Program-made: the position numbers and the translations under genes | Assembly: GCA_020724555.1 (NCBI GenBank) | Contig: DYGT01000004.1 | Span: forward strand, 9,564-73,563 | Length of the DNA: 64,000 bases | Source of the DNA: Candidatus Microgenomatus sp. | GTDB taxonomy: Bacteria; Patescibacteriota; Microgenomatia; UBA8517 | Direction of reading: 5' to 3' | The notes under the pieces: model-generated | Database searches by the model: none | Seen by the model: only the letters and a program-made list of their open reading frames with translations | Told to the model about the DNA's origin: nothing | Shown here: in pieces, positions 1-64,000 of the stretch | How the letters are laid out: the number at the start of each line of letters is the position of its first letter | How positions within the stretch are numbered: the stretch's first letter is position 1

Positions 1-1395
1 GCTAAGATAAAGCTGCTTGCGTGGCGGTAAAACCCAACTATTCATATAAACCAAATGGTCCTTGTAAATTTTTAGCTTTTCTTCGCCTTTGGGTTTTTCT
101 AAATCAACCAGCGCTTCAAGTGTAGGTTTTAGCGAAACCCTCCAATAATCACGGTCCCACTTTTCATCCCAATCACCAGCAAAAACATTAAAATACACAT
201 AATGATTGGGGTGGTAAGTTATCATCCACCTCAATTGAATAGAAAATGACAAAAATAAGGCTAATATAGAAACATAAAATAATTTACTTGAATACTTATA
301 TATTTCCTGGAGCAAAAAAGCGTAAAGCAGCATAAGGCTGGGGTAGATAAAGTAAACATGTCGCCAGTCTCCATAAAGAGTTGAATTAAATACAATAATC
401 GCAACATACGAGACAATAATTACAAATAAAGGAAAAATATTATAAGCTCTTTTATACTTTATAACCAAGATAATTGTGGTCAACAATCCCCCTAACCAAC
501 CTGCTAAATAATTAAGCGGTGATGATATCGCAATCCAAACAGGAATATAATAAAACGGCAATTCAGATCCTTTTATCAAATTTCCGTTAAAGATTATCCT
601 ACTATTCCAATCGTCATATTTACTAAACTTTATAAAAGCATTAAATATTCCAACTAGAGGTTGATACCAAAGAAGCGGCCAGATAATATGCAGCAACAAA
701 AGCACCAACACGCCGTAACGCAATATTAATAATAATTTTTTTCTTATATCTATCGGCTTAACAGCTGTCCACAAAACATAAAATACGGGAATAAGCACAC
801 CCATAACCCGAGTATTTATGGCAAGTGCTGTAAATATAGAAAAAGCAAAAAGTCGTCTCTTGCTGGGTTTTTTATCATAAGAAAACATTAAGTAAGTAGC
901 AATAACAAATAAAGATAAAAATAGCGTATCTTTTATGTTATAAAAAGAATGTGCATAAATTCTGGGGTACAGCAAATATAAAATCGATACAAAAACGCTT
1001 ATTTTATCTTTTATGCCAATTAAGCCTAGTAGTTTATAGAAGCAATAGGCTGATACTAAAAACAGAGCATGAAGATATAAGTGTACTAATCTCCAGTAAA
1101 ATAGTGTTTCATGTCCCATCTCATGGGGTAAATATTCCAGCAAAAATAATGGGTATTGAGCCGCAGTTCCATAGTATAGATTCTTAATATCAATTTGCTC
1201 GTCGTATTCGTATGCACTTCTTGGGGCGTAATCTGTAAGACCAAGGAGATCAAAATATAATCCTGCTTGAAAAATTCTTCTGTTACGTTGTCCTGCCTCA
1301 TCTACTGATAAGCCATAATCATCTACGCCAAAAACTCCAATTACCGCAAAAACAATTAAAGTAAATAAGAAAAAATGTTTTTTTATTAGTGTCAT
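1..1395 (-). CDS. Partial CDS (C-terminus beyond left window edge). Polytopic membrane protein with an N-terminal signal/TM segment and an acidic first-loop motif (LSVDEAGQ). Probably another GT-C-like transferase.
   Basis: I translated the minus-strand frame by hand. ATG at 1395..1393 overlaps the TGA of the upstream gene (ATGA). There are no stop codons in 465 codons down to position 1. Translation MTLIKKHFFLFTLIVFAVIGVFGVDDYGLSVDEAGQRNRR... shows many hydrophobic stretches. The ORF track omits it because there is no stop inside the window. Confidence 0.6.
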   Translation of the reverse strand, partial: MTLIKKHFFLFTLIVFAVIGVFGVDDYGLSVDEAGQRNRRIFQAGLYFDLLGLTDYAPRSAYEYDEQIDIKNLYYGTAAQYPLFLLEYLPHEMGHETLFYWRLVHLYLHALFLVSAYCFYKLLGLIGIKDKISVFVSILYLLYPRIYAHSFYNIKDTLFLSLFVIATYLMFSYDKKPSKRRLFAFSIFTALAINTRVMGVLIPVFYVLWTAVKPIDIRKKLLLILRYGVLVLLLLHIIWPLLWYQPLVGIFNAFIKFSKYDDWNSRIIFNGNLIKGSELPFYYIPVWIAISSPLNYLAGWLGGLLTTIILVIKYKRAYNIFPLFVIIVSYVAIIVFNSTLYGDWRHVYFIYPSLMLLYAFLLQEIYKYSSKLFYVSILALFLSFSIQLRWMITYHPNHYVYFNVFAGDWDEKWDRDYWRVSLKPTLEALVDLEKPKGEEKLKIYKDHLVYMNSWVLPPRKQLYLS

Positions 1396-3089
1396 TTATG
1401 CACCAATAACATCTGCCAGGGAAAGATAATTTTGTGTTTTTTGATTTTAAAGCCGTGGCCGGCAATTGCCTTAGCAAAAGACTTTTTATTCCAGGCATTT
1501 ACATGCTCAGGATGTCTGCCTAATCTTTTTACATACTTGCCTCGGAGTAAGCTTACGATACTAAAGCTAGGTTCCCAGGGAACAGTGATAATGATATTAT
1601 TTTTGCCAATTCGTTTAAGTTCATCTAAAGCTTTGCCATAAGCGGGGATATGTTCAAGAATTTCAAGGGCAATAACTAAATCAAACTCTTTGTCTTTAAA
1701 TGGCAATTTGGTGGCATCCGCCTGGATAAACTCAACTTTTGGTAACTGTTTTTTTGCATAAATTAGCGCGGATTTGCTTAAGTCCACTCCAACAGTTTTT
1801 TTAGGCTCATAAACGCTTAAGATATGCTTTAAATCAAACCCTTCACCGCACCCTACCGACACCAGGCTTTTAGGTTTAAGGTCTATAATCTCACGCGCAA
1901 CTGCATCCTGCAATCTTTTTATCAAAAAACGCTGCAGGGGGTTACTGGATGTATGTTTTTTAAGATTAGTGCTACTCTGTTTTTTTGCATGAATTTTTTC
2001 TATAAGCGTCAGGCTTTTTTTTCTACTTTCCTCCCAGCTAAAGAGCTTGCTCCACAAGACCGCATTTTTTGCTAAAGCTTTTAGCTTTTCCGGCTGCTTT
2101 AAAAGCTCAGAAATATCATGAGCCATGGCTTGTGGGGTGTTTTCGGGGACAATAACCCCAGTTTTTTTTGTAACCGAATCAACAAGCCCCGGGGATTTGT
2201 AAGCAACAACCGGTGTGCCCATGGCATTGGCCTCTATATTTACCAGCCCCCAGCCTTCTCGCACCGAGGGATTAATTAAAATGTGCGATTTTGCCAAAAG
2301 TTTGAATTTTTCTTCATTGGAAACAAACCCCCAATAAACAAGCCTTCCTTTAAACTCGCGTTCAGCGCGCTTCAGAAGCTGCAAATATTTGCCTTCACCC
2401 TTCCCAATTATCCAAAATTTATAATTTCCTTTATCTTTTAAAATGTTAAAAACCTCAAGCACATCAAAAATTCCTTTATCCGGAGTAATTGCTCCTAAAA
2501 AAGTAATCGTTGGAATTTTTTCTTTTGAAGGCATTTTTCTGGGCTTTTTGATAATGACTCCATGCGAAATGACATGAATGTTTCGCGCCTGTATTCCCAT
2601 TTTTAATAAATCTTTTTTAGCCGAATCTGAACCTGTGATAAATGGTACTTTTTTATAGAAAGTAAAAATAAAAGGCTCAATTATGTATCCAAGTGTTCCC
2701 ACAATTTGTCTCAAAACAGGCGGTAGAGGTTGCCTGAACCACAGGTCTTTGGCTACTTCTTGGATAACCGCGATCTTAGGTACACGAATGTAGAGTGGTG
2801 TAAAAAACGGTATAAAGTGAAATTGATCAACCACCAAGTCGTATTTCTCTTTTTTGAAAAACAAATACCAAAAAAAGGCAGATACATGAACACCAAGCAG
2901 CTGTCCGCCATGTCTTATTATACGAACGCCGTCTATGGTCTCCTTTTTTGCACCCTTAAAACTTGAAGAAAAAAGAGTCACTTTATGTCCGGCCTCAATC
3001 CATCCCTTCATATGCTCGTGCATGACTTGCTCGGCGCCGCCAGCCAAAGGGTGTTTCGGATCACGCCAGGAGAAACATAAAATATTCAT
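1392..3089 (-). CDS. Bifunctional GT4 (family-1 fold) glycosyltransferase fused to a C-terminal class I SAM-dependent methyltransferase
   Basis: N-terminal GT4 motifs (NILCFSW...GGAEQ; EGWGLVNIEANAMGTPVVA). C-terminal MTase motifs (VLSVGCGEGFD...; DLVIALEILEHIP). Confidence 0.85.
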   Translation of the reverse strand: MNILCFSWRDPKHPLAGGAEQVMHEHMKGWIEAGHKVTLFSSSFKGAKKETIDGVRIIRHGGQLLGVHVSAFFWYLFFKKEKYDLVVDQFHFIPFFTPLYIRVPKIAVIQEVAKDLWFRQPLPPVLRQIVGTLGYIIEPFIFTFYKKVPFITGSDSAKKDLLKMGIQARNIHVISHGVIIKKPRKMPSKEKIPTITFLGAITPDKGIFDVLEVFNILKDKGNYKFWIIGKGEGKYLQLLKRAEREFKGRLVYWGFVSNEEKFKLLAKSHILINPSVREGWGLVNIEANAMGTPVVAYKSPGLVDSVTKKTGVIVPENTPQAMAHDISELLKQPEKLKALAKNAVLWSKLFSWEESRKKSLTLIEKIHAKKQSSTNLKKHTSSNPLQRFLIKRLQDAVAREIIDLKPKSLVSVGCGEGFDLKHILSVYEPKKTVGVDLSKSALIYAKKQLPKVEFIQADATKLPFKDKEFDLVIALEILEHIPAYGKALDELKRIGKNNIIITVPWEPSFSIVSLLRGKYVKRLGRHPEHVNAWNKKSFAKAIAGHGFKIKKHKIIFPWQMLLVHK

Positions 3090-3862
3090 GGGTTAAAAGT
3101 AAGCCAATTTTTTTTATTTTTTTCATCGTAATAATGTTTAATTCTTAGCCTATAAAATACAGCCAATGTATCCCAAAGCATTTTATAAACGGTTTTCCAG
3201 GAAATGGCGCTTGTGGCTTTATTAAAAGTGACTTCAATAGGGGCTTCATAAATCCGGTCAAAACCCAAGTATTTCGCAACCGCCAGCATTTCTATGTCCA
3301 TCGCATAGTCTTTTACCAAAAGCCTGGGCAAAATCGCATCAACCACTTCTCGTTTAAATATTTTTATCCCGCTTTGGGTATCGCTTAAGGGTAAACTAAA
3401 AAAAATACGTATCAGTAAATGGTACCCCATACTGTACAGTTTTCTTTTAAAAGGGTAATTCACGCGCGAAACGGGGTGCCTTTTGGACCCGACAACGATA
3501 TCGGCCTTATACCACTCCATATGAGCCATCAGCATCATAATGCCTTTAGGGCTTATGTCCATGCCCGCATCTAAAAACGAAATTAGCTCACCCTTTGCGT
3601 ATTTCATCCCTGTCCGCACCGCATACCCTTTACCATGATTGTCGCCGTAGCTTTTAACTTTGAGTTTTTTTGATCTTACTTTTTTTGCTTCAGTTTCGGT
3701 TTTATCCAGCTGCCCGTCAACCACACAAATAATTTCATAGTCATAAATAGCAGGTAAACCTTCGTCTAAAACAGATATAATATTTTCCAAATCCCGTTTT
3801 ATGGTTTTTTCCTGTTTGTAAGCAGGTACTACTATGGAAATAATTTGTTTATCTTTTGCCAT
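3086..3862 (-). CDS. GT2 polyprenyl-phosphate sugar synthase (DPM1/GtrB-like)
   Basis: ISIVVPAYKQE...; VVDGQLDKT; NHGKGYAVRTGM; DAGMD. 258 aa with no membrane domain. Confidence 0.75.
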   Translation of the reverse strand: MAKDKQIISIVVPAYKQEKTIKRDLENIISVLDEGLPAIYDYEIICVVDGQLDKTETEAKKVRSKKLKVKSYGDNHGKGYAVRTGMKYAKGELISFLDAGMDISPKGIMMLMAHMEWYKADIVVGSKRHPVSRVNYPFKRKLYSMGYHLLIRIFFSLPLSDTQSGIKIFKREVVDAILPRLLVKDYAMDIEMLAVAKYLGFDRIYEAPIEVTFNKATSAISWKTVYKMLWDTLAVFYRLRIKHYYDEKNKKNWLTFNP

Positions 3863-5093
3863 TTTTAAAATACGTAAAACTCATTAAGTATAATACTTGC
3901 CCGACAAACAAAACGAGCATTGCAATAAGCGACACTTGAATAACCTGAAGCAAGCTTTGGTGCCACAAAAAAATCCCACTAATCTGAAAAATTAAAATTA
4001 AGGCCGGCAATATCACCGATTTAGTCTTCCCTATTGATAGCATAAAATTCGCCAAATAATAGTCCAGAGTATAAAACGACAAAAATAGGCCCATCCAAAA
4101 GAGCTCGCTTGCGGCGGATAAATATTCCTCGCCGTACAAAAGACCTATAGCTATATCGGGTAAAAAATAGTATGTACCCACAACAAAAATAGATAAAAGC
4201 GCCGTTGCCGTGAATGTTAAATAAAACACTTGTTTAAAAGATTCTCCTTTTGCTTTTTTTCCCGAAACCAAAGGAAACATAACCATGCTGACAGGGCTTG
4301 CCGCAAAAAATATTATTTTACCCAAAGTAGAAAGGGCGGCATAAAGGCCCGCGTCATGCGGAGGAAAAAAATGTTTTACCAATATTAAATCCAGTGAAAA
4401 GAAGGCCGTAAACGCAAGGGCTTGCACAAGGGCTGGTGCAGAAAAATTTAAAAAATCTTTTAAGTCCCGGCCCGATTTTGGTTCTACAACTTCCTGTTTT
4501 ATATATATACGCGAAAACAAATAAGTAAGAGCCGTTGCCAAGGCAAGGCCTCCGATTGCACCAAAAGCGGCAAAACCAGCCAAAACCAATAATACTCCGA
4601 TTATGAGTTTACCCAAGGATGCAACTAAATTTATATTTACATATGCCCCGAAACGAAGAATTCCCTGCATTATGGATTGGTTGAGCATGGTGTTTAAACT
4701 GAAATATAAAATAGGGGCCAGTAAAACAACTATCCAAAAATTGCCAAGGTGCAAAAAATTATTAATAACGGGACTCAATAAAACAAGAATTATTGACATA
4801 TAAATTGCCAGATTGTTTATAATCTTTTTTAGACTTCCGTATAACAGCGCCAATTCCTTTTTGTCCTTACTCTCGGAGGAAAACTTAACTATGCCCACAC
4901 CCGCCGATTGAGGTACGATTGCAATCAAATAATAAAGAGAAAACATACTGGCAAGAACAGCATACTCACTTGGGCCTAAAATACGCCCCATTATTAAGTG
5001 GTAAAAATAGTTAATAACATTTATGGCGGTGCTGCCTGCAACCATTATCAAGCTGCCTGCGATTGTTTTGTTATTTTTCAGTTTTTCCTTCAT
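3849..5093 (-). CDS. PST/MOP-family flippase (Wzx/MurJ-like polysaccharide biosynthesis protein)
   Basis: 414 aa, about 12 hydrophobic segments. N-terminus GSLIMVAGSTAINVINYFYHLIMGRILGPSEYAVLASMFSL is typical of Polysacc_synt proteins. Confidence 0.6.
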   Translation of the reverse strand: MKEKLKNNKTIAGSLIMVAGSTAINVINYFYHLIMGRILGPSEYAVLASMFSLYYLIAIVPQSAGVGIVKFSSESKDKKELALLYGSLKKIINNLAIYMSIILVLLSPVINNFLHLGNFWIVVLLAPILYFSLNTMLNQSIMQGILRFGAYVNINLVASLGKLIIGVLLVLAGFAAFGAIGGLALATALTYLFSRIYIKQEVVEPKSGRDLKDFLNFSAPALVQALAFTAFFSLDLILVKHFFPPHDAGLYAALSTLGKIIFFAASPVSMVMFPLVSGKKAKGESFKQVFYLTFTATALLSIFVVGTYYFLPDIAIGLLYGEEYLSAASELFWMGLFLSFYTLDYYLANFMLSIGKTKSVILPALILIFQISGIFLWHQSLLQVIQVSLIAMLVLFVGQVLYLMSFTYFKNGKR

Positions 5094-6214
5094 GATATCC
5101 AGTAGCCGCGCGAAAACATGGACGTAGCCAAAATTAAACTTCCTAATGATACGCCGGCCAATACATACTTTACAATTTTTGGCAATCTGTTGGCAATATT
5201 TGCCATTAAGATAAATCCGGGAAACAAAACCAGAACGTATCTTGGAAGAGACGAAAAACTACCGGACAGTGTGGGCACTAAAAACCCCAAAAAAAGGTAA
5301 ATCCAATAACTAAGCCTTAATTTAAAATAGCCAAAAACCACTAAAATTAAAAATAAGACAGCAGTAAAAAGCTCTAGAAATGTTGTAAAAATTACAGGCC
5401 AATAAAAACTAAGCGCGGGAATAATTTTAAATAGATAGCGGTAAAATACCTGCGGCAGCATTACAAAACTCGCTGAGCGCTGGTTGCCATAAATCTCTAC
5501 TTTATGGATAAAAACCAGTGGATCACCGGTTTCCGAATATAAATACCAAAGATAAACTAGTAACCCCAATGCCATGACAAGGAGATATCCAAATAAACTG
5601 ACAGCTCTTTTGATATTAAAACTGTGCTTATACTGCACTAGCCATTCCACGGCAATTGAAACAATAAGCACTACGCCAATAACACGTGTGGCCGCGGCAG
5701 CCGAGACCAATAAGCTGGCAATCAAAAATTTATTTTTCCTTGCAAAGTAAAATGACCAGACGACAAACAGCAAAAACAAACTTTCTGTATAAACCGCAGC
5801 AAAATAAAATGAAGTTGGAAAAATTAAAAGTATGGTCAAAACAAAAAGAGGGTTATGGCCATCCAATTTCAATAGCTTATGTAAACCCCATACAGCCAAA
5901 AATAAACTGATGTGGGAAATAAAAATTCCGCTGATTAAATAACCCGCCAAATCAGTAGCCCAAAAACTAAAATACCTTATAAACAAGGGGTAGACCGGAA
6001 AGAAAAAATGCCGAAGCGGCCTGTAGCCTTCTTTAGCAATTGCCAAATAATGCTCTCCGTCAAAATTTGCATGCCACCAAAATTGAGGGTTATCTTGATA
6101 GTAAGTCACACCACCACCTAAAAAATTATTTTGTAAAACCAAAAAAGTTCCAAAATATACGGCAATTATTAATAAAAGTCTCCAGCCGATAATCATTAAT
6201 ATACTTTTATTCAT
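5090..6214 (-). CDS. Polytopic membrane protein, family D. PIG-V/Gpi18-like (GT76-type) GT-C mannosyltransferase candidate.
   Basis: Loop motif WHANFDGEHYLAIAKEGYRPLRHFFFPVYP resembles the conserved D-x-E-H-F-x-x-I-A-x-x-G-Y region of PIG-V-type mannosyltransferases (from memory). It is a paralog of 55020..56207. Confidence 0.5.
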   Translation of the reverse strand: MNKSILMIIGWRLLLIIAVYFGTFLVLQNNFLGGGVTYYQDNPQFWWHANFDGEHYLAIAKEGYRPLRHFFFPVYPLFIRYFSFWATDLAGYLISGIFISHISLFLAVWGLHKLLKLDGHNPLFVLTILLIFPTSFYFAAVYTESLFLLFVVWSFYFARKNKFLIASLLVSAAAATRVIGVVLIVSIAVEWLVQYKHSFNIKRAVSLFGYLLVMALGLLVYLWYLYSETGDPLVFIHKVEIYGNQRSASFVMLPQVFYRYLFKIIPALSFYWPVIFTTFLELFTAVLFLILVVFGYFKLRLSYWIYLFLGFLVPTLSGSFSSLPRYVLVLFPGFILMANIANRLPKIVKYVLAGVSLGSLILATSMFSRGYWIS

Positions 6215-7284
6215 TGAAGCGCTTTTTTATAAACTTTTATAGTTTCTAGTGCTGTTTTGTCCCAACTAAAATTTTTCAGTCGTTTTGATCCTTCCCTTAT
6301 CATGCTTTCTCTTAGACCTTGGTCATTTAAAAGGCTTTCAATTTTATTTATTAAATCGTCAATGTCTAAAGGTTTAAAATAAACGGCTCCTTTTTCCAAA
6401 ACCTCAACCATAGCTTGGGTTTGGGAAGCCACAACCGGGACATCACAAGCCAAAGCCTGAAGCGGAGGCAGCCCGAACCCTTCATAAAGCGAAGGTTGGC
6501 AATAGATACTCGCCAGATTATATATACCGACCAAGTCCGCGTTTTCCACAAATCCCAAAGTACTAACATGCTTTGATTCAAATAATTTTGCTAAGCTTTG
6601 GTAATGGGCAAGCTCCGGATGGGTTTGGCCTGATAAGCTACGAACGACATCTCTTATTCCTTTTCCCTTAAAATTCGCAATTGCATGATTAATATTCCCT
6701 GCACTTTTCCCTACAATAACAAGATGGGTCTTATTTTTTATACATGCGCGCGTTAATAATTCTATATTTTTGTTGTAATTAATGTCCCCCACATATAGCA
6801 CAAATTTATCGGGTAAATTATATTTATCTTTTATGGCCTTTAGTTTTTCTTTATCACCCACTTTTTTGTAAATCGGGTCGAAAGCCAAATATATAGGCAC
6901 TATTTTATCTTCCGGTACGTCAAGAAAACGGATTATATCTTTCTTGCTGGTTTCTGAATCTGTAATAACAAACTTAACTTTTTTAAGAGAATTTATTTGC
7001 TTTTTTAAATTTATCTTGCCTCTGATTCCCGGTTTATAATGCTTTGGGTATAAAAGCGGGATGACGTCGTGTATGGTAACTACAACTGGTTTTGAAAAAT
7101 TATCAGGAAGTGTATGAAAAAACAAATCAAAATAGGTATAATGAAGGACATCAAAAGAACCGTCCTCAACTAAGGTGACACTTTGGGTATTTTTTAAAGC
7201 TTCACAAAGTAGCCGCGTATATTCCCCGATACCACGTACCGCATGCCCACCCATCAAAGGGGTGTTGTCTATTTTAATTTTCAT
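6211..7284 (-). CDS. GT4 glycosyltransferase (Glycos_transf_1)
   Basis: C-terminal motif YCQPSLYEGFGLPPLQALACDVPVVAS. Confidence 0.85.
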   Translation of the reverse strand: MKIKIDNTPLMGGHAVRGIGEYTRLLCEALKNTQSVTLVEDGSFDVLHYTYFDLFFHTLPDNFSKPVVVTIHDVIPLLYPKHYKPGIRGKINLKKQINSLKKVKFVITDSETSKKDIIRFLDVPEDKIVPIYLAFDPIYKKVGDKEKLKAIKDKYNLPDKFVLYVGDINYNKNIELLTRACIKNKTHLVIVGKSAGNINHAIANFKGKGIRDVVRSLSGQTHPELAHYQSLAKLFESKHVSTLGFVENADLVGIYNLASIYCQPSLYEGFGLPPLQALACDVPVVASQTQAMVEVLEKGAVYFKPLDIDDLINKIESLLNDQGLRESMIREGSKRLKNFSWDKTALETIKVYKKALQ

Positions 7285-8034
7285 TTACAAAAGATTATAT
7301 CCTCCGTCTACAACTAAAAGTTCTCCGGTTATGGCGTCTGCTTCACTGGAAGCTAAAAACAAAAAAGCGTTTGCTATATCTTGTGGCTCTACCAAACGGC
7401 GAAGATAGCTATCCTCTAGCGCTTTATTGCGCGTTTCCTCGTCCCACACTGCACTTATGTCTGTATTAGCCGGACCGGGCGCAATGCCGTTAACTTTTAT
7501 AGTTGGAGCCAATTCTTTGGCCAGTGTAGTTGTAAAGTTGTAAAGTGCCGCTTTTGAGGCACTATAAGCGATGTTGCCCTGTCTGCCCGCATGATAAAGC
7601 GAGCGTACCGAGCAGGTATTCAAAATCTTGCCCCCTCCACGCTCAAGCATTATCCGTGCCGCTTCCTGTGCACACAAAAATGGGCCATAAAGGTTTGTTT
7701 TCATGGTTTCATCCCAGTCTGAAACAGTAAGTTCAAAAAAAGGCTTAGGCCTATCAATGCCTGCATTATTAACCAATACATCAAGCCCGCCAAATTCACC
7801 TACTGTTCGCTCAAACATGGCTTTTATCTCCTGGGGAACAGAAACATCGGCTTGGACTAAAATAGCCTGACCACCTGAATTTTTAATGGCAGAAACCACT
7901 TCTTCTCCCTCACTCACGTTTGCTCGGCAATTTACTACTACCTTGGCGCCTTCTCTGGCAAAGGTAAGAGCGGTAGCGCGGCCGATTCCCCGGGAAGACC
8001 CGGTTATGACTGCGATTTTTCCTTCAAGGCGCAT
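7285..8034 (-). CDS. Short-chain dehydrogenase/reductase (SDR) family oxidoreductase
   Basis: TGSSRGIG Rossmann motif, NNAG, and a YxxxK catalytic dyad (YSASKAA). Confidence 0.9.
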   Translation of the reverse strand: MRLEGKIAVITGSSRGIGRATALTFAREGAKVVVNCRANVSEGEEVVSAIKNSGGQAILVQADVSVPQEIKAMFERTVGEFGGLDVLVNNAGIDRPKPFFELTVSDWDETMKTNLYGPFLCAQEAARIMLERGGGKILNTCSVRSLYHAGRQGNIAYSASKAALYNFTTTLAKELAPTIKVNGIAPGPANTDISAVWDEETRNKALEDSYLRRLVEPQDIANAFLFLASSEADAITGELLVVDGGYNLL

Positions 8035-8051
8035 AATTCATTTTAAACACT

Positions 8052-8915
8052 TTAGCCCTCATTAATCCAGTGCTTATAAAAAGCCAGAGGGTAATGGAAC
8101 GAGGAAAAGACACACCAGACAAAGCCGCGAAGCCCGTCTTTATATCCGCGGTGGCGAAAATACATCTTTACAAATGTCAGTCCTGGTTTTAAAAACGTAT
8201 AGCTAAGTAAATTTTTATAATTTTTGCCTACACCACTGGCTGAAATATCTTTTGCGTGCTCCGAAGTATAGCGGTTTAGACGCATTAGGTAACGCCTGAG
8301 AGTGGGAGATTCGAAGTGCTCAAGATCGCTAAACAGCCAGGCAACCTTTCCCTTAACAACCATTTGTTCGTGCACATTTTTGGCAGGCAAATAAGCTTTA
8401 TTTTTTTTGACCAACCTGATGACTGCATCCGGGTATACTCCCCCGTGAATTAAAGGCTTTCCCAGAAAATAATTTTTACGGGGAATAAAAAAACCGGCGA
8501 CATCTCCTTTTCCAGCGGTCATACCACCACGACGCCTCAGTGCATTCTCATGGCGCTTAAACAACTTCCATTTGTTTTTATCATCAGGCCGACGACTTAT
8601 AATTTCTTTATCTACTAAATTTATAACCTCAACAATCTCCCGGGACAAATCCGGGCTCACCCGCTCATCGGCATCAAGTTGCAAAATCCAGTCACCACGG
8701 GCTTTTTCAATCGCCAATTGTTTACTTTCATGAAAATTGTTTATGTGCTTATTTTTAAACACTTTTGCACCCATCATCCTGGCAATTTCAGGGGTTTTGT
8801 CTGTGGAATATTCATCAACCACAATTATTTCATCGGCTATGCCACGCACAGATAAAAGGCAATCTTTGATGTTTGCTTCTTCGTTTTTTGTTGCCAGTAC
8901 AACGCTTAGTTTCAT
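8052..8915 (-). CDS. GT2 glycosyltransferase (WaaE/KdtX-like subfamily)
   Basis: LSVVLATKNEEANI; ADEIIVVDEYSTDKTPEIA; LQLDADE. Same subfamily as 27162..27941 and 27941..28837. Confidence 0.8.
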   Translation of the reverse strand: MKLSVVLATKNEEANIKDCLLSVRGIADEIIVVDEYSTDKTPEIARMMGAKVFKNKHINNFHESKQLAIEKARGDWILQLDADERVSPDLSREIVEVINLVDKEIISRRPDDKNKWKLFKRHENALRRRGGMTAGKGDVAGFFIPRKNYFLGKPLIHGGVYPDAVIRLVKKNKAYLPAKNVHEQMVVKGKVAWLFSDLEHFESPTLRRYLMRLNRYTSEHAKDISASGVGKNYKNLLSYTFLKPGLTFVKMYFRHRGYKDGLRGFVWCVFSSFHYPLAFYKHWINEG

Positions 8916-8918
8916 AAT

Positions 8919-10562
8919 TTAATTGGCGACTATCTGAAATGCTATTTCGCCACTAGGAAAATAAATCTCATAAACGACATTTGTTTCATCCGGAATTTCT
9001 TCATCTGTACCAATTATAAGGCTGTCCGGATTTTGGCGCGCAAGCTTGTAAAAATCTATTGCAACAAATCTGTATTTTGAATATGCGTCAACAGTGGAAA
9101 AACCGAATTCGTCTGCCTTTGTAAGCGTGTGATCTGCTTGAAAAAGTTCGGGCGGATACTTAGTGTAATACAACATAAGTATGTACGGCTGGTCGTAACG
9201 CGTGGTGATGAAAACTTTTTCAAACTTGTGCTCTTCTTGGACAACATAATCTGCCATTTGAGAAAATCCGTATTGCGAAGAATAAGGATATTCCTTGGGC
9301 AGATGTTTGTAATACATTATTAAATACCTGACGACGGAAAGGCAAAGAGAGAATATGATAAGCGAAAATAGTGTATACTTCATATAATTTTTTTGCTTTT
9401 TGGCAAAAATTAATATCTGCGATAATCCAAAACCACTAAAAATTGCCATGGGTATGACCATGTTTTGCGCCCGCAGAGCATGTGGAGACTGAAACGTAAA
9501 AGCCGCAGCCGCAGGAGATATCAATAGCCACCAAAAAACAAATCCCCATCCTTTAAATTTCTTGGCTATTTGCGACCCGGCAACGAGGATAAACACAATC
9601 TCCACTAGATATAAAAGCCCTGTTTCAGGGACTTTATTGCGCTGTATCTCATCTCCTGAAATAAACAAAAATTCACCTTTGTAGTGCTTTCCCCAATTTG
9701 AAAGAAATTTCATCGTATACTCAAGGGGTTTATTGTGAAAGGCTTTGGCGCTTATACCTCCAATATCCTGATGTTGGCCTCTAAGCTCATTAATGCGGTT
9801 AATAATTCCAGGGTCTGCCGTAATTCCCACTCCACCAGCGCGAGACAAACCCCCACCTATGAGTAACGAATAAATAAGCGGCAACGCCAAAACAATGCCA
9901 ATTGCAAGCGAGGCTATAAACGTTTTGGCGTTTCTTTTTATATAGGACCGGTTAAAAAACAAAAGGCCCAAACCTAAAAGAGGCGCAACAACCAAAGAGG
10001 CATGATAAATATATAAAGAAATTACAAAAGCTATAATCGAAAAAAAATAATATTTAGGTTTTTTTGTGGCATTTAAAAACAATAAAACGCCCAGCAACAT
10101 AAAAAACGTCGCAACATTCACTTCCCAGGCGCCGCGGGAAAAATGGATATGCCACGGGGAAATTGCAAGCATTAATGCCGCCGAAAGTGAAAAATACTCC
10201 TTTTTTTCTTCTTGCAGATTGCCAAACCAATTTTTTACCAACAATGCAATTAAAAATATGCTTAAACTTCCCAAAAAAATGGAAACAAATCTGATGCTTA
10301 ATGCATTTAAGCCAAATAAATAGACAAAGGGTAAAATCAGATAAACGTATCCGCCGGGCTTATAATCATTAAAAGACTGAAAATGTATCGGCCAGGCATT
10401 TCCATGCTCGTCTTTTCCGGTTTGGATTAAAGAATAGGCGTTGTATCCCAAAGCCGCCTCGTCCGCATTTATTGGAGGTAAAGTCGCGGACTTACATAGT
10501 CTTAAAATAAGACCAAGCAAGAAAATTAATAATAATAATAAATAATACTTATTCTGTTTCAT
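8919..10562 (-). CDS. GT39/PMT/ArnT-like GT-C membrane glycosyltransferase, family A paralog A1
   Basis: NADEAALGYNAYSLIQTGKDEHG first-loop DE motif, then FNDYKPGGYVYL. Central AFHNK...FLFISGD. Late LISPAAAAF..SPHALRA. 547 aa, polytopic. Confidence 0.75.
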   Translation of the reverse strand: MKQNKYYLLLLLIFLLGLILRLCKSATLPPINADEAALGYNAYSLIQTGKDEHGNAWPIHFQSFNDYKPGGYVYLILPFVYLFGLNALSIRFVSIFLGSLSIFLIALLVKNWFGNLQEEKKEYFSLSAALMLAISPWHIHFSRGAWEVNVATFFMLLGVLLFLNATKKPKYYFFSIIAFVISLYIYHASLVVAPLLGLGLLFFNRSYIKRNAKTFIASLAIGIVLALPLIYSLLIGGGLSRAGGVGITADPGIINRINELRGQHQDIGGISAKAFHNKPLEYTMKFLSNWGKHYKGEFLFISGDEIQRNKVPETGLLYLVEIVFILVAGSQIAKKFKGWGFVFWWLLISPAAAAFTFQSPHALRAQNMVIPMAIFSGFGLSQILIFAKKQKNYMKYTLFSLIIFSLCLSVVRYLIMYYKHLPKEYPYSSQYGFSQMADYVVQEEHKFEKVFITTRYDQPYILMLYYTKYPPELFQADHTLTKADEFGFSTVDAYSKYRFVAIDFYKLARQNPDSLIIGTDEEIPDETNVVYEIYFPSGEIAFQIVAN

Positions 10563-12210
10563 TGACTTTTAATACATAAAATGCGGCTGTACCGTCCGGA
10601 TAATCGATTTCTTTGCTTAAACTAAGCTTGGGTATTTGTGAAATTTTATCTAAAGGCAGGGTAACTGCACTAACAATTAAATATGAATTGTCCGTAGCAT
10701 ATATTTCCCCCCAATTAAGATCCTGAAAGTAAACATTGCCTACTTTTTCAACTAAACCTACGTCCGCATTTCCACTTTCTTTAAATGAATTAGCGTTTTG
10801 GTACTCCAGAGGGTCGTATTGGCTATAAAATAAATAATAAATATAGGGCTGGTTATACGACTGCTCAACAAAAACGGTGCTATCATCCGCAATTTTATCT
10901 ATTTCTAAAGCCATTTGTTTATATCCATAGCCCCACTGTCGGGCTTGAAGCTCTGGCAAGTGGACAAATTCCGCTTCGACAAACAACAAAAAAGAAACTA
11001 TGTATGAAAAAATCAATATAACCAGAGCTTTTTTACTAAATTTTTCATAAAGTGAGGCTACACCTAAGGCAGCCAAAATAATTAAGGGTACGGATAAATA
11101 TAAGGCTCTCACGGCATGGACTTGGTCGCGCGACAGGGCAGCCGGTAATGGTGCCAGTAATAACCAAAGCAAAACAAGCGCTCGGTTTTTATCAAACCTT
11201 CGGAATAAATAAAATAATCCCACGGGTATAGTTACGATGCTTGCCAGAAGCATCATGCCATGGTATGGAGGGCTATGTCTGGGGTTTTGCCAATCACCTG
11301 TAAAAAACAAAAAATCGGTTGAATAGTGATTAAAGTAGCGCCCCAATATTCCGCGCAAAAAATTATATGGTTCGGAATAAAACAGATAATAAGCCGTACT
11401 GCCCACTTTTACATTTGCCTGAGATATAAAAGCATCGCGGTACTGGCTTGGCCGGGGATAAGAAAAAACGCTGAAAACAGATAGCCGGCCGGTCTGGCCT
11501 TTAAAAAATGACATAGCCACCGGCAGCAAAAATATTAATCCAGTAATTATTGATATTAATAAGTACTTAAATCTTATTTTAATAAATTGCTGATAAAAAA
11601 GTGCCAAAAGAAAAATTAGTAAAAACAAACTCATGAATTTGGCGCCTTGATAAGTCCACAACGTCAATCCAAAAGCAATAGCCGAAAAGATTAAATATTT
11701 GTTCTTATTTAGGGCTATGAGGAAAAAATATACAGCCATTATTGTCAACAGCAAAGCAATATTTACTTCCCAAGCGCCGCGGGAAAAATGAACCGACCAG
11801 GGATTTATCGCAAGCAGAAGTGAAGAAATATACGCCGTTTTTTGCCCAAAAAGTTTTTTCATTAACAAATACATAAAGAGCACGGACAGCGTCCCACCTA
11901 AAACACTCGGTAAACGAACAGCAACTTCGGTTAAGCCAAGAAAAGCAACAAACGGAATTGTCAGATATACATATAGACCGGGCTTATAATCTCCAAATGA
12001 TTTGAAGATAACCGGTAAAAGTGCTCCGTGCTCATCGCGCCCGGTTTTTAATATGGAATACGCATTATATCCCAAAGCCGCCTCGTCCGCAGTTAAACTT
12101 GGAGGGTTACTACCAATATCATAAAACCTGATTATAAATGCCGCAGTTAAAATTGCGGCCATGGTTGCTATATTTTTATTCTTCATATATTTCATAGGCA
12201 ACATCCCCAT
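10549..12210 (-). CDS. GT39/PMT/ArnT-like GT-C membrane glycosyltransferase, family A paralog A2. The true start is probably an internal Met, which removes the 35-nt overlap with A3.
   Basis: TADEAALGYNAYSILKTGRDEHG; FGDYKPGLYVYL; FLFFTGDWQNPRHSP; LLAPLPAALSRDQVHAVRA. Confidence 0.75.
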   Translation of the reverse strand: MGMLPMKYMKNKNIATMAAILTAAFIIRFYDIGSNPPSLTADEAALGYNAYSILKTGRDEHGALLPVIFKSFGDYKPGLYVYLTIPFVAFLGLTEVAVRLPSVLGGTLSVLFMYLLMKKLFGQKTAYISSLLLAINPWSVHFSRGAWEVNIALLLTIMAVYFFLIALNKNKYLIFSAIAFGLTLWTYQGAKFMSLFLLIFLLALFYQQFIKIRFKYLLISIITGLIFLLPVAMSFFKGQTGRLSVFSVFSYPRPSQYRDAFISQANVKVGSTAYYLFYSEPYNFLRGILGRYFNHYSTDFLFFTGDWQNPRHSPPYHGMMLLASIVTIPVGLFYLFRRFDKNRALVLLWLLLAPLPAALSRDQVHAVRALYLSVPLIILAALGVASLYEKFSKKALVILIFSYIVSFLLFVEAEFVHLPELQARQWGYGYKQMALEIDKIADDSTVFVEQSYNQPYIYYLFYSQYDPLEYQNANSFKESGNADVGLVEKVGNVYFQDLNWGEIYATDNSYLIVSAVTLPLDKISQIPKLSLSKEIDYPDGTAAFYVLKVNETE

Positions 12211-13846
12211 TCAGAAAATAGATTTCGTCTATTTTATCCCAATCCGAAGGGGCATTACCCGCACTGGTTATCAACAAACAACGCGCCTCCCCGCAATCAA
12301 CCAAATCTCCGCTTTCCAGGTAAAAACTATACTGAGGGCCTTTTACAATTTCCCAATCGTTTAAAAAATAAAATTTGTCAAAGCTATCAACCCAGTACCA
12401 ATTTGATTGGTAAAAGCGCTTTAAATTTTCATCATTTCTATAATCTGCGGGGTCCCATGGCCAATAAAATAAAATAAACTCGTGTGGCTCGCCGTATTTT
12501 TTTGTAACCAAAAACTTATCATAGTTTTCATATCTATTTTTTATATAGTCAACAAGTTGTTTTGTTCCGTATTGCCAGCTCCACGAATAATTATTCCTGT
12601 ATTCGCCCGTATAATAATTGATATAGGCTGCATAACTTAATAATAAAATCGCTAAATATAAAGCCAAAAAAACATATTTATAAAAAATTACTTTTATCTT
12701 ATCCAAGATATGCTTTAACCCAGATGCGATAAAAACAACAGCAGCTGGCGCCATGATTAGACTCCTTAATGCATGGGGCGACTCGCGGGTTACACTTGCC
12801 GCCAGTGGTGCGAGCAATAACCACGACAAAAAAAGTATTTGCCATTTTTTGCGCTCACGCAAGGAAGCTAAAACGCCCCAATAAAAGGTAAGGACATGCA
12901 CAAAAGATAAAAGCCCAACTCCCGGCAGGCTAAATTGGTAATGACCGGAACCCCTAAAAAACAAAAATCTTGGGTCAAAATGAGAAATATAATTATTAAT
13001 AAATCTGGGGACAAAATAAGTTACGCGATTATATATGAAGCGAGTTATAAGCGGAGAATAGTTTGTATTTTGGCGCAATAAACCAATTTCATAAAGTGCA
13101 TTATCGTTAATAATAGCAACCAACCCATATCTGGCTTGGCCCTGAGGCATTATTAACTGATAAATCATTGGAAGAAAAAACAAAGAAAGCACTAATAAAG
13201 ACAGCAATAAATTAATTTTAGTAAAATTCTTAAACAATTCTTTTTTGTAAAGAATTAGCAAACCGGTAACAAAAAGAGGCGTAAAAACCCGTGCAGTATT
13301 ATAAGTCCAAACCGAAAGACCGAAAAACAGAAAACTAAACATTAAATTGGCGGTTTTGCCCTCTTTTGCTCTAAAGAAAAAAAAGACTGCTGCTAAAACA
13401 AAAAAATTGGCCAGATTTGCCTCCAGAGCGGCTCTTGAAACCAGCACAGTCCAAGACTCAAGTGCCATAAACAGAGCAGCAAAAACAGAAATTTTTTCGT
13501 CTTTTGTAACTTTTTTTATTAAAAAATAAATAAGAATCACCGAAGCCGTCCCCGCCAAAACAGACGGAAGCCGCACGGACCACGCATTCAAACCCAAAAG
13601 CCAGACAAAAGGCACGGTCGTATAGATGTATGCCGGAAGCTTATAATCCCCATATGCTCTAAAAATCAGAGGAAAACTTTTTCCCCACTCGTCTTTACCT
13701 GTTTTTAAAATTGAGTATGCATTATAACCATGGCTTACCTCGTCCCAATTTAGTGCTGGCGGATTGGTTGATAAACCGATTAATCTTACGAGAGCAGCTA
13801 TTATAAAAATGGCAACAAAAAAATATTTATAGATATATGTCTGCAT
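12176..13846 (-). CDS. GT39/PMT/ArnT-like GT-C membrane glycosyltransferase, family A paralog A3
   Basis: NWDEVSHGYNAYSILKTGKDEWG; YGDYKLPAYIY; FLFFRGSGHY; LLAPLAASVTRESPHALRS. Confidence 0.75.
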   Translation of the reverse strand: MQTYIYKYFFVAIFIIAALVRLIGLSTNPPALNWDEVSHGYNAYSILKTGKDEWGKSFPLIFRAYGDYKLPAYIYTTVPFVWLLGLNAWSVRLPSVLAGTASVILIYFLIKKVTKDEKISVFAALFMALESWTVLVSRAALEANLANFFVLAAVFFFFRAKEGKTANLMFSFLFFGLSVWTYNTARVFTPLFVTGLLILYKKELFKNFTKINLLLSLLVLSLFFLPMIYQLIMPQGQARYGLVAIINDNALYEIGLLRQNTNYSPLITRFIYNRVTYFVPRFINNYISHFDPRFLFFRGSGHYQFSLPGVGLLSFVHVLTFYWGVLASLRERKKWQILFLSWLLLAPLAASVTRESPHALRSLIMAPAAVVFIASGLKHILDKIKVIFYKYVFLALYLAILLLSYAAYINYYTGEYRNNYSWSWQYGTKQLVDYIKNRYENYDKFLVTKKYGEPHEFILFYWPWDPADYRNDENLKRFYQSNWYWVDSFDKFYFLNDWEIVKGPQYSFYLESGDLVDCGEARCLLITSAGNAPSDWDKIDEIYFLNGDVAYEIYEE

Positions 13847-15505
13847 TTAAGGTAAAGCTTGATAAGCAAAAGGCAAAGTATCGGGGTTTACTATCCAAAA
13901 AGCATCGGATAAATCGGGGTATTTTACGACATGGATAACGGGAGCATCCGGCGGAAATTCCTCCGGCCGGCCCACCAACAAAACAGAAGATAAAGCTTTA
14001 TATTTTGGATAATCCATGCTTGTAAAAACGTATTTACCCAGCCTGTACTCAGGCATTTGGTCTACCCATTTAACCCCCAGTTCACGATAATTCCAGTCTT
14101 TTACCGCATTTTGATAAACTGACGGATCTAAACGAGAATAAAAAGCATAATAAATATGCGCTTCTGATAATGATTTGGAAATAATAATTTGCTCGTATGG
14201 TTTGTCTATTTCATTTAAGTAAGTAAAAATATCTTCTGCTCCATAAAGCATAGCGCGGGCAGTTGTGTATTTTTGCTGAATAAAATATTTTTCAGCAAAA
14301 AACACTAAAGACAGTAAATATAAAGCCAAAACACATTTTGTAAATACGGCTTTCTTACGGCGAGACATGATCTCATAAATATTATTCCAACCCACTGCAA
14401 GTAAAATCGACAGCGCCGGAAGCATAATAATCGCGCGGTTGGCGGCATATCCCGGCCCACGCGACAAGGCCGCCGGAATCGGGGCGGTTAATAGCCAAAA
14501 CACAAGCCAGGGAGCTTTTTTAAGCTCTTTTATATTAATAAAAATACCAACAATAAACAGAAGTTCCAGTAAATACAAAACACCCACTCCTGGCATCATC
14601 CCGTATGTTCCCTCACCGGCTCCGCTGGAAAACAAAAATTGCGGTGAAAAATATTGAAAGTATTGATCCAAAAAAGTTTTTCCCAAAACCAAAAATCTGT
14701 TATTAAATAAACGCGCCCAAGTAAGGGGCAAACCGGCCAGCATTGCGTTAAACCTTGCATCTGCCGGAGGTTTGGTATCTAGGATTGTACTCGTCGCCAG
14801 ACGGTCTCCTGCCCCTTTAAACATACTTACCAAAGCGAGTATAAAAAAGGCAGCAAAAACCAAAAGAAAGATTAAAAAATTTCTATTCTTTAAATGATTT
14901 TGCCAATTTTTAGGATTAAATTTATATATGATTAAAAATCCCAAAACAAGAGGAGTTATAAGTCTTGCGGAATGGTAAGTAAAAAGATTCAAGCCCAAAA
15001 AGAACCCGGATAAAGCCGCCTGTTTTTTGGATTTCGTTATGCCCCAAAAAAAATAAATACCGGCTGTTAAAAAAAAGGTCGTGAGATTAGCCTCAAACGC
15101 CCCTCTGCTCATGGCAATGTGCCAAGGGGATATAGCCAAGATAAATGCCGCCATTAATGCTATTTTTTCGCTACCAAAACTGCGTTTTGTCAACAAATAA
15201 GTAAAATAGGTAGCGCCAACGCCCAAAAGTGCCACCGGCAAGCGGACGGCAAATTCGCTCAAACCAAAGATCAATACGCTGGGAATAGCCAGATATGCCA
15301 AAAGTGGCATTTTTCCGTCGCCAAAAGATTGAAGCACTATCGGGAATTTATTCCCCCATTGATCTTTGCCGGTTTTTAGTATGCTATAAGCATCATAACC
15401 AAACGATGCTTCATCGGGAGTAAAACCAAAAGGATAGTCAGATAAACCAATTAATCTAATAAAAGCAGAAATGGTTAAAATTAAAACCAATAATTTATTT
15501 CCCAT
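13847..15505 (-). CDS. GT39/PMT/ArnT-like GT-C membrane glycosyltransferase, family A paralog A4
   Basis: TPDEASFGYDAYSILKTGKDQWG; FSPQFLFSSGAGEG; LTAPIPAALSRGPGYAANRA. Its stop directly abuts the A3 start. Confidence 0.75.
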   Translation of the reverse strand: MGNKLLVLILTISAFIRLIGLSDYPFGFTPDEASFGYDAYSILKTGKDQWGNKFPIVLQSFGDGKMPLLAYLAIPSVLIFGLSEFAVRLPVALLGVGATYFTYLLTKRSFGSEKIALMAAFILAISPWHIAMSRGAFEANLTTFFLTAGIYFFWGITKSKKQAALSGFFLGLNLFTYHSARLITPLVLGFLIIYKFNPKNWQNHLKNRNFLIFLLVFAAFFILALVSMFKGAGDRLATSTILDTKPPADARFNAMLAGLPLTWARLFNNRFLVLGKTFLDQYFQYFSPQFLFSSGAGEGTYGMMPGVGVLYLLELLFIVGIFINIKELKKAPWLVFWLLTAPIPAALSRGPGYAANRAIIMLPALSILLAVGWNNIYEIMSRRKKAVFTKCVLALYLLSLVFFAEKYFIQQKYTTARAMLYGAEDIFTYLNEIDKPYEQIIISKSLSEAHIYYAFYSRLDPSVYQNAVKDWNYRELGVKWVDQMPEYRLGKYVFTSMDYPKYKALSSVLLVGRPEEFPPDAPVIHVVKYPDLSDAFWIVNPDTLPFAYQALP

Positions 15506-15526
15506 TATTTTATTATAACGATATAT

Positions 15527-17206
15527 TTAGTAAACCTCGACAATCAGCCAAGCAACTTCACCATTGGGGAACAAAACCTGCTCCACTACCCGAGCCTCAT
15601 TTGGGTCGATATCCTTGGGCCTTACCCGCTCCGGAGGCCCGACAAAAAGGTGCCCGGATTTATATCGATCCTCGGGCCAATATATAGGCCTGAATTCATA
15701 ATTATCATAGCCGGCGCCTTCACCTAAGGACTGTGGATCGGCCTGAATCAGTCGCGCTTGTGGTTGATACAGTTCCGGTGGATATTTTTGAAAGAACAAA
15801 AAGAATATGTAAGGACCTTGGTAAGTTGTATCTACCACAACTTTTTGATAATGAGCTGCAAGCGGGGTAACTTTATTAACTACCTCCTGATAACCCCACT
15901 GCCACCCTGCCGGGCCCTTATAATTTTTTTTAGGAGTATAAATGTAATAGCTTATAAAATAAAAGGCTAGTAAATATGTTGAAACTAAAGCGGCTAACAC
16001 CAATAATAATTTTTTTAATTTTACTGGTTGCTTTTTAATAATCGCCGCCGATTCCCAAAAGCCAAGCGAAGACAACATCAATAACGGATAAACCATATTA
16101 AACGCACGGCGGGCGTGTACCGGATCGCGTGTAATAGCAGCAGGCAGTGGAGCCAATAATAGCCACCCAACAGTAAACATGCGGTTCTTTTTTTTAAGCT
16201 TGCCAAGAGAAGTTAAACCCAAAAATATAAATGGCAAATCAAACAAATAAAGCATACCCATATCAAAAATGTATTGCCTGGGGTCTTCCGAAGGACCGAA
16301 AAAAAATAAAAATCTGGGTGAAAAATGAGTCAAATACCGATCGATAAACCCAAAAGTGCCTTCGGCCAGAGAACTATGAAACAAGTCATAAGTTAATACT
16401 GAAGTGCTTAATTTTTGAACTTGCGTAACATACTCGCCTGGGCGTTGATAGCCAAAGACAGTTGTTTTAAGAATTTTTTCCTGATGCCCTTGGGATACAA
16501 GAGACGAAAAAATGGGTAAGGCAAAAATAAGTATAACAAAGATGATTTTTAATAAAATCTTTTTTCTCTCAAAAAGTTGTTTACGGTTAACAAACAACAA
16601 CCATAAAAAAATGAGCGGAACAAACAATCTTTCTCCAAAATAACTATAGATAGAAAGTGAAAAAAATACAGCTGATAAATAATAAAGTTTGGGCTTTTTA
16701 TTACCATACAAGAAAAAGGCAATACCTGCTGTCGTAAATATGGTGGCAAAACCCACATCCGCCCCTCCTCTGCTGAATTGCAGATGCCAAGGAGAGAAAC
16801 AAAGCATTAAGGCCGAGACAAAAGCAACTTTTCTTTGCGTCAAAACTTTAACTATAAAATAAAAGGCCACAACGGAAAAAGAAGACGTAAGACTCGGAAG
16901 TAAACGGACAGACCATAAATTTAATCCAAAAATTTTAATAAAGGGTACCAAAGCATATATAAACAAAGGCGCTTTATAGTCTCCGACTGATTTAAATTGC
17001 AAGGGCATAAAATTGCCATATTCATCTTTGCCTGTTTTTAGGATTGAATAGGCATTATAAGCAAAACTAGTTTCGTCCCAATTTAAACTAACCGGTACTT
17101 TATTTATAAACACAATCCTTAGTAAAAAAGCTAGAATAAAGATACCGAAAGGCAGTAAAAGATCGCCACTTACCTTATTATTTTTAAATTTTTCCAGGAC
17201 TTTCAT
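15527..17206 (-). CDS. GT39/PMT/ArnT-like GT-C membrane glycosyltransferase, family A paralog A5
   Basis: NWDETSFAYNAYSILKTGKDEYG; FSPRFLFFFGPSEDPRQY; LLAPLPAAITRDPVHARRA. Confidence 0.75.
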   Translation of the reverse strand: MKVLEKFKNNKVSGDLLLPFGIFILAFLLRIVFINKVPVSLNWDETSFAYNAYSILKTGKDEYGNFMPLQFKSVGDYKAPLFIYALVPFIKIFGLNLWSVRLLPSLTSSFSVVAFYFIVKVLTQRKVAFVSALMLCFSPWHLQFSRGGADVGFATIFTTAGIAFFLYGNKKPKLYYLSAVFFSLSIYSYFGERLFVPLIFLWLLFVNRKQLFERKKILLKIIFVILIFALPIFSSLVSQGHQEKILKTTVFGYQRPGEYVTQVQKLSTSVLTYDLFHSSLAEGTFGFIDRYLTHFSPRFLFFFGPSEDPRQYIFDMGMLYLFDLPFIFLGLTSLGKLKKKNRMFTVGWLLLAPLPAAITRDPVHARRAFNMVYPLLMLSSLGFWESAAIIKKQPVKLKKLLLVLAALVSTYLLAFYFISYYIYTPKKNYKGPAGWQWGYQEVVNKVTPLAAHYQKVVVDTTYQGPYIFFLFFQKYPPELYQPQARLIQADPQSLGEGAGYDNYEFRPIYWPEDRYKSGHLFVGPPERVRPKDIDPNEARVVEQVLFPNGEVAWLIVEVY

Positions 17207-17796
17207 ACCTTAGCCGGCAGCAAATAAAGATAATCGTGCAAAAACCGTAAGTATTCATAAATAAAAATCATAAGTAAAAACAAAACAACTTTAGGTTTTA
17301 TTTTGATAAGCCTTGCCAAACCTACCCCGGCTAAGGTGCACAATATAAATAATGCGGGCAGTCTAACAAAAGTATTATATTCATGGGCGATAAAACCGGC
17401 CGGGAGTAATGAAACTATAAGACATATAAAAGTCAGTAAACGCAATTTATTGTTTAAATAGTAAATACCCGCCAACATCAAAGGTAAATAAGATAAATAC
17501 AAACAGCCCGCAATTATCGCTCCGGAAAAAAATAAGTAATGAGGCTCAAAAGTGTTGCCAATGCGAATAAGTATCATTCTTCCTCTATAAGTCACTTTGT
17601 TGGCAAAAAGCCTGGCCACAAAATTGGGCATTCCTGCCTCAAACAATAAGCCACGATTGTTGTTTATAGTTTCCCGGGCTACACGGTCTGAAACAGTAAT
17701 TGTTTCACCTGGCGAAAAGTCTTTCTGGCCTAAAGTAAAAAGAGCAGCAGGAGATAATATAAATAAAAATATTGCTGCTGTAATAATATTTTTCAT
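17203..17796 (-). CDS. Half-size family A derivative (197 aa). It matches only the central loop and following TM region of the GT39-like paralogs and lacks the catalytic DE N-terminus. It is either a truncated paralog/pseudogene remnant or an accessory subunit.
   Basis: ARLFANKVTYRGRMILIRIGNTFEPHYLFFSG aligns with A6 RLFHNKFTYWGDMIVNNYLDSFSLDFLFYEGD. SLLPAGFIAHEYNTFVRLPALFIL aligns with the APIPAAxTRD region. It has a signal-peptide-like N-terminus and ATGA overlaps at both ends. Confidence 0.55.
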   Translation of the reverse strand: MKNIITAAIFLFILSPAALFTLGQKDFSPGETITVSDRVARETINNNRGLLFEAGMPNFVARLFANKVTYRGRMILIRIGNTFEPHYLFFSGAIIAGCLYLSYLPLMLAGIYYLNNKLRLLTFICLIVSLLPAGFIAHEYNTFVRLPALFILCTLAGVGLARLIKIKPKVVLFLLMIFIYEYLRFLHDYLYLLPAKV

Positions 17797-19037
17797 TTAC
17801 TATTAAAAAAGTATTTCCCATAAAGAAAGGCAAAAATTATCAGTTGGGTTGCGGCAACAATATTCATAAATGCCGGATTTGTATATAAAGCTTCCCAGAA
17901 ATCAACATTAGGTACCCAAAACAGATGGTATAAATTCATAAGATGCGCCAAAGATAAGATTGAAATGGGTATAACTAGTTTTGGCTTATATGTCATCAAT
18001 ACCGTGGCTACCGGAAAAAATGGATACAGGTAGCGCTCGTGAATACGGCTCATAAACAAAAATGTGATTAAGGCGGATAGTGCCAGCGCATAAAAAACCT
18101 TCTCATTTTTAGGTTTTTTAAGCCTTAAAAAAAGTAGCGCGATTAAACCCAAAGATAGTAAATATCCCCAAAGGCGAGCTGTTAAGCCAAAAAATTTAAT
18201 AGAATCATATGTCCTACCCGGGTCAACAAGCCACCAAAAATTAAATGCGTTTGCCGTTAAAAAGCCAATCTCTCCCGGTAAAATCCGCTCACGGTAAAGG
18301 TTAATAAGCCAGATAAATAAATCAAACTTTGGATAAAACCACAAAGATACGCCTACCGCTATTAGAGCTGCAGCGAAAATCGCTTTCAACCATACAGTTG
18401 GTTTGTAATTTTGTTTGACTGCAACAAAAAGCAAAACAGGTACAAAGATGGCAAGCGAACCTTTAAAAAGAATAGACAAAGTAAAATACACGGAAGTAAA
18501 AACTAACTTTTTATTCAGAAGTGCAAATATTCCTAATAGTCCTAATAAGTTTACAATTGCGTCCGTTTGCCCCCAGACTGCTGAATTGTACCATGTAACC
18601 GGATTTATCAGCCAGATAACAAGTGCCAAAAGTGCGTATTTTGGCTTATGTTTTTTTACAAAATTATAAAGCAGCAAACCGATGCCCAAGTCGGCTAAAA
18701 TTGAAGGTATTTTTACTAAAAAAGTCATCCCGCGCTCTTCCCAAAACCAAATAAAGGGAGAGGGAAAAATAGGTATTTGTGCGTTCAGAGAACGGATAAA
18801 ATCATAAACATACTCCCAAACTGCCCGCAAAAAAACAAATAATAAAATATATAAAGGTGGCTGGTTGGGAGCTGAAAAAGACCAGATGTCATATTCATAA
18901 AAACCATTTAAACCGCGCACAAAACCCATAGTTCCCCAGGAAATGTTATTATTAAGATCTCCGTGGTAACCCCAAAACATCACCATTAGCCGCAAAACAA
19001 ATCCCAAAATCAAAATAATTAAAACTTTTTTATTCAT
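17793..19037 (-). CDS. Polytopic membrane protein, family E (GT-C-like candidate)
   Basis: 414 aa, about 11 TM segments. N-terminal loop GYHGDLNNNISWGTMGFVRGLNGFYEYDIW. It is a paralog of 44094..45362 (LHPDLWGHSFTAYFFSSEGVFNIYEY). Confidence 0.45.
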   Translation of the reverse strand: MNKKVLIILILGFVLRLMVMFWGYHGDLNNNISWGTMGFVRGLNGFYEYDIWSFSAPNQPPLYILLFVFLRAVWEYVYDFIRSLNAQIPIFPSPFIWFWEERGMTFLVKIPSILADLGIGLLLYNFVKKHKPKYALLALVIWLINPVTWYNSAVWGQTDAIVNLLGLLGIFALLNKKLVFTSVYFTLSILFKGSLAIFVPVLLFVAVKQNYKPTVWLKAIFAAALIAVGVSLWFYPKFDLFIWLINLYRERILPGEIGFLTANAFNFWWLVDPGRTYDSIKFFGLTARLWGYLLSLGLIALLFLRLKKPKNEKVFYALALSALITFLFMSRIHERYLYPFFPVATVLMTYKPKLVIPISILSLAHLMNLYHLFWVPNVDFWEALYTNPAFMNIVAATQLIIFAFLYGKYFFNSK

Positions 19038-20766
19038 TGGCGGCGCCAGTTAACAAATAAAATACCGGTTCCCCCGAAGGATATGCTACCGAGTGCATAA
19101 GCGAAAGACCCGGTGGAGTTCTTTGGGGTTCAAGAATTAGATTCATAGGTATTTCTTTGGCTGAGGCGACATACAAAGTTTTATTATCTAATATTTCCGC
19201 CCACCGAAATACGTTTTCTTTGGGCGAGGCAAAATAAAATTTATCAATGTGGCTCGCATCCCCAAAGCCTTCCAGAGGTACAACATTATCCAGTGGAAAA
19301 TTCTCCTGCCAAAGTTTAGGCGGATATTCATACCAAGCTGCAAAAAATATCCAAGGCGGTTCGTTAGCTACTGAAAAAACTACCCTATCGTATTCACTCT
19401 CATGCTCTTTTACATAAGCGACGGCTTCCTCAAAACCACTGTGCCACCAACGCTCGGAGTTCCATGGGTAATGAACCCAATAATTGTGTTGATAAAATAT
19501 AAAATTAAGCAAAAACAAGCCGAGGTAAGCAGATACAAAAAAAACTTTTTGGCCACGCTTTAATCTTGTTAATGTGTTAAAAAGTCCCCAAGCCATCAAA
19601 ATTATTAAAGGCGGCAGCATTAAAATAAGTCTGGTTGCGTGAGTGCCACCGTCTCTGGTAATTGCTGAGGGAATAGGGGCTGTCAGTATCCAAAAAAGTA
19701 TTAACCATTTTTTACGAACATCGGCCTTACTCCCACCCGAAAAGTAAAAGACTATACCTAAAAATAAAGCCACTGCCTCAACTACATAAAACTGGCCTAT
19801 TCCTCCGATTGAGTGACGGGGGTTGATGTCTCCCTCGTAAAATAAAAAATCCAGAGAAAATGAATCCAAATAATTATTTACAATCATATCTCCCCAGTAA
19901 GTAAATTTATTATGAAATAACCTATCAGTATAACTTGCTGCAAATTCCCCACCTTGCTTTTCGCGAAAGACAACATCGTGTAGCCTCTTATCCCCTACCG
20001 CATACTCTGTATTGGGGTCGGAAAATACGCCAATGTAAGAAAAACGCTGGGCTGCTCCACCGGCAAAAACGCTATAAGCGGTAGGGAGGCCGACTATCAC
20101 AAAAGCAAGAAAAGCGCCAAAAAGATGTTTTGGCTTAAGCTTTTTGAGATCACGCCAGTATAAAATTACCAATATTCCCACAATAACGGGCGTGTACAAT
20201 TTGGCTGAGCTATATATCCAGGGCATAAGCCCCAAGCACAAAGCCGAAAGCCAAAGCCATTTGCCGTCTTTTAATCCTTTGAAAAAAAGATACAAACCCA
20301 TAAAAAAGAAAAACAAAAGTTCGGTTACTTCAAAAGCTCCACGGCTATACTGAATATGCCAAGGCGAAAAAGCCAAAAGAGCTGAAGCCAAAAGTGCCAA
20401 TTTTTCGTTTTTGTAAAAAAAACGGACAAACAAAAACAAAGCAATTATTCCCAATATGCCAAAAATTGCGGCCGGCAAACGCACTCCCAAAGGGCTTATG
20501 CCAAAAAGCCACACCGTGGGAACAGCGGAATATAAATAAAGGGGCGTACGCCACTCAGCCAAAGAGTGCAGATGAAACGGTAAAAAATTGCCGTAATAAT
20601 CGCGTCCGGTTTTCAAAAGAGAATATGCATGGTAACCAACGTCTAATTCATCTCCAAACAATGACACAGGGACTTTGGCCAGCCCGTTAAGCCTCAAGAG
20701 CGAAGCTATAATAATAATCCCGCAAAAAAGCCATTTATTTTTCTTGCTCATATAAAAATTGTACAC
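19030..20766 (-). CDS. GT39/PMT/ArnT-like GT-C membrane glycosyltransferase, family A paralog A6
   Basis: FGDELDVGYHAYSLLKTGRDYYG; FHNKFTYWGDMIVNNYLDSFSLDFLFYEGD; LTAPIPSAITRDGGTHATR. Confidence 0.7.
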   Translation of the reverse strand: MYNFYMSKKNKWLFCGIIIIASLLRLNGLAKVPVSLFGDELDVGYHAYSLLKTGRDYYGNFLPFHLHSLAEWRTPLYLYSAVPTVWLFGISPLGVRLPAAIFGILGIIALFLFVRFFYKNEKLALLASALLAFSPWHIQYSRGAFEVTELLFFFFMGLYLFFKGLKDGKWLWLSALCLGLMPWIYSSAKLYTPVIVGILVILYWRDLKKLKPKHLFGAFLAFVIVGLPTAYSVFAGGAAQRFSYIGVFSDPNTEYAVGDKRLHDVVFREKQGGEFAASYTDRLFHNKFTYWGDMIVNNYLDSFSLDFLFYEGDINPRHSIGGIGQFYVVEAVALFLGIVFYFSGGSKADVRKKWLILFWILTAPIPSAITRDGGTHATRLILMLPPLIILMAWGLFNTLTRLKRGQKVFFVSAYLGLFLLNFIFYQHNYWVHYPWNSERWWHSGFEEAVAYVKEHESEYDRVVFSVANEPPWIFFAAWYEYPPKLWQENFPLDNVVPLEGFGDASHIDKFYFASPKENVFRWAEILDNKTLYVASAKEIPMNLILEPQRTPPGLSLMHSVAYPSGEPVFYLLTGAANE

Positions 20767-21671
20767 TAGGTTTGCTTGTTAAATTTGGCAAATACTGCTT
20801 CATCTGAAACTTTGCTTTGCTTAGCTTCAGCCTTTCTTTTTTTAAGCACCAAATTTCTTTTTTTGCCTGCCAGGTAAATTATTCGGAAATAACCCGGGTG
20901 TTTTAAAGCCCGAATAACCATAGCCCGTATGTGCTTACGAATAAGTCGCCTGCTGGTAACGTTTTTCCAAATTACCAAAAGTTCGTTTCGTTCTTTGATG
21001 CGGTTTAAATATTTTAATTGAAAACTGTATTGGTTTATCACAGATTCATGTTCATGGATGACGTGCGCCTTAGGCTCCCACAAAAGCTCATAGCCGCGTT
21101 TATGTCCGCGATAACCCAAATCCAAATCTTCCCAGTAAAACGGACTAAAAAGTTCTTCATCCAGCCCTTTTAACTCCATCCATATGCTTCGCCTAAACAC
21201 ACCACTGCCGCCACTCACCCAAAACGTAGCATGAGCTTTATCCGCGGTAACGCCGGGCGAATGTTGAATATAACCATCAGCAAAACTAACGTTTGCCCAG
21301 GATGCTCCTTTTTCATGCAGCCCCACGGCAAAAACATTTTTATTTTTAAAATGTGGGATCACGGACTCCAAAAAATCAGCGGCGGGGATAACGTCCGTAT
21401 TTAAAAGACATACCAATTCTCCTTTTGCCATCCTTACGCCGTGGTTAACGCTGTAGCTGAAACCTCTATTTTTGGATTGCTTTATTAAGCGGATCTCACC
21501 TTTATAATTTTTTTGTAAAAAATTAACCGAATCATCTGATGAAAAATCGTCCACTATGATTATTTCCAAAATACTGTTTTTAGGATTTTTAGCTGAAGAC
21601 AAGACAAAAGGCAGATTTTTTTCTAATAAGTGTCTGCCGTTCCAGTTGGGAATTATTACACTTACATTCAT
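20766..21671 (-). CDS. GT2 glycosyltransferase (rhamnosyl/hexosyl-transferase type)
   Basis: VSVIIPNWNGRHLLEKNL; IIVDDFSSDDSVNFL; NRGFSYSVNHG; LLNTDV. Confidence 0.8.
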   Translation of the reverse strand: MNVSVIIPNWNGRHLLEKNLPFVLSSAKNPKNSILEIIIVDDFSSDDSVNFLQKNYKGEIRLIKQSKNRGFSYSVNHGVRMAKGELVCLLNTDVIPAADFLESVIPHFKNKNVFAVGLHEKGASWANVSFADGYIQHSPGVTADKAHATFWVSGGSGVFRRSIWMELKGLDEELFSPFYWEDLDLGYRGHKRGYELLWEPKAHVIHEHESVINQYSFQLKYLNRIKERNELLVIWKNVTSRRLIRKHIRAMVIRALKHPGYFRIIYLAGKKRNLVLKKRKAEAKQSKVSDEAVFAKFNKQT

Positions 21672-22318
21672 TTTATTTTTCTAATTTTAACAAGGTTAAG
21701 CATACCCCAGGCAAAATTACGATCCACCTCTACTCCAAAACCGGCTGCTTTTGCATATTTAGACAACTTATTATCTTTACTAAAAGACTGGATGTGGGTA
21801 TTATCCCATATTTTTGCCCACCAAAAATTTGTCACAAACCACCAAATAATTGTAAACAAAACGCTGTCGGTAGGGACGAGCAATATAGCATAGCCATCTT
21901 TTTTTAAAACGCGCTTTATTTCTTTTAGAACGATTTTAGGGCTTCTGACGTGTTCCATTACTTCCAGTGCAAATACTGCATCAAACTCGCTCTCGGCAAA
22001 AGGAAGTTTATGGGCATCTCCCAGTTTAAATTCCATTTTTTTTGTCCGCCAATGCTTATTTGCCCAATTTACGGATGATTGCAAAACATCAACTCCTATT
22101 AACTTGTCCGCTTTTGTTTTACTCATAATTTCATGGCTAAACAAGCCGTCAGCGCTACCGATATCAAGCACCGATTTAGCTTTATCTATTTCTTTTTTTA
22201 CTTCCCTGAACCGCATATTATGCCAATAACGCTGAAGCACATTCCTTCGTATAGATTGAAAATACCAATCGGGTGGTACGTTTTTATGCAGCGATGCTGC
22301 CTCTTTGAGACTATTCAT
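21668..22318 (-). CDS. Class I SAM-dependent methyltransferase
   Basis: VLDIGSADGLFS (motif I); FDAVFALEVMEHV. Confidence 0.8.
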   Translation of the reverse strand: MNSLKEAASLHKNVPPDWYFQSIRRNVLQRYWHNMRFREVKKEIDKAKSVLDIGSADGLFSHEIMSKTKADKLIGVDVLQSSVNWANKHWRTKKMEFKLGDAHKLPFAESEFDAVFALEVMEHVRSPKIVLKEIKRVLKKDGYAILLVPTDSVLFTIIWWFVTNFWWAKIWDNTHIQSFSKDNKLSKYAKAAGFGVEVDRNFAWGMLNLVKIRKIK

Positions 22319-23834
22319 TATTTAACTTTCTTTTTTGTACTACAATATCACCAAAGGACTTTTCCTCAAGCAAAACAGACCTACTATCCTCATATGAAAT
22401 AGTATCACTAATAAATTTGCTTGGTATACCGGCAGATGGTTCTAAAATCAAAAAACTAACGTCGGATTTTACCTCACTCGGCAGGTTATTGCCTAGCCTG
22501 CCCACCTGATCGCGGCCGATCCAAACTGGTAAAAAGCCGTATTTATCCACTCCGTACCAATTGTACAAATAAGACCAAACAGAGTTGATCCACAATGGAG
22601 AAGTAACGGAATTGATGGCAAAATTGCCACCACCTTCGCTATATGTATAATCAATTGCCGCAAGCTCTTTGGCCAGCACCATATCTTTTTGAATCGAGAA
22701 TATGGTTGCACCATTTTTATTCTCGCGCAAAATCATGGATATATTTGTTATAGCAATTAATATAACAAAAATACCTACCCCAACTCTTTTGCCGGTTTCC
22801 CATTGCTTTCTGAGAAAAATTCCCATTAAAACCGTGACTGCCGGCCCAATCCCAACCATTAAAAAAGGTGTACTTGTGCCACCAACCGAAACGACACTCA
22901 GATGCGCCAATAGCCATGTTGCTAAAAACGGCTCCCAGGAAATCGTGCGTGTATTTTTACTTTTGCGCCAATAGACAAGGCTCATTATTAAAATGGTAAA
23001 TACAAAAAAGGCCCCATAACCTATGTTGCCCGGATATGTCCAATAAGCAAAAACACGACCTATTTGGTTTAAAAATAAAATCAGATAATCGCCAAAACTT
23101 TTAGCCATTTTCAATGAACCTTCCGCGTTTGCCAAACTTGTCAAACCCCAAAAACCCCTAAAGCCAAATTTAATTTCCGTTAAAATCATGGTGCTGACGG
23201 ATAACAAACCACAGACAATAAATTGAAACACTTCTTTTTTGTTGATTTTCTCTCGCGCCACCCACAGCCAGATTAATAGAGGGAGCGTATGGTAAAGTAA
23301 AAACACCTCCGCTTGTACCGAAAAACCCAAAGCAACTGCGGCCAACGCCGGGGCATATTTGTGTTTTTTATTTATCCATAACCAAAGCCCTAAATAAAAA
23401 ACAGGTACTGTAACTATGGCTATTGTGGGGTTACTTAACCAAGTTGCATATTGAGTGGCTTCAAACGACACGGCATAAAAAAATCCCGTTAAAATTGCCG
23501 CACCCCATTTTTTGGTCATAAAATAAGCAATCACCGAAACCACAAAAATTCCTAGAGAATTAAAAATGGCAAGCCAATAAGCAGCAACTACAGGATTGTC
23601 CGACACAAGATATGGAGGCACTAAAAAGTAATAATATAAAACGCCGTGGTATAGCCCCGGAGTCGAAGACGGAGGCCCAAGTACTTTTAAATCCCCGGAA
23701 ATAATTTCTTTTGTGACATATGCGTCGCGCGCTTGGTCATAACCAAAAGTAAGCGAATTTTGCGGCAAAAACATTACTCGCAAAAAAATTCCAAATAAAA
23801 ATATTAAAACAAATATAATAATTTTACTTTTCAT
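22311..23834 (-). CDS. ArnT-like GT-C membrane glycosyltransferase, family C paralog C1
   Basis: FGYDQARDAYVTKEIISGDLKVLGPPSSTPGLYHGVLYYYF. 507 aa, polytopic. Confidence 0.6.
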   Translation of the reverse strand: MKSKIIIFVLIFLFGIFLRVMFLPQNSLTFGYDQARDAYVTKEIISGDLKVLGPPSSTPGLYHGVLYYYFLVPPYLVSDNPVVAAYWLAIFNSLGIFVVSVIAYFMTKKWGAAILTGFFYAVSFEATQYATWLSNPTIAIVTVPVFYLGLWLWINKKHKYAPALAAVALGFSVQAEVFLLYHTLPLLIWLWVAREKINKKEVFQFIVCGLLSVSTMILTEIKFGFRGFWGLTSLANAEGSLKMAKSFGDYLILFLNQIGRVFAYWTYPGNIGYGAFFVFTILIMSLVYWRKSKNTRTISWEPFLATWLLAHLSVVSVGGTSTPFLMVGIGPAVTVLMGIFLRKQWETGKRVGVGIFVILIAITNISMILRENKNGATIFSIQKDMVLAKELAAIDYTYSEGGGNFAINSVTSPLWINSVWSYLYNWYGVDKYGFLPVWIGRDQVGRLGNNLPSEVKSDVSFLILEPSAGIPSKFISDTISYEDSRSVLLEEKSFGDIVVQKRKLNNE

Positions 23835-26193
23835 ACCAAACTAGTATAGCAGACCTAATTAACGCAGTTAGGACAAAAAATCCGGAAAACATGCTTATAA
23901 ATAAAGCTAGCTTGAACGATTTTGGATAATAATTTAAGGTCAGGCTGTGGCGTCCTTCAGGAATTGCTACGCCTTGAAAGGCATAGTTGGCAGCAAAAAT
24001 ATCTACATCAACGCCATCGAGTTTAGCTTGCCAACCGGGATAATTTGTATTTGATATAACTAAAATGCCGGGACTATTTGTATCTATAGATATCACACTT
24101 TTTTGCGGATTATATTCTTTGAAATCCACTTGATTAGCTGTATCTTTTTGGGGCTTGACAGAAGGGCGATTTTCAACAACCACCTCTTTGTCCATTTCAA
24201 AATCGCTGCCAAGAAGTATGTCAAAAGCATCCAGACCTTCCGCGACTTGCCAATCAAATACCATATAAGCTCTAGGAAGTGCGTCCACGGCTTCCATGAC
24301 AACCACACTTTTATCCTCAAATACCGGTTTAAAGCGCTCGGATAAAAATCTTTCCGGCAGCTCACCTTCCGGGCTCGGCTTGCCCCGGCTAGTTTTCAAA
24401 GCCAGATAATATTTGGTATTTGCCATAGCAAGTAGCGGACTCGTGTCGTTATCGATTATGCCGTATCTGCCCGCGGGATCGGCGTCTTTGGAGTTGCTGT
24501 TAAGAGCCGCTATAAAACGCGATGCTTTCTCGGGACGCATTGTTTCATAGCCACCCAAAGTTTCCAATCCATACGGCATGTGTAAATTTACAGGCATCGT
24601 ATCCCCCAAACTTATGCGAAAAGGTGGCTCTTGGCTTTTTAAAAATTCAATTACCGGCGTTGTCGGATATATAAAACTACGCGGAGCAAAAGAAGTAAAT
24701 TTCCAGCCAAAACGAAATAACTCAAGGACTGCCAGCATAAAAACAATTAATACTCCAAGATATACTTGTTTTAACTTTTTTGCTAAAAAAAGCACTAAAA
24801 ATGTCGTCGTCAAGATCGCGCCGGGAAACAGCAAATTTCTCATACCGACCATATAATTTTCGTTATTATTGTCTATTTTGTACAAATAAAAGCTAATTAA
24901 AAAATAAACCCCCAAAATAATTCCGGTAGATAAACTTACCAAAATTGTTTTAGTACTTTTTCTTTCTTTTAAATATGCATCTACTCCAAAGGCGCAGAGC
25001 AAAGCAACAGCCAGATTTAGTAAAACCAATCCGCGGTGTGCCGAAGACGAGCGCATGCCAAACAAATTATTTTTCCATGCAAATATCGAAATGGGCGTGG
25101 GGTAAACCAAAATTAAACTAACAATAAGAAGAATTATTGGATATTTCATAAATTTTTTTCGCTGCGCCGCAGCTAAAGCATAAAATGTAAACATAAATGC
25201 GATTACTCCGGAAAAACCGGTGTTGCTCGTATAATCCTGAGGTCCCCAATAATTTCCGGTTGCATGGTTGCCAAAAAAATCAGGTGCAATAAAAGTTATT
25301 GTCTTTATAAACGGCAAAAACGCCCACTCAAAAGGGTGTGGTTCGGCTGTCCATTGAGAAAGGCCCAATAATTCTATACTTGGTATAAGCTGAATTGCTG
25401 ACAAACCTAGTCCTAATAGATAATAAAACCCTAGCCTGCCGGTTTTATATATAAAATCAATGTCATTTTTGAAATACAAAAACCACAACAATAAGCTGGC
25501 AATTCCCGTATAAATAATTGTTTGCGGGTATCCGGAAAAAATTTGGAAACAGAAAATTATTGCCAAGCCAAGACCGCTAAATCTACCCATCCCTTTTAGA
25601 ATTCTATCTTCAAAATAGAGTAGCAAAGGTATGAATGCGGCTCCCAAAGCATGTCCGTTCCATCCGGACCAGATCATATTAAAACCGGAAAATGCATAAA
25701 CAATTCCCCCCAAAACGCTTGCTATTTTCGACGCTTTCCAGTGCCGAAGAAGAATATACGTAAACAAAGCTGCGAAAAAATGCTGACTGATGATTTGTAT
25801 CGTCCAGGCATCGAAAACATTAAAAATAAAATAAAATATTGCCGTAGGAGAAAACGGTGCTGATTGAAAATTTGCTAAAAGCGGAGTGCCTCCCAAAATA
25901 AACGGATTCCACAAAGGCCAAAAACCTTGTTTTAATTGCTCGACGGCAAAAGTTTGCATCGGAAAGATAAAAGACGGAATATCTGCTAAGATTGGATTTT
26001 TAACCGGTACTCCTACCTCAAAACCCCATTTATAATCCAGCCATGGATAATAAATACCGACAACAAAATCTCCGGGGAAAGGTACCAAACCGATAACAAC
26101 TCTCCAAAAAAATACCAATACGGCCACTAAAATCATAAAAACCGGCCAATATTTTTTACAAAAGGGAGTTAATCTTTTCAAAAAATCTTTCAT
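23824..26193 (-). CDS. YfhO-like large polytopic membrane protein (789 aa), a GT-C-type candidate
   Basis: N-terminal region GDFVVGIYYPWLDY...FWPLWNPFILGGTPLLANFQSAPFSP. About 15 or more hydrophobic segments plus a C-terminal extracytoplasmic domain, reminiscent of the YfhO family. I cannot confirm without an HMM search. Confidence 0.45.
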   Translation of the reverse strand: MKDFLKRLTPFCKKYWPVFMILVAVLVFFWRVVIGLVPFPGDFVVGIYYPWLDYKWGFEVGVPVKNPILADIPSFIFPMQTFAVEQLKQGFWPLWNPFILGGTPLLANFQSAPFSPTAIFYFIFNVFDAWTIQIISQHFFAALFTYILLRHWKASKIASVLGGIVYAFSGFNMIWSGWNGHALGAAFIPLLLYFEDRILKGMGRFSGLGLAIIFCFQIFSGYPQTIIYTGIASLLLWFLYFKNDIDFIYKTGRLGFYYLLGLGLSAIQLIPSIELLGLSQWTAEPHPFEWAFLPFIKTITFIAPDFFGNHATGNYWGPQDYTSNTGFSGVIAFMFTFYALAAAQRKKFMKYPIILLIVSLILVYPTPISIFAWKNNLFGMRSSSAHRGLVLLNLAVALLCAFGVDAYLKERKSTKTILVSLSTGIILGVYFLISFYLYKIDNNNENYMVGMRNLLFPGAILTTTFLVLFLAKKLKQVYLGVLIVFMLAVLELFRFGWKFTSFAPRSFIYPTTPVIEFLKSQEPPFRISLGDTMPVNLHMPYGLETLGGYETMRPEKASRFIAALNSNSKDADPAGRYGIIDNDTSPLLAMANTKYYLALKTSRGKPSPEGELPERFLSERFKPVFEDKSVVVMEAVDALPRAYMVFDWQVAEGLDAFDILLGSDFEMDKEVVVENRPSVKPQKDTANQVDFKEYNPQKSVISIDTNSPGILVISNTNYPGWQAKLDGVDVDIFAANYAFQGVAIPEGRHSLTLNYYPKSFKLALFISMFSGFFVLTALIRSAILVWYEK

Positions 26194-27184
26194 ACGAGTA
26201 ATTTTTGCTTTTTATAAGTGCGTTTTTTCCAAATTTACGAAGTATTTTATTATCCTGAGCCAACTGTAAAGTTTTTTCCTTTAGCCCGGCTTTTGTCTTC
26301 CAGAAAAAGCCATTAATGCTGTCATCTATAATTTCCACTTGGCCTCCTCCTTTATAAACCAGAGGAACGGCCCCACTTGCCATGGCCTCCAGTGTGCTTA
26401 TGCCGAAATGCTCCATTTTTTCAGGATTTTTATCTTCTTCTATGTCGTACCCGCTTGCAGACCAAAATATTTTGGCTTTCCCATACAAGTCCTGAAGCGT
26501 AGCCAGATCGGGGCTCTCTAAAATCGTAACCGGGTAAGACATAATACTGCCGCGGAGAGCTTTCAAAAAACTATCGGCTCCTACTTCAGCTCCTCCGGCA
26601 AGAACTAATCTCCAGTCTTTTAATCCTGAATCATAAACTTTTTTAAAGGCGTCTATCAGGTGTTCCTGGCCTTTGGCTTGCTTTAATGCTGAAAAACGCC
26701 CTACGTATAAAATTATATTTTCTTTTTTTTTCGGCTTAAATCTTTTAATATCAACGGGGGGATAAATAACAACACTATTTACTCCATATTCTCGGTCAAT
26801 AAATTTTTTAGTAAATTGGGAATTACAAATCACCTTTGCAATCCGAAAGAATTTCATTTTGTTGATTAAAGTTTTTCCGCCTACTTTTTGGAAAGGCACT
26901 TGAAAATGAAGCCAATTTTTTCGCGCTCGCAACAAGGGTATGCTTCCGTCGCTAACCCAGAAACAAATATCATAACCGTCTCCTCTTTTGATATCACCCA
27001 CAACCTCCGTATCTTTTAAAGCAAAACCAAAGCGCTCCTCAAGTTTTTTTAATATTTCCCTGTCTTTCCACTCAACATAAACTTTATAATTAGCTTTTTG
27101 TAAAGCTTGAACAACGGCCAGGGTATAGCGCTCTCCCCCTCCCATGGTATCAAGATAAGGATTAAATATTGCTGCTTTTTTCAT
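26156..27184 (-). CDS. GT4 glycosyltransferase
   Basis: GGGERYTL at the N-terminus; ISTLEAMASGAVPLV; GGGQVEII. Confidence 0.8.
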   Translation of the reverse strand: MKKAAIFNPYLDTMGGGERYTLAVVQALQKANYKVYVEWKDREILKKLEERFGFALKDTEVVGDIKRGDGYDICFWVSDGSIPLLRARKNWLHFQVPFQKVGGKTLINKMKFFRIAKVICNSQFTKKFIDREYGVNSVVIYPPVDIKRFKPKKKENIILYVGRFSALKQAKGQEHLIDAFKKVYDSGLKDWRLVLAGGAEVGADSFLKALRGSIMSYPVTILESPDLATLQDLYGKAKIFWSASGYDIEEDKNPEKMEHFGISTLEAMASGAVPLVYKGGGQVEIIDDSINGFFWKTKAGLKEKTLQLAQDNKILRKFGKNALIKSKNYSYERFFEKINSLL

Positions 27185-27941
27185 ATTTTAATTGCATCTC
27201 CCAAAGCTTTGCATAGCTGGTAAATCGACTAAACACCTGATAAACAGCGTAGATAATCCCTTCCGGTCCGTCTAAAAATGCCATTTGCCTAAACATGCGA
27301 AGGTAAAATTCACGCGACATGGCCGTCATAAAACGCCACACATTCATTGGGGGGTGATTGGCTTTAAACATCAGTTCCGCCTCAAGCTCGCTCCAAGAAT
27401 TGGTCTTCTCTACCATCTCGGACAGGTTTTCGTGCTTGATGTGAAGAAAGCTTGCTTTCAAATGCCCAAGCCCTCCTTCAAATTGCGGCTCTTCGTGGAG
27501 CTTGCCCATCCATTGGGAAAGAGCGTTTTTCTGGAAAAGTCTTTTGACATAATCGGGCCTTTGCCCTGTATGTTTAAACTCGCGGCCAAATATAAAGTTA
27601 CGCCTGGGAATTGCATAAGCTGAAAATTTCGGATCGTTAATAACATCCAAAATCTCATCGCGTAATTTATCGTCCACCCTTTCATCAGCATCTATATAAA
27701 AAAGCCACCTACAATTCGCTTCTTTTAACCCTCTGTTTCTGGATTGGGAAAAATTTGGCTCATCAAGCCTTGGAAGGTCAATAACTTTGGCGCCGTACTT
27801 TTTGGCAATCTCGGCGGTTTTATCTATTGAACCGTTATTAATAACTACTATTTCATCTACCCAGCCAAGGCTCTTTAAACAATCGGGAAGCATACGCTCT
27901 TCATCTTTGGCTATTATTATTGCGGAGATGTTTTTCTTCAT
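27162..27941 (-). CDS. GT2 glycosyltransferase (WaaE/KdtX-like subfamily)
   Basis: ISAIIIAKDEERML; VDEIVVINNGSIDKTAEIA; YIDADE. Confidence 0.8.
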   Translation of the reverse strand: MKKNISAIIIAKDEERMLPDCLKSLGWVDEIVVINNGSIDKTAEIAKKYGAKVIDLPRLDEPNFSQSRNRGLKEANCRWLFYIDADERVDDKLRDEILDVINDPKFSAYAIPRRNFIFGREFKHTGQRPDYVKRLFQKNALSQWMGKLHEEPQFEGGLGHLKASFLHIKHENLSEMVEKTNSWSELEAELMFKANHPPMNVWRFMTAMSREFYLRMFRQMAFLDGPEGIIYAVYQVFSRFTSYAKLWEMQLKYEKSSNI

Positions 27942-28837
27942 TATATTTTTAGTTTCCGCTTAATTCTATTAATTACGCCGCCGTATTCCTCAACCAAAGT
28001 ATTGTTGTACCAATAGTGAAAACTTTTTTCGTTGTGCTTAAAAGCATTAATACTATCGGCTACTTTAATGGTTTTTTGCGGGAATTCGGCCATTTGCCAC
28101 AGTTTTAAATAAACTACAAGCTCGGAAACTGCTTGTAACAAAGATACGCCAAGTCCATGCACTCCGTCTTTATATCCCTGTCCATAAAAATAACGGCTTA
28201 AAAATTCTGCCGAGGGCTTTTCGATTAAAGCTTGCCAACTAAATTTTTTTTCTTGTTTATGTAAAAGTCGAGCTTGGACCGTAGTGTAGCGGTTCATGCG
28301 CTCGACGTATTGCTCAATTGAATCGTAATGGCGATGAATGATAGCCATATCCTCTTTGGCCTCAAGATCGAGCCCCCTGCCATGGGTCAAAGGTACTCCA
28401 TGAATAATCTCATTCCACAAAACGGCTCCTTTTTTAAAAAGACGGATATTATAATCCGGCCACCATCTGGAGTATTCAAGCCATTTACCAAAAACGATAT
28501 TTTTCCGCGGCAGACGGTAATAATCTGCCTCGGATTCAGCAATAATTTGCCTGATATTTTCCTGCAGTTTTGGGCTTATTCTTTCATCCGGGTCCAAAAT
28601 CAAAATCCAGGGGCCGTTTGCTTTTTCAATGCCGAAATTACGCGCCGGTTCTACATAGTCAAGCCTCTTATGCGGATAGACTGTGGCTCCCGCCTTTTGA
28701 GCTATCTCAGCGCTACCATCGCTTGATTCCATATCAATTACCACGATTTCATCGGCAAGTTTTTTAACCGAAGCTATTGCCTTTTTTAGGTTATCCTTTT
28801 CGTTTAAATTATTTATAACAACCGACAGCTTGGCCAT
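27941..28837 (-). CDS. GT2 glycosyltransferase (WaaE/KdtX-like subfamily)
   Basis: LSVVINNLNEKDNL; ADEIVVIDMESSDGSAEIA; ILDPDE. Confidence 0.8.
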   Translation of the reverse strand: MAKLSVVINNLNEKDNLKKAIASVKKLADEIVVIDMESSDGSAEIAQKAGATVYPHKRLDYVEPARNFGIEKANGPWILILDPDERISPKLQENIRQIIAESEADYYRLPRKNIVFGKWLEYSRWWPDYNIRLFKKGAVLWNEIIHGVPLTHGRGLDLEAKEDMAIIHRHYDSIEQYVERMNRYTTVQARLLHKQEKKFSWQALIEKPSAEFLSRYFYGQGYKDGVHGLGVSLLQAVSELVVYLKLWQMAEFPQKTIKVADSINAFKHNEKSFHYWYNNTLVEEYGGVINRIKRKLKI

Positions 28838-28868
28838 AATTTGATTTTATCACGCTGGCAACATTTAT

Positions 28869-30461
28869 TTATATACCATATACCAGCATTGCAATTGGGT
28901 AAGCGTTGACGTCGAAAATAGTTTCTGACCGAAAACCGGCAAGCCCGCCTTCTTGAAACTCATCCGGGCTTGCGACAAACAAAGTGTTTTCCATATTTTT
29001 ATCTACCTGCCAATTAAGGTCACGAAAAATAAATTTACCGAAATCAAATGAATGACGAGGCGTACCGATTGCCTCCAAGTCCAGCTCGCGATAATAACGC
29101 TCCGGATCAAACTTGCCATAAAAAAGGTAAAAAATATAAGGCTGGGCATGAGGGGAATCTATCAAAACCGTCTCAAAACTGCGCTCCATTGCCATAACCT
29201 TCGGAACGATTAAATCAAATCCCGGCTGCCAGTTGGGGCTATCGCGGTGTACCAGTTGGACATGGATTGAATCAAATACGTATATCGCCCTTGTAATTAA
29301 AAACCCGACTAAAGCTAAATATAAAAATATCTTCACACTCCGAATATTTAAAGAAAAAAAACGGATCAATTCATCAAGACCGATGGCAATAACTATACTA
29401 AACGTGACAAAAAGTGTGAGTGCCCTGCCCGGTTGGAACCAATTCCATGTCAATGCAGCAGGAATTGGCGCTAAAAATATTAAAGCCAGTAAGTATTTAT
29501 TCTTATATTTTTTTAGCAAAAGATAAAGCCCGACAGCCCAAGGAACAAACTCAAAAGGATGAAAAATAGAATTTCCCGCTAGTACCGTTGCGGGCTCCAG
29601 GGGCTCGCGGACAAAAAGGTTTGCAGGTGAAAAATATGCCATATAGCGCCCTACAATCTGCCAAAACATTTGATATACGGGGTTGGCAAAAACAAACTCT
29701 TTCAGGTTTGAGGGCAATCCGGTCCAAAGCGTAAAAATATGGGTTGAGCCTACCCTGGCAAACATTTGCCCTTTAAGCACAAAATACAAAAAAATCACAA
29801 AAAAGGCGGTTATTATCCCAAAACTTATACGCTTATACTTTGTGTGTAAACTTTTCAAATATTTACGGTCGCAGAAAAGCAAAAATGCCAGAAACAGTGG
29901 TACCAGCAATTTATTGGCATTATAAGTAAACCAGGATAATCCCATAAATAAAGCCGAAAAGACGATTAAATATGACCTTTTCTTTGCGGATATATAAAGC
30001 AACAGACCCATTAAAAGAAAAAACAGGGCAATATTTGCATCGTGATAAACACGGGCCATGTGTACTGCCCAAGGCTCAACGGCATATAAAAACGCGCTCA
30101 AAAGTGCGTATCTTGTGTTTTTAAAAAGAGTTAAAACCAAAAAGTACAACAAAATAATATTGATTGACCCCAAAATCGACGAAGGCAAACGCACCGCATT
30201 TTCCGTTAAACCAAAATAACTTATAAATGGAATCATTAAATAGCTCGGCAGAGCAGGCTTATATTCATCAAAAGATCTTGTAAAAACGGGCAGTCTTACT
30301 CCATACTCATCTTTACCGGTTTTCATGAGCGAATATGCGTTATAACCCCAGGCAGCTTCGTCCCAATTTAGCGTCGGAGGCGACGACGATAAACGATAAA
30401 TTCGCAAAAAGGCTCCTAGCACAAATATTAAAATTAAAATGAGAATACCCAATCTTTTCAT
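28869..30461 (-). CDS. GT39/PMT/ArnT-like GT-C membrane glycosyltransferase, family A paralog A7
   Basis: NWDEAAWGYNAYSLMKTGKDEYG; FDEYKPALPSYL; LAPIPAALTWNW. Confidence 0.7.
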   Translation of the reverse strand: MKRLGILILILIFVLGAFLRIYRLSSSPPTLNWDEAAWGYNAYSLMKTGKDEYGVRLPVFTRSFDEYKPALPSYLMIPFISYFGLTENAVRLPSSILGSINIILLYFLVLTLFKNTRYALLSAFLYAVEPWAVHMARVYHDANIALFFLLMGLLLYISAKKRSYLIVFSALFMGLSWFTYNANKLLVPLFLAFLLFCDRKYLKSLHTKYKRISFGIITAFFVIFLYFVLKGQMFARVGSTHIFTLWTGLPSNLKEFVFANPVYQMFWQIVGRYMAYFSPANLFVREPLEPATVLAGNSIFHPFEFVPWAVGLYLLLKKYKNKYLLALIFLAPIPAALTWNWFQPGRALTLFVTFSIVIAIGLDELIRFFSLNIRSVKIFLYLALVGFLITRAIYVFDSIHVQLVHRDSPNWQPGFDLIVPKVMAMERSFETVLIDSPHAQPYIFYLFYGKFDPERYYRELDLEAIGTPRHSFDFGKFIFRDLNWQVDKNMENTLFVASPDEFQEGGLAGFRSETIFDVNAYPIAMLVYGI

Positions 30462-31979
30462 TTATTTATATTTAATTACCCACAGGCTATCCCCCATTTC
30501 GGGGTTATTAATGGAAATATTTTCTATTTTTTCATCCGGCTTAAAATTACCTCCAAACTCACCGGGAAACCCAACCCAAATCTGTCCTTGTCTTTTGTCT
30601 TCTTTTTGAAAATCAAAGGAGCGATAAGTTACGTTACCCACCGATTCAATCCTTTGCCGACCATCCGGGGTAGTTATCCCAAGTACACGCTTGTTGTAAA
30701 AATCATCTCTTCCGACTTGTTCATAAAATAAATAAAAATAAATGCCTTCGCCTATCCTGTCGGTTATAATTATCTGATTTTGTGAAATTTCCTCTTCGCT
30801 TATCCGCTCCCAGATTTCCCGGCTGCCGCGCGCCAGGCTTGTTTGCCATGGCGCATTCCTAAAAATATGTAAAAAATTAGCAAAAGAAAATATGACCAAA
30901 ACCAAAAAGGCATATTTATAAAGCTTTTTTATTTTTAAGTTTTCGACGAGCTGACTATATGCCAATAAAAATATGGGAATTAAAAGCCCAAAGGCACCGG
31001 TTCCCCAAAAAAAGTACCCCAAAAATACAAAAACACAAAATGCTTTAATTTTTGGGTTTGCATTTTTAAATAATAAATATAATCCATAAATCAGCAGTGG
31101 TACTTCCCAAAAATATAACCAGGGCAGGGGCGTGAATAAATTCTGCTTTGCCAAGATAGTGTTTGCTTTATCAAAACTGGTTAAATATTCATAATCAAAA
31201 ATGTTTGCAAACCACACAAACACTCTTCTAATAATAAAACTGGGTTTGTTGTAAAACAGTCGATTAAAGTTAAACGAGTCCGTAATTAAGGGCGAATCAT
31301 GGATAACCCCGTAAGATAAATTATTATCCAAGGTAAAAACATAAGAACTGGGGTGAATAAACTTAATGATACTTGTTTGATAAATAAAATTTTTCAACGG
31401 AGTTGAAATAATTATGAAAAGTAGTGCTAAAGGTATCAGCACAAAAACCGGGCGTTTTAGAGCCAACCCGGTGCTTACTAGGATAATAAAAACGATGTTA
31501 TAAAAAGAAGTAAAAAACAAAAGAATCAGTAAAAAAAATAATTTTACATCTTCCTTTTTAAGCAAATTATCCAAAAACAAAAGCATTAATCCAAAAGTAA
31601 AAATCAAACCAAAATCATCAGTGCTAACCCTGATAAAAGATATCAAAAACGCCGTCACAACGACTAATAAGTTTGCCTGTTTTTTATTTTTAATAATGTT
31701 TGGGGAAACTCTCCAAACTATAAACAACGAAAATATTCCGGCAATTAGATTCGGTAACCTCACGGCAAAGGTGTTTAAACCAAATAGTTTAATGCTTAAT
31801 GCTTTCAAATAAACTCCAAGCGTCGAAACATAATAATTGTCCGTCCGGTATAATATTTTTGGTTCGAAAATAAATGCCGTATATCCTTCTTTAACTTCCT
31901 CGTATGACAAGGGGTAATTAATAGCGATATGTGTTAAAAAAAATATTAGAAGTGCGACAAAAAAATATATTTTTTTCAT
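30462..31979 (-). CDS. Divergent family A-like polytopic membrane protein (A9). The canonical DE is replaced by EE.
   Basis: FGLNTFAVRLPNLIAGIFSLFIV matches the family A segment FGL..AVRLP..L.G. 505 aa, polytopic. It lacks the DEAxxGYNAYS motif. Confidence 0.45.
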   Translation of the reverse strand: MKKIYFFVALLIFFLTHIAINYPLSYEEVKEGYTAFIFEPKILYRTDNYYVSTLGVYLKALSIKLFGLNTFAVRLPNLIAGIFSLFIVWRVSPNIIKNKKQANLLVVVTAFLISFIRVSTDDFGLIFTFGLMLLFLDNLLKKEDVKLFFLLILLFFTSFYNIVFIILVSTGLALKRPVFVLIPLALLFIIISTPLKNFIYQTSIIKFIHPSSYVFTLDNNLSYGVIHDSPLITDSFNFNRLFYNKPSFIIRRVFVWFANIFDYEYLTSFDKANTILAKQNLFTPLPWLYFWEVPLLIYGLYLLFKNANPKIKAFCVFVFLGYFFWGTGAFGLLIPIFLLAYSQLVENLKIKKLYKYAFLVLVIFSFANFLHIFRNAPWQTSLARGSREIWERISEEEISQNQIIITDRIGEGIYFYLFYEQVGRDDFYNKRVLGITTPDGRQRIESVGNVTYRSFDFQKEDKRQGQIWVGFPGEFGGNFKPDEKIENISINNPEMGDSLWVIKYK

Positions 31980-33658
31980 TTAACTTCGTAGATCGTCACC
32001 CGGCTATTTTTGTAAATTTCTTCTATCCCGAGTTGGGTTTCTCCCAAAACTGCCCGCTGCCCATAAAGCCAGTAAATATAAGAAATGTTGTTATCCCTTA
32101 AAAAATTGTAAACAAAGCCATGGTCTTGGCTATTTAACCATTCTTCCACGCTTTCGCGTCTTTTAACCCAATCGTAGCCGGTAATGGTCAAGTTTACTTC
32201 ATCTTCCAAAAATACGGGCTTTTTCGAAAAAGAAGATACATAAGCACTACTTACATATGCGTATAACGGCACCGGAGGCACCATTTTGTCTTTAAGCAAA
32301 GGATCATAAGGATAAGTCAGGACAACGCCTTCCGGTTCATTGGCTAAAAATTGCAAAGCCTCAAATTCTTCTCGCAGCAAGGCTGCGGGTGGTACTTTTG
32401 TTAAGTAATGATATTTTAAAGTAGCAATACTCGTTGGTATTGTAAAAATTATTATCAAAGTAGTAAATAAAATAGCGGCCTTGCGGGGTAATTTTTTGTT
32501 TATACCAGACAAGACAATACCGGCTAAAATAGCCATAAAAAATTGCGCATAATATAAAAACTGTATCGTATTCCAGGCTGTGCCCTTTTGCAAAAAAATC
32601 ATTGGAGCTGCTATCCCGCCGAGAATAATCAAGGCGGAAATTATACTTTCCATTTCATATTTTTTTTCTTTAATTCTAAAAAAATACAATAAACCGAGAA
32701 GTTTTGTACTAAAGTTCCCCAAAATAAAAATGACAAATGCCCCTATATAAGAAGCAACCAATTTTAGATACACCCCTTGGGATTTATAGGCCGTCATGGC
32801 CTCGAAATAGCGTTGCCAACCAAAGCGGTCCGAAAGTCCCATCATTGTTTCTAAAAACCAAAAAGGCTTAATCACCAGAAGCCCGGATGAATTCCGATTA
32901 AGCGGTATAAATAAAATTAAGGATAAAACCAAAGACGCTAAAAATACAAAAAATTCTGAAAACTTTTTATTTTTAAAATAGCGGTATAAAGAATAGATAA
33001 ACAAAGCTGATAAAAGCAGTACCCCGGCGTACGCTTTAATTGATAAAAGAACCGAAAAACAAGTAGTGGCACCCCATGCCGTTTTGTTTTTTTTAGTTTT
33101 TAAATAAGATTGATAAAAAATAAGCCCCAAAAGCAGAATGATTAAAGACATGGCATAGGGAGGATTTATGAGCGTCGAAATTGCCTGTTGTGACCAAAAC
33201 ATAGACTCACCGTCAAAATTACCGTTTCTTATAAAACTTACAAGCCAGCCCAATGAGCCGCCAAAATATATAAAAAACAAACTCCAGTTCGCACTATCCC
33301 TACCCCGCCAATTTCCAACAAAGATATAAGTCAAGACACCGATAAGCAGCGAAAATAAGACAGGAATTATTTGAAAATATAAATATCTGACCGGAATTCT
33401 TGTCAACGCGTGTAAGATAGCAACAAAGATATCAAAACCTATATGGTAATTTCTTATACTTTCACCGGCAAAAATGGGCATTTCCAAACTCCCCTTTGCC
33501 AAAGATTCAATAATTGACATATGCCATATACCGTCATGTCCGTTCGGGCCCCAAAAACCAAGACCGTATTCATACATCAGACCTGAACGAACCATAACAA
33601 AGGACCAAGAGATACTGCCGATTAAGATAATAAATATGGTTAAGCGTTTTGCGCCCAT
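31976..33658 (-). CDS. Large polytopic membrane protein (560 aa), unclassified. Possible GT-C-like enzyme with a GHDGIWHMSIIESLAKG loop.
   Basis: About 13 hydrophobic segments. The loop motif is loosely reminiscent of family D DGxHYxxIAxxGY. Confidence 0.35.
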   Translation of the reverse strand: MGAKRLTIFIILIGSISWSFVMVRSGLMYEYGLGFWGPNGHDGIWHMSIIESLAKGSLEMPIFAGESIRNYHIGFDIFVAILHALTRIPVRYLYFQIIPVLFSLLIGVLTYIFVGNWRGRDSANWSLFFIYFGGSLGWLVSFIRNGNFDGESMFWSQQAISTLINPPYAMSLIILLLGLIFYQSYLKTKKNKTAWGATTCFSVLLSIKAYAGVLLLSALFIYSLYRYFKNKKFSEFFVFLASLVLSLILFIPLNRNSSGLLVIKPFWFLETMMGLSDRFGWQRYFEAMTAYKSQGVYLKLVASYIGAFVIFILGNFSTKLLGLLYFFRIKEKKYEMESIISALIILGGIAAPMIFLQKGTAWNTIQFLYYAQFFMAILAGIVLSGINKKLPRKAAILFTTLIIIFTIPTSIATLKYHYLTKVPPAALLREEFEALQFLANEPEGVVLTYPYDPLLKDKMVPPVPLYAYVSSAYVSSFSKKPVFLEDEVNLTITGYDWVKRRESVEEWLNSQDHGFVYNFLRDNNISYIYWLYGQRAVLGETQLGIEEIYKNSRVTIYEVK

Positions 33659-34527
33659 GCTTCAAATTCTCCTGTATAAGCACGAAAGGAATAATTATTT
33701 ATACCCAATTTTATTGATAATTTTTTAAGATTTTCAAATATAAACGGGGAGTAATATTTAAGCCTGTTAAAAACATACTCAACACTTAAAACATGATAAG
33801 TTGTACTAATTTCTATATTTTTGAAACCAGCAAGTTCCAAAGCTTTACGCATGGATTGTTTATTAAAATAAGTCACATGCTCACCGGGTTTATAATGGTA
33901 CCACAACGAGCGCAAAATTTTTGCCCAATAGCCTCCTATATCACAGGTAATTAATAAAAGTATGCCGTTATTTTTTAAATATTTTCTGGCAAAACGAAGT
34001 TCCTCCACGGGATCTATAATATGCTCAATTACATCCTGGTAAATTATTACGTCATAAGTTCCCCTAAGTTTTGCTTTTCTTAAAGGGCCTTTATACACTT
34101 TTAAATTTCTTTTTCTGGCCTGAGATCTGGCAAATGCGGACACTTCCACGCCGTGCGCTTTGCTCCACCCCATTTTTTTTGCCTCAACCAGGCAATCGCC
34201 AAAAGCGCATCCTACGTCTAAAATGCTTCCTTTTCCGTATTTTTTAGCAATTTTTTCTAAACGGTGGCGAAATGTTTTTTTACTAATCTTCATCCCTTCA
34301 TAATAATTCGCGTAACCGCCTTTGGGATTATCATTAATATAATATGACCTATCATACTGCGCTAATAAATCGTCAGCGGGTGTGTGATCCCAGACCATAG
34401 AACATTTTTTGCACCTACTTAAACGGTAACCCTGCATTGCCCAATACTTTTCCCTGTCTCGGCTTCCACACACCGGACAGGAATCAATTGTTTTTAACGG
34501 TATTTCTGATAATTTTTTTGGCATCAT
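33640..34527 (-). CDS. Class I SAM-dependent methyltransferase with an N-terminal CxxC...CxxC zinc ribbon
   Basis: CPVCGS...CKKCSMVW; ILDVGCAFGDCL; YDVIIYQDVIEHIIDP. Confidence 0.8.
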   Translation of the reverse strand: MMPKKLSEIPLKTIDSCPVCGSRDREKYWAMQGYRLSRCKKCSMVWDHTPADDLLAQYDRSYYINDNPKGGYANYYEGMKISKKTFRHRLEKIAKKYGKGSILDVGCAFGDCLVEAKKMGWSKAHGVEVSAFARSQARKRNLKVYKGPLRKAKLRGTYDVIIYQDVIEHIIDPVEELRFARKYLKNNGILLLITCDIGGYWAKILRSLWYHYKPGEHVTYFNKQSMRKALELAGFKNIEISTTYHVLSVEYVFNRLKYYSPFIFENLKKLSIKLGINNYSFRAYTGEFEAWAQNA

Positions 34528-35965
34528 AAATTAAGCTTTTTCCGATTATTAAATATGAAAAAATTAAATAAAATATTCCACCGCTTCCTACCATAAATAC
34601 AAAATTAAACCAATTTGCCGACAGCCGGTTGACTAAAACAAATAAATATATCCCCATACTAATCGCAGATACAAAAGGCGCCGCTGCTTTTAGGATAGAA
34701 AAATCTACATATTTTTTCCCTACCCATATGGCCACAACAGAACTTAACCCTACCAATGCGTATCCGGCAGATGCTCCTAAAACATCCCATTTTATAGCCA
34801 AAATCGGCACTAAAATAACAGTCAGGATTGTATACATTATCGTAATCTTAATAGTTGTCTTCACTCTGCCAATGGCGGTAAGCATATTTGATATTTGCGT
34901 AGCAAAAGCGGCAAACAAAACATTAAAAGCTACAAACCACATTAACGGAGCCGCCGGTGCCCATTTTTGATATCTGGGAAGGATTATCATCAAATCCGGC
35001 GCCAGCAACAAAAAGCCAATGACGCTTGGATATACCAAAAAAGTTATAAACATGATTGAACGCGTGACAACTTTTGCCAGCTCGATTTTGTTGTCCTGCA
35101 TACGGGAAAATGCCGGAAAAGAAACTTTGGTAACGTTGTCCATAAAAAGCCGGAGTGGTATTTGTGTTAACCGCATAGCCGTTCCCAAGTAGCCGACGGC
35201 CGCTTGGCTTAAGATGCCTCCAAGCAAAAGAATAACCCCCTGGTCTTTCAAAACGGAGATAAAAGTATTAATTTGATACGGAATACCGAATTGCAAAAGA
35301 CCCTTAAGTGCCTTTCGGGAAAATGCGATACCCGGCATCCACGGCTCAAGAATATAAATAGTAACAAGTCCTACAACACCGCGGATAAGAACAGCATATG
35401 TAAAACTTCTAAGTCCCAAACCCGTATAAGCAAAATAAACCAAAGACACGTTATAAAATAAATTTTCTAATATTTCGGGCAGTACAAATTTTCCAAATTC
35501 AAGCTTACGCTCCAACAAAACCGAGGGAATGCTTTTTAAAGAAGAAAAAAACAAAGAAAAGCCCAAAGCAAAGAGCAAATATTTCCCCTCAGTGCTTAGA
35601 TCATAAGCTTTTATAACAAGCGGACTTGATAAAAAAAGTATCAAAATCAAAACTATTACCAAGCCTTGCTGAACGGTAAAGGTGGTTTTTAGTTCCAAAT
35701 CGCTTAACTTTTCTTTTTTCTGGATCAGTGCTGCTGCCAAACCCACGTCTGAAAAATACATTAGAAAATAGACAAAGGCGTTTACTATGTAATAAACCCC
35801 GATTTCCTGCGGATCCAAAAAGGCCAAAAGTAAAAGCTGGGAAACGGTGGTAATTGCATTTAACAAAAACCCTCGACCGGTCAAAATTGCCACCCCCCTG
35901 ACCGCTCTTTTTTTAACGGTATCTAAGTTAAGCTCGATGGCGTTATCTAAATTCTGCTCTTCCAC
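34484..35965 (-). CDS. PST-family oligosaccharide/polysaccharide flippase (Wzx-like)
   Basis: RGVAILTGRGFLLNAITTVSQLLLLAFLDPQEIGVYYIVNAFVYFLMYFSDVGLAAALIQ is a typical Polysacc_synt N-terminus. 493 aa, about 14 TM segments. Confidence 0.8.
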   Translation of the reverse strand: MEEQNLDNAIELNLDTVKKRAVRGVAILTGRGFLLNAITTVSQLLLLAFLDPQEIGVYYIVNAFVYFLMYFSDVGLAAALIQKKEKLSDLELKTTFTVQQGLVIVLILILFLSSPLVIKAYDLSTEGKYLLFALGFSLFFSSLKSIPSVLLERKLEFGKFVLPEILENLFYNVSLVYFAYTGLGLRSFTYAVLIRGVVGLVTIYILEPWMPGIAFSRKALKGLLQFGIPYQINTFISVLKDQGVILLLGGILSQAAVGYLGTAMRLTQIPLRLFMDNVTKVSFPAFSRMQDNKIELAKVVTRSIMFITFLVYPSVIGFLLLAPDLMIILPRYQKWAPAAPLMWFVAFNVLFAAFATQISNMLTAIGRVKTTIKITIMYTILTVILVPILAIKWDVLGASAGYALVGLSSVVAIWVGKKYVDFSILKAAAPFVSAISMGIYLFVLVNRLSANWFNFVFMVGSGGIFYLIFSYLIIGKSLIYDAKKIIRNTVKNN

Positions 35966-36015
35966 TTGATAATTGTATCATCCGGTTTGATGTAAAATAA
36001 ATCTAGTTTAAAATA

Positions 36016-36837
36016 ATGATTCGCCTAAAAAATATTTACAATAAAACAAAACTTCCTGTCTTGGTTTTTCTTTCAATAATTTTTTGGCCACTTAATCTTT
36101 TCATCAACAATTCTCCGAAAACTTTTTTGGTATCCGTAGCTCCGGCAATACTCACAGCTTTGTCTTATCAAGAGCCGTTATTTCTGCTTTTTATTCCCAT
36201 AATTTCTCCTAAATTGTTACTATTTCCGCTTATATTCATCCTGGTGGTGTTTTATTTCAAAAAAATATCTAAAACCAACGTCTTTTTATTTTTAATATTT
36301 TACTCATTCATCTTTTTATTAAGATGGCCTGACTTTTATAACCAGTCTATTTTTCCTTATGACTATGAAGCTCAACAACAAGTAGTTCGGGACACACAAC
36401 TATATGACTCAGTGTTTTTGGCCAGATTATTTCACAATAAGGCAAAAATTAGGATTGATGATTTTAACACCAATCTGTTTTCGCTTCTGGACCCAAACAA
36501 TTATTTCTTCAATTTTCATCCACGCTTACCCCTCTCTCCCAACCAAATGCTGTCAAAATATGGCTTTGCTACCTTCGTACCACTCCTAATTGGTTTTATA
36601 AATTTAAATAAGATTAAGTATAAGGAATATTTGATAAGCGTTTTTATTGGCGCATTGGTCAGCCTGTCTTTTTTGAAAATTTTCGACGCGCACGATTTTA
36701 TCTTGTGGATACCGCTTTCTATTCTAATTTCATCCGGTTTATCAAAAATTGATAATTTATCAAATAGAAAAAATTACTTTGGGGAAATTTATGCAGTAGT
36801 TTTATTAATTGAACTAGTCAGATTGGTAATTAAATGA
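36016..36837 (+). CDS. Half-size family A derivative (273 aa), homologous to the central region of the GT39-like paralogs and lacking the DE N-terminus and C-terminal domain
   Basis: ARLFHNKAKIRIDDFNTNLFSLLDPNNYFFNFHPRLPLSP parallels family A FHNK...FLFFTGDWQNPRHSPP. ATGA overlap with the downstream full-length A8. Confidence 0.5.
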   Translation: MIRLKNIYNKTKLPVLVFLSIIFWPLNLFINNSPKTFLVSVAPAILTALSYQEPLFLLFIPIISPKLLLFPLIFILVVFYFKKISKTNVFLFLIFYSFIFLLRWPDFYNQSIFPYDYEAQQQVVRDTQLYDSVFLARLFHNKAKIRIDDFNTNLFSLLDPNNYFFNFHPRLPLSPNQMLSKYGFATFVPLLIGFINLNKIKYKEYLISVFIGALVSLSFLKIFDAHDFILWIPLSILISSGLSKIDNLSNRKNYFGEIYAVVLLIELVRLVIK

Positions 36838-38507
36838 TGAATAAATTTAAAAAATACTTAATCTATATAATCTTTTTTGTTATTTTACTCCTTGCTTTTG
36901 TAACGCGTTTTTATAAATTGGGCCAGGCTCCCGCTGGTCTTTATTTAGACGAAGCGGCACAAGGTTACAATGCATATTCAATTTTAAAAACAGGCAAAGA
37001 CGAATTCGGAAAAGGTTTTCCGATAATTTTCAGGTCATTTAATGATTTTAAAACACCTGTTTATATTTATCTGATCACTCCGCTTATACCAATTTTTGGA
37101 TTAACTAAATTTACTGTTCGTTTTCCGTCTTTTCTCTTCAGCCTTTTAACTTTTCCCTACTTATACTTACTTATTAGCAACATCACAAACAAAAAACTTG
37201 CCAAAAAACTGGCATTATTAACATCTCTTTTGCTTGCAATTTCCCCTTGGCATATTTTATTTGGCAGAACGAACTTTGAATGCAATGTTGCCCTATTTTT
37301 CTTCATTGCCGGATCATATTATTTTTTTATTGGTCTTAATAAGCCAAAATATCTGATTTTATCGGCCCTATTTTGGGCACTGGCAATCCCGAGCTACCAT
37401 TCACAACGCATCATAACGCCCATTATGATGCTTGTGCTTTTATTTAAATACAAAAACCAACTTTTAAAAGATGGCTCCCGAAAATACATTTTATACGGCT
37501 GTTTGCTGGGGTTTATAATTTTGCTTCCAACATTGTTAGTTTCATTTACTCCGGGTTTTTTATCCCGGGCTACCACTTTAAATATCTTTAAAACTTCACC
37601 GGTGGGAATTATTGATACCAAAAGCATTTTCTCTTTTATCATTAACAATAAAATTTACCTAAACGTAAGGGAATTTATGTCTTTGTATATATCTTATTTC
37701 TCTCCTATAAATATGTTTGTTTTAGGAGATTACGGTTTGCGAAGTTCTTTTCCTGCTCTTTCAACTTTTTTTGTGTGGCAGGCGCCTTTTTACTTTATCG
37801 GACTGTACTACCTTCTTAAAGATAAAAATCTTGGAAAAATCAGGCACTACACAATAAGTCTGCTTTTAATCGCACCCATTCCGGCTGCCGTCACCCGTGA
37901 TCCGTACACAACAATACGTGCTTTACCTTTAGTTATACCGCAATTAATCGCTATTTCCCTGGGAATCATCTTTGTTTATGAAAAGCTTGCAAAACAATGG
38001 ATTAAAATAGCTGCCATAATTTTATTTTTGTCCACGGTCGGCTACAGCCTTCTTAAGCTATATAGTTCAGTAATAGTCCTTAACGAATATTATCGTGCAC
38101 CGTATTGGAACTATGGCTGGGAAAAAGTCGTTGATTCCATAAAACTACACGCCGGAGAGATGCCGGTGGTCGTGGACGACGCCAGAGGTGAACCATATAG
38201 CCAAATTGTCTTTTTTCTAAAATATGACCCTGAGGATTTTCAGGCCAAAAACACTATAGATTTAAAAAATTACTACACCGACATGAGCAGAAGAAAAAGC
38301 AAAACTATTGGCAATATAGAAACCCGGGGAATCAACTGGGAACACGATTTAAAAAAAGAACAAATTCTGGTTGGGGATTCTCTGGCTATCTCCCGAGAAC
38401 AAATAGAAAGACACAATTTAACTTTATTAGATGAAATTTTATTTCCGGATGGCTCTGTGGCTTTTAGAATAGTTCGCACCAACCAAGAGGCCAAAGACAG
38501 CAATTAA
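36834..38507 (+). CDS. GT39/PMT/ArnT-like GT-C membrane glycosyltransferase, family A paralog A8 (the only plus-strand one)
   Basis: YLDEAAQGYNAYSILKTGKDEFG; FNDFKTPVYIYL; LIAPIPAAVTRDPYTTIRA; C-terminal FPDGSVAFRIV. Confidence 0.75.
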   Translation: MMNKFKKYLIYIIFFVILLLAFVTRFYKLGQAPAGLYLDEAAQGYNAYSILKTGKDEFGKGFPIIFRSFNDFKTPVYIYLITPLIPIFGLTKFTVRFPSFLFSLLTFPYLYLLISNITNKKLAKKLALLTSLLLAISPWHILFGRTNFECNVALFFFIAGSYYFFIGLNKPKYLILSALFWALAIPSYHSQRIITPIMMLVLLFKYKNQLLKDGSRKYILYGCLLGFIILLPTLLVSFTPGFLSRATTLNIFKTSPVGIIDTKSIFSFIINNKIYLNVREFMSLYISYFSPINMFVLGDYGLRSSFPALSTFFVWQAPFYFIGLYYLLKDKNLGKIRHYTISLLLIAPIPAAVTRDPYTTIRALPLVIPQLIAISLGIIFVYEKLAKQWIKIAAIILFLSTVGYSLLKLYSSVIVLNEYYRAPYWNYGWEKVVDSIKLHAGEMPVVVDDARGEPYSQIVFFLKYDPEDFQAKNTIDLKNYYTDMSRRKSKTIGNIETRGINWEHDLKKEQILVGDSLAISREQIERHNLTLLDEILFPDGSVAFRIVRTNQEAKDSN

Positions 38508-40091
38508 AGACACCAAGCTAATGATATCAACCAACGCCCTACTTCTGGTCTCTTTCCACTTTACATAAACTTTGTGTTTGCCGGGGGACAGGAAAAAAGT
38601 GATTTGGCCATAGGGCTCTCCGGGTGTAGTTTTAACTTCAGTTCCGTCTACTTTTGTCACCCAACCTGGGAAATAATACGCCCAGAAGGTGAAAGTCGAA
38701 TCCTTTTCGGCTAACACTTCAAACTCATAGTGGATATCAGAAATTTTCTTGGTTTCAAATATCTGTCCATTTGTAATTTCAGCTTTACTTTCAAAGGGCC
38801 TTTCCGGGCGCTTGTCTGCCCATTTGGGTAAAAGCAAATAATCTTCGCTGTAGTTAGGGTCGTTAAAAAAACGCTCCAAATAATAAGCGTCGGACTTATA
38901 AACAACTTCTGCAGGTCTAAAGTAATTAAAAGTTAATATCAAAGAAAAAGTTATAAAAATTAAGGCAAATATTTTTTCGTTTTTTGTGTTATCTAAAAAT
39001 ATTGCTAAAGAAATAGCAGAAAAAAATCCGGTTAAAAACAAAAGCCTCCAGGGAAACTGGATAAAACCATAAAAAGGTATTACTCTCCAAATGGGATAAG
39101 TCCTTATGTTCATAAACAAAACGCTTATGGCAAAACCGAATATTGTAAGTAAAGCCAATGTCAATTGCTTTGTTTTTTTTCTTTTTAAGAAAATCAAGAT
39201 TCCCAGCGATAAAACGGCAGCCATGTTTACAATCCCTAACTGAAATGAAATCTCGTCCCCGGGTCCCCATACGGAACTGCCATAACCCCAGCTAGGCAAA
39301 AGCAGTTGTTTTATAAAAGGGAAATGGTCAACCAATAAAAAAGGCGTTTTATCTGCCACTAAACCCTGATCCATAAGCGCCGGCAGCCACCAATAAATAG
39401 TGATCAAAGCCGAAGAAAATGCACTAAGAATTAATTTTCCCAAAATCTTTAATCTATCCTTTTGTTTGTAGATTTCGAAAATTGCCAATATCCCCAAAAA
39501 AGGTATTGTTAATACCCACAAATAATTATGCGATAATAAATAAATACTTAAAACAAGGCTGAATATTGAAAAATTTTTGATGTTTGTCTTTCTGATTAGC
39601 CTTACTAAACCCCATGCGACAAGTGGCAAAATTGCAATGATTAATACCTCTCCCATCGCTCCACGCACATATAGTTGTACGGCTCTGTAGGGCGTGTATA
39701 AATACAATAAGGCACCGGCCAGGGATGCTATTTTGTCCATATAAAGTCGCAAAAACCCATACATGCTGTAAAGAGATACAAATATACTTGTAAGAAAAAC
39801 CAATTTAAAAGCCAAGGTGAGACTGCCCAATAACGAGTAATATAAAGCCCCGAGATAAAAAGGAAAAACGTAATAAAAATGGAATAAAGGATATCCCAAA
39901 CCCCAGGTAAAATCCGGCCCTAACCGCGGCGGCAACTGCCCAGCAAAAAAAGCGCGGTACATCTCATAAATATCGGCTAAATGGTGTAGGTCATGGGGCT
40001 CGTAAAATCCGGGTAACAAAAGCGGCAGACCCGCTGGAATCGCACCAAAAGTTAATATTATTAATGGCCAGTATTTTTTTAAGTATTTCAT
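38439..40091 (-). CDS. Polytopic membrane protein, family B paralog B1 (GT-C-like candidate)
   Basis: PGFYEPHDLHHLADIYEMYRAFFAGQLPPRLGPDFTWGLGYP; late FIQFPWRLLFL. 550 aa. Confidence 0.5.
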   Translation of the reverse strand: MKYLKKYWPLIILTFGAIPAGLPLLLPGFYEPHDLHHLADIYEMYRAFFAGQLPPRLGPDFTWGLGYPLFHFYYVFPFYLGALYYSLLGSLTLAFKLVFLTSIFVSLYSMYGFLRLYMDKIASLAGALLYLYTPYRAVQLYVRGAMGEVLIIAILPLVAWGLVRLIRKTNIKNFSIFSLVLSIYLLSHNYLWVLTIPFLGILAIFEIYKQKDRLKILGKLILSAFSSALITIYWWLPALMDQGLVADKTPFLLVDHFPFIKQLLLPSWGYGSSVWGPGDEISFQLGIVNMAAVLSLGILIFLKRKKTKQLTLALLTIFGFAISVLFMNIRTYPIWRVIPFYGFIQFPWRLLFLTGFFSAISLAIFLDNTKNEKIFALIFITFSLILTFNYFRPAEVVYKSDAYYLERFFNDPNYSEDYLLLPKWADKRPERPFESKAEITNGQIFETKKISDIHYEFEVLAEKDSTFTFWAYYFPGWVTKVDGTEVKTTPGEPYGQITFFLSPGKHKVYVKWKETRSRALVDIISLVSLIAVFGLLVGANYSKSHRAIRK

Positions 40092-41750
40092 CTAAGTGTA
40101 GTCAAAAATCTTTTTCTTATTTTTAATCCAAATACCGGAAATTACAACAAAAATAAAGGTAATAATGGTAAAAAGGTCTGCTAACGCTCGAAACCGGGTT
40201 TCTTCAAAAAACCCACGCACCATATATGTACCGGGTTCCAAATTAAGAGAAATTAACCCAAGCTCCCGCGTGGGGATAATTTGCTGTTTTTCATTTTCCA
40301 AATAAACGTTCCATCCCGGGAAATAAATTACCGGAACAGCGATCTCTGCCGCAGTGTAGACTTTTGCGTCAAAAAAGAAATAGTTTGATTTTTTTGTAAA
40401 ATTTAAAGTCTCAGCTTCTCCCGTAAGTACTAAAGCATGGTTTGGTGCCAATGCCTTTGGATTAGTTGAGGCAGTTTTCGGCAAATAATCAAGTACAGCT
40501 GACCCTTGTTGCTTTATTAAGTTTCTGCCCGTTAATTTGCTAATATCCGTTTCATTAGGATAGTGGTGCTCGGCTCTAAAATAGCCGTGATACAAAAGTA
40601 TCGGTACAACCAAAACCATAGCCACAATTGCTTTTGATATTTTGCTATTTAAGACAGAACCCGACACAAAGGACAACAAAAAAATACTTATTCCCAAAAA
40701 ACGCCAGGGAAACTGGACAAACTCCAAAAACGGCAAGCTCTGCCAAATAAAGCTTGAGCGACCGTGTGTCATGAAGGTTGAAAGTGAAACTCCGAGCAAC
40801 AAAACCCAAATTAGGGCAAATTTTGTTTTATCTTTTTTCCAAAATTTTAGCGACAATAATGCAGCCAAAACCGCGGTCAAGCTATGAAACCAGCCAATTT
40901 GAAAAGACATGCCATCCTCCGGTCCAAAAACAGAACCCCCAAACCCCCAGGATCGCTCAAAAAAAAGCTGTTTTAATGAAACGAAGTGTGCATGAAAATC
41001 ATAATATTCATCAATAAATAATTCAGTTTGGATCAAATTGCGCTCAAAAAACGCAGGGAACAAAAAAAAGGCAGACAGACCAAATGCCAATATAAGCGCA
41101 AACCCATAATCAATAAGTAAACTTGCCCTTTTTGTCTTTAGAAATAAATAAGCAGTCCAAATGACGGTAAAAGGCGCAAACATCACTAAAGATATATTGT
41201 GTGTCATAAACAAAAACCCCAAACTAATGCTTGTGTACAAAACATATTTCCAGCGTCTTTTTGTAGAGAGTAAATATAATCCATGCCAAACAAATGGCAA
41301 CAGCATAAGTGCAAAACTTTCAGCCAAGGCTCCACGCACATAGATGTCGAGCGCATGATAGGGCGCATAAACATACAAAAGTGCAGAAAACAGCGCTCCT
41401 CTATTTCCCCAAAATTCACGCGCAAAAATATACATGCCAATGCCCGACCCCAAAAGAGATATTAAAAACAATGCCTTTACGGCAGTAATATAAGACAATG
41501 AAAACTTGACTAAAATAGCGCCCAGATAATAGGGAAAGGCACTGTAATAATTAAACATCGCCTGGCCATAACCCCATGCCATATCTGGTGAATAGCGGCA
41601 CGGTATTTGCCCGTCCATTAAGCATTTATCCATCTGCCAAAGACGCATCACCTGTAAATCATCGTGCATACTGAAATAACCCGGGCGAAGCAAATACCAC
41701 CATGCCGGTATAGTCAATATTAAAAAAATGATTAAATATTTTTTAAACAT
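40092..41750 (-). CDS. Polytopic membrane protein, family B paralog B2 (GT-C-like candidate)
   Basis: PGYFSMHDDLQVMRLWQMDKCLMDGQIPCRYSPDMAWGYGQ; FVQFPWRFLGI. Confidence 0.5.
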   Translation of the reverse strand: MFKKYLIIFLILTIPAWWYLLRPGYFSMHDDLQVMRLWQMDKCLMDGQIPCRYSPDMAWGYGQAMFNYYSAFPYYLGAILVKFSLSYITAVKALFLISLLGSGIGMYIFAREFWGNRGALFSALLYVYAPYHALDIYVRGALAESFALMLLPFVWHGLYLLSTKRRWKYVLYTSISLGFLFMTHNISLVMFAPFTVIWTAYLFLKTKRASLLIDYGFALILAFGLSAFFLFPAFFERNLIQTELFIDEYYDFHAHFVSLKQLFFERSWGFGGSVFGPEDGMSFQIGWFHSLTAVLAALLSLKFWKKDKTKFALIWVLLLGVSLSTFMTHGRSSFIWQSLPFLEFVQFPWRFLGISIFLLSFVSGSVLNSKISKAIVAMVLVVPILLYHGYFRAEHHYPNETDISKLTGRNLIKQQGSAVLDYLPKTASTNPKALAPNHALVLTGEAETLNFTKKSNYFFFDAKVYTAAEIAVPVIYFPGWNVYLENEKQQIIPTRELGLISLNLEPGTYMVRGFFEETRFRALADLFTIITFIFVVISGIWIKNKKKIFDYT

Positions 41751-43395
41751 GTTTAAATTTATACCAATAAAGCACCAAAGCTAATACGCTTGCCACAGTT
41801 AAAGCATTTGCAATTTTGCGGATAGGGGTGTCCACCAATTCCAAATACAAGGCATATTCTCCCCGACCCAGGGTAAAAGAAGGCAAACCAAGCGGGTTAT
41901 CGTAGCTAAATTTTGTTTTTTGCCCGTTAACATAAAGATTTGTCTCCGGAAAATAATATTGCGGTAAACTAATGACGGCACTATCGGATATGACCGAGAT
42001 GTTATAGTTTATCCAGTCCGTACCTCTTTTTTGGGAATTGACTAATAATTGCCCTTGTTCAACAATCGGCCCGTCAGGTGCCTTATCGTTCGGAGGCTCA
42101 GTGGCATAAATCGGTAAATAATCAAAAATGCTTATTGTTTGTTGTTTATCCCAAAGTTCACCTGAAAATTTTTCTTTGTCCGTCATGGCTACTATTTTTT
42201 CCGGTTTAAAAAAAGAAAAATTAAATAACGCCAAAAAAACAACAACCATTGCCAATGGCAGTAACTTTGGCTTTAAATAATCTCCAAATAATCCCGCCAG
42301 CAGCGAAATAAACAAAATGGCTAAAGTTAAAAACCGCCAGGGAAACTGGACAAATGACAATACTGGAAATAACCCCCAAATAAAATTCGAGCGGCTATGA
42401 GTCATAAATATGCTCAAGAAAAAAAGAAATAATACAAAAATAAAAAGCTTCAGATTTTCAGATTTCCTTAAAACAATAAGGGACAAAAGCGAAATAACGG
42501 CAAAAATTATGTGAGCCATGCCTAAACCCAAAAATAACTCATCTTTCGGCCCCAAATCGCTTGTCCCATAACCCCAAAAAGTACGGACAAAAAGCTGGGA
42601 GAGGCTTAAAAAATGCCGCTTATAATCAAAATATCCCATGGTTATAGTATCAATATGTACATATTTTTTCTCAAACCAAGCAGGAAGCAAATAAAAAGCG
42701 GATAGTCCAACTCCCCCAAGCACGGCGCATATTAAATTAAAAATAGATTTTTTAATATTACTTTTGTTTTGTAGCAAAAAATATCCGGCCCAAAGGGCAA
42801 AAAAGGGGGCAGCAATTAAGCTTGTGATATTATGCGTCATCAGCAAAAATGCAAAAAACACGCTTAAACCAAGTGTCGCGTGCTTTTTGTTTTCAATTAC
42901 CCGTTTTGTGTACAAAAATATGAATGGTAAGAAACTCATAGCCCAAAATTCGCCCACAGCACCCCTGACATACATATCTACCGCACGGTAAGGGGCATAC
43001 ACAAAAAACAAAACCGCCAGCATACTTGCCGTTTTATTGAAAAATTCACGCGCCAACAAATACATGCTTATGGCCGATATGGGGATAGTTATAATAAACC
43101 CGACTTTTACGCTGTCGATAATGCTTATTCCTAAAAAAGTTAATGCAGCCATAAAGTAATAAGGCAGAGGACCATAAAAATTAAACTGTGGATAACCGTA
43201 ACCATACCCCATGTCCGGCACCCACCGGCAAGGGATTTGCCCGTCTAAAATACATTTACGCATCTCTAGCGTGCGCATTGCCTGCATGTCGTCGTGCATA
43301 GGAAAATATCCGGGCTTTGCGATACTCCAAAAGGAAGGGAGCAATAGAATTACTAAAATTATAAAAAACAAATTTTTTTTAAGAAGCCTTTTCAT
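41743..43395 (-). CDS. Polytopic membrane protein, family B paralog B3 (GT-C-like candidate)
   Basis: PGYFPMHDDMQAMRTLEMRKCILDGQIPCRWVPDMGYGYGYP; FVQFPWRFLTL. Confidence 0.5.
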   Translation of the reverse strand: MKRLLKKNLFFIILVILLLPSFWSIAKPGYFPMHDDMQAMRTLEMRKCILDGQIPCRWVPDMGYGYGYPQFNFYGPLPYYFMAALTFLGISIIDSVKVGFIITIPISAISMYLLAREFFNKTASMLAVLFFVYAPYRAVDMYVRGAVGEFWAMSFLPFIFLYTKRVIENKKHATLGLSVFFAFLLMTHNITSLIAAPFFALWAGYFLLQNKSNIKKSIFNLICAVLGGVGLSAFYLLPAWFEKKYVHIDTITMGYFDYKRHFLSLSQLFVRTFWGYGTSDLGPKDELFLGLGMAHIIFAVISLLSLIVLRKSENLKLFIFVLFLFFLSIFMTHSRSNFIWGLFPVLSFVQFPWRFLTLAILFISLLAGLFGDYLKPKLLPLAMVVVFLALFNFSFFKPEKIVAMTDKEKFSGELWDKQQTISIFDYLPIYATEPPNDKAPDGPIVEQGQLLVNSQKRGTDWINYNISVISDSAVISLPQYYFPETNLYVNGQKTKFSYDNPLGLPSFTLGRGEYALYLELVDTPIRKIANALTVASVLALVLYWYKFKHV

Positions 43396-44107
43396 ATTTT
43401 CCTTGAATATTCCACCAACGTATCAGCAAAAGGTCACGAAGCGATGTGACAACGGCGTCAAACAATTTCACTTTTGTATCTTTTCGATTCTTCCAGGCAA
43501 CGGGGATTTCTTTAATTTCATACCCATATTTGTGAGCTAAAAACAAGATTTCGGCGTCATATACCCAGCGATTGATCAATGCATGGGAGAAAATATCTTT
43601 GGCAGCAGCCCTTCTAAATCCTTTAAAACCGCAGGTAAAATCTGATAAATTTACGCCCATAATCGTCCTTGTTAAAGTTGTAAATACTTTTCCCATCGAT
43701 TCGCGGGCAATTGGTTGATGAACGACAATATCCGAGCCTTTAGTTCTTCTGGAAGCAATTGCTACATCCGTTGATTTTAGGGCTTCCAAAAAATCTTTTA
43801 CTTTTTTTATATCAACCGACAAGTCTACATCAGAAAAGATTATGTAATGACCCTCTGCTGCCTGCATCCCTTTTTTAAGGGCAGCGCCTTTACCCATGTT
43901 TTTGCCTGATTTTAGTAGCTTTACATTTTTATTTCCATATTTTCTGACGATCGCAGCAGTTTTATCTCTTGAACCATCATCAACTACGATTATTTCCCAG
44001 TTTAGATTTAACTTAGTCAAGTACGCTACACTTCTATCCAAGGTATTTTGGATAATATTTTCTTCGTTATATGCCGGAAATATTAAGGTTAAATCAGGAT
44101 TTTTCAT
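43379..44107 (-). CDS. GT2 polyprenyl-phosphate sugar synthase (DPM1/GtrB-like)
   Basis: LTLIFPAYNEENII; WEIIVVDDGSRDKTAAIV; GKGAALKKGM; SDVDLS. Confidence 0.8.
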   Translation of the reverse strand: MKNPDLTLIFPAYNEENIIQNTLDRSVAYLTKLNLNWEIIVVDDGSRDKTAAIVRKYGNKNVKLLKSGKNMGKGAALKKGMQAAEGHYIIFSDVDLSVDIKKVKDFLEALKSTDVAIASRRTKGSDIVVHQPIARESMGKVFTTLTRTIMGVNLSDFTCGFKGFRRAAAKDIFSHALINRWVYDAEILFLAHKYGYEIKEIPVAWKNRKDTKVKLFDAVVTSLRDLLLIRWWNIQGKYEKAS

Positions 44108-45362
44108 AAATTGCCTTTAGAGATATATAAAAAGAAGAAGCCGCAAATATGCTTCTGACTATACTTTTAACCATAAAAACATCGATATAGTGGGATAGGA
44201 TTTTGTCTAAAGGTTTAGCTTGTAAAATTTTAGGAAATAGCGGGTTAAACAATCCAAATGAAAGTGAGGGTTCAAACAAAAACGTCAAAACCAGCCAGCT
44301 TATAAATATGACCGCCACCAACTCCCACATATAAAAATTATTTTTTACTAAAAACCATATCAGCAGTGGGCTCGCCCACACAAACCATTGGGGGTGAAAA
44401 TGGCTTACGGAAAAAATTAACAACAAGGCGGCCAGATACAATCCGTTTAAAGAAACGCGGTGTCTTTGGTAATAAACTAAAAAATATAATACAAACAATA
44501 AAAGTACAAATGGATAAACCACCTCGGCGGCCGTAACATTAAGCCCCATAAATAGCATTTTTTGGCTTTTGGGAGAAAATAAAACCATGCTGCGGAAAGC
44601 GCTTGAACCTAAAAAAGGCAGGATTGTTATAACAAATGGGGTTAAGCCTAAAAGAATCAGCTTAAATCTTGATAAAAATTTACCCGATAAATAAAAGGCT
44701 GCAAGGGGCAACAACAAAAGCGGATACAATTTATACGCCCCTCCGATTCCCAGACTGACCACCGCTAAGTTAGGCTTCTGTTTTTTAACAAAATAAAGCG
44801 AGAGCACAACAAAAAAAGTGGGCAAAATATCGAGCTGCCCGATCATAAAAGTGGCGTATATCGTCAGCGGATTAAACATCCAAAAAGCAAACGCTTTTAT
44901 TTTTTGTTTTTTATCAGAAAACAAGCTAGAAAGCATAAAGGCTATCCCGATATCAAAAAACAAATATGGTAATTTATAAAACAAGAGGTGGCGATAAAGG
45001 CCCTGATATTCATAAACATTATCCAGATTACTCCAAAGCCATGGAATAAAATTATTATCTGTAAACGGAGCGACTAAGATCCGAAATAACCCAAGCGTAA
45101 AATATGTAAGAGGTGGATAGATAAAAATATCAGAAACCCCGAAATTTAAAACCAAAGGGTGTTCAGGGGGAAGACTTAGCAAGTACTCGTAGATATTAAA
45201 TACGCCCTCGGAAGAAAAAAAATATGCCGTAAAGCTGTGCCCCCAAAGGTCCGGGTGCAGGGTTATAGGCATTAAAATTAGCCTGAGCATTATTCCCAGA
45301 ATAGCCATTTTAAACCACCAAAAATTTTCTGTTTTTTTCATATTTTTAAAGTTTATCATCAT
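44094..45362 (-). CDS. Polytopic membrane protein, family E paralog E2
   Basis: LHPDLWGHSFTAYFFSSEGVFNIYEY. 422 aa, many TM segments. Confidence 0.45.
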   Translation of the reverse strand: MMINFKNMKKTENFWWFKMAILGIMLRLILMPITLHPDLWGHSFTAYFFSSEGVFNIYEYLLSLPPEHPLVLNFGVSDIFIYPPLTYFTLGLFRILVAPFTDNNFIPWLWSNLDNVYEYQGLYRHLLFYKLPYLFFDIGIAFMLSSLFSDKKQKIKAFAFWMFNPLTIYATFMIGQLDILPTFFVVLSLYFVKKQKPNLAVVSLGIGGAYKLYPLLLLPLAAFYLSGKFLSRFKLILLGLTPFVITILPFLGSSAFRSMVLFSPKSQKMLFMGLNVTAAEVVYPFVLLLFVLYFLVYYQRHRVSLNGLYLAALLLIFSVSHFHPQWFVWASPLLIWFLVKNNFYMWELVAVIFISWLVLTFLFEPSLSFGLFNPLFPKILQAKPLDKILSHYIDVFMVKSIVRSIFAASSFYISLKAIYEKS

Positions 45363-46926
45363 TCATGCTTGTTTCCGACATAAGCTCAAAAAGATAAAAA
45401 GTATCATATTCTCCGTGTTTATGAAATTCAAAAATATCTTGGGGGCGCAAAGCTTTTTTAAATTCTTTTACAATACGAAGGTTATGATTTTCAAAATCAG
45501 AAAACTTTAGCCTCGAACTGTTCACTGCAAAATAGGTTAAATTACCGGCTTTTTTTGACTCAACAAGGCTCTCGGGAACTTCTTTAAAATCCAACCCGGT
45601 GCCGATTACCAAAACATTTGGCGTTCCCTGCAAATAAATTTGCATGCCGTCCGGAAGCGTACCAAAATAACCTTCCGTTCCCACAACTATTTTTTTGTCC
45701 GGATTTTCCGTTTGAATATCTTTAATTATGTCCGACGCTTCCTTAATACCCGTGCCCGATGTCCACTCTTCCAGATAACCGGACCGTTCGCTTCTGGGGA
45801 GATTGGCGGCGCTTGGGTTAGTTAAAAGTTTTTGATTATAAATAAAGGCCTGCAGTATAAATATGCCAAGTATTATTAGAGCAGCTTTTTTTAAATATAA
45901 TTTTTGAGTAGAAAAAAAACCGGCCGCTAATATATACAAAGGTGGAAGCGTAAACAAAATATAGCGTGCCGTAAATACCTTGGCATACATTGCCTGTATG
46001 CTTAGCGGAAACAAAAATAAAAATAAAAGCAAAAGTGTCTCACGCCATTTGCTTTTTATATTTAAAAATACGGCTCCAACGGCTAAAAACAAGATTGTTC
46101 CTGGTCCCATAATCCAAATCCACTCCAAAGCACGGTCAAGATGAGGAATAAACGGATCCATGGGATTTTGCCAAATATGACTGATGGGAAAAACATAGTC
46201 CTGAGTACGCGAGCTTAGCATATGAAAATTGGGGCCTAAGCGCTGAATGTTATATAAACAAAAAGCAAAAGTATAAATAACACCCACCAAAAACCCCAAT
46301 TGCAAAATGTTTATAAATATCTTTTTTTTAGGCCAAGGAAGGCTTAATATCCAAAACAAAGGCAGCATGATTGCTACAAATAAAGCCGGTGATTTAGTAA
46401 GACTGGTCAGCCCCAGAAACATACCTGTCATAATTGCGGTATCGATTCGTTTTGTTTTAGCGGTAAGGGCTGCAAACATAAAAGTCAGGGTTGTTAAAAA
46501 AGCCAAAAGAGAATCCACCAAAGCCATCCGGTCAAAAAACAGCGAAAAAGGCGATATTGCCCAAAGCAAAGAGGCTACAAGCGATACTTTTTTGTCGTTA
46601 AATAACAACTGGCTAAGTAAAAATATTGCTATCACAGTCCCCAACCCAGCTGCTACGGAAACCAATCTTCCGGCAACTAACGGGTCAGAGAATCGGTTTA
46701 CTAAAAACATTAAAACCCACATAAATAAAGGTTGTTTACCATCGGAAAGTGGCAAAAAACGAAGCGTCGGCTCGGCCGCCATCACTTGCGACCAGCGTAT
46801 ATAGATGGCTTCGTCTGCAAATATAGGTAAAATCGTTAGGTTAAAAATCCGAAGAAATAAAGCGATTAATAAAATTATGAGTAACACCGCCAAATAGGGC
46901 AACCAAGACATAATTTCTTTTCTCAT
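45346..46926 (-). CDS. ArnT/GT39-like GT-C membrane glycosyltransferase (A10) with a C-terminal extracytoplasmic domain
   Basis: ILPIFADEAIYIRWSQVMAAEPTLRFLPLSDGKQPLFMW parallels ArnT DEARYAEISREML...PHLNGLRYFEKPPLGYW. Confidence 0.6.
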   Translation of the reverse strand: MRKEIMSWLPYLAVLLIILLIALFLRIFNLTILPIFADEAIYIRWSQVMAAEPTLRFLPLSDGKQPLFMWVLMFLVNRFSDPLVAGRLVSVAAGLGTVIAIFLLSQLLFNDKKVSLVASLLWAISPFSLFFDRMALVDSLLAFLTTLTFMFAALTAKTKRIDTAIMTGMFLGLTSLTKSPALFVAIMLPLFWILSLPWPKKKIFINILQLGFLVGVIYTFAFCLYNIQRLGPNFHMLSSRTQDYVFPISHIWQNPMDPFIPHLDRALEWIWIMGPGTILFLAVGAVFLNIKSKWRETLLLLFLFLFPLSIQAMYAKVFTARYILFTLPPLYILAAGFFSTQKLYLKKAALIILGIFILQAFIYNQKLLTNPSAANLPRSERSGYLEEWTSGTGIKEASDIIKDIQTENPDKKIVVGTEGYFGTLPDGMQIYLQGTPNVLVIGTGLDFKEVPESLVESKKAGNLTYFAVNSSRLKFSDFENHNLRIVKEFKKALRPQDIFEFHKHGEYDTFYLFELMSETSMNDDKL

Positions 46927-47007
46927 TACTCTAAATTGTAGCGCAAACGAAGTTATTTAAAAATTGCATCTTTTTATTTTTTTTGTTTTTCTGGTCTAAA
47001 CGCTTTA

Positions 47008-47021
47008 ATGTATCGATACAT
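47008..47021. promoter_or_regulatory. Perfect 14-bp palindrome ATGTATCGATACAT in the only sizable intergenic gap (46927..47087) of the minus-strand gene string. Candidate operator or promoter element.
   Basis: Read directly from the sequence. It lies upstream, on the minus strand, of the start of 45346..46926. Confidence 0.3.
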
Positions 47022-47028
47022 CAATACA

Positions 47029-47050
47029 AATATAACAAAATATAACAAAA
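47029..47050. repeat. Short tandem direct repeat (ATATAACAAAA x2) in the intergenic gap
   Basis: aatataacaaaatataacaaaa read from the sequence. Confidence 0.4.
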
Positions 47051-47087
47051 ATAAAATTAAGGACATGGAGCAAAAAATAGAATTTAA

Positions 47088-47894
47088 CTAAGAATTGATT
47101 TTATACTTACCTTGAATTGCATTCAGGCGCACACGAACTAAGTCCCGCAATCCCTGCCATGCGTCTTTTATGGGACTAACTCTTTTTGTATCCTGGTGGT
47201 GCCAAATGACTGGAACTTCCACAACTTTCAAACCAAGCTTTCTTGCTACATAAAGTACTTCCAAATCAAAACCGGCAGTAACGGCAGCACCTTTTGCTTT
47301 TTGTTCTTCACTAAAAATCTTTAAGCGTTTAAAAATTTCCTTTGACGCGTCTTGTTTGAATGCTTTAAAACCACACTGGGTATCTTTAAAGGGCAAACGC
47401 AATATGAGGCTACGAAGGAAAGAAAATCCCCAGGCCATGGCTTTTCGGACCAAAGGAGCTCCCTGCCTTCCTGAACGTACACCAATCACCACATCTGCTC
47501 CTTTTCTGAATTCCGGTATAAACTTATCAAATTCAGGCAAAGGGGTTGCCTGGTCCATATCTGTAAATAAAACAATATCCCCCCTGGCTTCAAGCATACC
47601 GGCAATTACCGTACCGCCTTTACCGCGGTGTGGCTGGGCAGATACACGAAATCCTTTGTGTTTTTTGGCGTAATCTTGTGCCAATTTTAAGGTATTATCT
47701 GTAGACTTATCGTCTACCACCAGCACTTCCCAGGTAAAATTTTGTTTAACTAAATACTGGTTTACACTCTCAAGCGTACCGTTTTTGATATTATCCGCTT
47801 CGTTATATGCGGGTATAACAACGGACAGATAAAGATTTTTTGTGTCTAAAGCCATAGCCTTTATTATTGTAACTTGATTACTTTGTAAAACCAA
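47088..47894 (-). CDS. GT2 polyprenyl-phosphate sugar synthase (DPM1/GtrB-like)
   Basis: LSVVIPAYNEADNI; WEVLVVDDKSTDNT; GKGGTVIAGM; TDMD. Confidence 0.8.
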   Translation of the reverse strand: MVLQSNQVTIIKAMALDTKNLYLSVVIPAYNEADNIKNGTLESVNQYLVKQNFTWEVLVVDDKSTDNTLKLAQDYAKKHKGFRVSAQPHRGKGGTVIAGMLEARGDIVLFTDMDQATPLPEFDKFIPEFRKGADVVIGVRSGRQGAPLVRKAMAWGFSFLRSLILRLPFKDTQCGFKAFKQDASKEIFKRLKIFSEEQKAKGAAVTAGFDLEVLYVARKLGLKVVEVPVIWHHQDTKRVSPIKDAWQGLRDLVRVRLNAIQGKYKINS

Positions 47895-49374
47895 ACATAG
47901 GATCGGTCAAATTTGCATTATTCCCACTGCAGCTTTTTTTGATTTCATCCTCCTTTTTGTGAGAATATTTTTCATAATCCGGCAGGATTAACCCTAGTGC
48001 ACCAAAAGATTTATCAATCCTGTCCACTTTGGTATGGGGAAAGACAATTGTATACACGGGGCTGCCAGAAGATGGCTGGTTGGCGTGCAGATCGTTTAAA
48101 TAAAAAATGTAGCGGTAACCAAGCTCATAACCGGGGTCTACAATGTATGAAACCGAAACACACGGGTAATTATGATCTTCGGCATCTTCGGCAATAAAAG
48201 CGACAACCTCATTTTTCTGTAAATAACCGCTTTTATTTTCCGGATAACGGGAAAAACGGTACAAATTAATAACAACAAACAAGGCAAGAATAAATACAAC
48301 AAAAGTTCTCATGTATCGCGTTAAATAAGCCAAGGCGGCACTTATTCCGAATATCCACACAACCACCATTCCGTTTAAATAATATTCGGATACATTAATC
48401 GCATTTAATGTGAAAAAAGAAACATATAATATTAACCAGATTACTAAAAGAGTCGCAAATCTGGGTTTTATATGCTTTTTAAAAACAGCGTATGTAAATA
48501 ACAAAAGAATAAGTCCATGTGCCCATATGTCCGGTATGTTAAAGACATCACCCCACAACAAATTCCGCGCATTTGTATTTGCAATTTGCATTAATCTGCC
48601 AAAACGAGAAGGTAAAGAAACATCTGCCGCAGAAGTGCCTCCCAATATAATAGCCTGTGTTTGGATAAACCCGTGCCTCAATTCAAAAACAAAATACGGA
48701 AGCATTGGTAAGATAAACGCGGCTAAAAAATAAAAAATGTTTTTAATGGCAATTTTTTGTTTAGATATGATTATTGCCAGAAAAAATAACGGAGCGACAA
48801 TCGCCAGCCCCAGGTTTAAATGCCACACTAAACCAAACAATAACCCGGCAGCGATAAATGCGCTTTTTTGTTTTCTTGCCAATACGAGATGAAGTGTATA
48901 CAGGAACCAAATACTCCAAAGATAAACAGGCATGGTGGGAACGACCTCTCGGTCCGTAAAAATTACAACATACGAAAAGCTGTATATTATGGCACCAATC
49001 AAGCCGGCTTTTCTGTCTATAATTTTTGTAAATACAAAATATATACTAAATACGGATAAAAGACTCAATATAGCGACCAACAAAAGACCGCCGTAAGGCT
49101 GTCCCGCAAAAAGTAGATAAAAAGGAATCAGTAAATAATAAAAAAACGGCCCTATAAATACGCCATGGACAGATGTCTCTTGGCCGATAAGCCTAAGGTG
49201 GCTGTTTTTAACCACATCCAAATAAAACCACGATGCCAAATCCTGATCGTGCCCATAATAATAATATGAAAGCGGCTTATAAACTCTTAAGGCAAAAGCA
49301 GCAATCATTACCACAAAAAAAACGTAATCTATTGGCTTAAGGTTGGAAAAAATATTTTGTAAGTTTTTCTTCAT
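47878..49374 (-). CDS. ArnT-like GT-C membrane glycosyltransferase, family C paralog C2
   Basis: YGHDQDLASWFYLDVVKNSHLRLIGQETSVHGVFIGPFFYYLLIPFYLLF. Confidence 0.55.
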   Translation of the reverse strand: MKKNLQNIFSNLKPIDYVFFVVMIAAFALRVYKPLSYYYYGHDQDLASWFYLDVVKNSHLRLIGQETSVHGVFIGPFFYYLLIPFYLLFAGQPYGGLLLVAILSLLSVFSIYFVFTKIIDRKAGLIGAIIYSFSYVVIFTDREVVPTMPVYLWSIWFLYTLHLVLARKQKSAFIAAGLLFGLVWHLNLGLAIVAPLFFLAIIISKQKIAIKNIFYFLAAFILPMLPYFVFELRHGFIQTQAIILGGTSAADVSLPSRFGRLMQIANTNARNLLWGDVFNIPDIWAHGLILLLFTYAVFKKHIKPRFATLLVIWLILYVSFFTLNAINVSEYYLNGMVVVWIFGISAALAYLTRYMRTFVVFILALFVVINLYRFSRYPENKSGYLQKNEVVAFIAEDAEDHNYPCVSVSYIVDPGYELGYRYIFYLNDLHANQPSSGSPVYTIVFPHTKVDRIDKSFGALGLILPDYEKYSHKKEDEIKKSCSGNNANLTDPMFGFTK

Positions 49375-50284
49375 CTATACCTTTATATTTATATTTATCT
49401 ATGTTTTTCAGGGCTATTTTGCCAGTAAAAAGGTTGATAAGTTTATTTTTGTTTATATTTTTAATTTTTTGTTCATGATAATAATACATTGCAGGCTTAA
49501 TAAAATCACCAGGCTTTGACGTATTAACAAAGCCAAATTTATGTCTAGCCGCCCTTTGCCAAGCCAGATCTTTTGAAAAACCAATACTTCTGAAATATTC
49601 GTAAATATCCCTTAAACTCCCTTTCGTACCAATATTTGTGGCAACATATTCAGCAGCATGCTGATAATATGAGCTTTCTCCGCCGGGACTAAAAAAATCC
49701 TGAACATAAGACGCAAGTCCCTCATCTGTAGGTAAAAAACCAGCTTTAAAACGGATTTTGTTGTATTTTCCATTTATAAAACGCACAATATGAACCATTT
49801 CATGTTTTACCAGACCTTCAATACTTATATAATCAGTAACAATATCTGCACCTATGTAAACCTTATTTTTGCTATAAGCAGGACGTACATTAAAACCGCC
49901 GGTTTTTAAAAATTGGATTTTAAAGTCTATACCAAAAAGCTTTAGGGTTTTTTGTAATTGCTTTTTTAATTTTTCAGTTTCTGTTGACATCCTTTGCGGT
50001 TTTGTTTTTTTAATGTACTTTTCGGCTTCCTTAAGAACCTCGCTGTTTATGTCGGTTTCAAAATATTTTTTTGCCTTACTTTCAATTAATTCATTATCTT
50101 GTGCCTTCATGGCTTTAAAAAGTGCAGACTTTCTGCCCAAATGATCATGCGGAGCATGTTTATTTTGCCAAACATACATAAACACGGGGTTGTATGTTTT
50201 TGAAGCATAAAATTTCTCTTTTTCTGTGTGTAAATTTAATGGAGTAGTTAACCAAATAAGGCTTTTTTTGTTATTCATCTGCAC
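49337..50284 (-). CDS. DUF1704/MATCAP-like putative zinc metallopeptidase (HExxH plus an EGLA-type motif)
   Basis: HEMVH (in VKHEMVHIVRF) followed by TDEGLASYVQD, which resembles the QEGLA signature of DUF1704 proteins. Soluble, 315 aa. Confidence 0.45.
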   Translation of the reverse strand: MQMNNKKSLIWLTTPLNLHTEKEKFYASKTYNPVFMYVWQNKHAPHDHLGRKSALFKAMKAQDNELIESKAKKYFETDINSEVLKEAEKYIKKTKPQRMSTETEKLKKQLQKTLKLFGIDFKIQFLKTGGFNVRPAYSKNKVYIGADIVTDYISIEGLVKHEMVHIVRFINGKYNKIRFKAGFLPTDEGLASYVQDFFSPGGESSYYQHAAEYVATNIGTKGSLRDIYEYFRSIGFSKDLAWQRAARHKFGFVNTSKPGDFIKPAMYYYHEQKIKNINKNKLINLFTGKIALKNIDKYKYKGIDEEKLTKYFFQP

Positions 50285-51830
50285 TTAAACGTATACGTTT
50301 TTCTACTGTTATTCCTCCAAAACGCACTCTTTTTACAACTTTTCCTATTCCATCCTGCCTTTTAAGCCAATTTTCAAGTCTTTCCGGATGTGGAGGATCA
50401 ACCTCATACAAAGTGTATAAAATATTTTCTTGAGTCTCTTTTGAGGGTTTTTCTCCCCTCAAGTTCCCGCGCCAGAGAAACAAATAATCATAGGCATGCG
50501 GAATAACCGGCGGCACGTACACATCCACATTAAAAGGTTTTCCTTTTGCATCTTCATAAACCCAGTCAACCGCCTGAACTTCATTTTTTAGGGCAATCGA
50601 ATGCTCTCCCGTGACCCCGTCTGATATCTTCGCCCAAATTACCGGAATATTATTGTTCAAAACAGCAAATAAAAACAGTAAAACAAATATTTTGCCTGCT
50701 AAATTTTTCCAGGCTCTACCCAAAATAAACGCTACTAAAAGCAAAAAAATCAGATAATATCCGGTGAGATAATAATCATAGATATTTCCATAGTTCCCCT
50801 GAAAAAATAAAAGCCCAAGCATGGGTGAGATGAGAAGAATAACCAAAATTTTAAAGCCGTCATTTTTCCACAGGTCTTTTATATATAAAACGAATAAAAA
50901 CAAAAGGCCAATAAGCAGGCTTACTTCAAAATCGCGCCGCCAATGGAAAAGTTTGTTTGTAAAAACATCATAATAAAAATTTAGTCTTATTCTCAAAACA
51001 TCCCAAAAATTTGCTTTAAAGGTTCCTTTTTCAAATATAAAATTCTTTATATTGCCGATCAGGATGCCGTCATGGCGGATATCAAACAAAATTAACGGTA
51101 GAATTGTCAAAAAAAAGAGAAGTATAGAAACTACCCACGTTTTGCCGTTTGGCAAATTCTTTCTTTGCCAAAATGCGATTAAAAATACCGCGGGAAAATA
51201 AAAAAGTTCTCCACTGGAGCCAAAATGAAAAAGACTCATACCCAAAATTAAAGAAATAGCCGCCCAGAGCCACCGATAACCCTTTGTCACAAAATAAAGG
51301 CAAATCACAAGCAGCATACTTAAAAAAAGCATGGGCGTAGGGTTACTCAACCAACGTGCGGCCATATTAATATAAAAAGAAAAGCTTGCCAGAAAAACCG
51401 CAATTAGGCCGGTTACTCTCGATTGTGCGGAAGCAGCATAAATATACATCACGACAAACGCCAATATAGTCAATATCGACAAAAATATCGCAGGCCACAC
51501 TGGGTTTCCATTGCCTAAAAAGTAAAAAGGAGTAATTAAAAAATAATAAAAAGGTCCTCTGAAGATACCGGCTATTCCAGTTGTTGGCCCCACTAAAAAC
51601 AGCTTACCTTCGTGTAAAAAACGCCAGATAACCATAGCATCCCTGCCTTGGTCAAAATAAAAACCCAGCACCTTGTCAACACGGTAAACCTGCAAAAACA
51701 AACCAATGGCCAAAATGGTGAGCAAAAGAAAATAAATATAAATATTATCTTTAATTTCTTTTTTGATTTTTACATACATCGCACGCAACATTATGAATTT
51801 TCTTAATAGCCCGGTCAAATGGCAGGCCAA
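50271..51830 (-). CDS. ArnT-like GT-C membrane glycosyltransferase, family C paralog C3. The true start is probably an internal Met, which reduces the overlap with the upstream DHH gene.
   Basis: FYFDQGRDAMVIWRFLHEGKLFLVGPTTGIAGIFRGPFYYFL. Confidence 0.55.
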   Translation of the reverse strand: MACHLTGLLRKFIMLRAMYVKIKKEIKDNIYIYFLLLTILAIGLFLQVYRVDKVLGFYFDQGRDAMVIWRFLHEGKLFLVGPTTGIAGIFRGPFYYFLITPFYFLGNGNPVWPAIFLSILTILAFVVMYIYAASAQSRVTGLIAVFLASFSFYINMAARWLSNPTPMLFLSMLLVICLYFVTKGYRWLWAAISLILGMSLFHFGSSGELFYFPAVFLIAFWQRKNLPNGKTWVVSILLFFLTILPLILFDIRHDGILIGNIKNFIFEKGTFKANFWDVLRIRLNFYYDVFTNKLFHWRRDFEVSLLIGLLFLFVLYIKDLWKNDGFKILVILLISPMLGLLFFQGNYGNIYDYYLTGYYLIFLLLVAFILGRAWKNLAGKIFVLLFLFAVLNNNIPVIWAKISDGVTGEHSIALKNEVQAVDWVYEDAKGKPFNVDVYVPPVIPHAYDYLFLWRGNLRGEKPSKETQENILYTLYEVDPPHPERLENWLKRQDGIGKVVKRVRFGGITVEKRIRLSADE

Positions 51831-52749
51831 TCACTTTCCCGGCTGCAGCCCAGCGGTGGCCTCCGCCATCCAACTTTTCAGCTATTTCAGACACATCAAA
51901 ACCGCTTCTGGAACGAAGGCTTACAGATACATAGCCATCATTTTCCTCCACTATCACCATACCAAATTCAGTACCTTTTATGCTTTGAAAAATGATGTCT
52001 GCAATCTCAGATTTACTCCCAACAGGCGAGCCGTATTTCCCAAAAACGTCCCGTCCAATTGCAGACCAGACATAGTTATATTCAGAATTTATCTCTAAAT
52101 TTTCAAGGATCTCACCCCATAGCTTTACTGATTCAAGCTCATAAGACTGGTATAAATTTTTTATAATTTCGTCTTTGTCAGCAAACTCCATTAAATCAAG
52201 CGCCGCCTTAAAAGTTTCCGCATCCGCCTCGGGAAAACGAAAAGCGCCCGTATCCCCAATAATTCCGGTTAAAAGGGGAGTTGCAACCTCACTGCCCTTT
52301 ATATCAATATCCCAGTCTTTAAATAAATTGATAAGGAGCTGGCATGTGGCTGCGATACCGGGATCTAGCAAATTTAAATCTCCAAACTGTGTATTGGTTT
52401 TGTGGTGATCGATTACCACCATTTTAATCATTGGTCGTTTAACATCGGAATCTGCAGCCACCCTTTGCCAGCTTGATGAATCCAAACAAATCAGCAAATC
52501 CCACTCAAAAAAATTGAAATCGCGAAAAATAATTTTGTCAATCGCACCAAACTTTTCTAAAAATTTTAGGTTTCTGGGTATTTCATCCGGACAAATCACT
52601 TTAACTTCTTTTCCCCAGCCCAATAGAACCTGCCGCAATGCTTGAGCACTGCCGACACTGTCTGCATCCGGCCGGCTATGGCAATTCAATAGAATCCTGT
52701 CCGCCTCTTTAATTAATTTAAGTATTTCTGACGATTCTGGATAATTCAT
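51751..52749 (-). CDS. DHH-family phosphoesterase (NrnA-like nanoRNase/pAp phosphatase)
   Basis: HSRPDADSVGSA; VIDHHKTN (DHH motif); GGGHRWAAAG (DHHA1 motif). Confidence 0.85.
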   Translation of the reverse strand: MNYPESSEILKLIKEADRILLNCHSRPDADSVGSAQALRQVLLGWGKEVKVICPDEIPRNLKFLEKFGAIDKIIFRDFNFFEWDLLICLDSSSWQRVAADSDVKRPMIKMVVIDHHKTNTQFGDLNLLDPGIAATCQLLINLFKDWDIDIKGSEVATPLLTGIIGDTGAFRFPEADAETFKAALDLMEFADKDEIIKNLYQSYELESVKLWGEILENLEINSEYNYVWSAIGRDVFGKYGSPVGSKSEIADIIFQSIKGTEFGMVIVEENDGYVSVSLRSRSGFDVSEIAEKLDGGGHRWAAAGKVIGLPFDRAIKKIHNVACDVCKNQKRN

Positions 52750-54314
52750 TGTGTTTGTGGATTTGAGTGAATAAGTTTAAATATGGTTATCCCATCGACT
52801 TGCCAGGTTTTTTCAATCTGAGACCAGCCAAAATTAGCAACTTCGGCTTTGGGGTTATGCGTTGGGTCGCACTCACTTTCCGGTTTTTCGCAAACAACAA
52901 AAAGCTGATCAGCAATTGTTTCCTCTGCACGCAAAGGATCAATATCTACGACCCCCGTATTCCATTTTTCCAAAAAATACTGGTAAGCATCCTCATAGTT
53001 GCGTTCGGCAATTACCGCTAGATTAAATGGTTGATCACCCGCTTCTTTTCGGATAGATTCAGATACTCTGGCAGTACGCCTTAACTGATAATTCGGAGGA
53101 TCTTTTAGTGGTATATTGGTTAAATCCGCCCAGGCTATAAATATTATTGCCAGCCCGGAAATCCAAATTCCGCGGATTTTATGGTTATCTATCAGTTGAT
53201 TAAGCATGCCCCCCAAAAGCAAAAATGGTGCCGGGTATAAAAAACCAAAATAATGATCATAAATATGCTGTTTGTATAACCCCAAACCCATTAAGCCAAA
53301 GCCAATCCAAATAAGAATCAGTAAATACGCAGATTTCTCTTTGGGGTGAATATTTATTTTTTTGTCCTTGCCCCAAAGCCACAACAGGACTCCTGCAAGC
53401 CCAACTGCCACCCATTTGCCAAACGTTTCTTCTCTACCAGTAACAACCCGCGCTACAAACTGCTGCCACAAAGGCCACATCTGGGGTATAGCATTCCAGG
53501 GACGCGCAGACACAGTGGTTTGGCGCACTGTAAAAAATGTCTTCATGGCGTTAAAATTTATAAAATTGTGTCGCAAGTCAAAAATTAAAAGCGGGGACAT
53601 GAGAAACGCAAAAACAAAAAAAGAGAATATTGAATATCGAAGATAGAGAGAAGTATTTTTAAGATATCTGGCTTCTATTAGAGCTAAAAACCAAATTGCA
53701 CCTAAAGCTGGCGCCAAAAGGAGACCTAAATAGTGAGACTGTAAAACAAATGCAAATGCTATGGCAGCAAAAACAAGCCAATAATATTTACGCCTCTTCC
53801 ACACTTGCCAGATAGCCCAGAAGCACAAAAGTGAAAAAAACGGCATAATATTAGGGTTCCAGGATGCGCGCGAATAAATAATCACGGTGGGAGAAATACT
53901 ATACAAAAAAGCGGCAATTAGACCGGCTTTTACTCCAAACCAGCTCCTACCTGCCCACCAGATAAAACCGACGGTTACCACTCCCAATAAAGCGACAAAT
54001 ACGGATGGACCCACTGGCGAAAAATTTGCGAAAAGAAGAGCAGGGGCAATTAGATAATAATATAATGGCCCAAGATACATGTTGCCGATTGACGTCCCCG
54101 GCCCGATCAAAATTGGGTCAAAATCTACCAAAAGCCGTCTGACAATTATCGCATCCCTGCCCTCATCGCCCAAAAACGTCATATATCCGGCAATTTTATA
54201 AAGACGCAAAAACGAAGCCAGTATTAAAATAATGCCAATTAAAATAGCTTCAATTTTGTGAGATTTAATCCAGCTTTTTATTTTTGTCTTCGCCATGATT
54301 TTTGTCTTCGCCAC
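52746..54314 (-). CDS. ArnT-like GT-C membrane glycosyltransferase, family C paralog C4. The annotated start is GTG, with an in-frame ATG 6 codons downstream at 54296.
   Basis: FLGDEGRDAIIVRRLLVDFDPILIGPGTSIGNMYLGPLYYYL. The N-terminus MAKTKIMAKTKI arises from an 18-bp tandem duplication. Confidence 0.55.
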   Translation of the reverse strand: MAKTKIMAKTKIKSWIKSHKIEAILIGIILILASFLRLYKIAGYMTFLGDEGRDAIIVRRLLVDFDPILIGPGTSIGNMYLGPLYYYLIAPALLFANFSPVGPSVFVALLGVVTVGFIWWAGRSWFGVKAGLIAAFLYSISPTVIIYSRASWNPNIMPFFSLLCFWAIWQVWKRRKYYWLVFAAIAFAFVLQSHYLGLLLAPALGAIWFLALIEARYLKNTSLYLRYSIFSFFVFAFLMSPLLIFDLRHNFINFNAMKTFFTVRQTTVSARPWNAIPQMWPLWQQFVARVVTGREETFGKWVAVGLAGVLLWLWGKDKKINIHPKEKSAYLLILIWIGFGLMGLGLYKQHIYDHYFGFLYPAPFLLLGGMLNQLIDNHKIRGIWISGLAIIFIAWADLTNIPLKDPPNYQLRRTARVSESIRKEAGDQPFNLAVIAERNYEDAYQYFLEKWNTGVVDIDPLRAEETIADQLFVVCEKPESECDPTHNPKAEVANFGWSQIEKTWQVDGITIFKLIHSNPQTQ

Positions 54315-55003
54315 AAAGTGAATAAATCTTTAAAACTTTGAATAATAACATTAAAATTACGCCCTGTGGGTTTTCCCCCGGCGCGTGGATAATGCGTAAC
54401 CGGCACTTCAACTATTTTAGCACCGTTTTGTTTAGCTTTAATCAATAATTCGCTGCTTATAAATGCTCCGCGTTCACTTTCGAGCTTGGGAATTTTATCC
54501 ACAACTTCTTTTCTTATTAGCTTAAAACCGCAATCAATATCGCGCACATGCAGTCCAAAAAGTAAAAATACCAAAAGCTCCCAAAGCTTGGATGTAATGA
54601 TTACACTTTTTTTAACCTGTCTTTTTTTGTAGTATCCCACTATTAAATCGGCGTTGGTTTTTTGTTGCTTGTCTATAAATTTTGTGATTTCCGAAAAGTC
54701 AAACTGGCCGTCTGAATCCGTAAAAGTAATCCACGGGTATTGGGCCGCGTATATTCCGCTCTTAAAAGCCGCTCCATAGCCTCGGTTGGGATTGTGGTGA
54801 ATAACGCGAATGTTTTTATTTTCGCGGGCAAGCTCATCTGCGATTTTTCCCGTACTGTCGGTAGACCCGTCATCCACAATTATTATTTCCCATAAATCGA
54901 ATTTGTCCTTTAAAACCTTTAGAGCTTTTCTAACCGTATTTTCAATATTTTCCTCTTCGTTATAGGCAGGAAAAAAGACGCTTATTTCTTTAAAAGAATC
55001 CAT
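54278..55003 (-). CDS. GT2 polyprenyl-phosphate sugar synthase (DPM1/GtrB-like)
   Basis: ISVFFPAYNEEENI; WEIIIVDDGSTDSTGKIA; NRGYGAAFKSG; TDSDGQ. Confidence 0.8.
   Translation of the reverse strand: MDSFKEISVFFPAYNEEENIENTVRKALKVLKDKFDLWEIIIVDDGSTDSTGKIADELARENKNIRVIHHNPNRGYGAAFKSGIYAAQYPWITFTDSDGQFDFSEITKFIDKQQKTNADLIVGYYKKRQVKKSVIITSKLWELLVFLLFGLHVRDIDCGFKLIRKEVVDKIPKLESERGAFISSELLIKAKQNGAKIVEVPVTHYPRAGGKPTGRNFNVIIQSFKDLFTLWRRQKSWRRQK
54281..54316. repeat. Imperfect 18-bp tandem direct repeat (tttttgtcttcgccatga / tttttgtcttcgccacaa) spanning the C4 start codons and the 3' end of the upstream GT2 gene
   Basis: Read directly from the sequence, 16/18 identity. It produces the duplicated MAKTKI peptide. 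Confidence 0.7.
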
Positions 55004-55019
55004 ATTTGCAGTCTAGCAT

Positions 55020-56207
55020 ATGAGCGAAAAATATTATAATATTGGGCTACTTATGAAAAAAATGGGCAAATACTTCCCTTTGATTTTTTTCACCTTAATA
55101 CCCACTTTACTTATCTGGTTGCCGTTTTTTTTTCGCTTAGATAGTTTTTGGAATATCCCTCTCCCTCGTGATGGTATGCTAACTATAGTTTCTAATTACG
55201 ACGGTCCACTCTATATCGCGGTCGCAAAAACACTATACAACAAAGAAGCACTAGCACAATTTTCTTTTGATCTACCTTTGGAATATTACGCTGCTCACTT
55301 TCCCTTGTTTCCCCTTTTAATTAGACTTCTCGGGAACGTATTAGTATACCCATACGCCATGCTTTTAGTCACTGTTTTCGGCTCTTTTTTGTCAATAGTT
55401 TATTTTTACAAATTAATAAAAAATTATGTAAGACCTCAAAAAGATGCCTTTTGGGCAACATTTGTTTTTTCCATTTTCCCGGCGCGTTGGCTAATTGTAC
55501 GCTCCGTAGGCAGCCCGGAGCCTTTGTTTGTAGGAGCCATAATAGCCTCAATATACTACTTTAAAAATAAAAAATATTTCTGGGCAGGAGTTTGGGGAGC
55601 ACTGGCGCAGTTAACTAAATCTCCCGGGATACTTCTTTTTATAGCCTATATCGGAGCTATTATCTTGCCCGAAATCCGAAAACTTGCTGCAACTCGCTTA
55701 GAGCACTGGATTAAAACCATCGAATTTAAATCCTTTTGGGTATTTTTAATACCGGCCTCCTTACTGGGTGTTTTTGTTTTTTATTCACAAACCATGAACG
55801 ACTTTTTTGCTTATTTCCACTCGGGCGATAACATCCATTTGGTTTTTCCCCCTTTTCAAGTTTTTAATTACCAAGCAAGCTGGGTAAACACACATTGGCT
55901 TGAGGAGATAATCATATTTTACCTTCTGGCGGCTTGGGGAGTACTTAAGCTTATTGAAAAAAAAGAAGAAACGCTTGCTTGGTTTACCGGAATCTTTTTG
56001 CTTTCCATTTTTTTTGTTTCTCACCGCGATATAATCCGCTATGCGCTTCCAATTATTCCCTTTTTATACGTAGGCTATAGCGAAATAATTACCAGCCAAA
56101 AATTTAAAATTGCCTTTATATTAATTATCCTACCCATATATTTATTTTCTTTGGCGTTTATATCTAAAAATGTGATGCCAATTTCTGATTGGACCATGCT
56201 CCTTTAA
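55020..56207 (+). CDS. Polytopic membrane protein, family D paralog D2 (PIG-V/Gpi18-like GT-C candidate)
   Basis: NYDGPLYIAVAKTLYNKEALAQF...HFPLFPLLIR parallels D1 DGEHYLAIAKEGY...FFFPVYPLFIR. Confidence 0.5.
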   Translation: MSEKYYNIGLLMKKMGKYFPLIFFTLIPTLLIWLPFFFRLDSFWNIPLPRDGMLTIVSNYDGPLYIAVAKTLYNKEALAQFSFDLPLEYYAAHFPLFPLLIRLLGNVLVYPYAMLLVTVFGSFLSIVYFYKLIKNYVRPQKDAFWATFVFSIFPARWLIVRSVGSPEPLFVGAIIASIYYFKNKKYFWAGVWGALAQLTKSPGILLFIAYIGAIILPEIRKLAATRLEHWIKTIEFKSFWVFLIPASLLGVFVFYSQTMNDFFAYFHSGDNIHLVFPPFQVFNYQASWVNTHWLEEIIIFYLLAAWGVLKLIEKKEETLAWFTGIFLLSIFFVSHRDIIRYALPIIPFLYVGYSEIITSQKFKIAFILIILPIYLFSLAFISKNVMPISDWTMLL

Positions 56208-56449
56208 AAAAACTTGAGAGCCTTTGAAAGCGAAAACTTCTTAAAATAGATACATGGCAGAAAGAAGACCCGGTCTCAATTCCAGTGAAAGAAGATTACA
56301 CAGAGCAAGAACGGTATTTCTTGCAGCAACGAACCCAGACGGGACATTATTGGTACCTTGGGGCTCAGCTCAACCAAGAAACGGCTTCTCAAAAGAAACG
56401 CCAAAAACTATTAATATTGAACACGAGCGGCCGCCGGAGGTAAAAACCA

Positions 56450-57313
56450 TTACTGTATACGAAGCCCAAGCCGCTGATTGACTAAAGCCACCTGTGTTTG
56501 AGCAACTTTGCCACCCATAAGCTTTTGGCGGTACACATTTACGATTTCATAAACACCGCTTCTTAGCTTCCCGGCGTTGGCTAATTGGGCAATTTCAGCA
56601 AAACTCAAAAACCTATACTCCTTCATGCGGAAACTCGAAAAGCCTTGTGTTCCAGCAATTTCAACCGGTATTTCCAGATGGTAAATAAAAAGCGAAATAT
56701 CCAGTATTTTTATTTTAAAAATCAAATCAAGGTCTTTGTCCGAAATTTTTACGGGGACTACGCCATTGACTGCATTTTTGGAAAAAACCTCTTGCTGAAG
56801 TACACGCATCGCGGAAATCGTTTTATTTTCTCCCTTTTTGGAAAAAGTCATGGGGATGCTGATGGCGCCTCTTTTTTTACCATAAACAAAATTCGGCATG
56901 GAAATGTCTCTGGCTGTTAAAATTTTTTGGGCTTCATTTTTAACGGTTATAACCAGACCGGTAGCGGCACGCCTGGTAATGTCTTGCTTTATGTGGTTAT
57001 AAATCCTGTGCAAGGTAATTTTGGAGGTTTGAAAACTCGGGGGAAGTTTTTTATAAAGCTCTTCTAATGGCAGTTTTTCTTCTGCCAAATACTCCATAAA
57101 CGCCAATGCTTCGCTCATTTTTCCATGAGGACCCGCGGCTTTTACGATATTGTTTTTGTCCAGAAGCCTATGATACGAAGCCGGTGAAATAGGCAAAGCG
57201 TAATAATGTTTTTTTAAAACTGCGTCAACAGAACCATATTTTAAATACTGGGAAATTAAAAATTTATTAAAATCTTCCTCTTTTTTGCGGGGATCTATAT
57301 TCATCATGAACAA
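56450..57313 (-). CDS. Hypothetical soluble protein (287 aa)
   Basis: Long ORF with no recognisable motif. Only the ORF itself supports it. Confidence 0.4.
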   Translation of the reverse strand: MFMMNIDPRKKEEDFNKFLISQYLKYGSVDAVLKKHYYALPISPASYHRLLDKNNIVKAAGPHGKMSEALAFMEYLAEEKLPLEELYKKLPPSFQTSKITLHRIYNHIKQDITRRAATGLVITVKNEAQKILTARDISMPNFVYGKKRGAISIPMTFSKKGENKTISAMRVLQQEVFSKNAVNGVVPVKISDKDLDLIFKIKILDISLFIYHLEIPVEIAGTQGFSSFRMKEYRFLSFAEIAQLANAGKLRSGVYEIVNVYRQKLMGGKVAQTQVALVNQRLGLRIQ

Positions 57314-57338
57314 ATATTATATCGTTTTTACAGAAAGT

Positions 57339-58544
57339 TTATGTTTTAATTACCCGCTTCCCACCAAACATGCGTGGCAACTTCCAGCTTTTCCAAATAA
57401 CGACATTGTACATAAAATAATTATAAGGAAGTACCAAAAACACGATAATGAACGGTAGCAACAATTGGCGGTATTGTTGGCCCAAGAGACTCACCCCTAA
57501 CGAGCCTACCACTGTTTGAATTAAAAGCGCCCCTATTGACGTGCCGTTAAACTGGATAAATTTCAAAAATAACTCACGCGCTCCGGTAATTTTTTCTTTT
57601 TTAAATGTCCAAATATTGTTAAAGGTAAAATTGTTTATTATGGCCAATTCCGTAGAACCCGCCCAGGCGAATACTTCCGGCCAATGCAAACGGCTGGCAA
57701 AAATATAAAGAAAAAACGCATTCACCAGATATCCGGCAAAACCAACCGTTCCGAATTTAATAAACTTTTGCTTGTCTTTTATTCCCAAAATTATGGCTAC
57801 ACGAAAAGTTGATATCATCTCTTTCATACTAAATTTAGAAGTCTCCTCCGTGCGGGGCGCAAACTCCAGAGGGACCTCTTTCACATTTTTAGCGTTTTTT
57901 ATTGATTGATACAAAAGATCTACTTTATAGGCAAACCGTTCGGGCTCCATCAGGCTGTCAAGGTCAATTTTGTCCAAAACGCCTTTTACTTTAGTGAGGC
58001 GAAAACCGGTAGTAAGGTCGTGTAATTTTGGCTTAAGCAAAACCAAACGGATAAATAAATTGCCGAAATAAGATATGGCTTTTCTGTGGATTGCCCACTC
58101 AGAAGGAACCGACCCGCCGGGTATATAACGGCTACCAATAACATAATCCGAACCGTTTAAGTAAGCCTCGACCATGGGCTTCACAAACCTGGGCGGGTGC
58201 TGAAAATCCGCATCCATTTCCATAACAGCATCCGCATTAAGCTTATCTTTGGCATATTTCATACCCCTTATGTATGCCCAGCCAAGGCCTTGTTTAGTTG
58301 ACTCCAAAAGATGAAGATTTTTATATTTTTTCATCTGAGACCGGACAATGTCTCCCGTCCCGTCGTCGGTGCCTTCCGCTGTCAAATCGTTGACGACCAA
58401 AAGATGCATATCTGCAGCAATTTTGGGAAACTCTTTTTCAAACAAAACAGGTACCATTTTACTAATATTTTCAGCCTCCTTATAGGTAGGCATAATAATT
58501 ACGACTTTTTGTTTTAAATTACTCACCATAATCCAATATATCAC
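57339..58544 (-). CDS. GT2 polyprenyl-phosphate sugar synthase (DPM1/GtrB-like) fused to a C-terminal GtrA-like 4-TM domain
   Basis: VVIIMPTYKEAENI; LLVVNDLTAEGTDDGTGDIV; GLGWAYIRGM; MDADFQH. C-terminal GTVGFAGYLVNAFFLYIF...ELAIINNFTFNNIWTFK is the GtrA signature. Confidence 0.85.
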   Translation of the reverse strand: MIYWIMVSNLKQKVVIIMPTYKEAENISKMVPVLFEKEFPKIAADMHLLVVNDLTAEGTDDGTGDIVRSQMKKYKNLHLLESTKQGLGWAYIRGMKYAKDKLNADAVMEMDADFQHPPRFVKPMVEAYLNGSDYVIGSRYIPGGSVPSEWAIHRKAISYFGNLFIRLVLLKPKLHDLTTGFRLTKVKGVLDKIDLDSLMEPERFAYKVDLLYQSIKNAKNVKEVPLEFAPRTEETSKFSMKEMISTFRVAIILGIKDKQKFIKFGTVGFAGYLVNAFFLYIFASRLHWPEVFAWAGSTELAIINNFTFNNIWTFKKEKITGARELFLKFIQFNGTSIGALLIQTVVGSLGVSLLGQQYRQLLLPFIIVFLVLPYNYFMYNVVIWKSWKLPRMFGGKRVIKT

Positions 58545-58546
58545 AC

Positions 58547-60205
58547 CTAATTGTTTTTACGAAAGTACATTTGCACTTTATCTTCTTCGATTTGTGTGGT
58601 GGGTGTTTTAAAAAGATGCTCAGGCAGCTCTGCAATATTGTTATAGCCGTAATCCAAAATATCCAAAGTTACTTTTTCAAAATCTCCCTTAGCAATAATT
58701 TTATTTAATTCATCTTCATAAAAATGGTTTTTTCTGGGGATAACCACGTCAACTTCCTCATCTTTAAAATCTTCAGAATACCCATTCTCCACAACCACTT
58801 TGCTGTCAAAATAAAAAACATAAGTATAACTTGCATAATTTGTGGCAATAACAAGATCTTTTTTATTTTTATACCTACCGTCAATTTCAGTGAGGATTAA
58901 ATCCATAGGCCCCACATAATCGTACGTCAACTCATACACATTTCCCCACCAAGATGGTAATTTAAAAATGCTACTTATAACTAAAATAGACACTAAAAAA
59001 TATTGATATGCTTTTTTTGCTTCAGGCGATAAAACCCTCAAGATACAAATGCTATCGACTAATATTGAAGCTATACCAAGAGGAATAAGAAGAAAATAGT
59101 AACGTATAAAAAGTACGGGTACGCGTGTGATAACTACTATATAAATTACATAAATAATAAAAAAATAAATGCTAATATTTAATAAATTATTCTTTAAAAT
59201 TTCTTCTTTAAATTTTTTATTCAAACTTCGCGAAAACCCCGCTCGGCGGGGATAAAGCAATGCCGTGAACGAACTTTGAGAATAAGTAATATAAAATAAA
59301 ATAATTTTTGTAGTTAAAACTACAAATAAATACTCATGTTTAAATAAATACTCTAAAGTTTTTCCCAAATTCCAAAGTTGAAAGCGAAAGCTAAAATTTT
59401 TACTGCCAAAAAACAAAAGGGAAGTAAAATCAGTAAGCTCCTTTGAAGTTTTAAACGTTTCAAAAAATAAAGATAAAGGCAGAGTAATCAAACCAATAAA
59501 TATGAGCATGCCTAATTTCTTTTTAGATACTTTCTTGTATAAAAGCGACAAAAAAACTTCAAAAATAAAAGTAGAAAACAAAACAATATAAAATGCCGGA
59601 TGATATGACAAATAAAAAAATAGGCTGCTAATTATCAGTAAAAACGCCCATAGCCATTTGCGCGAATATTTTTCCTTAAATTTCAAATAGGCAGATAGAT
59701 AAAACGAGAAAGATAAAATAACAAGTGAGTAATACCTCGCTTCAATAGAATGAAGTGTGTATGAAACAGATAATATAAGAAGCATAAATAAAGCTGCAGC
59801 AAACCTTGGTTTTTCCTTATTATCCAGATAGCGGCTGATAGTAAAATATAAAATTAGCACACCACCTATTGATGCAAAAGCAAATGGAGTGCGGATAAGA
59901 GCGGTTTTTAAATATAAATCATTGGTTAAATTGCCCAAAAAAACAAACGGAGCAGCCACATAAAATTCAGCCCATCCATGGCAAAGATATAAATTTAAGC
60001 TATCTTTTACACAGATAGAATTACCTTTTTTTAAGGTAACATTTAAATTTGTTTTGCCGTCATCCACAAGAGGCACACCATAACGAAGAACCCTTTGCGC
60101 CATCGCCCCAGTGTTGCCTTCATCGTTCCACAGCAAATAATCATCTATCCGTACTAAAATATTTAAGCTAAAAAGAAAAAATATAATTAGCGCCAGATAA
60201 CGCAT
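58547..60205 (-). CDS. Large polytopic membrane protein (552 aa), unclassified. Possible GT-C acceptor-transferase partner of the adjacent GtrB-GtrA fusion.
   Basis: First-loop acidic segment WNDEGNTGAMAQRVLRYGVPLVDDGKTN. Many TM segments plus a C-terminal soluble domain. The assignment rests on context only. Confidence 0.35.
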   Translation of the reverse strand: MRYLALIIFFLFSLNILVRIDDYLLWNDEGNTGAMAQRVLRYGVPLVDDGKTNLNVTLKKGNSICVKDSLNLYLCHGWAEFYVAAPFVFLGNLTNDLYLKTALIRTPFAFASIGGVLILYFTISRYLDNKEKPRFAAALFMLLILSVSYTLHSIEARYYSLVILSFSFYLSAYLKFKEKYSRKWLWAFLLIISSLFFYLSYHPAFYIVLFSTFIFEVFLSLLYKKVSKKKLGMLIFIGLITLPLSLFFETFKTSKELTDFTSLLFFGSKNFSFRFQLWNLGKTLEYLFKHEYLFVVLTTKIILFYITYSQSSFTALLYPRRAGFSRSLNKKFKEEILKNNLLNISIYFFIIYVIYIVVITRVPVLFIRYYFLLIPLGIASILVDSICILRVLSPEAKKAYQYFLVSILVISSIFKLPSWWGNVYELTYDYVGPMDLILTEIDGRYKNKKDLVIATNYASYTYVFYFDSKVVVENGYSEDFKDEEVDVVIPRKNHFYEDELNKIIAKGDFEKVTLDILDYGYNNIAELPEHLFKTPTTQIEEDKVQMYFRKNN

Positions 60206-60214
60206 AAATCATTG

Positions 60215-60220
60215 TATAAT
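60215..60220 (+). promoter_or_regulatory. Perfect TATAAT hexamer 6 nt upstream of the trmD ATG. Possible -10 element of a leaderless trmD transcript.
   Basis: tataat at 60215..60220. The ATG is at 60227, which is 21 nt from the divergent minus-strand start at 60205. Confidence 0.3.
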
Positions 60221-60226
60221 AGCCTT

Positions 60227-60895
60227 ATGCAAATAGATATTCTTACCCTTTTTCCCGAAATATTTTCCGGCCCTTTTAGTGAGTCCATGCTCAAGCGCGC
60301 GCAAGAAAAAAAACTTGTTCAGATTAATATTCATAACCTTCGAAGCTGGGCTGTTGATAAACACAATACGGTAGATGATAGACCATATGGCGGTGGCGCA
60401 GGAATGGTTATCATGGTAGAACCGGTGGACAAAGCTTTAAATCAAATTAAAACAAAAGATGCTCATGTCATTCTTATGTCGCCACAAGGGACGCGTTTTA
60501 ATCAACAGATGGCACAAAATTTAGCCAAAAACAAACATATTATTATTATCTGCGGGCATTATGAAGGCTTTGACGAGCGCATCCGTCTGCATTTAATTGA
60601 TGAAGAAATTTCTTTGGGAGATTTTATCCTCACTGGCGGCGAAATTCCTGCTATGGCCGTCGTGGATGCAACTGTCAGACTTTTACCGGGTGTTTTGGGA
60701 AAAACAGAGTCTTTGGCTGAAGAATCACACACAAAACCCGGTTACCTGGAATACCCTCACTACACGCGTCCGGTGGAATACAAAGGCTGGGAGGTGCCCG
60801 AAGTGCTTTTATCCGGAAACCATGCAGAAATCAAAAAATGGCGGGAGAAAAATTCTAGGAAGACTTCCGGGATTTCTGATACCAATAACGGTTGA
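60227..60895 (+). CDS. trmD: tRNA (guanine37-N1)-methyltransferase TrmD
   Basis: MQIDILTLFPEIF...TVDDRPYGGGAGMVIMVEPV...ICGHYEGFDERI...LTGGEIPAMAVVDA...LSGNHAEIKKWR is collinear with E. coli TrmD. The ORF-track start at 60212 is a TTG, so ATG 60227 is the likelier start. Confidence 0.95.
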   Translation: MQIDILTLFPEIFSGPFSESMLKRAQEKKLVQINIHNLRSWAVDKHNTVDDRPYGGGAGMVIMVEPVDKALNQIKTKDAHVILMSPQGTRFNQQMAQNLAKNKHIIIICGHYEGFDERIRLHLIDEEISLGDFILTGGEIPAMAVVDATVRLLPGVLGKTESLAEESHTKPGYLEYPHYTRPVEYKGWEVPEVLLSGNHAEIKKWREKNSRKTSGISDTNNG

Positions 60896-61577
60896 CTTCA
60901 TACAAACTGTCAAATGTTCCTGCATCACTCCAAAAACCGTTTAAAGTGGCACTTTTTAAGCTTCCTTCCCGCAAATAAATATTATTTAAATCAGTTACTT
61001 CCAGTTCGCCCCGAGCCGATGGTCTGAGCATTCGGATTTTATCAAATACCGTGTTATCGTAAATATAGAGTCCGGTTTGCACAAAATTTGACTTTGGTTT
61101 TTTAGGTTTTTCTTCTATTGCGATTAATTTGCCTTTTTTATCAAACACACCCACGCCAAAACGTGAAGGATCCTTAACTTTCTTAAAAAATATCAAGGCT
61201 CCGTCTTTAAAATTTTTAACCTCCCGGGAAATGTCGGCATCTGTACAATTATCACCCAAAATCACGCATATCGAGCTATTATCCGAAAAATCCTCTGCTA
61301 AAGAGAGCGCCTGAGAAATACCACCTTCTTCTTCCTGATAAGCAAATTCGATGTGTTTTACCCCAAGCTCTTTGCCGTTTTTTAAGACACGCACAAAATG
61401 ACCCGCATATGGCCCCCCAACTACCACCAAAATTTCATCAATACCAGTTTTAACAAGAGTACTGATGGGATAATAAACCATTGGCTTATCATACACCGGC
61501 AGCAGGTGCTTATTGGTTGCGTATGTTAAAGGATATAGCCGTGTACCCAAACCACCGGCAAGTACTACACCTTTCAT
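60855..61577 (-). CDS. Sugar-phosphate nucleotidyltransferase (glucose-1-phosphate thymidylyltransferase RmlA-like, short form)
   Basis: MKGVVLAGGLGTRLYPLTYATNKHLLPVYDKPMVYYPISTLVKTGIDEILVVVGG. Confidence 0.75.
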   Translation of the reverse strand: MKGVVLAGGLGTRLYPLTYATNKHLLPVYDKPMVYYPISTLVKTGIDEILVVVGGPYAGHFVRVLKNGKELGVKHIEFAYQEEEGGISQALSLAEDFSDNSSICVILGDNCTDADISREVKNFKDGALIFFKKVKDPSRFGVGVFDKKGKLIAIEEKPKKPKSNFVQTGLYIYDNTVFDKIRMLRPSARGELEVTDLNNIYLREGSLKSATLNGFWSDAGTFDSLYEVNRYWYQKSRKSS

Positions 61578-61592
61578 ATATGATTATTCCTT

Positions 61593-62105
61593 TTAAGTAT
61601 ATCTGTCGGCGACAGTGCTTGCAGCCCAGCTTTCCGGTTTTGTTTTAGCTATAAAACCGTTTCCGGTCACCATACCCACTACTTCGCGGATCATTTGGCG
61701 CGTTGGCCCCAGAGCACCCACGTCAATGTGTATCTCCAAATCATACTTTGCCGGGGATATGGCTGCACGCAAATCCGGTACCAACTCGTGGGCGATTTCC
61801 AAAGATTTCATGGTTTCCGCGTATATTTTATCGCGAAGAACAAAAGGTTTATTAATTTTTTCTTTATACCAAAAATAGCGCGCACCACGCCCCATTCTAT
61901 GGATGACAATTGCCGTAACAAAATCGCATTCACTATGGCTATTTACCCGTTTGAGCTGTGAATCCGTTCCAATGACCAAACGGTAATAATCAAACGGCTC
62001 ACTTTTCACAAACTCAGAAATTTCCTGGATCATATAGCCCGTTGATAACAGGCCTTTGCTGGGGCTATAAAAATTTATATTTTTCATCCTCCCAGAGTAT
62101 ACCAC
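61593..62105 (-). CDS. Hypothetical protein, possibly DUF458/YkuK-like with an RNase H-like fold
   Basis: 170 aa. LVIGTDSQLKRVNSHSECDFVTAIVIHR resembles the N-terminal acidic beta-strand of that family. Weak evidence. Confidence 0.3.
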   Translation of the reverse strand: MVYSGRMKNINFYSPSKGLLSTGYMIQEISEFVKSEPFDYYRLVIGTDSQLKRVNSHSECDFVTAIVIHRMGRGARYFWYKEKINKPFVLRDKIYAETMKSLEIAHELVPDLRAAISPAKYDLEIHIDVGALGPTRQMIREVVGMVTGNGFIAKTKPESWAASTVADRYT

Positions 62106-62106
62106 T

Positions 62107-62376
62107 TTAACTTCGGAAAATTACCGAAAGCACGACCGCCAAACCAAATAAGGCTACTGCCACATATTCTAAAACAATCTCCAACGATAAATCTTGATGG
62201 ATGTGGTGGTGAACAATACCCCAAATAACGTGTGATATGGCTAAAGATATAGCTACCCCCGCTTGGAACTGTTTGTCATAAGAAAATATCCAAAAAGCTA
62301 AAATTCCCGCTGTAAAAATACCAATTAAGGGCAAATAATGGGGCAGATGATCATACCTATTTATATTTTTTGACAT
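62107..62376 (-). CDS. Small membrane protein (89 aa, 2-3 TM segments, His-rich loop HHHIHQD)
   Basis: ORF plus hydrophobicity. Its stop abuts the start of the downstream gene. Confidence 0.4.
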   Translation of the reverse strand: MSKNINRYDHLPHYLPLIGIFTAGILAFWIFSYDKQFQAGVAISLAISHVIWGIVHHHIHQDLSLEIVLEYVAVALFGLAVVLSVIFRS

Positions 62377-63330
62377 TTATATAATCTGACCTGCTTTAAC
62401 TATAAGAACAACTAAAATTATCATACCCATAAAAGAAACGTGTGCCAGACTCCTTCCGGTCGAGCGCACAATACCCTTTTTGAAAGCAATTACCGAATCT
62501 ATCAGCAAAACAACCAAAAACATCGAAACTAGGGTAATTGACACAATTTTGGTCAGATTTAAAGGCGATATCACCACCTCTCTTATTTCATCGGCTGCGC
62601 TTAAGGTAACGCCGTTATCTAAGACAATCGCGTCAATGGCAATTGCGTTTGGTTTAACCTGCTCTTTGTTCTCTGTCTGAGGAGCGTTTTTTACCTCCAC
62701 CACTTCAGCAACAGACTCCCCCGGGGCCTGTGCAACTAGGTTTTGAGGGGCCTTGTTGGCGGGCACTCCGGCGGTTTGTCCCGCTTGGGTTCCAAACAAC
62801 TGAACCACAAGCGTTGTTTCTACACCGTTTAAATCCCCCTCAACCACAGCTACACCTATCTCGTTGTACTTATCGGACAATAAATTATCCCTGTGTGTAG
62901 GTGAAGCCATCCACGCTTCCACGGCGCTACCGGGGCTACTAAAATCACGCGCCAGGTTTTCACCGGCATAGCGGTAATCGTACCCCACTGATTGAAAAAA
63001 ATACCATGGCTCAACACCATCCGGAGAAACGTGTGCCCAATAATCTTTTTCCAGCATATCAAGCCCTTTTTGCCTTGCGGCTTCTACAAGTAGCGGATTT
63101 TCACTCAAAGGCGAAAGTCCTGCTTCCAGCCTTTTATCGTTACTTAACTTAATAACTTCTGCTGGAGAAATTTGCGAAGCATAACCCAATACACCAATTT
63201 TCCCGGTAATATCAATGACTTCCTGATACAAAAAAACAAAAGCTATTAAAACCAAAAGACCGGGAAGCTGAAGAAGCCGCGCTCGGTAATTATTATTTGA
63301 ATGGGGTACAAAAACATGGGCAAGGCTCAT
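62377..63330 (-). CDS. CAP/SCP/PR-1-like domain protein (YkwD-like) with an N-terminal TM anchor and a C-terminal TM segment
   Basis: YAGENLA; AVEAWMASPTHRDNLLSDKYNEIGVAV. Confidence 0.75.
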   Translation of the reverse strand: MSLAHVFVPHSNNNYRARLLQLPGLLVLIAFVFLYQEVIDITGKIGVLGYASQISPAEVIKLSNDKRLEAGLSPLSENPLLVEAARQKGLDMLEKDYWAHVSPDGVEPWYFFQSVGYDYRYAGENLARDFSSPGSAVEAWMASPTHRDNLLSDKYNEIGVAVVEGDLNGVETTLVVQLFGTQAGQTAGVPANKAPQNLVAQAPGESVAEVVEVKNAPQTENKEQVKPNAIAIDAIVLDNGVTLSAADEIREVVISPLNLTKIVSITLVSMFLVVLLIDSVIAFKKGIVRSTGRSLAHVSFMGMIILVVLIVKAGQII

Positions 63331-63379
63331 ATATAAATATTACCCCGTAGGATCACCTTAATCAACGAGATAAGTTGGG

Positions 63380-63769
63380 TTAAATATACTGCTTTAACCG
63401 TTCAATCACTTCTTTGGGAGTATAATTTGCTTTTATCAAATACTCCTTTACACCAAGCTCCTTGGCCTTGCCGTCCTCTGCTTCCTGCGAAAGGTTTGAG
63501 ATTATAACAACAGGGATATTTTTGCCATATGCGTCTTGGCGCAGACGGGTGAGCATATCAATTCCCGATAATTTAGGCATCATTACATCCAAAATAATTC
63601 CATCCGGCTTATATTCCAAAGCTTTTTTCAAACCCTCCTGCCCATCTTGAGCAGTTATCACACGAAATCCCTCTGAGGCTATTTTGGTTTTATACATTTT
63701 GGTAAGTAAAGGATCGTCCTCAATTACCATCAAAAGTTTTGCTTGAGTCTTTGTGTTTTGGTTTATCAC
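63380..63769 (-). CDS. Response regulator, receiver domain only (CheY-like)
   Basis: LMVIEDDPLLTKMY...DGIILDVMMPKLSGIDML...NIPVVIISNL. Confidence 0.85.
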   Translation of the reverse strand: MINQNTKTQAKLLMVIEDDPLLTKMYKTKIASEGFRVITAQDGQEGLKKALEYKPDGIILDVMMPKLSGIDMLTRLRQDAYGKNIPVVIISNLSQEAEDGKAKELGVKEYLIKANYTPKEVIERLKQYI

Positions 63770-63781
63770 GAGTTTATTATA

Positions 63782-64000
63782 CTACAAATTTCCGGTGTCA
63801 CTTTTATTAATTTTAATTGGCAGTTCAAACCAGAAATCAGACCCCCTGCCCGGCTTCGATTCCACGCCAATGTTTCCACCAAATTTTTGTATCAAAAGCT
63901 TAGAAATATAAAGCCCCAGCCCGCTTCCGATGGTTTTACCCACATCTGAGCGTATTCTATAAAATTTATTAAACAATTTCTTTTGTTCATGCTGTGAAAT
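63782..64000 (-). CDS. Sensor histidine kinase, C-terminal HATPase_c portion (partial; the N-terminus lies beyond the right window edge)
   Basis: GSGLGLYISKLLIQKFGGNIGVESKPGRGSDFWFELP (G2 box). Confidence 0.75.
   Translation of the reverse strand: MSQHEQKKLFNKFYRIRSDVGKTIGSGLGLYISKLLIQKFGGNIGVESKPGRGSDFWFELPIKINKSDTGNL

Follow-up and report, generated by a model that had tools for sequence, protein, structure and literature searches.

A conserved, GT-C-rich locus of Microgenomates bacteria as a probable assembly line for a cell-envelope glycoconjugate

Within a window of 64,000 nucleotides, the whole stretch of DNA analysed here, lies a 60-kb locus whose host is a Microgenomates bacterium of the candidate phyla radiation, probably related to Woesebacteria. 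We favour, with a probability of roughly 0.6, the view that this locus would be an ancient, lineage-conserved assembly line building a cell-envelope glycoconjugate in multiple steps, and not a generator of diversity. A fixed assembly line is preferred to a shuffling diversity generator because related genomes keep the gene order of the locus, gene order being proof of conservation and not of sequential action on one product. The donors, the acceptors and the order of the steps are what we infer from sequence.

ORF calling over positions 1-60205 returned 47 ORFs and a coding fraction of 99.1% (Table 1). As the preliminary description had stated, all genes in 1-35965 lie on the minus strand, with a widest intergenic gap of 31 bp and mostly overlapping junctions; over the locus, 31 of the 42 same-strand junctions overlap, ten of them by 4 bp, and the genes are apparently co-transcribed. 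Neighbouring contig sequence shows that the locus goes on to the left of the window. The small host genome supposed at the outset agrees with the 0.6-0.95 Mb of complete relatives, and a genome of ~0.9 Mb like theirs would devote ~7-8% of its length to this locus.

Table 1. Features of the locus, with functions assigned by similarity (GT-C entries are candidates). Genes are named by their first coordinate; L numbers denote loci of other genomes.
Feature	Coordinates	Strand	Evidence and remarks
N-terminal 465 aa of a 519-aa polytopic protein, probable GT-C	1-1395	-	PMT_2 18.3 bits, below threshold; hhalign 92.6% to family D; full length in L010
GT4 fused to SAM methyltransferase	1392-3089	-	Glycos_transf_1 109.9 bits; Methyltransf_11 69.1 bits
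DPMS/GtrB-like GT2, polyprenyl-phosphate sugar synthase candidate	3086-3862	-	GT2 79.6 bits; best PDB DPMS 5MLZ (E 2.6e-13), GtrB
MOP/PST (Wzx-like) flippase 1	3849-5093	-	Polysacc_synt_3 61.7 bits; kept beside 5090 and 3086 in relatives
Family D GT-C, PIG-V/Gpi18-like	5090-6214	-	No Pfam match of its own; orthologs with PF04188, PF13231, PF09594 and JGI name 'Gpi18-like mannosyltransferase'
GT4	6211-7284	-	Glycos_transf_1 101.4 bits
SDR oxidoreductase, sugar dehydrogenase-like	7285-8034	-	adh_short_C2 214 bits; NCBIfam glucose 1-dehydrogenase subfamily 241.6 bits (cutoff 215)
GT2 (family GT2b), directly after family A array, conserved there	8052-8915	-	GT2 74.2 bits; best PDB N-terminal parts of GmaR, SunS
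Five tandem family A GT-C: 8919-10562, 10549-12210, 12176-13846, 13847-15505, 15527-17206	8919-17206	-	PMT_2 30-57.7 bits
197-aa fragment-like protein	17203-17796	-	Matches only family A residues 270-421 (hhalign 99.1%); homologs in just 3 of 80 loci, missing from closest relative L012
Family E GT-C (GT87-like)	17793-19037	-	hhalign 94.5% to family A N-terminal part, 99.7% to 44094
Family A GT-C	19030-20766	-	PMT_2 42.5 bits
GT2	20766-21671	-	GT2 81.9 bits
SAM methyltransferase	21668-22318	-	Methyltransf_11 73 bits; same-position ortholog in L092, L094
Family B GT-C	22311-23834	-	blastp family; hhalign 97.6% to family A
YfhO-family GT-C, single member	23824-26193	-	YfhO 96.8 bits; NCBIfam PgfM2 E 8.8e-16
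GT4	26156-27184	-	Glycos_transf_1 77.7 bits
Two GT2b: 27162-27941, 27941-28837	27162-28837	-	GT2 65.7 and 70.1 bits
Family A GT-C 28869-30461 and divergent family A GT-C 30462-31979	28869-31979	-	PMT_2 43.6 and 23.8 bits; 30462 hhalign 100% to family A
Pfam-less GT-C, STT3/AglB/PglB-like fold, OST-type C-terminal domain; candidate en-bloc transferase	31976-33658	-	
SAM methyltransferase	33640-34527	-	Methyltransf_23 78.6 bits
MOP/PST (Wzx-like) flippase 2	34484-35965	-	Polysacc_synt_3 176.8 bits; NCBIfam MOP flippase, O-glycosylation Wzx, TuaB
273-aa protein, 6 transmembrane segments, conserved partner of 36834-type family A gene	36016-36837	+	No family match
Family A GT-C	36834-38507	+	PMT_2 50.6 bits
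Three tandem family C GT-C: 38439-40091, 40092-41750, 41743-43395	38439-43395	-	PTPS_related 28.4, 39.7, 34.5 bits (threshold 26.4); hhalign 99.2% to YfhO
DPMS/GtrB/ArnC-like GT2	43379-44107	-	GT2 115 bits; PDB GtrB E 2e-16, DPMS, ArnC
Family E GT-C (GT87-like)	44094-45362	-	GT87 E 0.053; hhalign 99.7% to 17793, 92.4% to family D
Divergent family A GT-C	45346-46926	-	PMT_2 41.6 bits, PMT 31.2 bits; hhalign 100% to family A
DPMS/GtrB-like GT2	47088-47894	-	GT2 97.3 bits; NCBIfam PgfS, Dol-P hexose transferase, ArnC
Family B GT-C	47878-49374	-	PMT_2 39.3 bits
MATCAP/DUF1704-like putative metallopeptidase, window-specific insertion	49337-50284	-	PF08014 28.4 bits (threshold 27); absent from L092, L094
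Family B GT-C	50271-51830	-	PMT_2 23 bits; blastp family
DHH/DHHA1 phosphoesterase within GT-C array	51751-52749	-	DHH 56.1 bits; same position in L094
Family B GT-C	52746-54314	-	PMT_2 40.4 bits; hhalign 100% to family A
DPMS/GtrB/ArnC-like GT2	54278-55003	-	GT2 122.8 bits; NCBIfam ArnC, Dol-P hexose transferase, AglJ, PpgS
Family D GT-C (PIG-V-like)	55020-56207	+	hhalign 100% to 5090 family; PMT_2 20.9 bits
287-aa soluble protein	56450-57313	-	No match in Pfam or NCBIfam
Archaeal-type DPMS-like polyprenyl-phosphate hexose synthase, GT2 + 4-TM GtrA_DPMS_TM	57339-58544	-	Pfam GT2 + PF04138; full-length to PDB 5MLZ, E 2e-36
Pfam-less GT-C family, ArnT-like fold	58547-60205	-	AlphaFold2 pLDDT 89.7; invariant W..DE motif
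Sugar-1-phosphate nucleotidyltransferase, possible NDP-sugar supply, just beyond 1-60205	60855-61577	-	NTP_transferase 191.5 bits

Such an array of paralogs raises the question of whether the contig is chimeric or has collapsed repeated genes, and two JGI contigs from one sample do end or overlap at window 27.6-28.0 kb, where GT2 paralogs adjoin. This break is however bridged by an independent contig (L011), window 26724-35056 is spanned by an independent SRR5011273 contig at 99.99% identity, and positions 1-18034 and 50855-64000 are reproduced at 100% by other runs. Contigs of JGI 3300029893 and several SRA runs match the window at 99.7-100%, the longest DNA repeat in it is of 71 nt (63-79% identity) with no near-identical repeats, and blastp places paralogs in the genome at only ~30% amino acid identity. 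The same gene order is moreover found in a closed Woesebacteria chromosome. An artefact is thus exceedingly improbable, and the locus is not a mis-assembly.

The polytopic proteins, first counted as at least 26, are 27 ORFs of 374-789 aa, namely 25 GT-C candidates and the two MOP flippases. Enzymes such as GT39/PMT, ArnT, GtrC, YfhO and PIG-V use polyprenyl-phosphate-monosaccharide donors made by DPM1/GtrB-type synthases and act on the outer face of the membrane. The original proposal that the membrane proteins of this locus belong to the GT-C type and receive their donors from DPM1/GtrB-like polyprenyl-phosphate-sugar synthases is supported by several kinds of similarity. PMT_2 scored above the Pfam gathering threshold in 11 ORFs and below it in six, accompanied by matches to PMT, PTPS_related and YfhO; hhalign connects separate families to each other; and an acidic first-loop motif, an invariant DE in family A, occurs in every GT-C candidate (~25). 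The two unclassified families, 31976 and 58547, were modelled with AlphaFold2, and the structural matches of the models were exclusively GT-C enzymes. Those of 31976 include AftA, AftB, AftD, EmbA and PimE, and neither a WWDYG motif nor an STT3 Pfam match was found in this protein. Foldseek matches of 58547, whose family has 522 cluster representatives at E<=1e-30, were ArnT (the best), STT3, ALG12, ALG9, PglB and AftA, with EmbA and EmbC also matched.

All five DPM1/GtrB-like GT2s reported initially (3086, 43379, 47088, 54278 and 57339) were confirmed, their closest PDB or NCBIfam entries being DPMS, GtrB, ArnC, PgfS, PpgS, Dol-P hexose transferase and AglJ, with every NCBIfam match of the GT2s below its equivalog cut-off. 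Four of the five miss the C-terminal membrane anchor of GtrB/ArnC. The GtrA fusion ascribed to 57339 has to be reconsidered, since its full-length alignment to archaeal DPMS 5MLZ indicates that the GtrA_DPMS_TM region belongs natively to DPMS as its membrane domain and need not be a fused GtrA; PF04138 is confined to this gene, and Pfam found no free-standing GtrA in the window.

Every one of these synthases sits close to at least one GT-C gene: 3086 one gene from 5090 (flippase 3849 between), 43379 with 44094 and 41743, 47088 with 47878 and 45346, 54278 with 52746 and 55020, and 57339 with 58547, whose homologs in other phyla are also near a ~246-aa GT2 and a PMT_2 protein. Such neighbours could be read as Gtr-like modules acting in parallel, each GT-C with its nearby synthase adding a single sugar to a separate target (S-layer protein, pilins, lipoteichoic-like polymers or peptidoglycan), in a set that is conserved without forming a single assembly line, as for PMT/TMTC paralogs or the Gram-positive CsbB/GtrB-YfhO systems. 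YfhO/PgfM2-type enzymes are known decorators, and NCBIfam ties 23824 to PgfM2. The conserved core, however, holds four to seven GT-C genes and one donor synthase, 3086 (its most conserved gene, with ortholog identity of 52-72%), so the pairing is not one to one, and the occurrence of a flippase, GT2s and a GT4 in one cassette implies that a lipid-linked oligosaccharide is made and not single sugars alone. We consider independent modules rather unlikely, and sequence data alone cannot separate them from an assembly line.

The two PST/MOP flippases, the seven further GT2/GT4 transferases (four GT2 and three GT4) and the three methyltransferase domains counted earlier were all recovered with Pfam and NCBIfam. 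The order MOP flippase, 31976-like gene, GT2 genes, GT4 and YfhO is found in the window and in all four of the other neighbourhoods examined, with three GT2 genes in relatives versus two in the window, where a methyltransferase and two family A genes come in between; the L098 neighbourhood has a 585-aa gene separating the flippase from the 31976 homolog. Profile searches for PF00953, PF02397, Wzy_C and Wzz gave no match from about -8.6 kb to +71.5 kb of the window, which extends to the flanks the reported lack of a WecA/WbaP-like initiator, Wzy or Wzz and supports the view that this is not a classical O-antigen or capsule cluster; an initiating phosphotransferase might be encoded in another part of the genome.

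Conservation was assessed in 80 Microgenomates loci and against the complete Woesebacteria genome CP066693.1. The window is collinear with this chromosome from 54.3 to 20.7 kb, at 45-63% identity; this section and that of 20.8-3.1 kb are each collinear with Woesebacteria 1:1 orthologs (about 40-63%), and the latter core is also collinear in other Microgenomates. Genes 12176, 10549 and 8919 are adjacent in this order in 65 of the 80 loci, and among the pairwise gene orders, kept in 69/69, 75/75 and 31/31 loci, is that of 8919 followed by 8052 (69/69). Positional 1:1 orthologs exist for 8919, 10549, 12176 and 13847, whereas 15527 is a window-specific insertion without one. As orthologs are 45-63% identical and paralogs within the genome ~30%, the duplications are ancient, and the paralog roles would be fixed (subfunctionalised). 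No description of this locus was found in the literature searched, in agreement with the first impression of novelty; it is, however, not unique to this genome, since hundreds of public genomes carry it.

These data bear on the earlier reading of the locus as a hyper-diversified, combinatorial surface-glycan system of independent transfers, with strain-level variability serving, for example, phage evasion or host switching. There are indeed many paralogs in at least eight families, and the ~11 window genes that are lineage-specific insertions mean that some diversification does occur. Insertions or rearrangements with respect to relatives affect 15527/17203, 28869/30462 and 38439-44094, and the 36016/36834 pair is relocated; this pair recurs in L013, L019 and L026, and in L014 a 36016 homolog is present without adjoining a strong 36834 ortholog. 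Haloferax-type glycosylation clusters are also known to vary like serotypes (PMC5867893). Against this, orthology is strictly positional and 1:1, and collinearity holds, across named candidate lineages of the Microgenomates, and the paralogs are only ~30% identical, so that duplication was not recent. Moreover, the contigs obtained from five sequencing runs or samples agree at 99.7-100% and show no variant alleles within the locus, and no phase-variation or inversion signature, nor tandem, inverted or long direct repeats able to drive switching or recombination, was found in the window. Combinatorial diversification is therefore not supported, and we regard it as quite improbable.

In the proposed assembly line, the five cytoplasmic DPMS/GtrB/ArnC-like GT2s would, by homology, load single sugars onto polyprenyl phosphate, and a lipid-linked oligosaccharide would be assembled on the cytoplasmic face. 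A DPMS/AglJ-like GT2 may prime it, with polyprenyl monophosphate as the carrier, as in the Agl glycosylation of haloarchaea, which would account for the absence of a WecA/WbaP-type initiating transferase. A MOP flippase would then flip the oligosaccharide, and the STT3-fold GT-C 31976 would transfer it to an envelope acceptor, either a wall polymer or a protein of the S-layer or of pili. Outside the membrane, each remaining GT-C paralog might be responsible for a single specific residue or linkage, drawing on polyprenyl-phosphate-monosaccharide donors, in parallel to the Emb/Aft/Mpt/PimE enzymes of mycobacterial arabinogalactan and lipoarabinomannan synthesis and to the AglS and YfhO/GtrC decoration steps, and the lineage-specific inserted genes may modulate the final glycan structure.

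Among known systems, the eukaryotic ER lumen is, to our knowledge, the sole other setting with ~20 GT-Cs of several families sharing Dol-P-sugar donors (ALG3/6/8/9/10/12, PMT1-7, PIG-V/M/B/Z and STT3, with DPM1). ALG9, ALG12, ALG3, ALG6, Pmt and GPI-MT-I are among the structural matches, with family membership shared at superfamily level only, but here the genes are clustered and apparently co-transcribed in a bacterium with a genome of <1 Mb, and there are no MIR domains. In the case of ArnC/ArnT lipid A modification, ArnT 5EZM is the best, though marginal, PDB match of family A (E 3.5e-4), ArnT the best match of the 58547 model, and ArnC is among the top GT2 matches; ArnA, ArnB and ArnD are absent from the locus, and these bacteria have, as far as we know, no outer membrane and no lipid A. 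In GtrABC, Gram-positive CsbB/GtrB with YfhO, and Streptococcus mutans Pgf (PgfS, PgfM1, PgfE, PgfM2), a GT2 supplies undecaprenyl-P-sugar, whose sugar a GT-C (GtrC, YfhO, PgfM) transfers outside the cell. The YfhO protein 23824, with PgfM2 as best NCBIfam, and GT2s closest to PgfS and GtrB recall these systems, which are however modules of two to four genes for one decoration, whereas here the modules would lie inside a 47-gene locus, without free-standing GtrA and with GT2s devoid of the GtrB C-terminal helices.

Mycobacterial and corynebacterial arabinogalactan and LAM/LM assembly employs the GT-Cs EmbA/B/C, AftA-D, MptA-C, PimE and Pmt, with donors via Ppm1 and decaprenyl-P-arabinose. There too, many GT-C paralogs, each thought to form one linkage, work outside the membrane from polyprenyl-phosphate-monosaccharide donors of DPM1-like GT2s, and Aft and Emb proteins match both models, as noted above. 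Those genes are scattered across a 4.4-Mb genome and fall into other GT-C families (GT53, GT85, GT87 and GT89), whereas ~25 mostly PMT_2/ArnT-like, YfhO-like and PIG-V-like GT-Cs here share one 99%-coding locus, and the window showed no arabinose donor pathway of the DprE1 or UbiA type. The Agl N-glycosylation cluster of Haloferax volcanii is composed of AglJ, G, I, E, D, P, F, R, B and S (PMC3871713). It likewise has DPM1-like GT2s to charge polyprenyl monophosphate, other GT2/GT4 enzymes, one methyltransferase of the SAM type and one sugar-1-P nucleotidyltransferase, along with a flippase resembling Wzx, a transferase with the STT3 fold and a GT-C for the final sugar, taken from lipid-P-sugar, and it needs no WecA/WbaP-type initiator. 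The locus differs in its bacterial host, in having ~25 GT-Cs versus two, and in an STT3-like protein without the features mentioned, and its NCBIfam matches to AglJ, Dol-P hexose transferase and Agl23 are all far below equivalog thresholds. Altogether, the conserved cassette of flippase, STT3-fold GT-C, GT2/GT4 and YfhO resembles both archaeal Agl glycosylation and the GT-C-based wall assembly of mycobacteria.

Up to position 60205 the window contains 47 ORFs, with 99.1% of the sequence coding. From 1 to 35965 all genes lie on the minus strand with gaps of 31 bp at most, and overlaps occur at 31 of the 42 same-strand junctions of the locus, so the recomputed ORF map matches the layout with mostly overlapping junctions that the preliminary description had drawn. 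Gene classes were cross-checked by all-against-all BLASTP and Pfam. They include 25 candidate GT-C membrane proteins, 24 of them reasonably supported and one (1-1395) probable; the two PST/MOP flippases (Pfam, NCBIfam), the seven further GT2/GT4 transferases (four GT2 and three GT4 by Pfam) and the three methyltransferase domains (Pfam) counted initially were all recovered. Scans for sigma-70 promoters and terminators did not rise above the shuffle background in any of the three 20-kb blocks, and tRNA and Rfam scans of the window were empty. The GC content of the window ranges from 35 to 41%. GC skew is negative in each 2-kb bin (-0.02 to -0.19) and the cumulative skew goes steadily down, which agrees with nearly all genes being on the minus strand; a paper on a closed Microgenomates genome reports a strong strand-composition disparity (PMC7143001).

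Features of the locus and its flanks; genes are named by their start in the window, and positions in kb are approximate window equivalents of sites on overlapping contigs
Feature	Position	Strand	Size	Description
17203	17203-17796	minus	197 aa	Partial family A match
15527	15527-17206			Family A gene adjoining 17203
Contig junction	27606-27978			Ga0246236_1000463 and Ga0246236_1000207 (JGI 3300029893) end/overlap, at the junction of two GT2 paralogs
36016/36834	36016-38507	plus		273-aa protein with 6 TM, then family A GT-C (36834)
49337	49337-50284	minus		MATCAP/DUF1704-like putative metallopeptidase, just above Pfam threshold, between family B GT-C genes
51751	51751-52749	minus		DHH/DHHA1 phosphoesterase, among family B GT-C genes
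55020	55020-56207	plus		The other plus-strand stretch of the locus
Further locus gene				SDR (Pfam)
Left flank	L010:19207-21698 (-6.1 to -8.6 kb)		>1048 aa	No Pfam match, ~8 N-terminal TM helices, HD after TM1
Right flank	L001:5326-6174 (65.4-66.3 kb)		282 aa	ORF without Pfam match
Right flank	L001/L002:4343-5143 (66.4-67.2 kb)			Nucleotidyltransferase/HepT-like toxin-antitoxin pair
UbiA gene	L004:256-1083 (run SRR8925729)			UbiA-family prenyltransferase, beside histidine kinase; shared part 99.7% identical

The plus-strand pair 36016/36834, opposite in strand to its neighbours, has counterparts in three related loci, next to the 19030 ortholog in L013 and L019 and at another place of the array in L026; in the window it lies ~17 kb from the position of 19030, with no flanking inverted repeats. 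The short 17203 product aligns with family A (hhalign 99.1%) only over residues ~270-421 and has no catalytic N-terminal module; like the adjoining 15527, it is missing from the closest relative (L012). It may be left over from a duplication or insertion, or it may work as an independent accessory protein. The phosphoesterase gene keeps its position in L094, one of the collinear neighbourhoods described below, but the MATCAP-like gene does not.

Hydropathy gave 5-11 membrane segments in every GT-C candidate, against some 8-13 helices in the superfamily at large, and each candidate has an acidic motif just past TM1, in the predicted extracytoplasmic loop 1. This motif does not vary within family A (DE), within the 58547 family (W..DE) or within the 31976 family (HD); families B, C, D and E and the YfhO protein have D/E motifs after TM1. 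Among the models of the GT-C clan, PMT_2 scored above its gathering threshold in 11 ORFs, PTPS_related in three and YfhO in one, while 1-1395, 5090, 17793, 22311, 30462, 44094, 50271 and 55020 either fall below threshold or are linked only through orthologs or hhalign. Family A comprises eight paralogs of ~550 aa with ~30% pairwise identity and PMT_2 scores of 30-58 bits, family B has four members, family C three (with PTPS_related above threshold), and the YfhO protein (23824) reaches 789 aa. The remaining membrane proteins were classified through targeted hhalign comparisons of profiles built from homologs in related loci, which placed 30462 and 45346 as divergent family A members (100%), family B as homologous to A (97.6-100%), family C as homologous to YfhO (99.2%), 5090 and 55020 in one family (100%), and 17793 and 44094 in another (99.7%) with a weak GT87 signal. 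The 5090 protein has no Pfam match of its own, but its orthologs carry PF04188 (PIG-V/Gpi18), PF13231 and PF09594, and JGI names these orthologs 'Gpi18-like mannosyltransferase'; these PIG-V, PMT_2 and GT87 domains make it a GT-C enzyme rather than a Wzy polymerase or O-antigen ligase. The same role was rejected for 17793, given its homology with 44094 and with the N-terminal part of family A. An identity as protein O-mannosyltransferases (GT39), which combine the PMT domain with a lumenal MIR domain, does not fit either: PF02366 exceeds its threshold only in 12176, 13847, 28869 and 45346, each time lower than PMT_2, no MIR domain was detected by Pfam in any window ORF, and the best PDB match of family A is ArnT, not Pmt.

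Two proteins of 550-560 aa without any family match, 58547 and 31976, were modelled with AlphaFold2 from alignments of database homologs. For both models (pLDDT 89.7 and 86.3, respectively) all significant structural matches are GT-C enzymes, a test that covered these two families. The 58547 model matches ArnT, STT3, ALG12, ALG9, AglB, DPY19, PglB, AftA and Pmt4, and nothing else significantly. A word-indexed homolog search with only 30 matches had made this family look very rare, a picture overturned by an exhaustive HMM search that found 522 representatives at E<=1e-30 and 2605 at E<=1e-3. The 31976-like family, with more than 1,373 homologs and no Pfam model, shows a predicted STT3-type transmembrane fold followed by a C-terminal globular domain, as in GT66 enzymes (STT3/AglB/PglB). 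No WWDYG-like pattern was found in 32 members of the family or in any window ORF, and 31976 itself has no match to STT3 or to any other Pfam or NCBIfam model; with WWDYG missing, a canonical N-oligosaccharyltransferase was rejected. Both appear to be undescribed, sizeable GT-C families lacking any Pfam/NCBIfam model. Altogether, Pfam, hhalign and the two structural models support the GT-C identity originally proposed from the sequence.

The five DPM1/GtrB-like GT2 genes (3086, 43379, 47088, 54278 and 57339) are present exactly where they had been placed, with a GT-A GT2 domain most like those of DPMS, GtrB and ArnC. The best PDB match of 43379 is GtrB (2e-16), then Pyrococcus furiosus DPMS and ArnC, and that of 3086 is DPMS (2.6e-13), then GtrB. 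In 57339 the proposed GT2 and PF04138 domains are indeed joined, although its full-length alignment with DPMS 5MLZ (2e-36) points to an archaeal-type DPMS architecture and not to a GtrB-GtrA fusion. The best NCBIfam matches of 47088 and 54278 include PgfS, Dol-P hexose transferase, ArnC and PpgS, with PgaC/IcaA ranking first for 54278; for the donor GT2 proteins as a group the top matches are PgfS, PpgS, Dol-P hexose transferase, ArnC and AglJ, all far below the curated equivalog cut-offs. A C-terminal TM anchor occurs only in 57339, the other four being proteins of 241-268 aa with 0-1 hydrophobic segment; of the features expected of polyprenyl-phosphate glycosyltransferases, membrane anchoring is confined to one of the five, and equivalog-level scores are seen in none. 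DPM1 and Ppm1 types without an anchor exist, which makes the absence of an anchor compatible with a donor synthase function. The GT2b proteins (8052, 27162 and 27941) differ, their best solved relatives being the N-terminal parts of GmaR and SunS. Judging from the co-location of the five DPMS/GtrB-like GT2 genes with the GT-C array, the membrane enzymes would use polyprenyl-phosphate-linked sugar donors.

A classical pathway was also sought in the surroundings. PF00953, PF02397, Wzy_C and Wzz had no match in window ORFs of at least 150 aa or in the flanks, from approximately -8.6 kb to +71.5 kb, which extends to ~80 kb the earlier observation that the locus lacks a WecA/MraY- or WbaP-type initiating phosphotransferase, Wzy and Wzz. 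Of a Wzx/Wzy-dependent O-antigen or capsule pathway, the Wzx-like flippases alone are present in this interval. A three-component GtrABC module with separate GtrA, GtrB and GtrC does not apply either, since the one PF04138 domain sits at the C-terminal end of 57339, there is no free-standing GtrA, and a coding density of 99% leaves no room for small GtrA genes. The enzymology proposed at the outset, in which polyprenyl-phosphate-sugar synthases supply the GT-C enzymes and the route differs from the classical PGT/Wzy/Wzz one, is well supported by homology and fold.

Such an array of paralogs might have been created by mis-assembly. However, the divergence of the paralogs is too high for assembly collapse, the longest DNA repeat is 71 nt at 63-79% identity, and independent contigs of JGI 3300029893 and several SRA runs match the window at 99.7-100%. 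The join at 27.6-28.0 kb is supported by a contig from SRR5011273 (L011) spanning 26724-35056 at 99.99%. On its left side the locus runs on beyond the window, with the rest of the 519-aa protein of 1-1395, a 609-aa PMT_2 protein, three GT2, one GT4 and a >1048-aa protein. The latter has a large predicted C-terminal extracytoplasmic region, an architecture resembling that of AftD/YfhO-type giant GT-C enzymes. The right end is marked by trmD; the right flank also contains a two-component system, a CAP-domain protein and a 917-aa M23 peptidase. Where run SRR8925729 has the UbiA gene, the other assemblies have the 282-aa ORF; one UbiA-type enzyme is the decaprenyl-phosphate phosphoribosyltransferase with which mycobacteria make their arabinose donor.

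A scan with the family A alignment against one genome per GTDB species yielded 596 relatives. Among the best 80 of these 596, nearly all belong to Microgenomates-group Patescibacteria (Woesebacteria, Shapirobacteria, Daviesbacteria, Amesbacteria, Blackburnbacteria), with closed chromosomes of 0.6-0.95 Mb. Many of the MAGs (L012-L091) are titled 'uncultured Gammaproteobacteria bacterium' (binchicken, SRP co-assembly series) despite a typical Microgenomates gene content, probably a placeholder taxonomy; as other matches are labelled Woesebacteria, Patescibacteria or Microgenomates, these titles were treated as unreliable. In each of the 80 loci, two to seven family A genes lie in tandem, as a rule beside the same partners, and best-hit mapping revealed a conserved order: 19030, 17793, 13847, (C), 12176, 10549, 8919, 8052, 5090, 3849 and 3086. 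In this line, 12176, 10549 and 8919 are adjacent in 65 of the 80 loci, and pairwise gene orders are kept in 75/75, 74/76, 69/69, 31/31, 21/21 and 23/23 loci, with a median identity of 37-53% between orthologs versus ~30% between paralogs. Moreover, neighbourhoods of 31976 homologs, including that of a closed Woesebacteria chromosome (CP066693.1, 916,571 bp), are collinear with the window from 54.3 to 20.7 kb at 45-63% identity, through 52746, 50271, 47878, 47088, 45346, C, 34484, 31976, GT2 genes, 26156, 23824, 22311, 21668 and 20766. Syntenic loci, the search for which had been suggested at the outset, exist in Microgenomates; ~11 genes of the window are lineage-specific insertions (15527, 17203, 28869, 30462, 33640, the relocated 36016/36834, 38439, 40092, 43379, 44094 and 49337).

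The preliminary description had read the abundance of paralogs as a combinatorial system for surface-glycan diversification, a reading that finds no support. In such a system one would expect genes duplicated recently, polymorphism between strains, or elements for switching. Instead, the paralogs are ancient and positionally fixed, and the sequence is identical across samples; searches of the window for inverted, tandem and long repeats gave only A/T-rich chance matches and the 71-nt region of a conserved motif, and from them an invertible or phase-variable switch around 36016-38507 was also rejected. Many paralogs do not amount here to diversification, and a conserved multi-step assembly line is the better model. 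It comprises a core, with four to seven family A GT-C enzymes, GT2b, a PIG-V-like GT-C, a MOP flippase and DPMS-like 3086, the most conserved gene of the core, and a cassette with a MOP flippase, the STT3-fold GT-C 31976, two or three GT2, a GT4, YfhO, family B, a methyltransferase and a GT2.

Bacteria of the candidate phyla radiation have genomes under 1 Mb and miss most biosynthesis, and to our knowledge the chemistry of their envelope is essentially unknown. The literature searched contained no analysis of GT-C, PMT or mannosyltransferase arrays in CPR, Patescibacteria, Microgenomates or Woesebacteria. Papers on CPR and Microgenomates merely note glycosyltransferases as 'numerous' (PMC5220378, PMC8080830, PMC7143001), with 20 in a Parcubacterium (PMC5220378) and 29, called 'particularly notable', in a Microgenomates genome (PMC7143001). 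The component families are of known kinds; the collinear super-locus, with its ~25 GT-C genes within a genome smaller than 1 Mb, and the conserved flippase/STT3-fold cassette appear undescribed. The locus spans at least 60-70 kb, some 7-8% of a ~0.9-Mb genome, almost wholly devoted to extracytoplasmic glycosylation, and its retention across deep divergence points to a complex, conserved surface glycoconjugate at the core of the biology of these bacteria, which may help to keep the envelope intact, to attach to hosts or to resist phages. It also offers an ordered parts list for experiments, with five candidate lipid-sugar donors, the flippase/STT3-fold cassette and two GT-C families lacking models.

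From the logic of the cassette we infer a lipid-linked-oligosaccharide pathway ending in en-bloc transfer. A bolder reading, to which we would give roughly one chance in five, is that Microgenomates have a bacterial counterpart of archaeal/eukaryotic-style glycosylation, with PGT-free priming, MOP flipping, en-bloc transfer and GT-C elaboration. A DPMS/AglJ-like GT2 would start the oligosaccharide on polyprenyl monophosphate without any phosphoglycosyltransferase, and the MOP flippase would carry it across the membrane; the 31976-like family, a previously unrecognised STT3-fold family without WWDYG, would act as the en-bloc transferase, and on the outer side ~20 further GT-C enzymes would extend the transferred glycan into a wall glycopolymer about as complex as those of mycobacteria. 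On this reading, the locus would encode a new class of oligosaccharyltransferase or ligase and build the main structural and recognition layer of ultra-small epibionts. The logic of the cassette, together with the lack of an initiating phosphotransferase within ~80 kb, suggests a parallel with the Agl pathway of Haloferax, in which the DPM1-like GT2 AglJ primes dolichol monophosphate, AglG, AglI and AglE lengthen the glycan, and AglP adds a methyl group to it; flipping is aided by a Wzx-like protein, AglB (STT3) carries out the transfer of the glycan, and the GT-C enzyme AglS adds the final mannose from Dol-P-Man (PMC3871713). The likeness of the donor GT2 proteins stays at the superfamily level, and 31976, predicted to share the STT3 fold of AglB, differs from it by the missing WWDYG. 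For the many further GT-C enzymes of the locus, the closest likeness is the assembly of mycobacterial arabinogalactan and LAM.

Follow-up and report, generated by a model that had tools for sequence, protein, structure and literature searches.

Two distantly paralogous GT-C glycosyltransferases, one with N-terminal homology to PIG-V, in a glycosylation island of a Microgenomates bacterium

Within a 64 kb stretch of DNA from Candidatus Microgenomatus sp., the window of this analysis, two proteins, D1 and D2, are anciently diverged members of a small GT-C glycosyltransferase family (~375-395 aa, ~11 TM) of Microgenomates/Woesebacteria-type CPR bacteria. The initial annotation had read both as PIG-V/Gpi18-like; this reading holds for D1 at the level of homology, over its N-terminal half (residues 2-186), and is not supported for D2. 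We favour, with some reserve, a role for both as diverged GT-C paralogs that would move sugar from a polyprenyl-phosphate-sugar to a membrane-proximal glycan at the outer face of the membrane, and the D1/D2 family probably decorates a bacterial surface glycan. The window itself is a glycosylation island, with at least 20 GT-C genes, 9 GT2s, 3 GT4s and 2 Wzx flippases; D1 and D2 share it with ~16 PMT_2-type GT-Cs of ~500-580 aa.

Two paralogs with a common loop motif

Both open reading frames were present where the initial annotation had placed them, and D1, whose strand had been left unstated, lies on the minus strand. The two genes and their loop motifs are as follows:

5090..6214, minus strand: D1, a 374-aa, ~11-TM GT-C glycosyltransferase of a PIG-V-like (PF04188-borderline) family (ORF call, AF2, Foldseek, HH)
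6023..6061, minus strand: D1 loop motif DGEHYLAIAKEGY (D52-x-E54-H55-Y56) in the first extracytoplasmic loop (regular expression)
55020..56207, plus strand: D2, a 395-aa GT-C glycosyltransferase, distant paralog of D1 (ORF call, AF2, Foldseek, HH)
55200..55238, plus strand: D2 loop motif DGPLYIAVAKTLY (D61-G62-P63; without the second acidic residue) (regular expression)

The loop DG(E/P)(H/L)Y(L/I)A(I/V)AKxxY, which had been described as common to the two proteins, is indeed found in both, as is the proline-rich hydrophobic stretch after it (FFPVYPLF in D1, HFPLFPLL in D2). When all six reading frames of the whole window were searched with a strict regular expression for this motif, the D1 and D2 sites were the only ones recovered. 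Across 48 homologs of the D1 family, no substitution of D52 or G53 occurs and conservation of E54 and H55 is 90% or higher; the D2 family shows no variation at D61, G62 or P63. The two proteins share 23% identity over 156 aa (BLASTP, E 9e-6), the D1-family HMM found D2 at E 2.6e-14 and matched no other window protein, and profile-profile comparison (HH) of the two families gave 99% probability (E 7.5e-18) over 297 columns. Judged from these alignments, D1 and D2 are true distant paralogs whose resemblance goes beyond chance. The true start of D2 is probably M12 at 55053, giving ~384 aa, since its homologs measure 383-386 aa and the annotated start lies only 16 nt from the divergent GT2.

The AF2 models (pLDDT 91.5 and pTM 0.92 for D1; pLDDT 87.3 for D2) give both proteins the predicted fold of the GT-C superfamily (Pfam clan CL0111), polytopic and N-in with a long first outside loop. 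The K+R density was 25-27% in the predicted inside loops versus 7-8% outside, and based on this positive-inside count the motif loop was assigned to the outside. Neither model contains a soluble extracytoplasmic domain. Using Foldseek against the PDB, the top matches of the D1 model and the top 38 matches of the D2 model were all GT-C enzymes, and the matches of the two models include STT3, PglB, ArnT, ALG3/6/9/12, PMT, PimE, GPI-MT1 and PIG-U. A search of PDB sequences with the D1-family profile returned no match at E<=10, and a solved PIG-V structure was not found in the PDB, either by sequence or by Foldseek.

Relationship of D1 and D2 to PIG-V

The PIG-V link was seen only by profile-profile comparison and by Pfam's broader model on orthologs. 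In the PF04188 check that the initial annotation had called for, D1 and D2 themselves gave no match even at E<=10, and 12 of the 48 aligned D1-family sequences did match, covering profile positions ~44-250 of 443. Ten of these matches were rescanned individually and scored 25.7-41.4 bits, with the gathering threshold at 22.4 bits. When 22 vertebrate PIG-V sequences were used to build a plain HMM, it matched no window ORF. By HH, the D1-family profile aligned with a vertebrate PIG-V profile at 97.3% (E 2.2e-11, 192 columns), spanning D1 2-186 and PIGV 6-212, and with a single human PIGV sequence at 94.3% probability. As a validation of this single query, it scored 710.6 bits on PF04188 and was 97% identical to a database PIGV.

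As the initial annotation had proposed, the D1 motif falls in register with the motif of the first luminal loop of PIG-V (NFDGEHYLAIAKEGY against WDAEHFLFIAEHGY). D1 N50-F-D-G-E-H-Y-L-A-I-A-K-E-G-Y64 pairs with human PIGV W66-D-A-E-H-F-L-F-I-A-E-H-G-Y79, with D52-G-E54-H55-Y56 of D1 opposite D67-A-E69-H70-F71 of PIGV, and two further pairs of motifs are aligned, FFPVYPL with FFPGFPL and YTESLF with YSEALF. In the published PIG-V signature (PMC6056205), D/ExE precedes an aromatic residue within the first luminal loop, and this D/E-x-E plus aromatic feature is present in the first extracytoplasmic loop (predicted outside) of D1.

Such a resemblance might also arise as a hydrophobic-composition artefact combined with a short chance motif, with D1 and D2 being generic polytopic membrane proteins. 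The missing direct Pfam match in D1, the failure of the vertebrate PIG-V HMM on both proteins and Foldseek E-values of only about 1e-3 would be in line with this. However, it is a polar loop, with its conserved D, G, E and H, that anchors the alignment, independent PF04188 matches are present in 12 aligned family members, and every top structural match is a GT-C enzyme. As a control, the D1 family was compared by HH with two composition-matched PMT_2-type GT-C proteins of the same window, giving 0.16% and 1.05% versus 97.3% for PIG-V. On account of these control scores, we regard the chance or composition explanation as effectively refuted and give it next to no credence. D1 shares ancestry with PIG-V, and the two are probably alike in their catalytic-loop chemistry.

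The homology does not reach the C-terminal halves, which scored 0.15% (D1) and 0.18% (D2) against the C-terminal half of PIG-V by HH; an extension through a possible H..R[FY] motif was considered and dropped on these values. Since D1 has no PF04188 match of its own and aligns in its N-terminal half alone, its membership in GT76 is borderline. As a true PIG-V/Gpi18 (GT76) orthologue, D1 would transfer alpha-1,6-mannose from polyprenyl-P-mannose to a mannosyl-glucosaminyl-inositol-lipid, making a CPR GPI-like anchor. In favour of this are three motifs in register (the loop D-x-E-H-aromatic, then FFPxxPL and Y(S/T)E(A/S)LF), the D1 orthologs above the PF04188 threshold and a DPMS-like GT2 with a GtrA/DPMS TM domain in the island. 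Against this, the homology is confined to the N-terminal half, D1 falls 120 aa short of PIGV in length, and it is missed by the plain PIG-V HMM. Among the window proteins scanned, neither a PIG-A/L/W/M-like nor an inositol-lipid gene turned up, and the GT4s and Wzx that share the operon with D1 are what one expects of a bacterial polysaccharide pathway. We consider orthology exceedingly improbable, and GPI synthesis is not the most likely function of D1. It is also very unlikely, in our estimate, that the Microgenomates D1 family is a bacterial sister lineage of the eukaryotic GPI mannosyltransferase II that has retained the PIG-V catalytic loop and builds a membrane-anchored, GPI-like or PIM-like outer-face glycolipid together with the DPMS-like GT2 and Wzx; if this were true, the lumenal GPI mannosylation steps would gain a model in prokaryotes and might have their evolutionary origin in this family.

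For D2, no direct test favoured the PIG-V-like reading that had been extended to it. None of 48 D2-family sequences matched PF04188, and the HH values were not significant, at 20% against the vertebrate PIG-V profile and 0.13% against the single PIGV sequence. In its loop, D61-G-P63-L-Y, the second acidic residue and the His of the PIG-V type are replaced, and the D/E-x-E feature is absent. D2 scored 20.9 bits on PMT_2 (PF13231), below the 26.1-bit threshold, and D1 gave no match, while PMT_2 matches occur in 11/48 D1-family and 16/48 D2-family sequences. GT87 (PF09594) matched neither D1 nor D2 themselves; it matched 7/48 D1-family sequences (best 28.4 bits, cutoff 25), starting past the catalytic loop from residue ~87 onward, and 1/48 in the D2 family. 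Weak matches to NF046093 (AZOBR_p60025 family cell surface glycopolymer formation protein) cover the region from the loop to TM6, at 44.6 bits for D2 and 22.6 bits for D1 with a cutoff of 150 bits; our search found no literature on this family.

The label "eukaryote-style" in the initial annotation was overstated: at E<=1e-3 a search with the D1 profile yields 15,866 cluster representatives, and relatives are already named "Gpi18-like mannosyltransferase" (JGI) or "mannosyltransferase family protein" (NCBI). GT76 is likewise present in bacterial CAZy tables. The large family and its Gpi18-like label are thus already known, and D1 and D2 add members to it; since the annotation was public, the finding is confirmatory and not surprising. 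A literature search for characterised bacterial PF04188, COG5542 or "Gpi18-like" proteins returned none. One relative of 980 aa fuses a PTPS_related (GT-C-like) module to a D1-like domain, and other fusions carry no Pfam match; the fusions gave no hint of function. As a PIG-V relative that is bacterial, compact and well modelled, the D1 family could stand in for PIG-V, of which no solved structure was found in the PDB, in tractable structural and biochemical work on the catalytic loop. Mutations in PIGV cause Mabry syndrome.

Gene neighbourhoods and proposed function

The D1 operon (GT4, D1, Wzx and a DPMS/GtrB/ArnC-like GT2) is tightly coupled and widely conserved. Its other genes are as follows:

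6211..7284, minus strand: GT4 glycosyltransferase (Pfam Glycos_transf_1 at 5.2e-29); its stop overlaps the D1 start by 4 nt
3849..5093, minus strand: Wzx-type (MOP) flippase (Pfam Polysacc_synt_3 at 8.6e-17); its start overlaps the D1 stop by 4 nt
3086..3862, minus strand: soluble GT2, polyprenyl-phosphate-sugar-synthase-like (Pfam GT2; NCBIfam PgfS/PpgS-like)
1392..3089, minus strand: GT4 fused to a SAM-methyltransferase, the last gene of the D1 operon (Pfam)

Start/stop overlaps of 4 to 14 nt join all five genes. Among GTDB genomes, the D1 ortholog is directly preceded by a GT4 homolog in 72 of 75 and directly followed by a Wzx homolog in 49 of 73, with a GT2 homolog within 3 kb downstream in 56 of 71; homologs of the GT4-methyltransferase lie 2-5 kb downstream in most loci. 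The gene order is kept in two related loci (L001 and L003) at 47-49% identity. The flippase and the GtrB-like synthase that had been noted beside D1 were both recovered, the latter as the GT2 at 3086..3862, whose best solved relatives are PfDPMS 5mlz (2.6e-13), GtrB 5ekp and ArnC. This GT2 is the probable maker of the lipid-linked donor.

Since Wzx flippases usually carry polyprenyl-PP-oligosaccharides, D1 could act on or with such an oligosaccharide. A rival reading would make D1 a Wzy-like polymerase or WaaL-like ligase partner of Wzx, working on the flipped polyprenyl-PP-oligosaccharide repeat units and not on polyprenyl-P-monosaccharide; D1 holds the place beside Wzx, cytoplasmic GT4/GT2 enzymes abound in the operon, and none of its other genes is an obvious polymerase. 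However, the Pfam matches of the D1 family are to GT-C clan families only (E<=0.01), no Wzy_C/O-antigen-ligase family appears among the matches of 96 D1/D2-family members at the same cutoff, and no Wzy/WaaL fold is among the Foldseek PDB matches listed for D1 and D2, the top ones for D1 being classical GT-C enzymes and not WaaL or SEDS. The specific homology of D1 is moreover to PIG-V, a Dol-P-Man user, and a DPMS/GtrB-like GT2 is co-conserved with it. A polymerase or ligase is in our view quite improbable.

The neighbours of D2 are as follows:

54278..55003, minus strand: GT2, polyprenyl-phosphate-sugar-synthase-like (Pfam GT2 at 1.8e-35); divergent from D2
56450..57313, minus strand: 287-aa protein between D2 and the GT2-GtrA gene; no Pfam or NCBIfam match
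57339..58544, minus strand: GT2 fused to a GtrA/DPMS transmembrane domain (Pfam GT2 and GtrA_DPMS_TM); 1.1 kb from D2

The best solved relatives of the divergent GT2 are ArnC 9bhc (4.3e-16), PfDPMS and GtrB, with residues 4-229 of 241 covered, and the GT2-GtrA gene has an archaeal-DPMS-like architecture. In two related loci (L005 and L006), the divergent GT2 arrangement and the position of the GT2-GtrA gene are kept, and genes of 295 and 287 aa hold the position of 56450..57313. The small ORF 56254..56481 downstream of D2 was considered as a GacJ-like activator and rejected, as neither this ORF nor its counterparts in the two loci are conserved or hydrophobic. No GacJ-like small membrane partner was found for D1 or D2, and Rfam gave no RNA in this region or elsewhere in the window. 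Contigs of related genomes are about 0.8-0.9 Mb in size.

In the scheme that we infer for donor, sugar, acceptor and linkage, the adjacent soluble, DPMS/GtrB/ArnC-like GT2 (3086..3862 for D1, 54278..55003 for D2) would act at the cytoplasmic face, charging polyprenyl phosphate with a sugar taken from a nucleotide-sugar. The lipid-linked sugar, a GT4-built lipid-linked oligosaccharide, or both would then be flipped, by the Wzx beside D1 and by the GtrA-type module near D2. Finally, the GT-C enzyme would hand the sugar to the acceptor via the invariant Asp of the first loop, D52 in D1, where it sits in the PIG-V-type D-x-E-H-aromatic motif, and D61 in D2. As D1 and D2 lack a soluble extracytoplasmic domain, the acceptor may be membrane-proximal, a lipid-linked glycan or a glycolipid; by analogy, PIG-V, PimE and the ALG enzymes likewise have no such domain. 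The acceptor is the least certain step. A priming phosphoglycosyltransferase was looked for and not found in the window proteins covered by the scans, ~13 ORFs of at least 150 aa being assigned by BLASTP paralogy only or unscanned.

The same chemistry and an identical gene neighbourhood would serve if D1 (and D2) moved the sugar of the polyprenyl-P-sugar onto a protein (PMT-like) or a cell-wall polymer (GacL/GtlB/YfhO-like). The PMT_2 matches in both families and the weak NF046093 match of D2 point in this direction, and known bacterial GT-A/flippase/GT-C systems modify teichoic acids and wall polysaccharides. However, D1 and D2 have no extracytoplasmic soluble domain with which to bind a polymer or protein, the PMT_2-type GT-Cs of the island fit such roles better, and D1 versus the window PMT_2 proteins is insignificant by HH. 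We consider a protein or wall-polymer acceptor unlikely. Should the proposed mechanism hold, D1 and D2 would be a further pair of GT-C transferases acting at the outer face in a very dense glycosylation island. A reduced CPR genome here devotes much to surface glycans, and these are probably important to an episymbiotic way of life.

Comparison with known systems

PIG-V/Gpi18 (GPI mannosyltransferase II; CAZy GT76; PF04188 Mannosyl_trans2) has the GT-C fold and the N-in topology of D1, shares with it FFPxxPL, Y(S/T)E(A/S)LF and a homologous N-terminal region of ~190 residues, and like D1 has no large soluble domain. It differs in length (493 aa versus 374 aa), with no detectable C-terminal similarity, and in setting, as D1 is bacterial and belongs to a polysaccharide-type operon (GT4s, Wzx), and no GPI pathway gene was seen in the window proteins that were scanned. 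In D2 the E-H of the motif is missing, and direct similarity to PIG-V is not significant.

PimE (GT87, PF09594), the mycobacterial polyprenyl-P-mannose-dependent PIM mannosyltransferase, is a small GT-C (~380-430 aa) without a soluble domain, like D1 and D2, and acts on a membrane glycolipid. Its structure 9dm5 matched the D2 model with Foldseek TM 0.48/0.49, whereas the PimE/GT87 family matches leave the PIG-V-type loop motif uncovered. PMT_2/ArnT-like GT-Cs (PF13231; GT39/GT83) have clan and fold in common with D1 and D2, and ArnT 5f15 is among the best structural matches of the D1 model (TMq 0.54); compared with the PMT_2-type paralogs of the island, D1 and D2 are ~150 aa shorter and lack the C-terminal extracytoplasmic part. 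With respect to NF046093, both stay far below the 150-bit cutoff.

The gene logic of the D1 and D2 loci is that of GacI/GacK/GacL (S. pyogenes), GtrA/B/C, CsbB/GtcA/YfhO and GtlA/GtlB, namely a polyprenyl-P-sugar synthase of the GT-A kind combined with a flippase, either Wzx-type like GacK or GtrA-type, and with a polytopic GT-C whose outside loop carries an acidic motif. By sequence, D1 and D2 are not members of the YfhO, GacL or GtrC families. Compared with the GacI/GacK/GacL-type systems, no small GacJ-like activator was found, and the D1 operon adds GT4s and a methyltransferase. The components of multi-component glycosylation appear to be in place, with a GT-A synthase-like GT2 adjacent and a Wzx-type or GtrA-type flippase associated, and the combination of a soluble GT-A, a Wzx flippase and a GT-C, as in GacI/GacK/GacL, is an established variant of such systems (PMC8035078).

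The two genes and their families

Both genes that the initial annotation had singled out were found to be real open reading frames, and each carries a strict match to the loop motif:

5090..6214, minus strand: D1, 374 aa
6023..6061, minus strand: loop motif of D1, DGEHYLAIAKEGY
55020..56207, plus strand: D2, 395 aa
55200..55238, plus strand: loop motif of D2, DGPLYIAVAKTLY

No further match to this pattern was present in the six reading frames of the window, and each motif is followed by a proline-rich hydrophobic stretch (FFPVYPLF in D1, HFPLFPLL in D2), which bears out the shared features noticed initially. By BLASTP, D1 and D2 share 23% identity over 156 aa (E 9e-6). We then compared family alignments of collected homologs, 48 sequences each, and the two profiles matched with 99% probability (E 7.5e-18) over 297 columns, essentially the full length. 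Among all window ORFs of at least 100 aa, the family HMMs matched D1 and D2 only, so that the window holds exactly two copies. Judged from these sequence comparisons, D1 and D2 are genuine but ancient paralogs. No member of the D1 alignment departs from D52 or G53, and conservation of E54 and H55 reaches at least 90%; the D2 alignment is invariant at D61, G62 and P63.

The listed start of D2 (55020..55062, plus strand) lies 16 nt from that of a divergent GT2 gene, and the homologs of D2 are 383-386 aa long, covering 97% of it. Translation probably begins from the ATG at 55053 (M12), giving a protein of about 384 aa.

This is a large family: 15,866 cluster representatives (50% identity) were retrieved with the D1 profile at E<=1e-3, of which 11,298 remain at E<=1e-10 and 2,527 at E<=1e-30. 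Many members of both families already bear the JGI label 'Gpi18-like mannosyltransferase', some are called 'mannosyltransferase family protein' or 'glycosyltransferase family 39 protein' at NCBI, and the CAZy tables of bacterial genomes include GT76 entries. Our literature search turned up no experimental work on bacterial members. The initial reading thus correctly recognised D1 and D2 as part of a known superfamily, in a bacterial branch that is uncharacterised. Three relatives from the D1-profile search, P0415 (980 aa), P0474 (946 aa) and P0460 (606 aa), have the D1-like domain as the C-terminal portion of a far longer protein; the N-terminal part of P0415 is a PTPS_related (GT-C-like) membrane module, making it a tandem GT-C fusion.

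Relationship to PIG-V

In direct Pfam scans, D1 gave no match even at E<=10, and D2 gave a sub-threshold PMT_2 match alone (20.9 bits against a 26.1-bit cutoff). When the aligned D1-family sequences were scanned singly, 12 of the 48 matched PF04188 (Mannosyl_trans2, PIG-V); ten of these, rescanned individually, scored 25.7-41.4 bits against the gathering score of 22.4. In the profile these matches begin at the motif loop (position ~44-53); the PMT_2 (11/48) and GT87 (7/48) matches of the same family both start past it. The D2 family yielded PMT_2 in 16 of 48 sequences and PF04188 in none. The PF04188 search suggested initially therefore came out positive for the D1 family and negative for D1 itself and for the D2 family.

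For profile comparison, we used a human PIGV query and validated it: against the full-length PF04188 model it scored 710.6 bits, and its best database match was a primate 'GPI mannosyltransferase 2' (97% identity). The D1 profile matched this single sequence with 94.3% probability (E 9.9e-8), and an alignment of 22 vertebrate PIG-V sequences with 97.3% (E 2.2e-11) over 192 columns (D1 residues 2-186, PIGV 6-212). In register were NFDGEHYLAIAKEGY of D1 with HWDAEHFLFIAEHGY of PIGV, FFPVYPL with FFPGFPL, and YTESLF with YSEALF. The published PIG-V signature in the first luminal loop is D/E-x-E followed by an aromatic residue (PMC6056205), to which D52-G-E54-H55-Y56 corresponds in D1; the PIG-V motif given initially was accurate. 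Two PMT_2-type GT-C proteins (polytopic membrane glycosyltransferase fold) of the same window, which share composition and clan with D1, served as controls and gave only 0.16% and 1.05% with the D1 profile. The PIG-V signal is therefore not hydrophobic bias, and an artefactual resemblance has almost no probability left.

The homology is confined to the N-terminal half: the C-terminal halves gave 0.15-0.18% in the HH comparison, and PIGV is longer than D1 by 120 aa. Neither D1 nor D2 was detected by a plain HMM of vertebrate PIG-V. Compared directly with PIG-V, D2 reached 0.13% and 20%, neither significant; the motif was still in register in the weak alignment, with P-L in place of E-H. At the level of sequence, D1 belongs to a bacterial family at the border of PF04188 that shares ancestry with the catalytic half of PIG-V, and the kinship of D2 to PIG-V is transitive only, via D1. 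Accordingly, the initial description of two copies of a GT76-type, 'eukaryote-style' protein was half right, holding for D1 as a borderline member and not for D2; its observation was confirmed and its interpretation supported in part. The resemblance could in principle reflect a true GPI-MT-II-like function, which we regard as highly improbable given the unrelated C-terminal half and since GPI-pathway genes were not seen among the window proteins scanned. Only slightly less improbable is that the D1 family is a bacterial sister of GPI-MT-II building a GPI- or PIM-like glycolipid.

Predicted fold and topology

AlphaFold2 models built on the family alignments were confident for both D1 (pLDDT 91.5, pTM 0.92) and D2 (pLDDT 87.3, pTM 0.88). 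GT-C glycosyltransferases alone headed both Foldseek lists against the PDB, the top matches being STT3, PglB, ArnT, ALG3/6/9/12, PMT, DPY19, Emb/Aft, GPI-MT1, PimE and the GT-C-like PIG-U, with query-normalised TM-scores of ~0.45-0.54 and E-values of ~1e-3. Neither Foldseek nor a sequence-profile search of the PDB returned a solved PIG-V structure. About 11 transmembrane helices were assigned from the models. K+R density was 25-27% in the predicted cytoplasmic loops against 7-8% in the outside loops, which indicates an N-in topology with the long, motif-bearing first loop on the outer face. In the models this loop and the other conserved polar motifs (in D1, Y142/E144, D231, Q245/R246 and GSFSSLPRY) are predicted to lie on the outer face, as expected of GT-C enzymes. 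Both proteins are without a soluble extracytoplasmic domain. A Wzy/WaaL-like role on polyprenyl-PP-oligosaccharides appears unlikely, as the D1-family Pfam scan gave no Wzy or ligase family signal and the D1 Foldseek search no such fold among the matches listed.

Gene neighbourhoods and proposed mechanism

D1 belongs to a run of minus-strand genes that are translationally coupled, their starts and stops overlapping by 4 to 14 nt:

6211..7284, minus strand: GT4, before D1
3849..5093, minus strand: Wzx-type flippase (Polysacc_synt_3), after D1
3086..3862, minus strand: GT2, after the flippase
1392..3089, minus strand: GT4 fused to a SAM-methyltransferase, after the GT2

Upstream of the run are an SDR gene, another GT2 gene and PMT_2-type GT-C genes. 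The best solved relatives of the GT2 are the Pyrococcus dolichol-phosphate-mannose synthase (5mlz, 2.6e-13), GtrB (5ekp) and ArnC, in agreement with the initial reading that D1 adjoins a flippase and a GtrB-like synthase. Across 80 GTDB-representative loci (Woesebacteria, Microgenomates, Blackburnbacteria, Daviesbacteria and other Patescibacteria), a GT4 homolog was directly upstream of the D1 ortholog in 72/75, Wzx directly downstream in 49/73 and a GT2 within 3 kb downstream in 56/71; two long contigs (D1 orthologs of 47-49% identity) keep the same gene order. The fusion gene is one 565-aa ORF (GT4 at residues ~17-354, SAM-dependent methyltransferase at ~386-549), and in two related loci (L003, L004) the parts are separate genes. 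It suggests that the operon product carries a methylated sugar. Many MAGs with D1 orthologs (L007, L008, L012 and others), GTDB representatives, bear the title 'uncultured Gammaproteobacteria bacterium isolate binchicken_...'; by gene content and closest named relatives they belong with Woesebacteria/Microgenomates, and the titles look like placeholder or wrong taxonomy.

D2 is bordered by the following genes:

54278..55003, minus strand: GT2, divergent from D2
56450..57313, minus strand: 287-aa protein without Pfam or NCBIfam match
57339..58544, minus strand: GT2 fused to a GtrA/DPMS transmembrane domain, 1.1 kb from D2

The divergent GT2 has ArnC (4.3e-16), DPMS and GtrB as best solved relatives (residues 4-229 of 241 aligned). 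The neighbourhood is repeated in two genomes (L005, L006), with PMT_2, DHH, PMT_2 and GT2 genes on one side of D2 and the 287-aa protein and GT2-GtrA genes on the other; in GCA_040961665.1 the D1 and D2 orthologs are spaced ~52 kb apart, as in the window. The genes at the position of the 287-aa protein there encode 295 and 287 aa, also without Pfam match, and this protein is a conserved partner of the D2 locus. In the window a DHH/DHHA1 phosphoesterase (51751..52749, minus strand) sits between two PMT_2 GT-C genes, an order also found in L005 and L006. A 240-nt gap (56208..56449) separates the convergent D2 and 287-aa genes; Rfam gave no RNA there, and a 75-codon ORF (56254..56481) in it, downstream of D2, has positional counterparts in L005 and L006 without sequence similarity.

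Nearly the whole window (1392..60205) forms one glycosylation island, with 38% GC, almost all genes on the minus strand and no tRNA in the 64 kb. It comprises 9 paralogous ~550-aa PMT_2/ArnT-like GT-Cs, 4 further PMT_2 proteins, 3 PTPS_related/PMT_2-like proteins, one PMT/PMT_2, one YfhO, D1 and D2, together with 9 GT2 paralogs, 3 GT4s and 2 Wzx flippases. Since contigs of related genomes reach only ~0.8-0.9 Mb, the island would be a large share of a tiny genome. Large ORFs without Pfam or NCBIfam match (31976..33658, 58547..60205, 17793..19037, 44094..45362 and 36016..36837), some visibly hydrophobic and two (560 and 552 aa) of GT-C-paralog size, could encode additional, divergent GT-C enzymes or else polymerases. 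A 315-aa protein (49337..50284, minus strand) scored 28.4 bits, with the cutoff at 27, on MATCAP (microtubule-associated tyrosine carboxypeptidase), a weak match to a metallopeptidase-like family unexpected in the island. Flanking the island are a CAP/SCP-domain (cysteine-rich secretory protein family) protein (62377..63330, minus strand) and an RmlA-like sugar-nucleotidyl transferase (60855..61577, minus strand), which may provide activated sugar to the cluster; trmD (60212..60895) adjoins.

Whereas the comparisons show the fold and topology of D1 and D2, their homology and synteny and the conservation of the motif, the donor, sugar, acceptor and linkage are inferred. In bacterial multi-component transmembrane glycosylation, a GT-A makes a C55-P-sugar, a flippase moves this lipid-linked sugar across the membrane and a GT-C with an acidic motif in an outside loop transfers the sugar; in a known variant, GacI/GacK/GacL, the GT-A is soluble and the flippase is of the Wzx type (PMC8035078). 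The gene logic around D1 and D2 matches these systems (GT-A, flippase and GT-C), and we therefore propose both as putative outer-face transferases of two such systems. A polyprenyl-P-sugar-dependent, outer-face GT-C mechanism is the reading we consider rather probable. Catalysis would involve the invariant loop Asp, D52 in D1, where it belongs to the PIG-V-type D-x-E-H motif, and D61 in D2. The acceptor may be membrane-proximal, a lipid-linked oligosaccharide or glycolipid; this step, drawn by analogy, is the weakest of the proposal. Decoration of a protein or wall polymer instead is not very likely, though less unlikely than the Wzy/WaaL-like role. PIG-V, PimE and the ALG enzymes work on lipid-linked acceptors, and D1 and D2, without a soluble outside domain, are like them, which favours a membrane-proximal acceptor.

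Follow-up and report, generated by a model that had tools for sequence, protein, structure and literature searches.

Genomes of the Microgenomates are tiny, yet tens of kilobases in them are taken up by tandem GT-C glycosyltransferases. The window analyzed in the present study, a stretch of 64,000 nucleotides of Candidatus Microgenomatus sp. (contig DYGT01000004.1, assembly GCA_020724555.1), carries such a tandem array, in which orf197 (17203..17796, minus strand), an intact ORF of 197 aa with an ATG start, is only half the size of the enzymes that it resembles. This raises the question of whether orf197 is the residue of a former glycosyltransferase gene or encodes a protein with a role of its own and, if so, with which partner. 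The probability of a 197-codon open frame arising by chance was approximately 1e-6 as computed from base composition, and no ORF of at least 80 aa was found on the opposite strand at orf197. An earlier note made from the letters of the window, referred to below as the sequence-only reading, described an intact frame with ATGA overlaps at both ends, which the sequence bore out: the TGA stop codon of the upstream gene X overlaps the ATG of orf197 at 17793..17796, and the TGA of orf197 overlaps the ATG of the downstream gene D at 17203..17206 (both minus strand). The identical 4-base overlap between X and the short gene is present in a syntenic locus (L009).

The same reading regarded orf197 as coupled to full-length paralogs on both sides, and this holds for only one of them. 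D (15527..17206, minus strand) encodes a 559-aa full-length PMT_2-type GT-C glycosyltransferase (PF13231, E 1.5e-12) that belongs to family A, the family of the full-length paralogs. X (17793..19037, minus strand) does not; it encodes a 414-aa polytopic membrane protein, a different putative GT-C, for which no match to Pfam, NCBIfam, or the family-A HMM was obtained. The precomputed annotations of its orthologs or of similar genes include PIG-U or weak GT87 matches. The possibility that X and another 414-aa ORF in the window (3849..5093) are paralogs was considered and rejected because the two are unrelated. Beyond X lies U (19030..20766, minus strand), which encodes a PMT_2 paralog of 578 aa.

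The homology of orf197 to family A, as claimed previously, was substantiated by two types of alignment. In a MAFFT alignment, orf197 was 19-26% identical to six tandem PMT_2 paralogs over their central part, which contains the regions FANK...YLFFSG and PAGFIAHEY, and a comparison by hhalign of the orf197 family (described below) with D gave a probability of 99.5% (E 1e-22) over 203 aligned columns, with columns 9-213 of the short family corresponding to residues ~220-433 of D. The family-A HMM also matched orf197 with an E value of 9e-14. Since the alignment starts at residue ~220 of D, the N-terminal catalytic module of ~215 residues is absent from orf197, as is the C-terminal periplasmic domain. 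The residues D44-E45 in the first periplasmic loop, which are invariant in an alignment of 87 family-A sequences, are located outside the region covered by orf197; the absence of this catalytic "DE" part had also been pointed out in the sequence-only reading. All six tandem full-length paralogs scanned matched PF13231, whereas orf197 matched neither PF13231 (PMT_2) nor PF02366 (PMT), and no Pfam family at E <= 0.01 or NCBIfam model was found for it.

The AlphaFold2 (AF2) model of orf197 had a pLDDT of 94 and a pTM of 0.86 and contained five TM helices. The first of these (residues 2-23; 17728..17793, minus strand) was modeled with a pLDDT of ~95 and coincides with the Kyte-Doolittle peak of the protein at residues 1-24. 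This segment was previously described as resembling a signal peptide; however, its homolog in the full-length enzymes is the TM helix located before their large periplasmic loop. P16, which is invariant in the short family, aligns with P231 of D, a position whose conservation in the parent family is 95%. S15 and P16 form part of a family motif "SPW", in which position 17 of orf197 is Ala instead of Trp. An alternative placement by MAFFT, in which this "SPA/SPW" helix corresponded to the "SPWH" helix of family A, was rejected because both the HMM and hhalign placed the helix just before the loop.

Residues 24-102 (17491..17727, minus strand) constitute a helical periplasmic loop that, according to both the alignments and the AF2 model, corresponds to the large loop of the parent (D residues 237-322) and that bears N45, N66-K67, and the YLFFSG motif. 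Its helices in the model (38-53, 58-64, 67-81, and 85-90) pair one to one with helices within residues 257-302 of D. After G92 (near 17520/17521), seven residues are missing from orf197 through deletion of the "GDxDxxKST" stretch, which is conserved in the rest of the family and contains a basic residue in most members. The same deletion was found in the closest relative of orf197 (P0002), and is considered to be old because the two proteins are only 46% identical. The remaining part of the protein (residues 103-196; 17209..17490, minus strand) consists of four TM helices that match the last four of the parent (D residues 323-427); the modeled helices 103-113, 116-135, 143-166, and 168-196 correspond to 323-336, 339-357, 369-391, and 395-427 of D. 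The last helix carries two intramembrane polar residues, E181 and H187 (17236-17256, minus strand), which are 95 and 93% conserved in the short family, respectively, with neither being conserved in the parent.

The AF2 model of D (pLDDT 94.3) was matched by Foldseek to STT3, ArnT, PglB, and AglB with E values between 5e-9 and 1e-5 (5e-9 to 1e-6 for STT3, ArnT, and PglB), and D resembles ArnT (PDB 5F15 and 5EZM) and STT3/PglB/AglB in its Pfam assignment (PF13231, GT39-GT83-type) as well as in its fold. In contrast, a Foldseek search of the PDB with the orf197 model returned no significant match (best E 1.7) and no GT-C. The structural equivalence between orf197 and the GT-C module is thus based on profile homology and the correspondence of secondary structure, not on superposition. 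Sequence-profile searches of the PDB yielded nothing for either the D clade or the short family.

In an exhaustive HMMER phmmer search against 1.84 billion representatives, orf197 had 52 matches, approximately 45 of which were clusters of 195-234 aa aligned over their whole length, while full-length GT-Cs reached an E value of ~1e-5 at best. Residues ~1-197 of orf197 were covered by the alignment with P0002-P0050. The family was visible only in this exhaustive search; a word-indexed homolog search that started from the single sequence returned one match, and the profile returned ten. One 825-aa match (P0041), which was considered as a possible fusion, was rejected as a false match to a repeat protein. 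No Pfam or NCBIfam model covers the members, none of the 41 scanned matched PMT_2 or PMT, and they are annotated as "hypothetical protein"; this is a protein family that has been missed by current annotation resources.

Within the family, P16, N66, G97, and G159 are invariant and S15, N45, K67, L88, F89, G92, E181, F185, and H187 nearly so. Among the motifs S-P-W, N45, N66-K67, L88-F89-x-x-G92, G97, G159, and E181/F185/H187 together with the "GDxDxxKST" loop, only W17 and this loop are missing from orf197. The short-family HMM scored 174.8 bits on orf197 and 159-257 bits on members from distant lineages. The gene is maintained at a constant length in at least 16 loci of Woesebacteria, Daviesbacteria, Shapirobacteria, and other Microgenomates at identities of 23-56%, and this architecture, which is shared by orthologous and distant loci at such identities, indicates that the truncation is ancient. 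A comparison of orf197 with a strain copy of 98.1% identity revealed nine synonymous and five non-synonymous changes, which corresponds to a dN/dS of ~0.17 for the two strains (binomial P = 0.0012 against neutrality), an estimate based on no more than 14 substitutions; the value for a neighboring gene in the strain comparison was 0.12. The view that orf197 is a retained functional derivative and not a pseudogene is strongly supported by the constant length and purifying selection, and we conclude with high confidence that it represents a conserved, functional, and non-catalytic derivative of a GT-C enzyme.

The pattern of retained and lost residues provides an insight into what the derivative preserved. 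The Gly, Pro, and Phe positions that serve in the helix packing of the parent module are kept, as are the motifs FxPxYLFFxG, G97, and P-x-P around the loop. The columns of the polar residues H277, H294, R310, R360, D361, and R367 of the parent (D numbering) are not conserved in the short family, with the reservation that a near-invariant R145 of the short family is placed within one or two columns of R367 depending on the aligner, such that the position of R367 is ambiguous. The short family possesses its own conserved polar set, namely, N45, N66-K67, E181, and H187, and, as judged from the alignments, the replacement of the parental residues by this set is interpreted as neofunctionalization. 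The previous suggestion of a substrate-binding module is weakened by the loss of most of the conserved polar residues of the parent module.

Regarding the origin of the short family, its HMM scored 79-99 bits on clade U and 34-66 bits on clade D, the central region of the U clade being closest to the short family. D is the least similar to the short family among all the paralogs, and the short family is, therefore, not a copy of the module of D itself. Judging from these profile scores, clade U is the likely evolutionary source.

The short gene is located immediately upstream of an ortholog of D on the same strand in all 16 loci examined, 12 of which were distinct loci obtained via the short gene or a genome scan with the D-clade alignment and four of which were selected only through their D orthologs (all four paired). 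Conversely, each of the 16 D orthologs has the short gene upstream. The D orthologs, of which approximately 62 clusters at 90% identity exist, form a clade with identities of 44-62% within it versus 36% or less to other paralogs, and in none of 73 loci with non-D paralogs was the matched gene preceded by the short gene. An examination of other genomes for the half-gene arrangement had been recommended, and a gene of the same length stood before D in 16/16 loci, the window among them. In seven of these loci, again with the window among them, the two genes overlap by 4 bases, and in 15 they either overlap or are separated by 10 nt or less. When the loci were compared in pairs, the identity between two short proteins correlated with that between the corresponding D proteins (r = 0.70), which shows the co-descent of the two genes; the short protein evolves faster (mean identity of 34% versus 50%). 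Neither the synteny nor the correlated divergence proves a complex because genes that belong to the same pathway and are inherited vertically are expected to show both.

Based on these results, we propose that a PMT_2/ArnT/STT3-like GT-C, most similar to clade U, lost its N-terminal catalytic TM module and its C-terminal periplasmic domain, which left a five-TM protein of ~200 aa that consists of the large periplasmic loop, the helix in front of it, and the final four TM helices. Lacking the catalytic loop, this protein is presumably incapable of sugar transfer. It would be co-translated with D through the overlapping stop and start codons and would serve D as a non-catalytic membrane subunit that may contribute a GT-C-like helix bundle and loop with evolved polar sites of its own, N45 and N66-K67 in the loop and E181 and H187 inside the last helix. 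These sites could stabilize or position D or could supply it with a substrate, either lipid-linked or a protein. An interaction between the short protein and D is inferred from synteny, and a putative accessory or regulatory subunit, as was suggested earlier, fits the strict pairing with a single orthogroup. Taken as a whole, namely, a functional non-catalytic membrane protein of GT-C descent that acts with D as a subunit, we consider this explanation to be probable by a modest degree.

A stronger form of this proposal is that the short protein and D constitute an obligate heteromeric glycosyltransferase. In it, a stand-alone GT-C module that is itself without catalytic activity, and that is equivalent to the large periplasmic loop and the last four TM helices, would act in trans on D, a complete enzyme of this type. 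The module may then take part in acceptor selection, in the gating of a lipid-linked donor, or in coupling D to neighboring GT-Cs in an assembly line. We put forward this form tentatively, as a possibility that is more doubtful than not. If true, a GT-C fold with its modules divided among separate polypeptides would be described here for the first time.

Heteromeric assemblies of GT-C paralogs are represented by Pmt1-Pmt2 of yeast (PDB 6P25) and EmbA-EmbB-AcpM of mycobacteria (PDB 7BVF), and the Emb paralog genes are adjacent. The proposed association of the short protein with D resembles Pmt1-Pmt2 and EmbA-EmbB in that two related GT-C-derived polypeptides would act together in the membrane. 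However, the partners in these pairs are both full-length and catalytically competent, whereas the short protein is half-size and has no catalytic site, and its association is deduced from synteny. PIG-X with PIG-M and the accessory subunits of OST are examples of small non-catalytic membrane partners of GT-C enzymes that serve in stability or substrate handling, and a functional analogy to them may be proposed for a short protein dedicated to one GT-C. The origin of PIG-X and the OST accessory subunits lies outside the GT-C fold, whereas the members of the short family are themselves truncated GT-C paralogs. With the PMT_2 GT-Cs it shares profile homology over the helix, loop, and four-TM region and the Gly/Pro/Phe packing positions; however, it has five TM helices instead of 11-13 and lacks both the D-E loop module and the C-terminal periplasmic domain. 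The short family needs to be kept apart from the glycosyltransferases in annotation because the catalytic module, a Pfam or Foldseek match, and most of the polar residues of the parent are missing. A literature search found nothing on GT-C expansions in CPR bacteria, truncated GT-C paralogs, or a stand-alone GT-C module.

Among the alternatives to a subunit of D, the one that survives best is a conserved non-catalytic protein that does not bind D and plays an independent role in the same glycosylation pathway, for example, in binding or recycling a polyprenyl-phosphate carrier or as a partner of X or U, with its adjacency to D reflecting operon organization only. The ATGA coupling to X in the window and in L009 is in accordance with this idea; X orthologs occur in six of 14 other loci (25-59% identity) at varying positions, U orthologs occur in many, and the short gene directly follows U in six (L008, L010, L015, L017, L058, and L093). 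As X and U are often nearby, either could be the partner of the short protein, or an additional one. The parental loop motifs that were kept, including the basic residue in the "GDxDxxKST" segment of most members, also suit such a role. However, neither X nor U is always adjacent or always present, the neighbor in L004 is divergently transcribed, and the upstream gene is unrelated in L013, L016, L092, and L095, whereas D is adjacent in all 16 loci. Moreover, most of the conserved polar residues of the parental loop and TM region were lost, and the subclade of the window deleted even the part of the loop in which the basic residue is located. We regard an independent role as rather unlikely.

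A translational relay, in which the frame is kept open only for termination-reinitiation onto D and the peptide has no function, may be suspected from the ATGA overlaps at both ends, from the lack of a visible strong Shine-Dalgarno sequence 5' of orf197, and from a promoter and terminator scan of the cluster that detected nothing exceeding shuffle expectation. This explanation is contradicted by the data because a relay ORF would not conserve its amino acid sequence, and the HMM scores in distant lineages, the invariant residues, and the dN/dS value all attest to such conservation. The confident compact fold in the AF2 model is a further point against it. Furthermore, the short gene is the first gene of a transcription unit in L004 and L094. 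A relay is, thus, very improbable. Even less credible is a pseudogene or, as the sequence-only reading offered as an alternative, what a recent internal deletion left of a full-length family-A gene. The presence of the central region only and the seven-residue deletion and shorter PAGFIAHEY region relative to the full-length paralogs may suggest such an origin. However, the frame is intact and under purifying selection, and the syntenic locus of Ca. Woesebacteria Ch104b (L009/L012; 46% identity) harbors a gene of 195 aa instead of a full-length gene, by which a recent deletion is refuted according to the criterion set in the sequence-only reading.

The preferred reading, a non-catalytic subunit that acts with D, has several implications. 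A half-GT-C that is locked to one orthogroup points to a heteromeric organization of GT-Cs in the Microgenomates. The short family also bears on the modularity of the GT-C fold and represents a natural experiment for the structural biology of these enzymes; independent folding is predicted for the rear TM module with the large loop (pLDDT 94), and both have long been retained without the catalytic module. The practical value of these results will be modest until an interaction or a phenotype is demonstrated.

A weaker relative of 191-192 aa was observed elsewhere in the locus in three of the 73 loci with non-D paralogs. A second, more distant half-size family precedes a different GT-C paralog in L046, L051, and L055, which hints at a repeated use of this arrangement among CPR bacteria.

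orf197 (17203..17796 (-)) begins with ATG and encodes 197 aa in an intact frame, and at the G+C content of the window (38%), the chance probability of an open frame of 197 codons is approximately 1e-6. The plus strand reads tcat at both 17793-17796 and 17203-17206; therefore, on the minus strand, the TGA of X, the 414-aa gene upstream, overlaps the ATG of orf197, and the TGA of orf197 overlaps the ATG of D, the 559-aa gene downstream (15527..17206 (-)). The ATGA overlaps proposed for both ends in the sequence-only reading were thus confirmed. Homology to the central region of family A, the full-length PMT_2-type GT-C glycosyltransferases, was also borne out: MAFFT aligned orf197 with the middle of six tandem paralogs (547-578 aa) at 19-26% identity, in a region containing the motifs FANK, YLFFSG, and PAGFIAHEY. 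Pfam PMT_2 (PF13231) was matched by all six paralogs, and no Pfam match was obtained for orf197. A profile-profile comparison of its approximately 200-aa relatives (the short family) with 87 family A sequences gave a probability of 99.5% (E 1e-22, 203 columns) and mapped residues 5-197 of orf197 to residues 220-433 of D. The N-terminus, previously described as signal-peptide-like, is on the basis of these alignments better regarded as the homologue of the TM helix preceding the large periplasmic loop in full-length family A proteins, and Pro16 aligns in the merged alignment with a proline 95% conserved in the parent family.

A word-indexed search with orf197 returned a 197-aa copy (97% identical) as its sole match, and an exhaustive HMMER search of 1.84 billion representatives returned 52 matches, approximately 45 of which were 195-234 aa in length and aligned end-to-end with orf197, at E-values down to 4e-42; full-length GT-Cs (560-605 aa) entered this search only at E ~1e-5. 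In a 41-member alignment, P16, N66, G97, and G159 were invariant, and S15, N45, K67, L88, F89, G92, E181, F185, and H187 were near-invariant. No Pfam or NCBIfam model covers the short family, none of the 41 members had a consistent Pfam match, and source databases, where they name these proteins, use "hypothetical protein". Purifying selection, for which the earlier reading suggested a test, was detected against a strain copy on Logan contig L001 (98.1% identity over 1283 nt), from which orf197 differs by nine synonymous and five non-synonymous changes, giving a dN/dS of ~0.17 from this small sample (binomial P = 0.0012 against a neutral expectation of ~77% non-synonymous changes); the adjoining end of gene X had a dN/dS of 0.12. 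The deep conservation of length and motifs agrees with this low ratio, and orf197 is a conserved, selected, non-catalytic membrane protein derived from a GT-C.

Loci were collected from contigs encoding short-family members, from GTDB species genomes scanned with an alignment of the downstream gene, and from four contigs picked solely because they encode orthologues of that gene. At all 16 distinct loci, the short gene lay directly upstream, on the same strand, of a PMT_2 gene of 522-571 aa, and a neighbour-joining tree and BLAST, covering the window plus the first four complete loci, placed their downstream genes in one orthologue clade, that of D. Identity within this clade was 44-62%, versus at most 36% between D and any other paralog, and in a database search with D, orthologues, scoring 440 bits or more, were sharply set apart from paralogs, which reached 380 bits at most. 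A short-family gene preceded the matched gene at none of 73 genome loci centred on non-D paralogs. The two genes overlapped by four bases at seven loci, by one base at two, and by 11-34 bases, judged by the longest ORF, at two more; they were separated by 3-10 nt at four loci and by 77 nt at one. Pairwise identities of the short proteins and their D partners were correlated (r = 0.70), with faster evolution in the short protein (mean identity of 34% vs 50%). The pair was found in Woesebacteria, Daviesbacteria, Shapirobacteria, and other Microgenomates, which indicates that it is old. orf197 is co-inherited with D, a single specific full-length GT-C, with its gene positioned for translation coupled to that of D, and the half-gene arrangement, in which approximately 45 clusters pair strictly with a single enzyme orthogroup, is real and firmer than could be told from the window. 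We give an about even chance to orf197 being an accessory subunit complexed with D, a role in which it may stabilise D, position it, or handle substrate; the preferred sequence-only reading of a retained accessory subunit was largely right, and the mechanism is one that we infer.

The gene upstream of the short gene was, unlike D, not constant across loci. X (17793..19037 (-)) took this place in the window and at the syntenic locus of Ca. Woesebacteria Ch104b (L009/L012); elsewhere the upstream gene was a paralog of clade U, represented in the window by the 578-aa PMT_2 protein U (19030..20766 (-)), at six loci, a divergently transcribed gene at L004 and L014, and an unrelated gene at L013, L016, L092, and L095. 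X, a 414-aa polytopic membrane protein, matched no Pfam, NCBIfam, or family A HMM, such that the proposed coupling to full-length paralogs held downstream, but not upstream; orthologues of X (25-59% identity) occurred in six of 14 other loci at variable positions. Since genes elsewhere that resemble X have precomputed matches to PIG-U or weak ones to GT87, it is probably a further GT-C type of the same cluster. That the same conserved protein instead acts independently in the pathway, or is partnered with X or U, appears rather unlikely. The short family is conserved at the amino-acid level, which contradicts a role solely as a translational relay ORF, and a pseudogene or very recent deletion remnant is refuted because orthologous loci, the comparison proposed in the sequence-only reading itself, carry the same half-size gene.

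Regarding a putative accessory subunit of D, Pmt1-Pmt2 and EmbA-EmbB are heteromers of paralogs, and PIG-X and the OST subunits are small non-catalytic partners of GT-Cs. Both groups are the nearest functional analogies; unlike the short family, neither is known to include a truncated GT-C paralog. The short family derives from the PMT_2/ArnT/STT3-type GT-C family and differs from it in having no Pfam match, catalytic loop, or structural match and only five TM helices. The literature searched contained no description of such a half-size protein or of GT-C arrays in CPR bacteria.

The AF2 model of orf197, built from the family alignment, was very confident (pLDDT 94, pTM 0.86) and comprised an N-terminal TM helix (residues 2-23), a helical loop (38-53, 58-64, 67-81, and 85-90), and four further TM helices (103-113, 116-135, 143-166, and 168-196). 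The predicted topology, with the N-terminus inside and both the loop and the C-terminus outside, agrees with two charged turns, LNNK and KIKPK, and with the parity of the parent. The D model (87 sequences; pLDDT 94.3, pTM 0.92) matched STT3, ArnT, PglB, AglB, ALG12, ALG9, and DPY19 in the PDB (E 5e-9 to 1e-4), which identifies the parent as a bona fide GT-C; a Foldseek search of the PDB with the orf197 model alone gave no match. Between the models, the helices of orf197 corresponded one-to-one to those at 215-236, 257-302, and 323-427 of D. By helix parity, eight TM segments of the parent precede the loop helix and four follow it, and this parity, rather than superposition, suggests that the module, in the numbering of STT3/PglB, is equivalent to TM9, the large loop, and TM10-13.

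In the merged alignment, the short family retained the parental Gly, Pro, and Phe positions P16, F83, L88-F89-F90, G92, G97, G110, P132, G159, and P194, and had lost most of the region's conserved polar residues, H277, H294, R310, R360, D361, and the invariant R367 (D numbering), the last being ambiguous because the near-invariant R145 lies one to two columns away depending on the aligner. The short family has gained near-invariant polar positions of its own, with N45 and N66-K67 lying in the loop and E181 and H187 within the last TM helix. This pattern reads as a scaffold kept with a rebuilt functional surface, rather than a module still performing the substrate binding of the parent. Clade U gave the best short-family HMM scores (79-99 bits, with the full module covered) and the partner clade D the poorest (34-66 bits), and a U gene often lay directly upstream; most simply, a U-like gene would have been duplicated and the copy would then have lost both ends. 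The 294-aa member P0039, with approximately 100 extra N-terminal residues that include three TM-like segments, a "TPW" helix among them, and lack the D-E catalytic loop, looks like a half-way state in the loss of the N-terminus. A further deletion of seven residues, common to orf197 and P0002, an orthologue with 46% identity to it, removes a "GDxDxxKST" stretch conserved across the remaining members.

At L046 (7224..7802 (-)), L051 (6870..7448 (-)), and L055 (7219..7794 (-)), there is another half-size family, more distantly related and 191-192 aa long. It scored 39-45 bits on the short-family HMM, lacks the last helix, and lies directly upstream of, and overlaps, a divergent family A-like gene of 553-560 aa that falls outside the D orthologues, at 26-29% identity with the other paralogs; the layout of a half-size and a full-length GT-C thus recurs in another lineage. 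Contigs labelled "Clostridia bacterium" or "uncultured Gammaproteobacteria", namely, L015 (DATKVU010000088.1), which has the short gene and D pair, and many of L020-L091, carry Microgenomates-type PMT_2 arrays, and the taxonomy given for these MAGs is probably wrong.

The 414-aa ORFs at 3849..5093 (-) and 17793..19037 (-) were ruled out as relatives (best BLASTP E 0.64), their equal length being a coincidence. Nearly the whole window is a glycosylation super-cluster (~1392..35965 (-) and 36016..60205), co-directional from 1392 to 35965, with eight strong PMT_2 paralogs (at 8919, 10549, 12176, 13847, 15527, 19030, 28869, and 36834), a YfhO-type protein (23824..26193), GT2 and GT4 enzymes, a methyltransferase, and several more membrane proteins of ~500-560 aa without Pfam matches, such as that at 22311..23834. 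This super-cluster occupies a remarkably large part of what is a small CPR genome.
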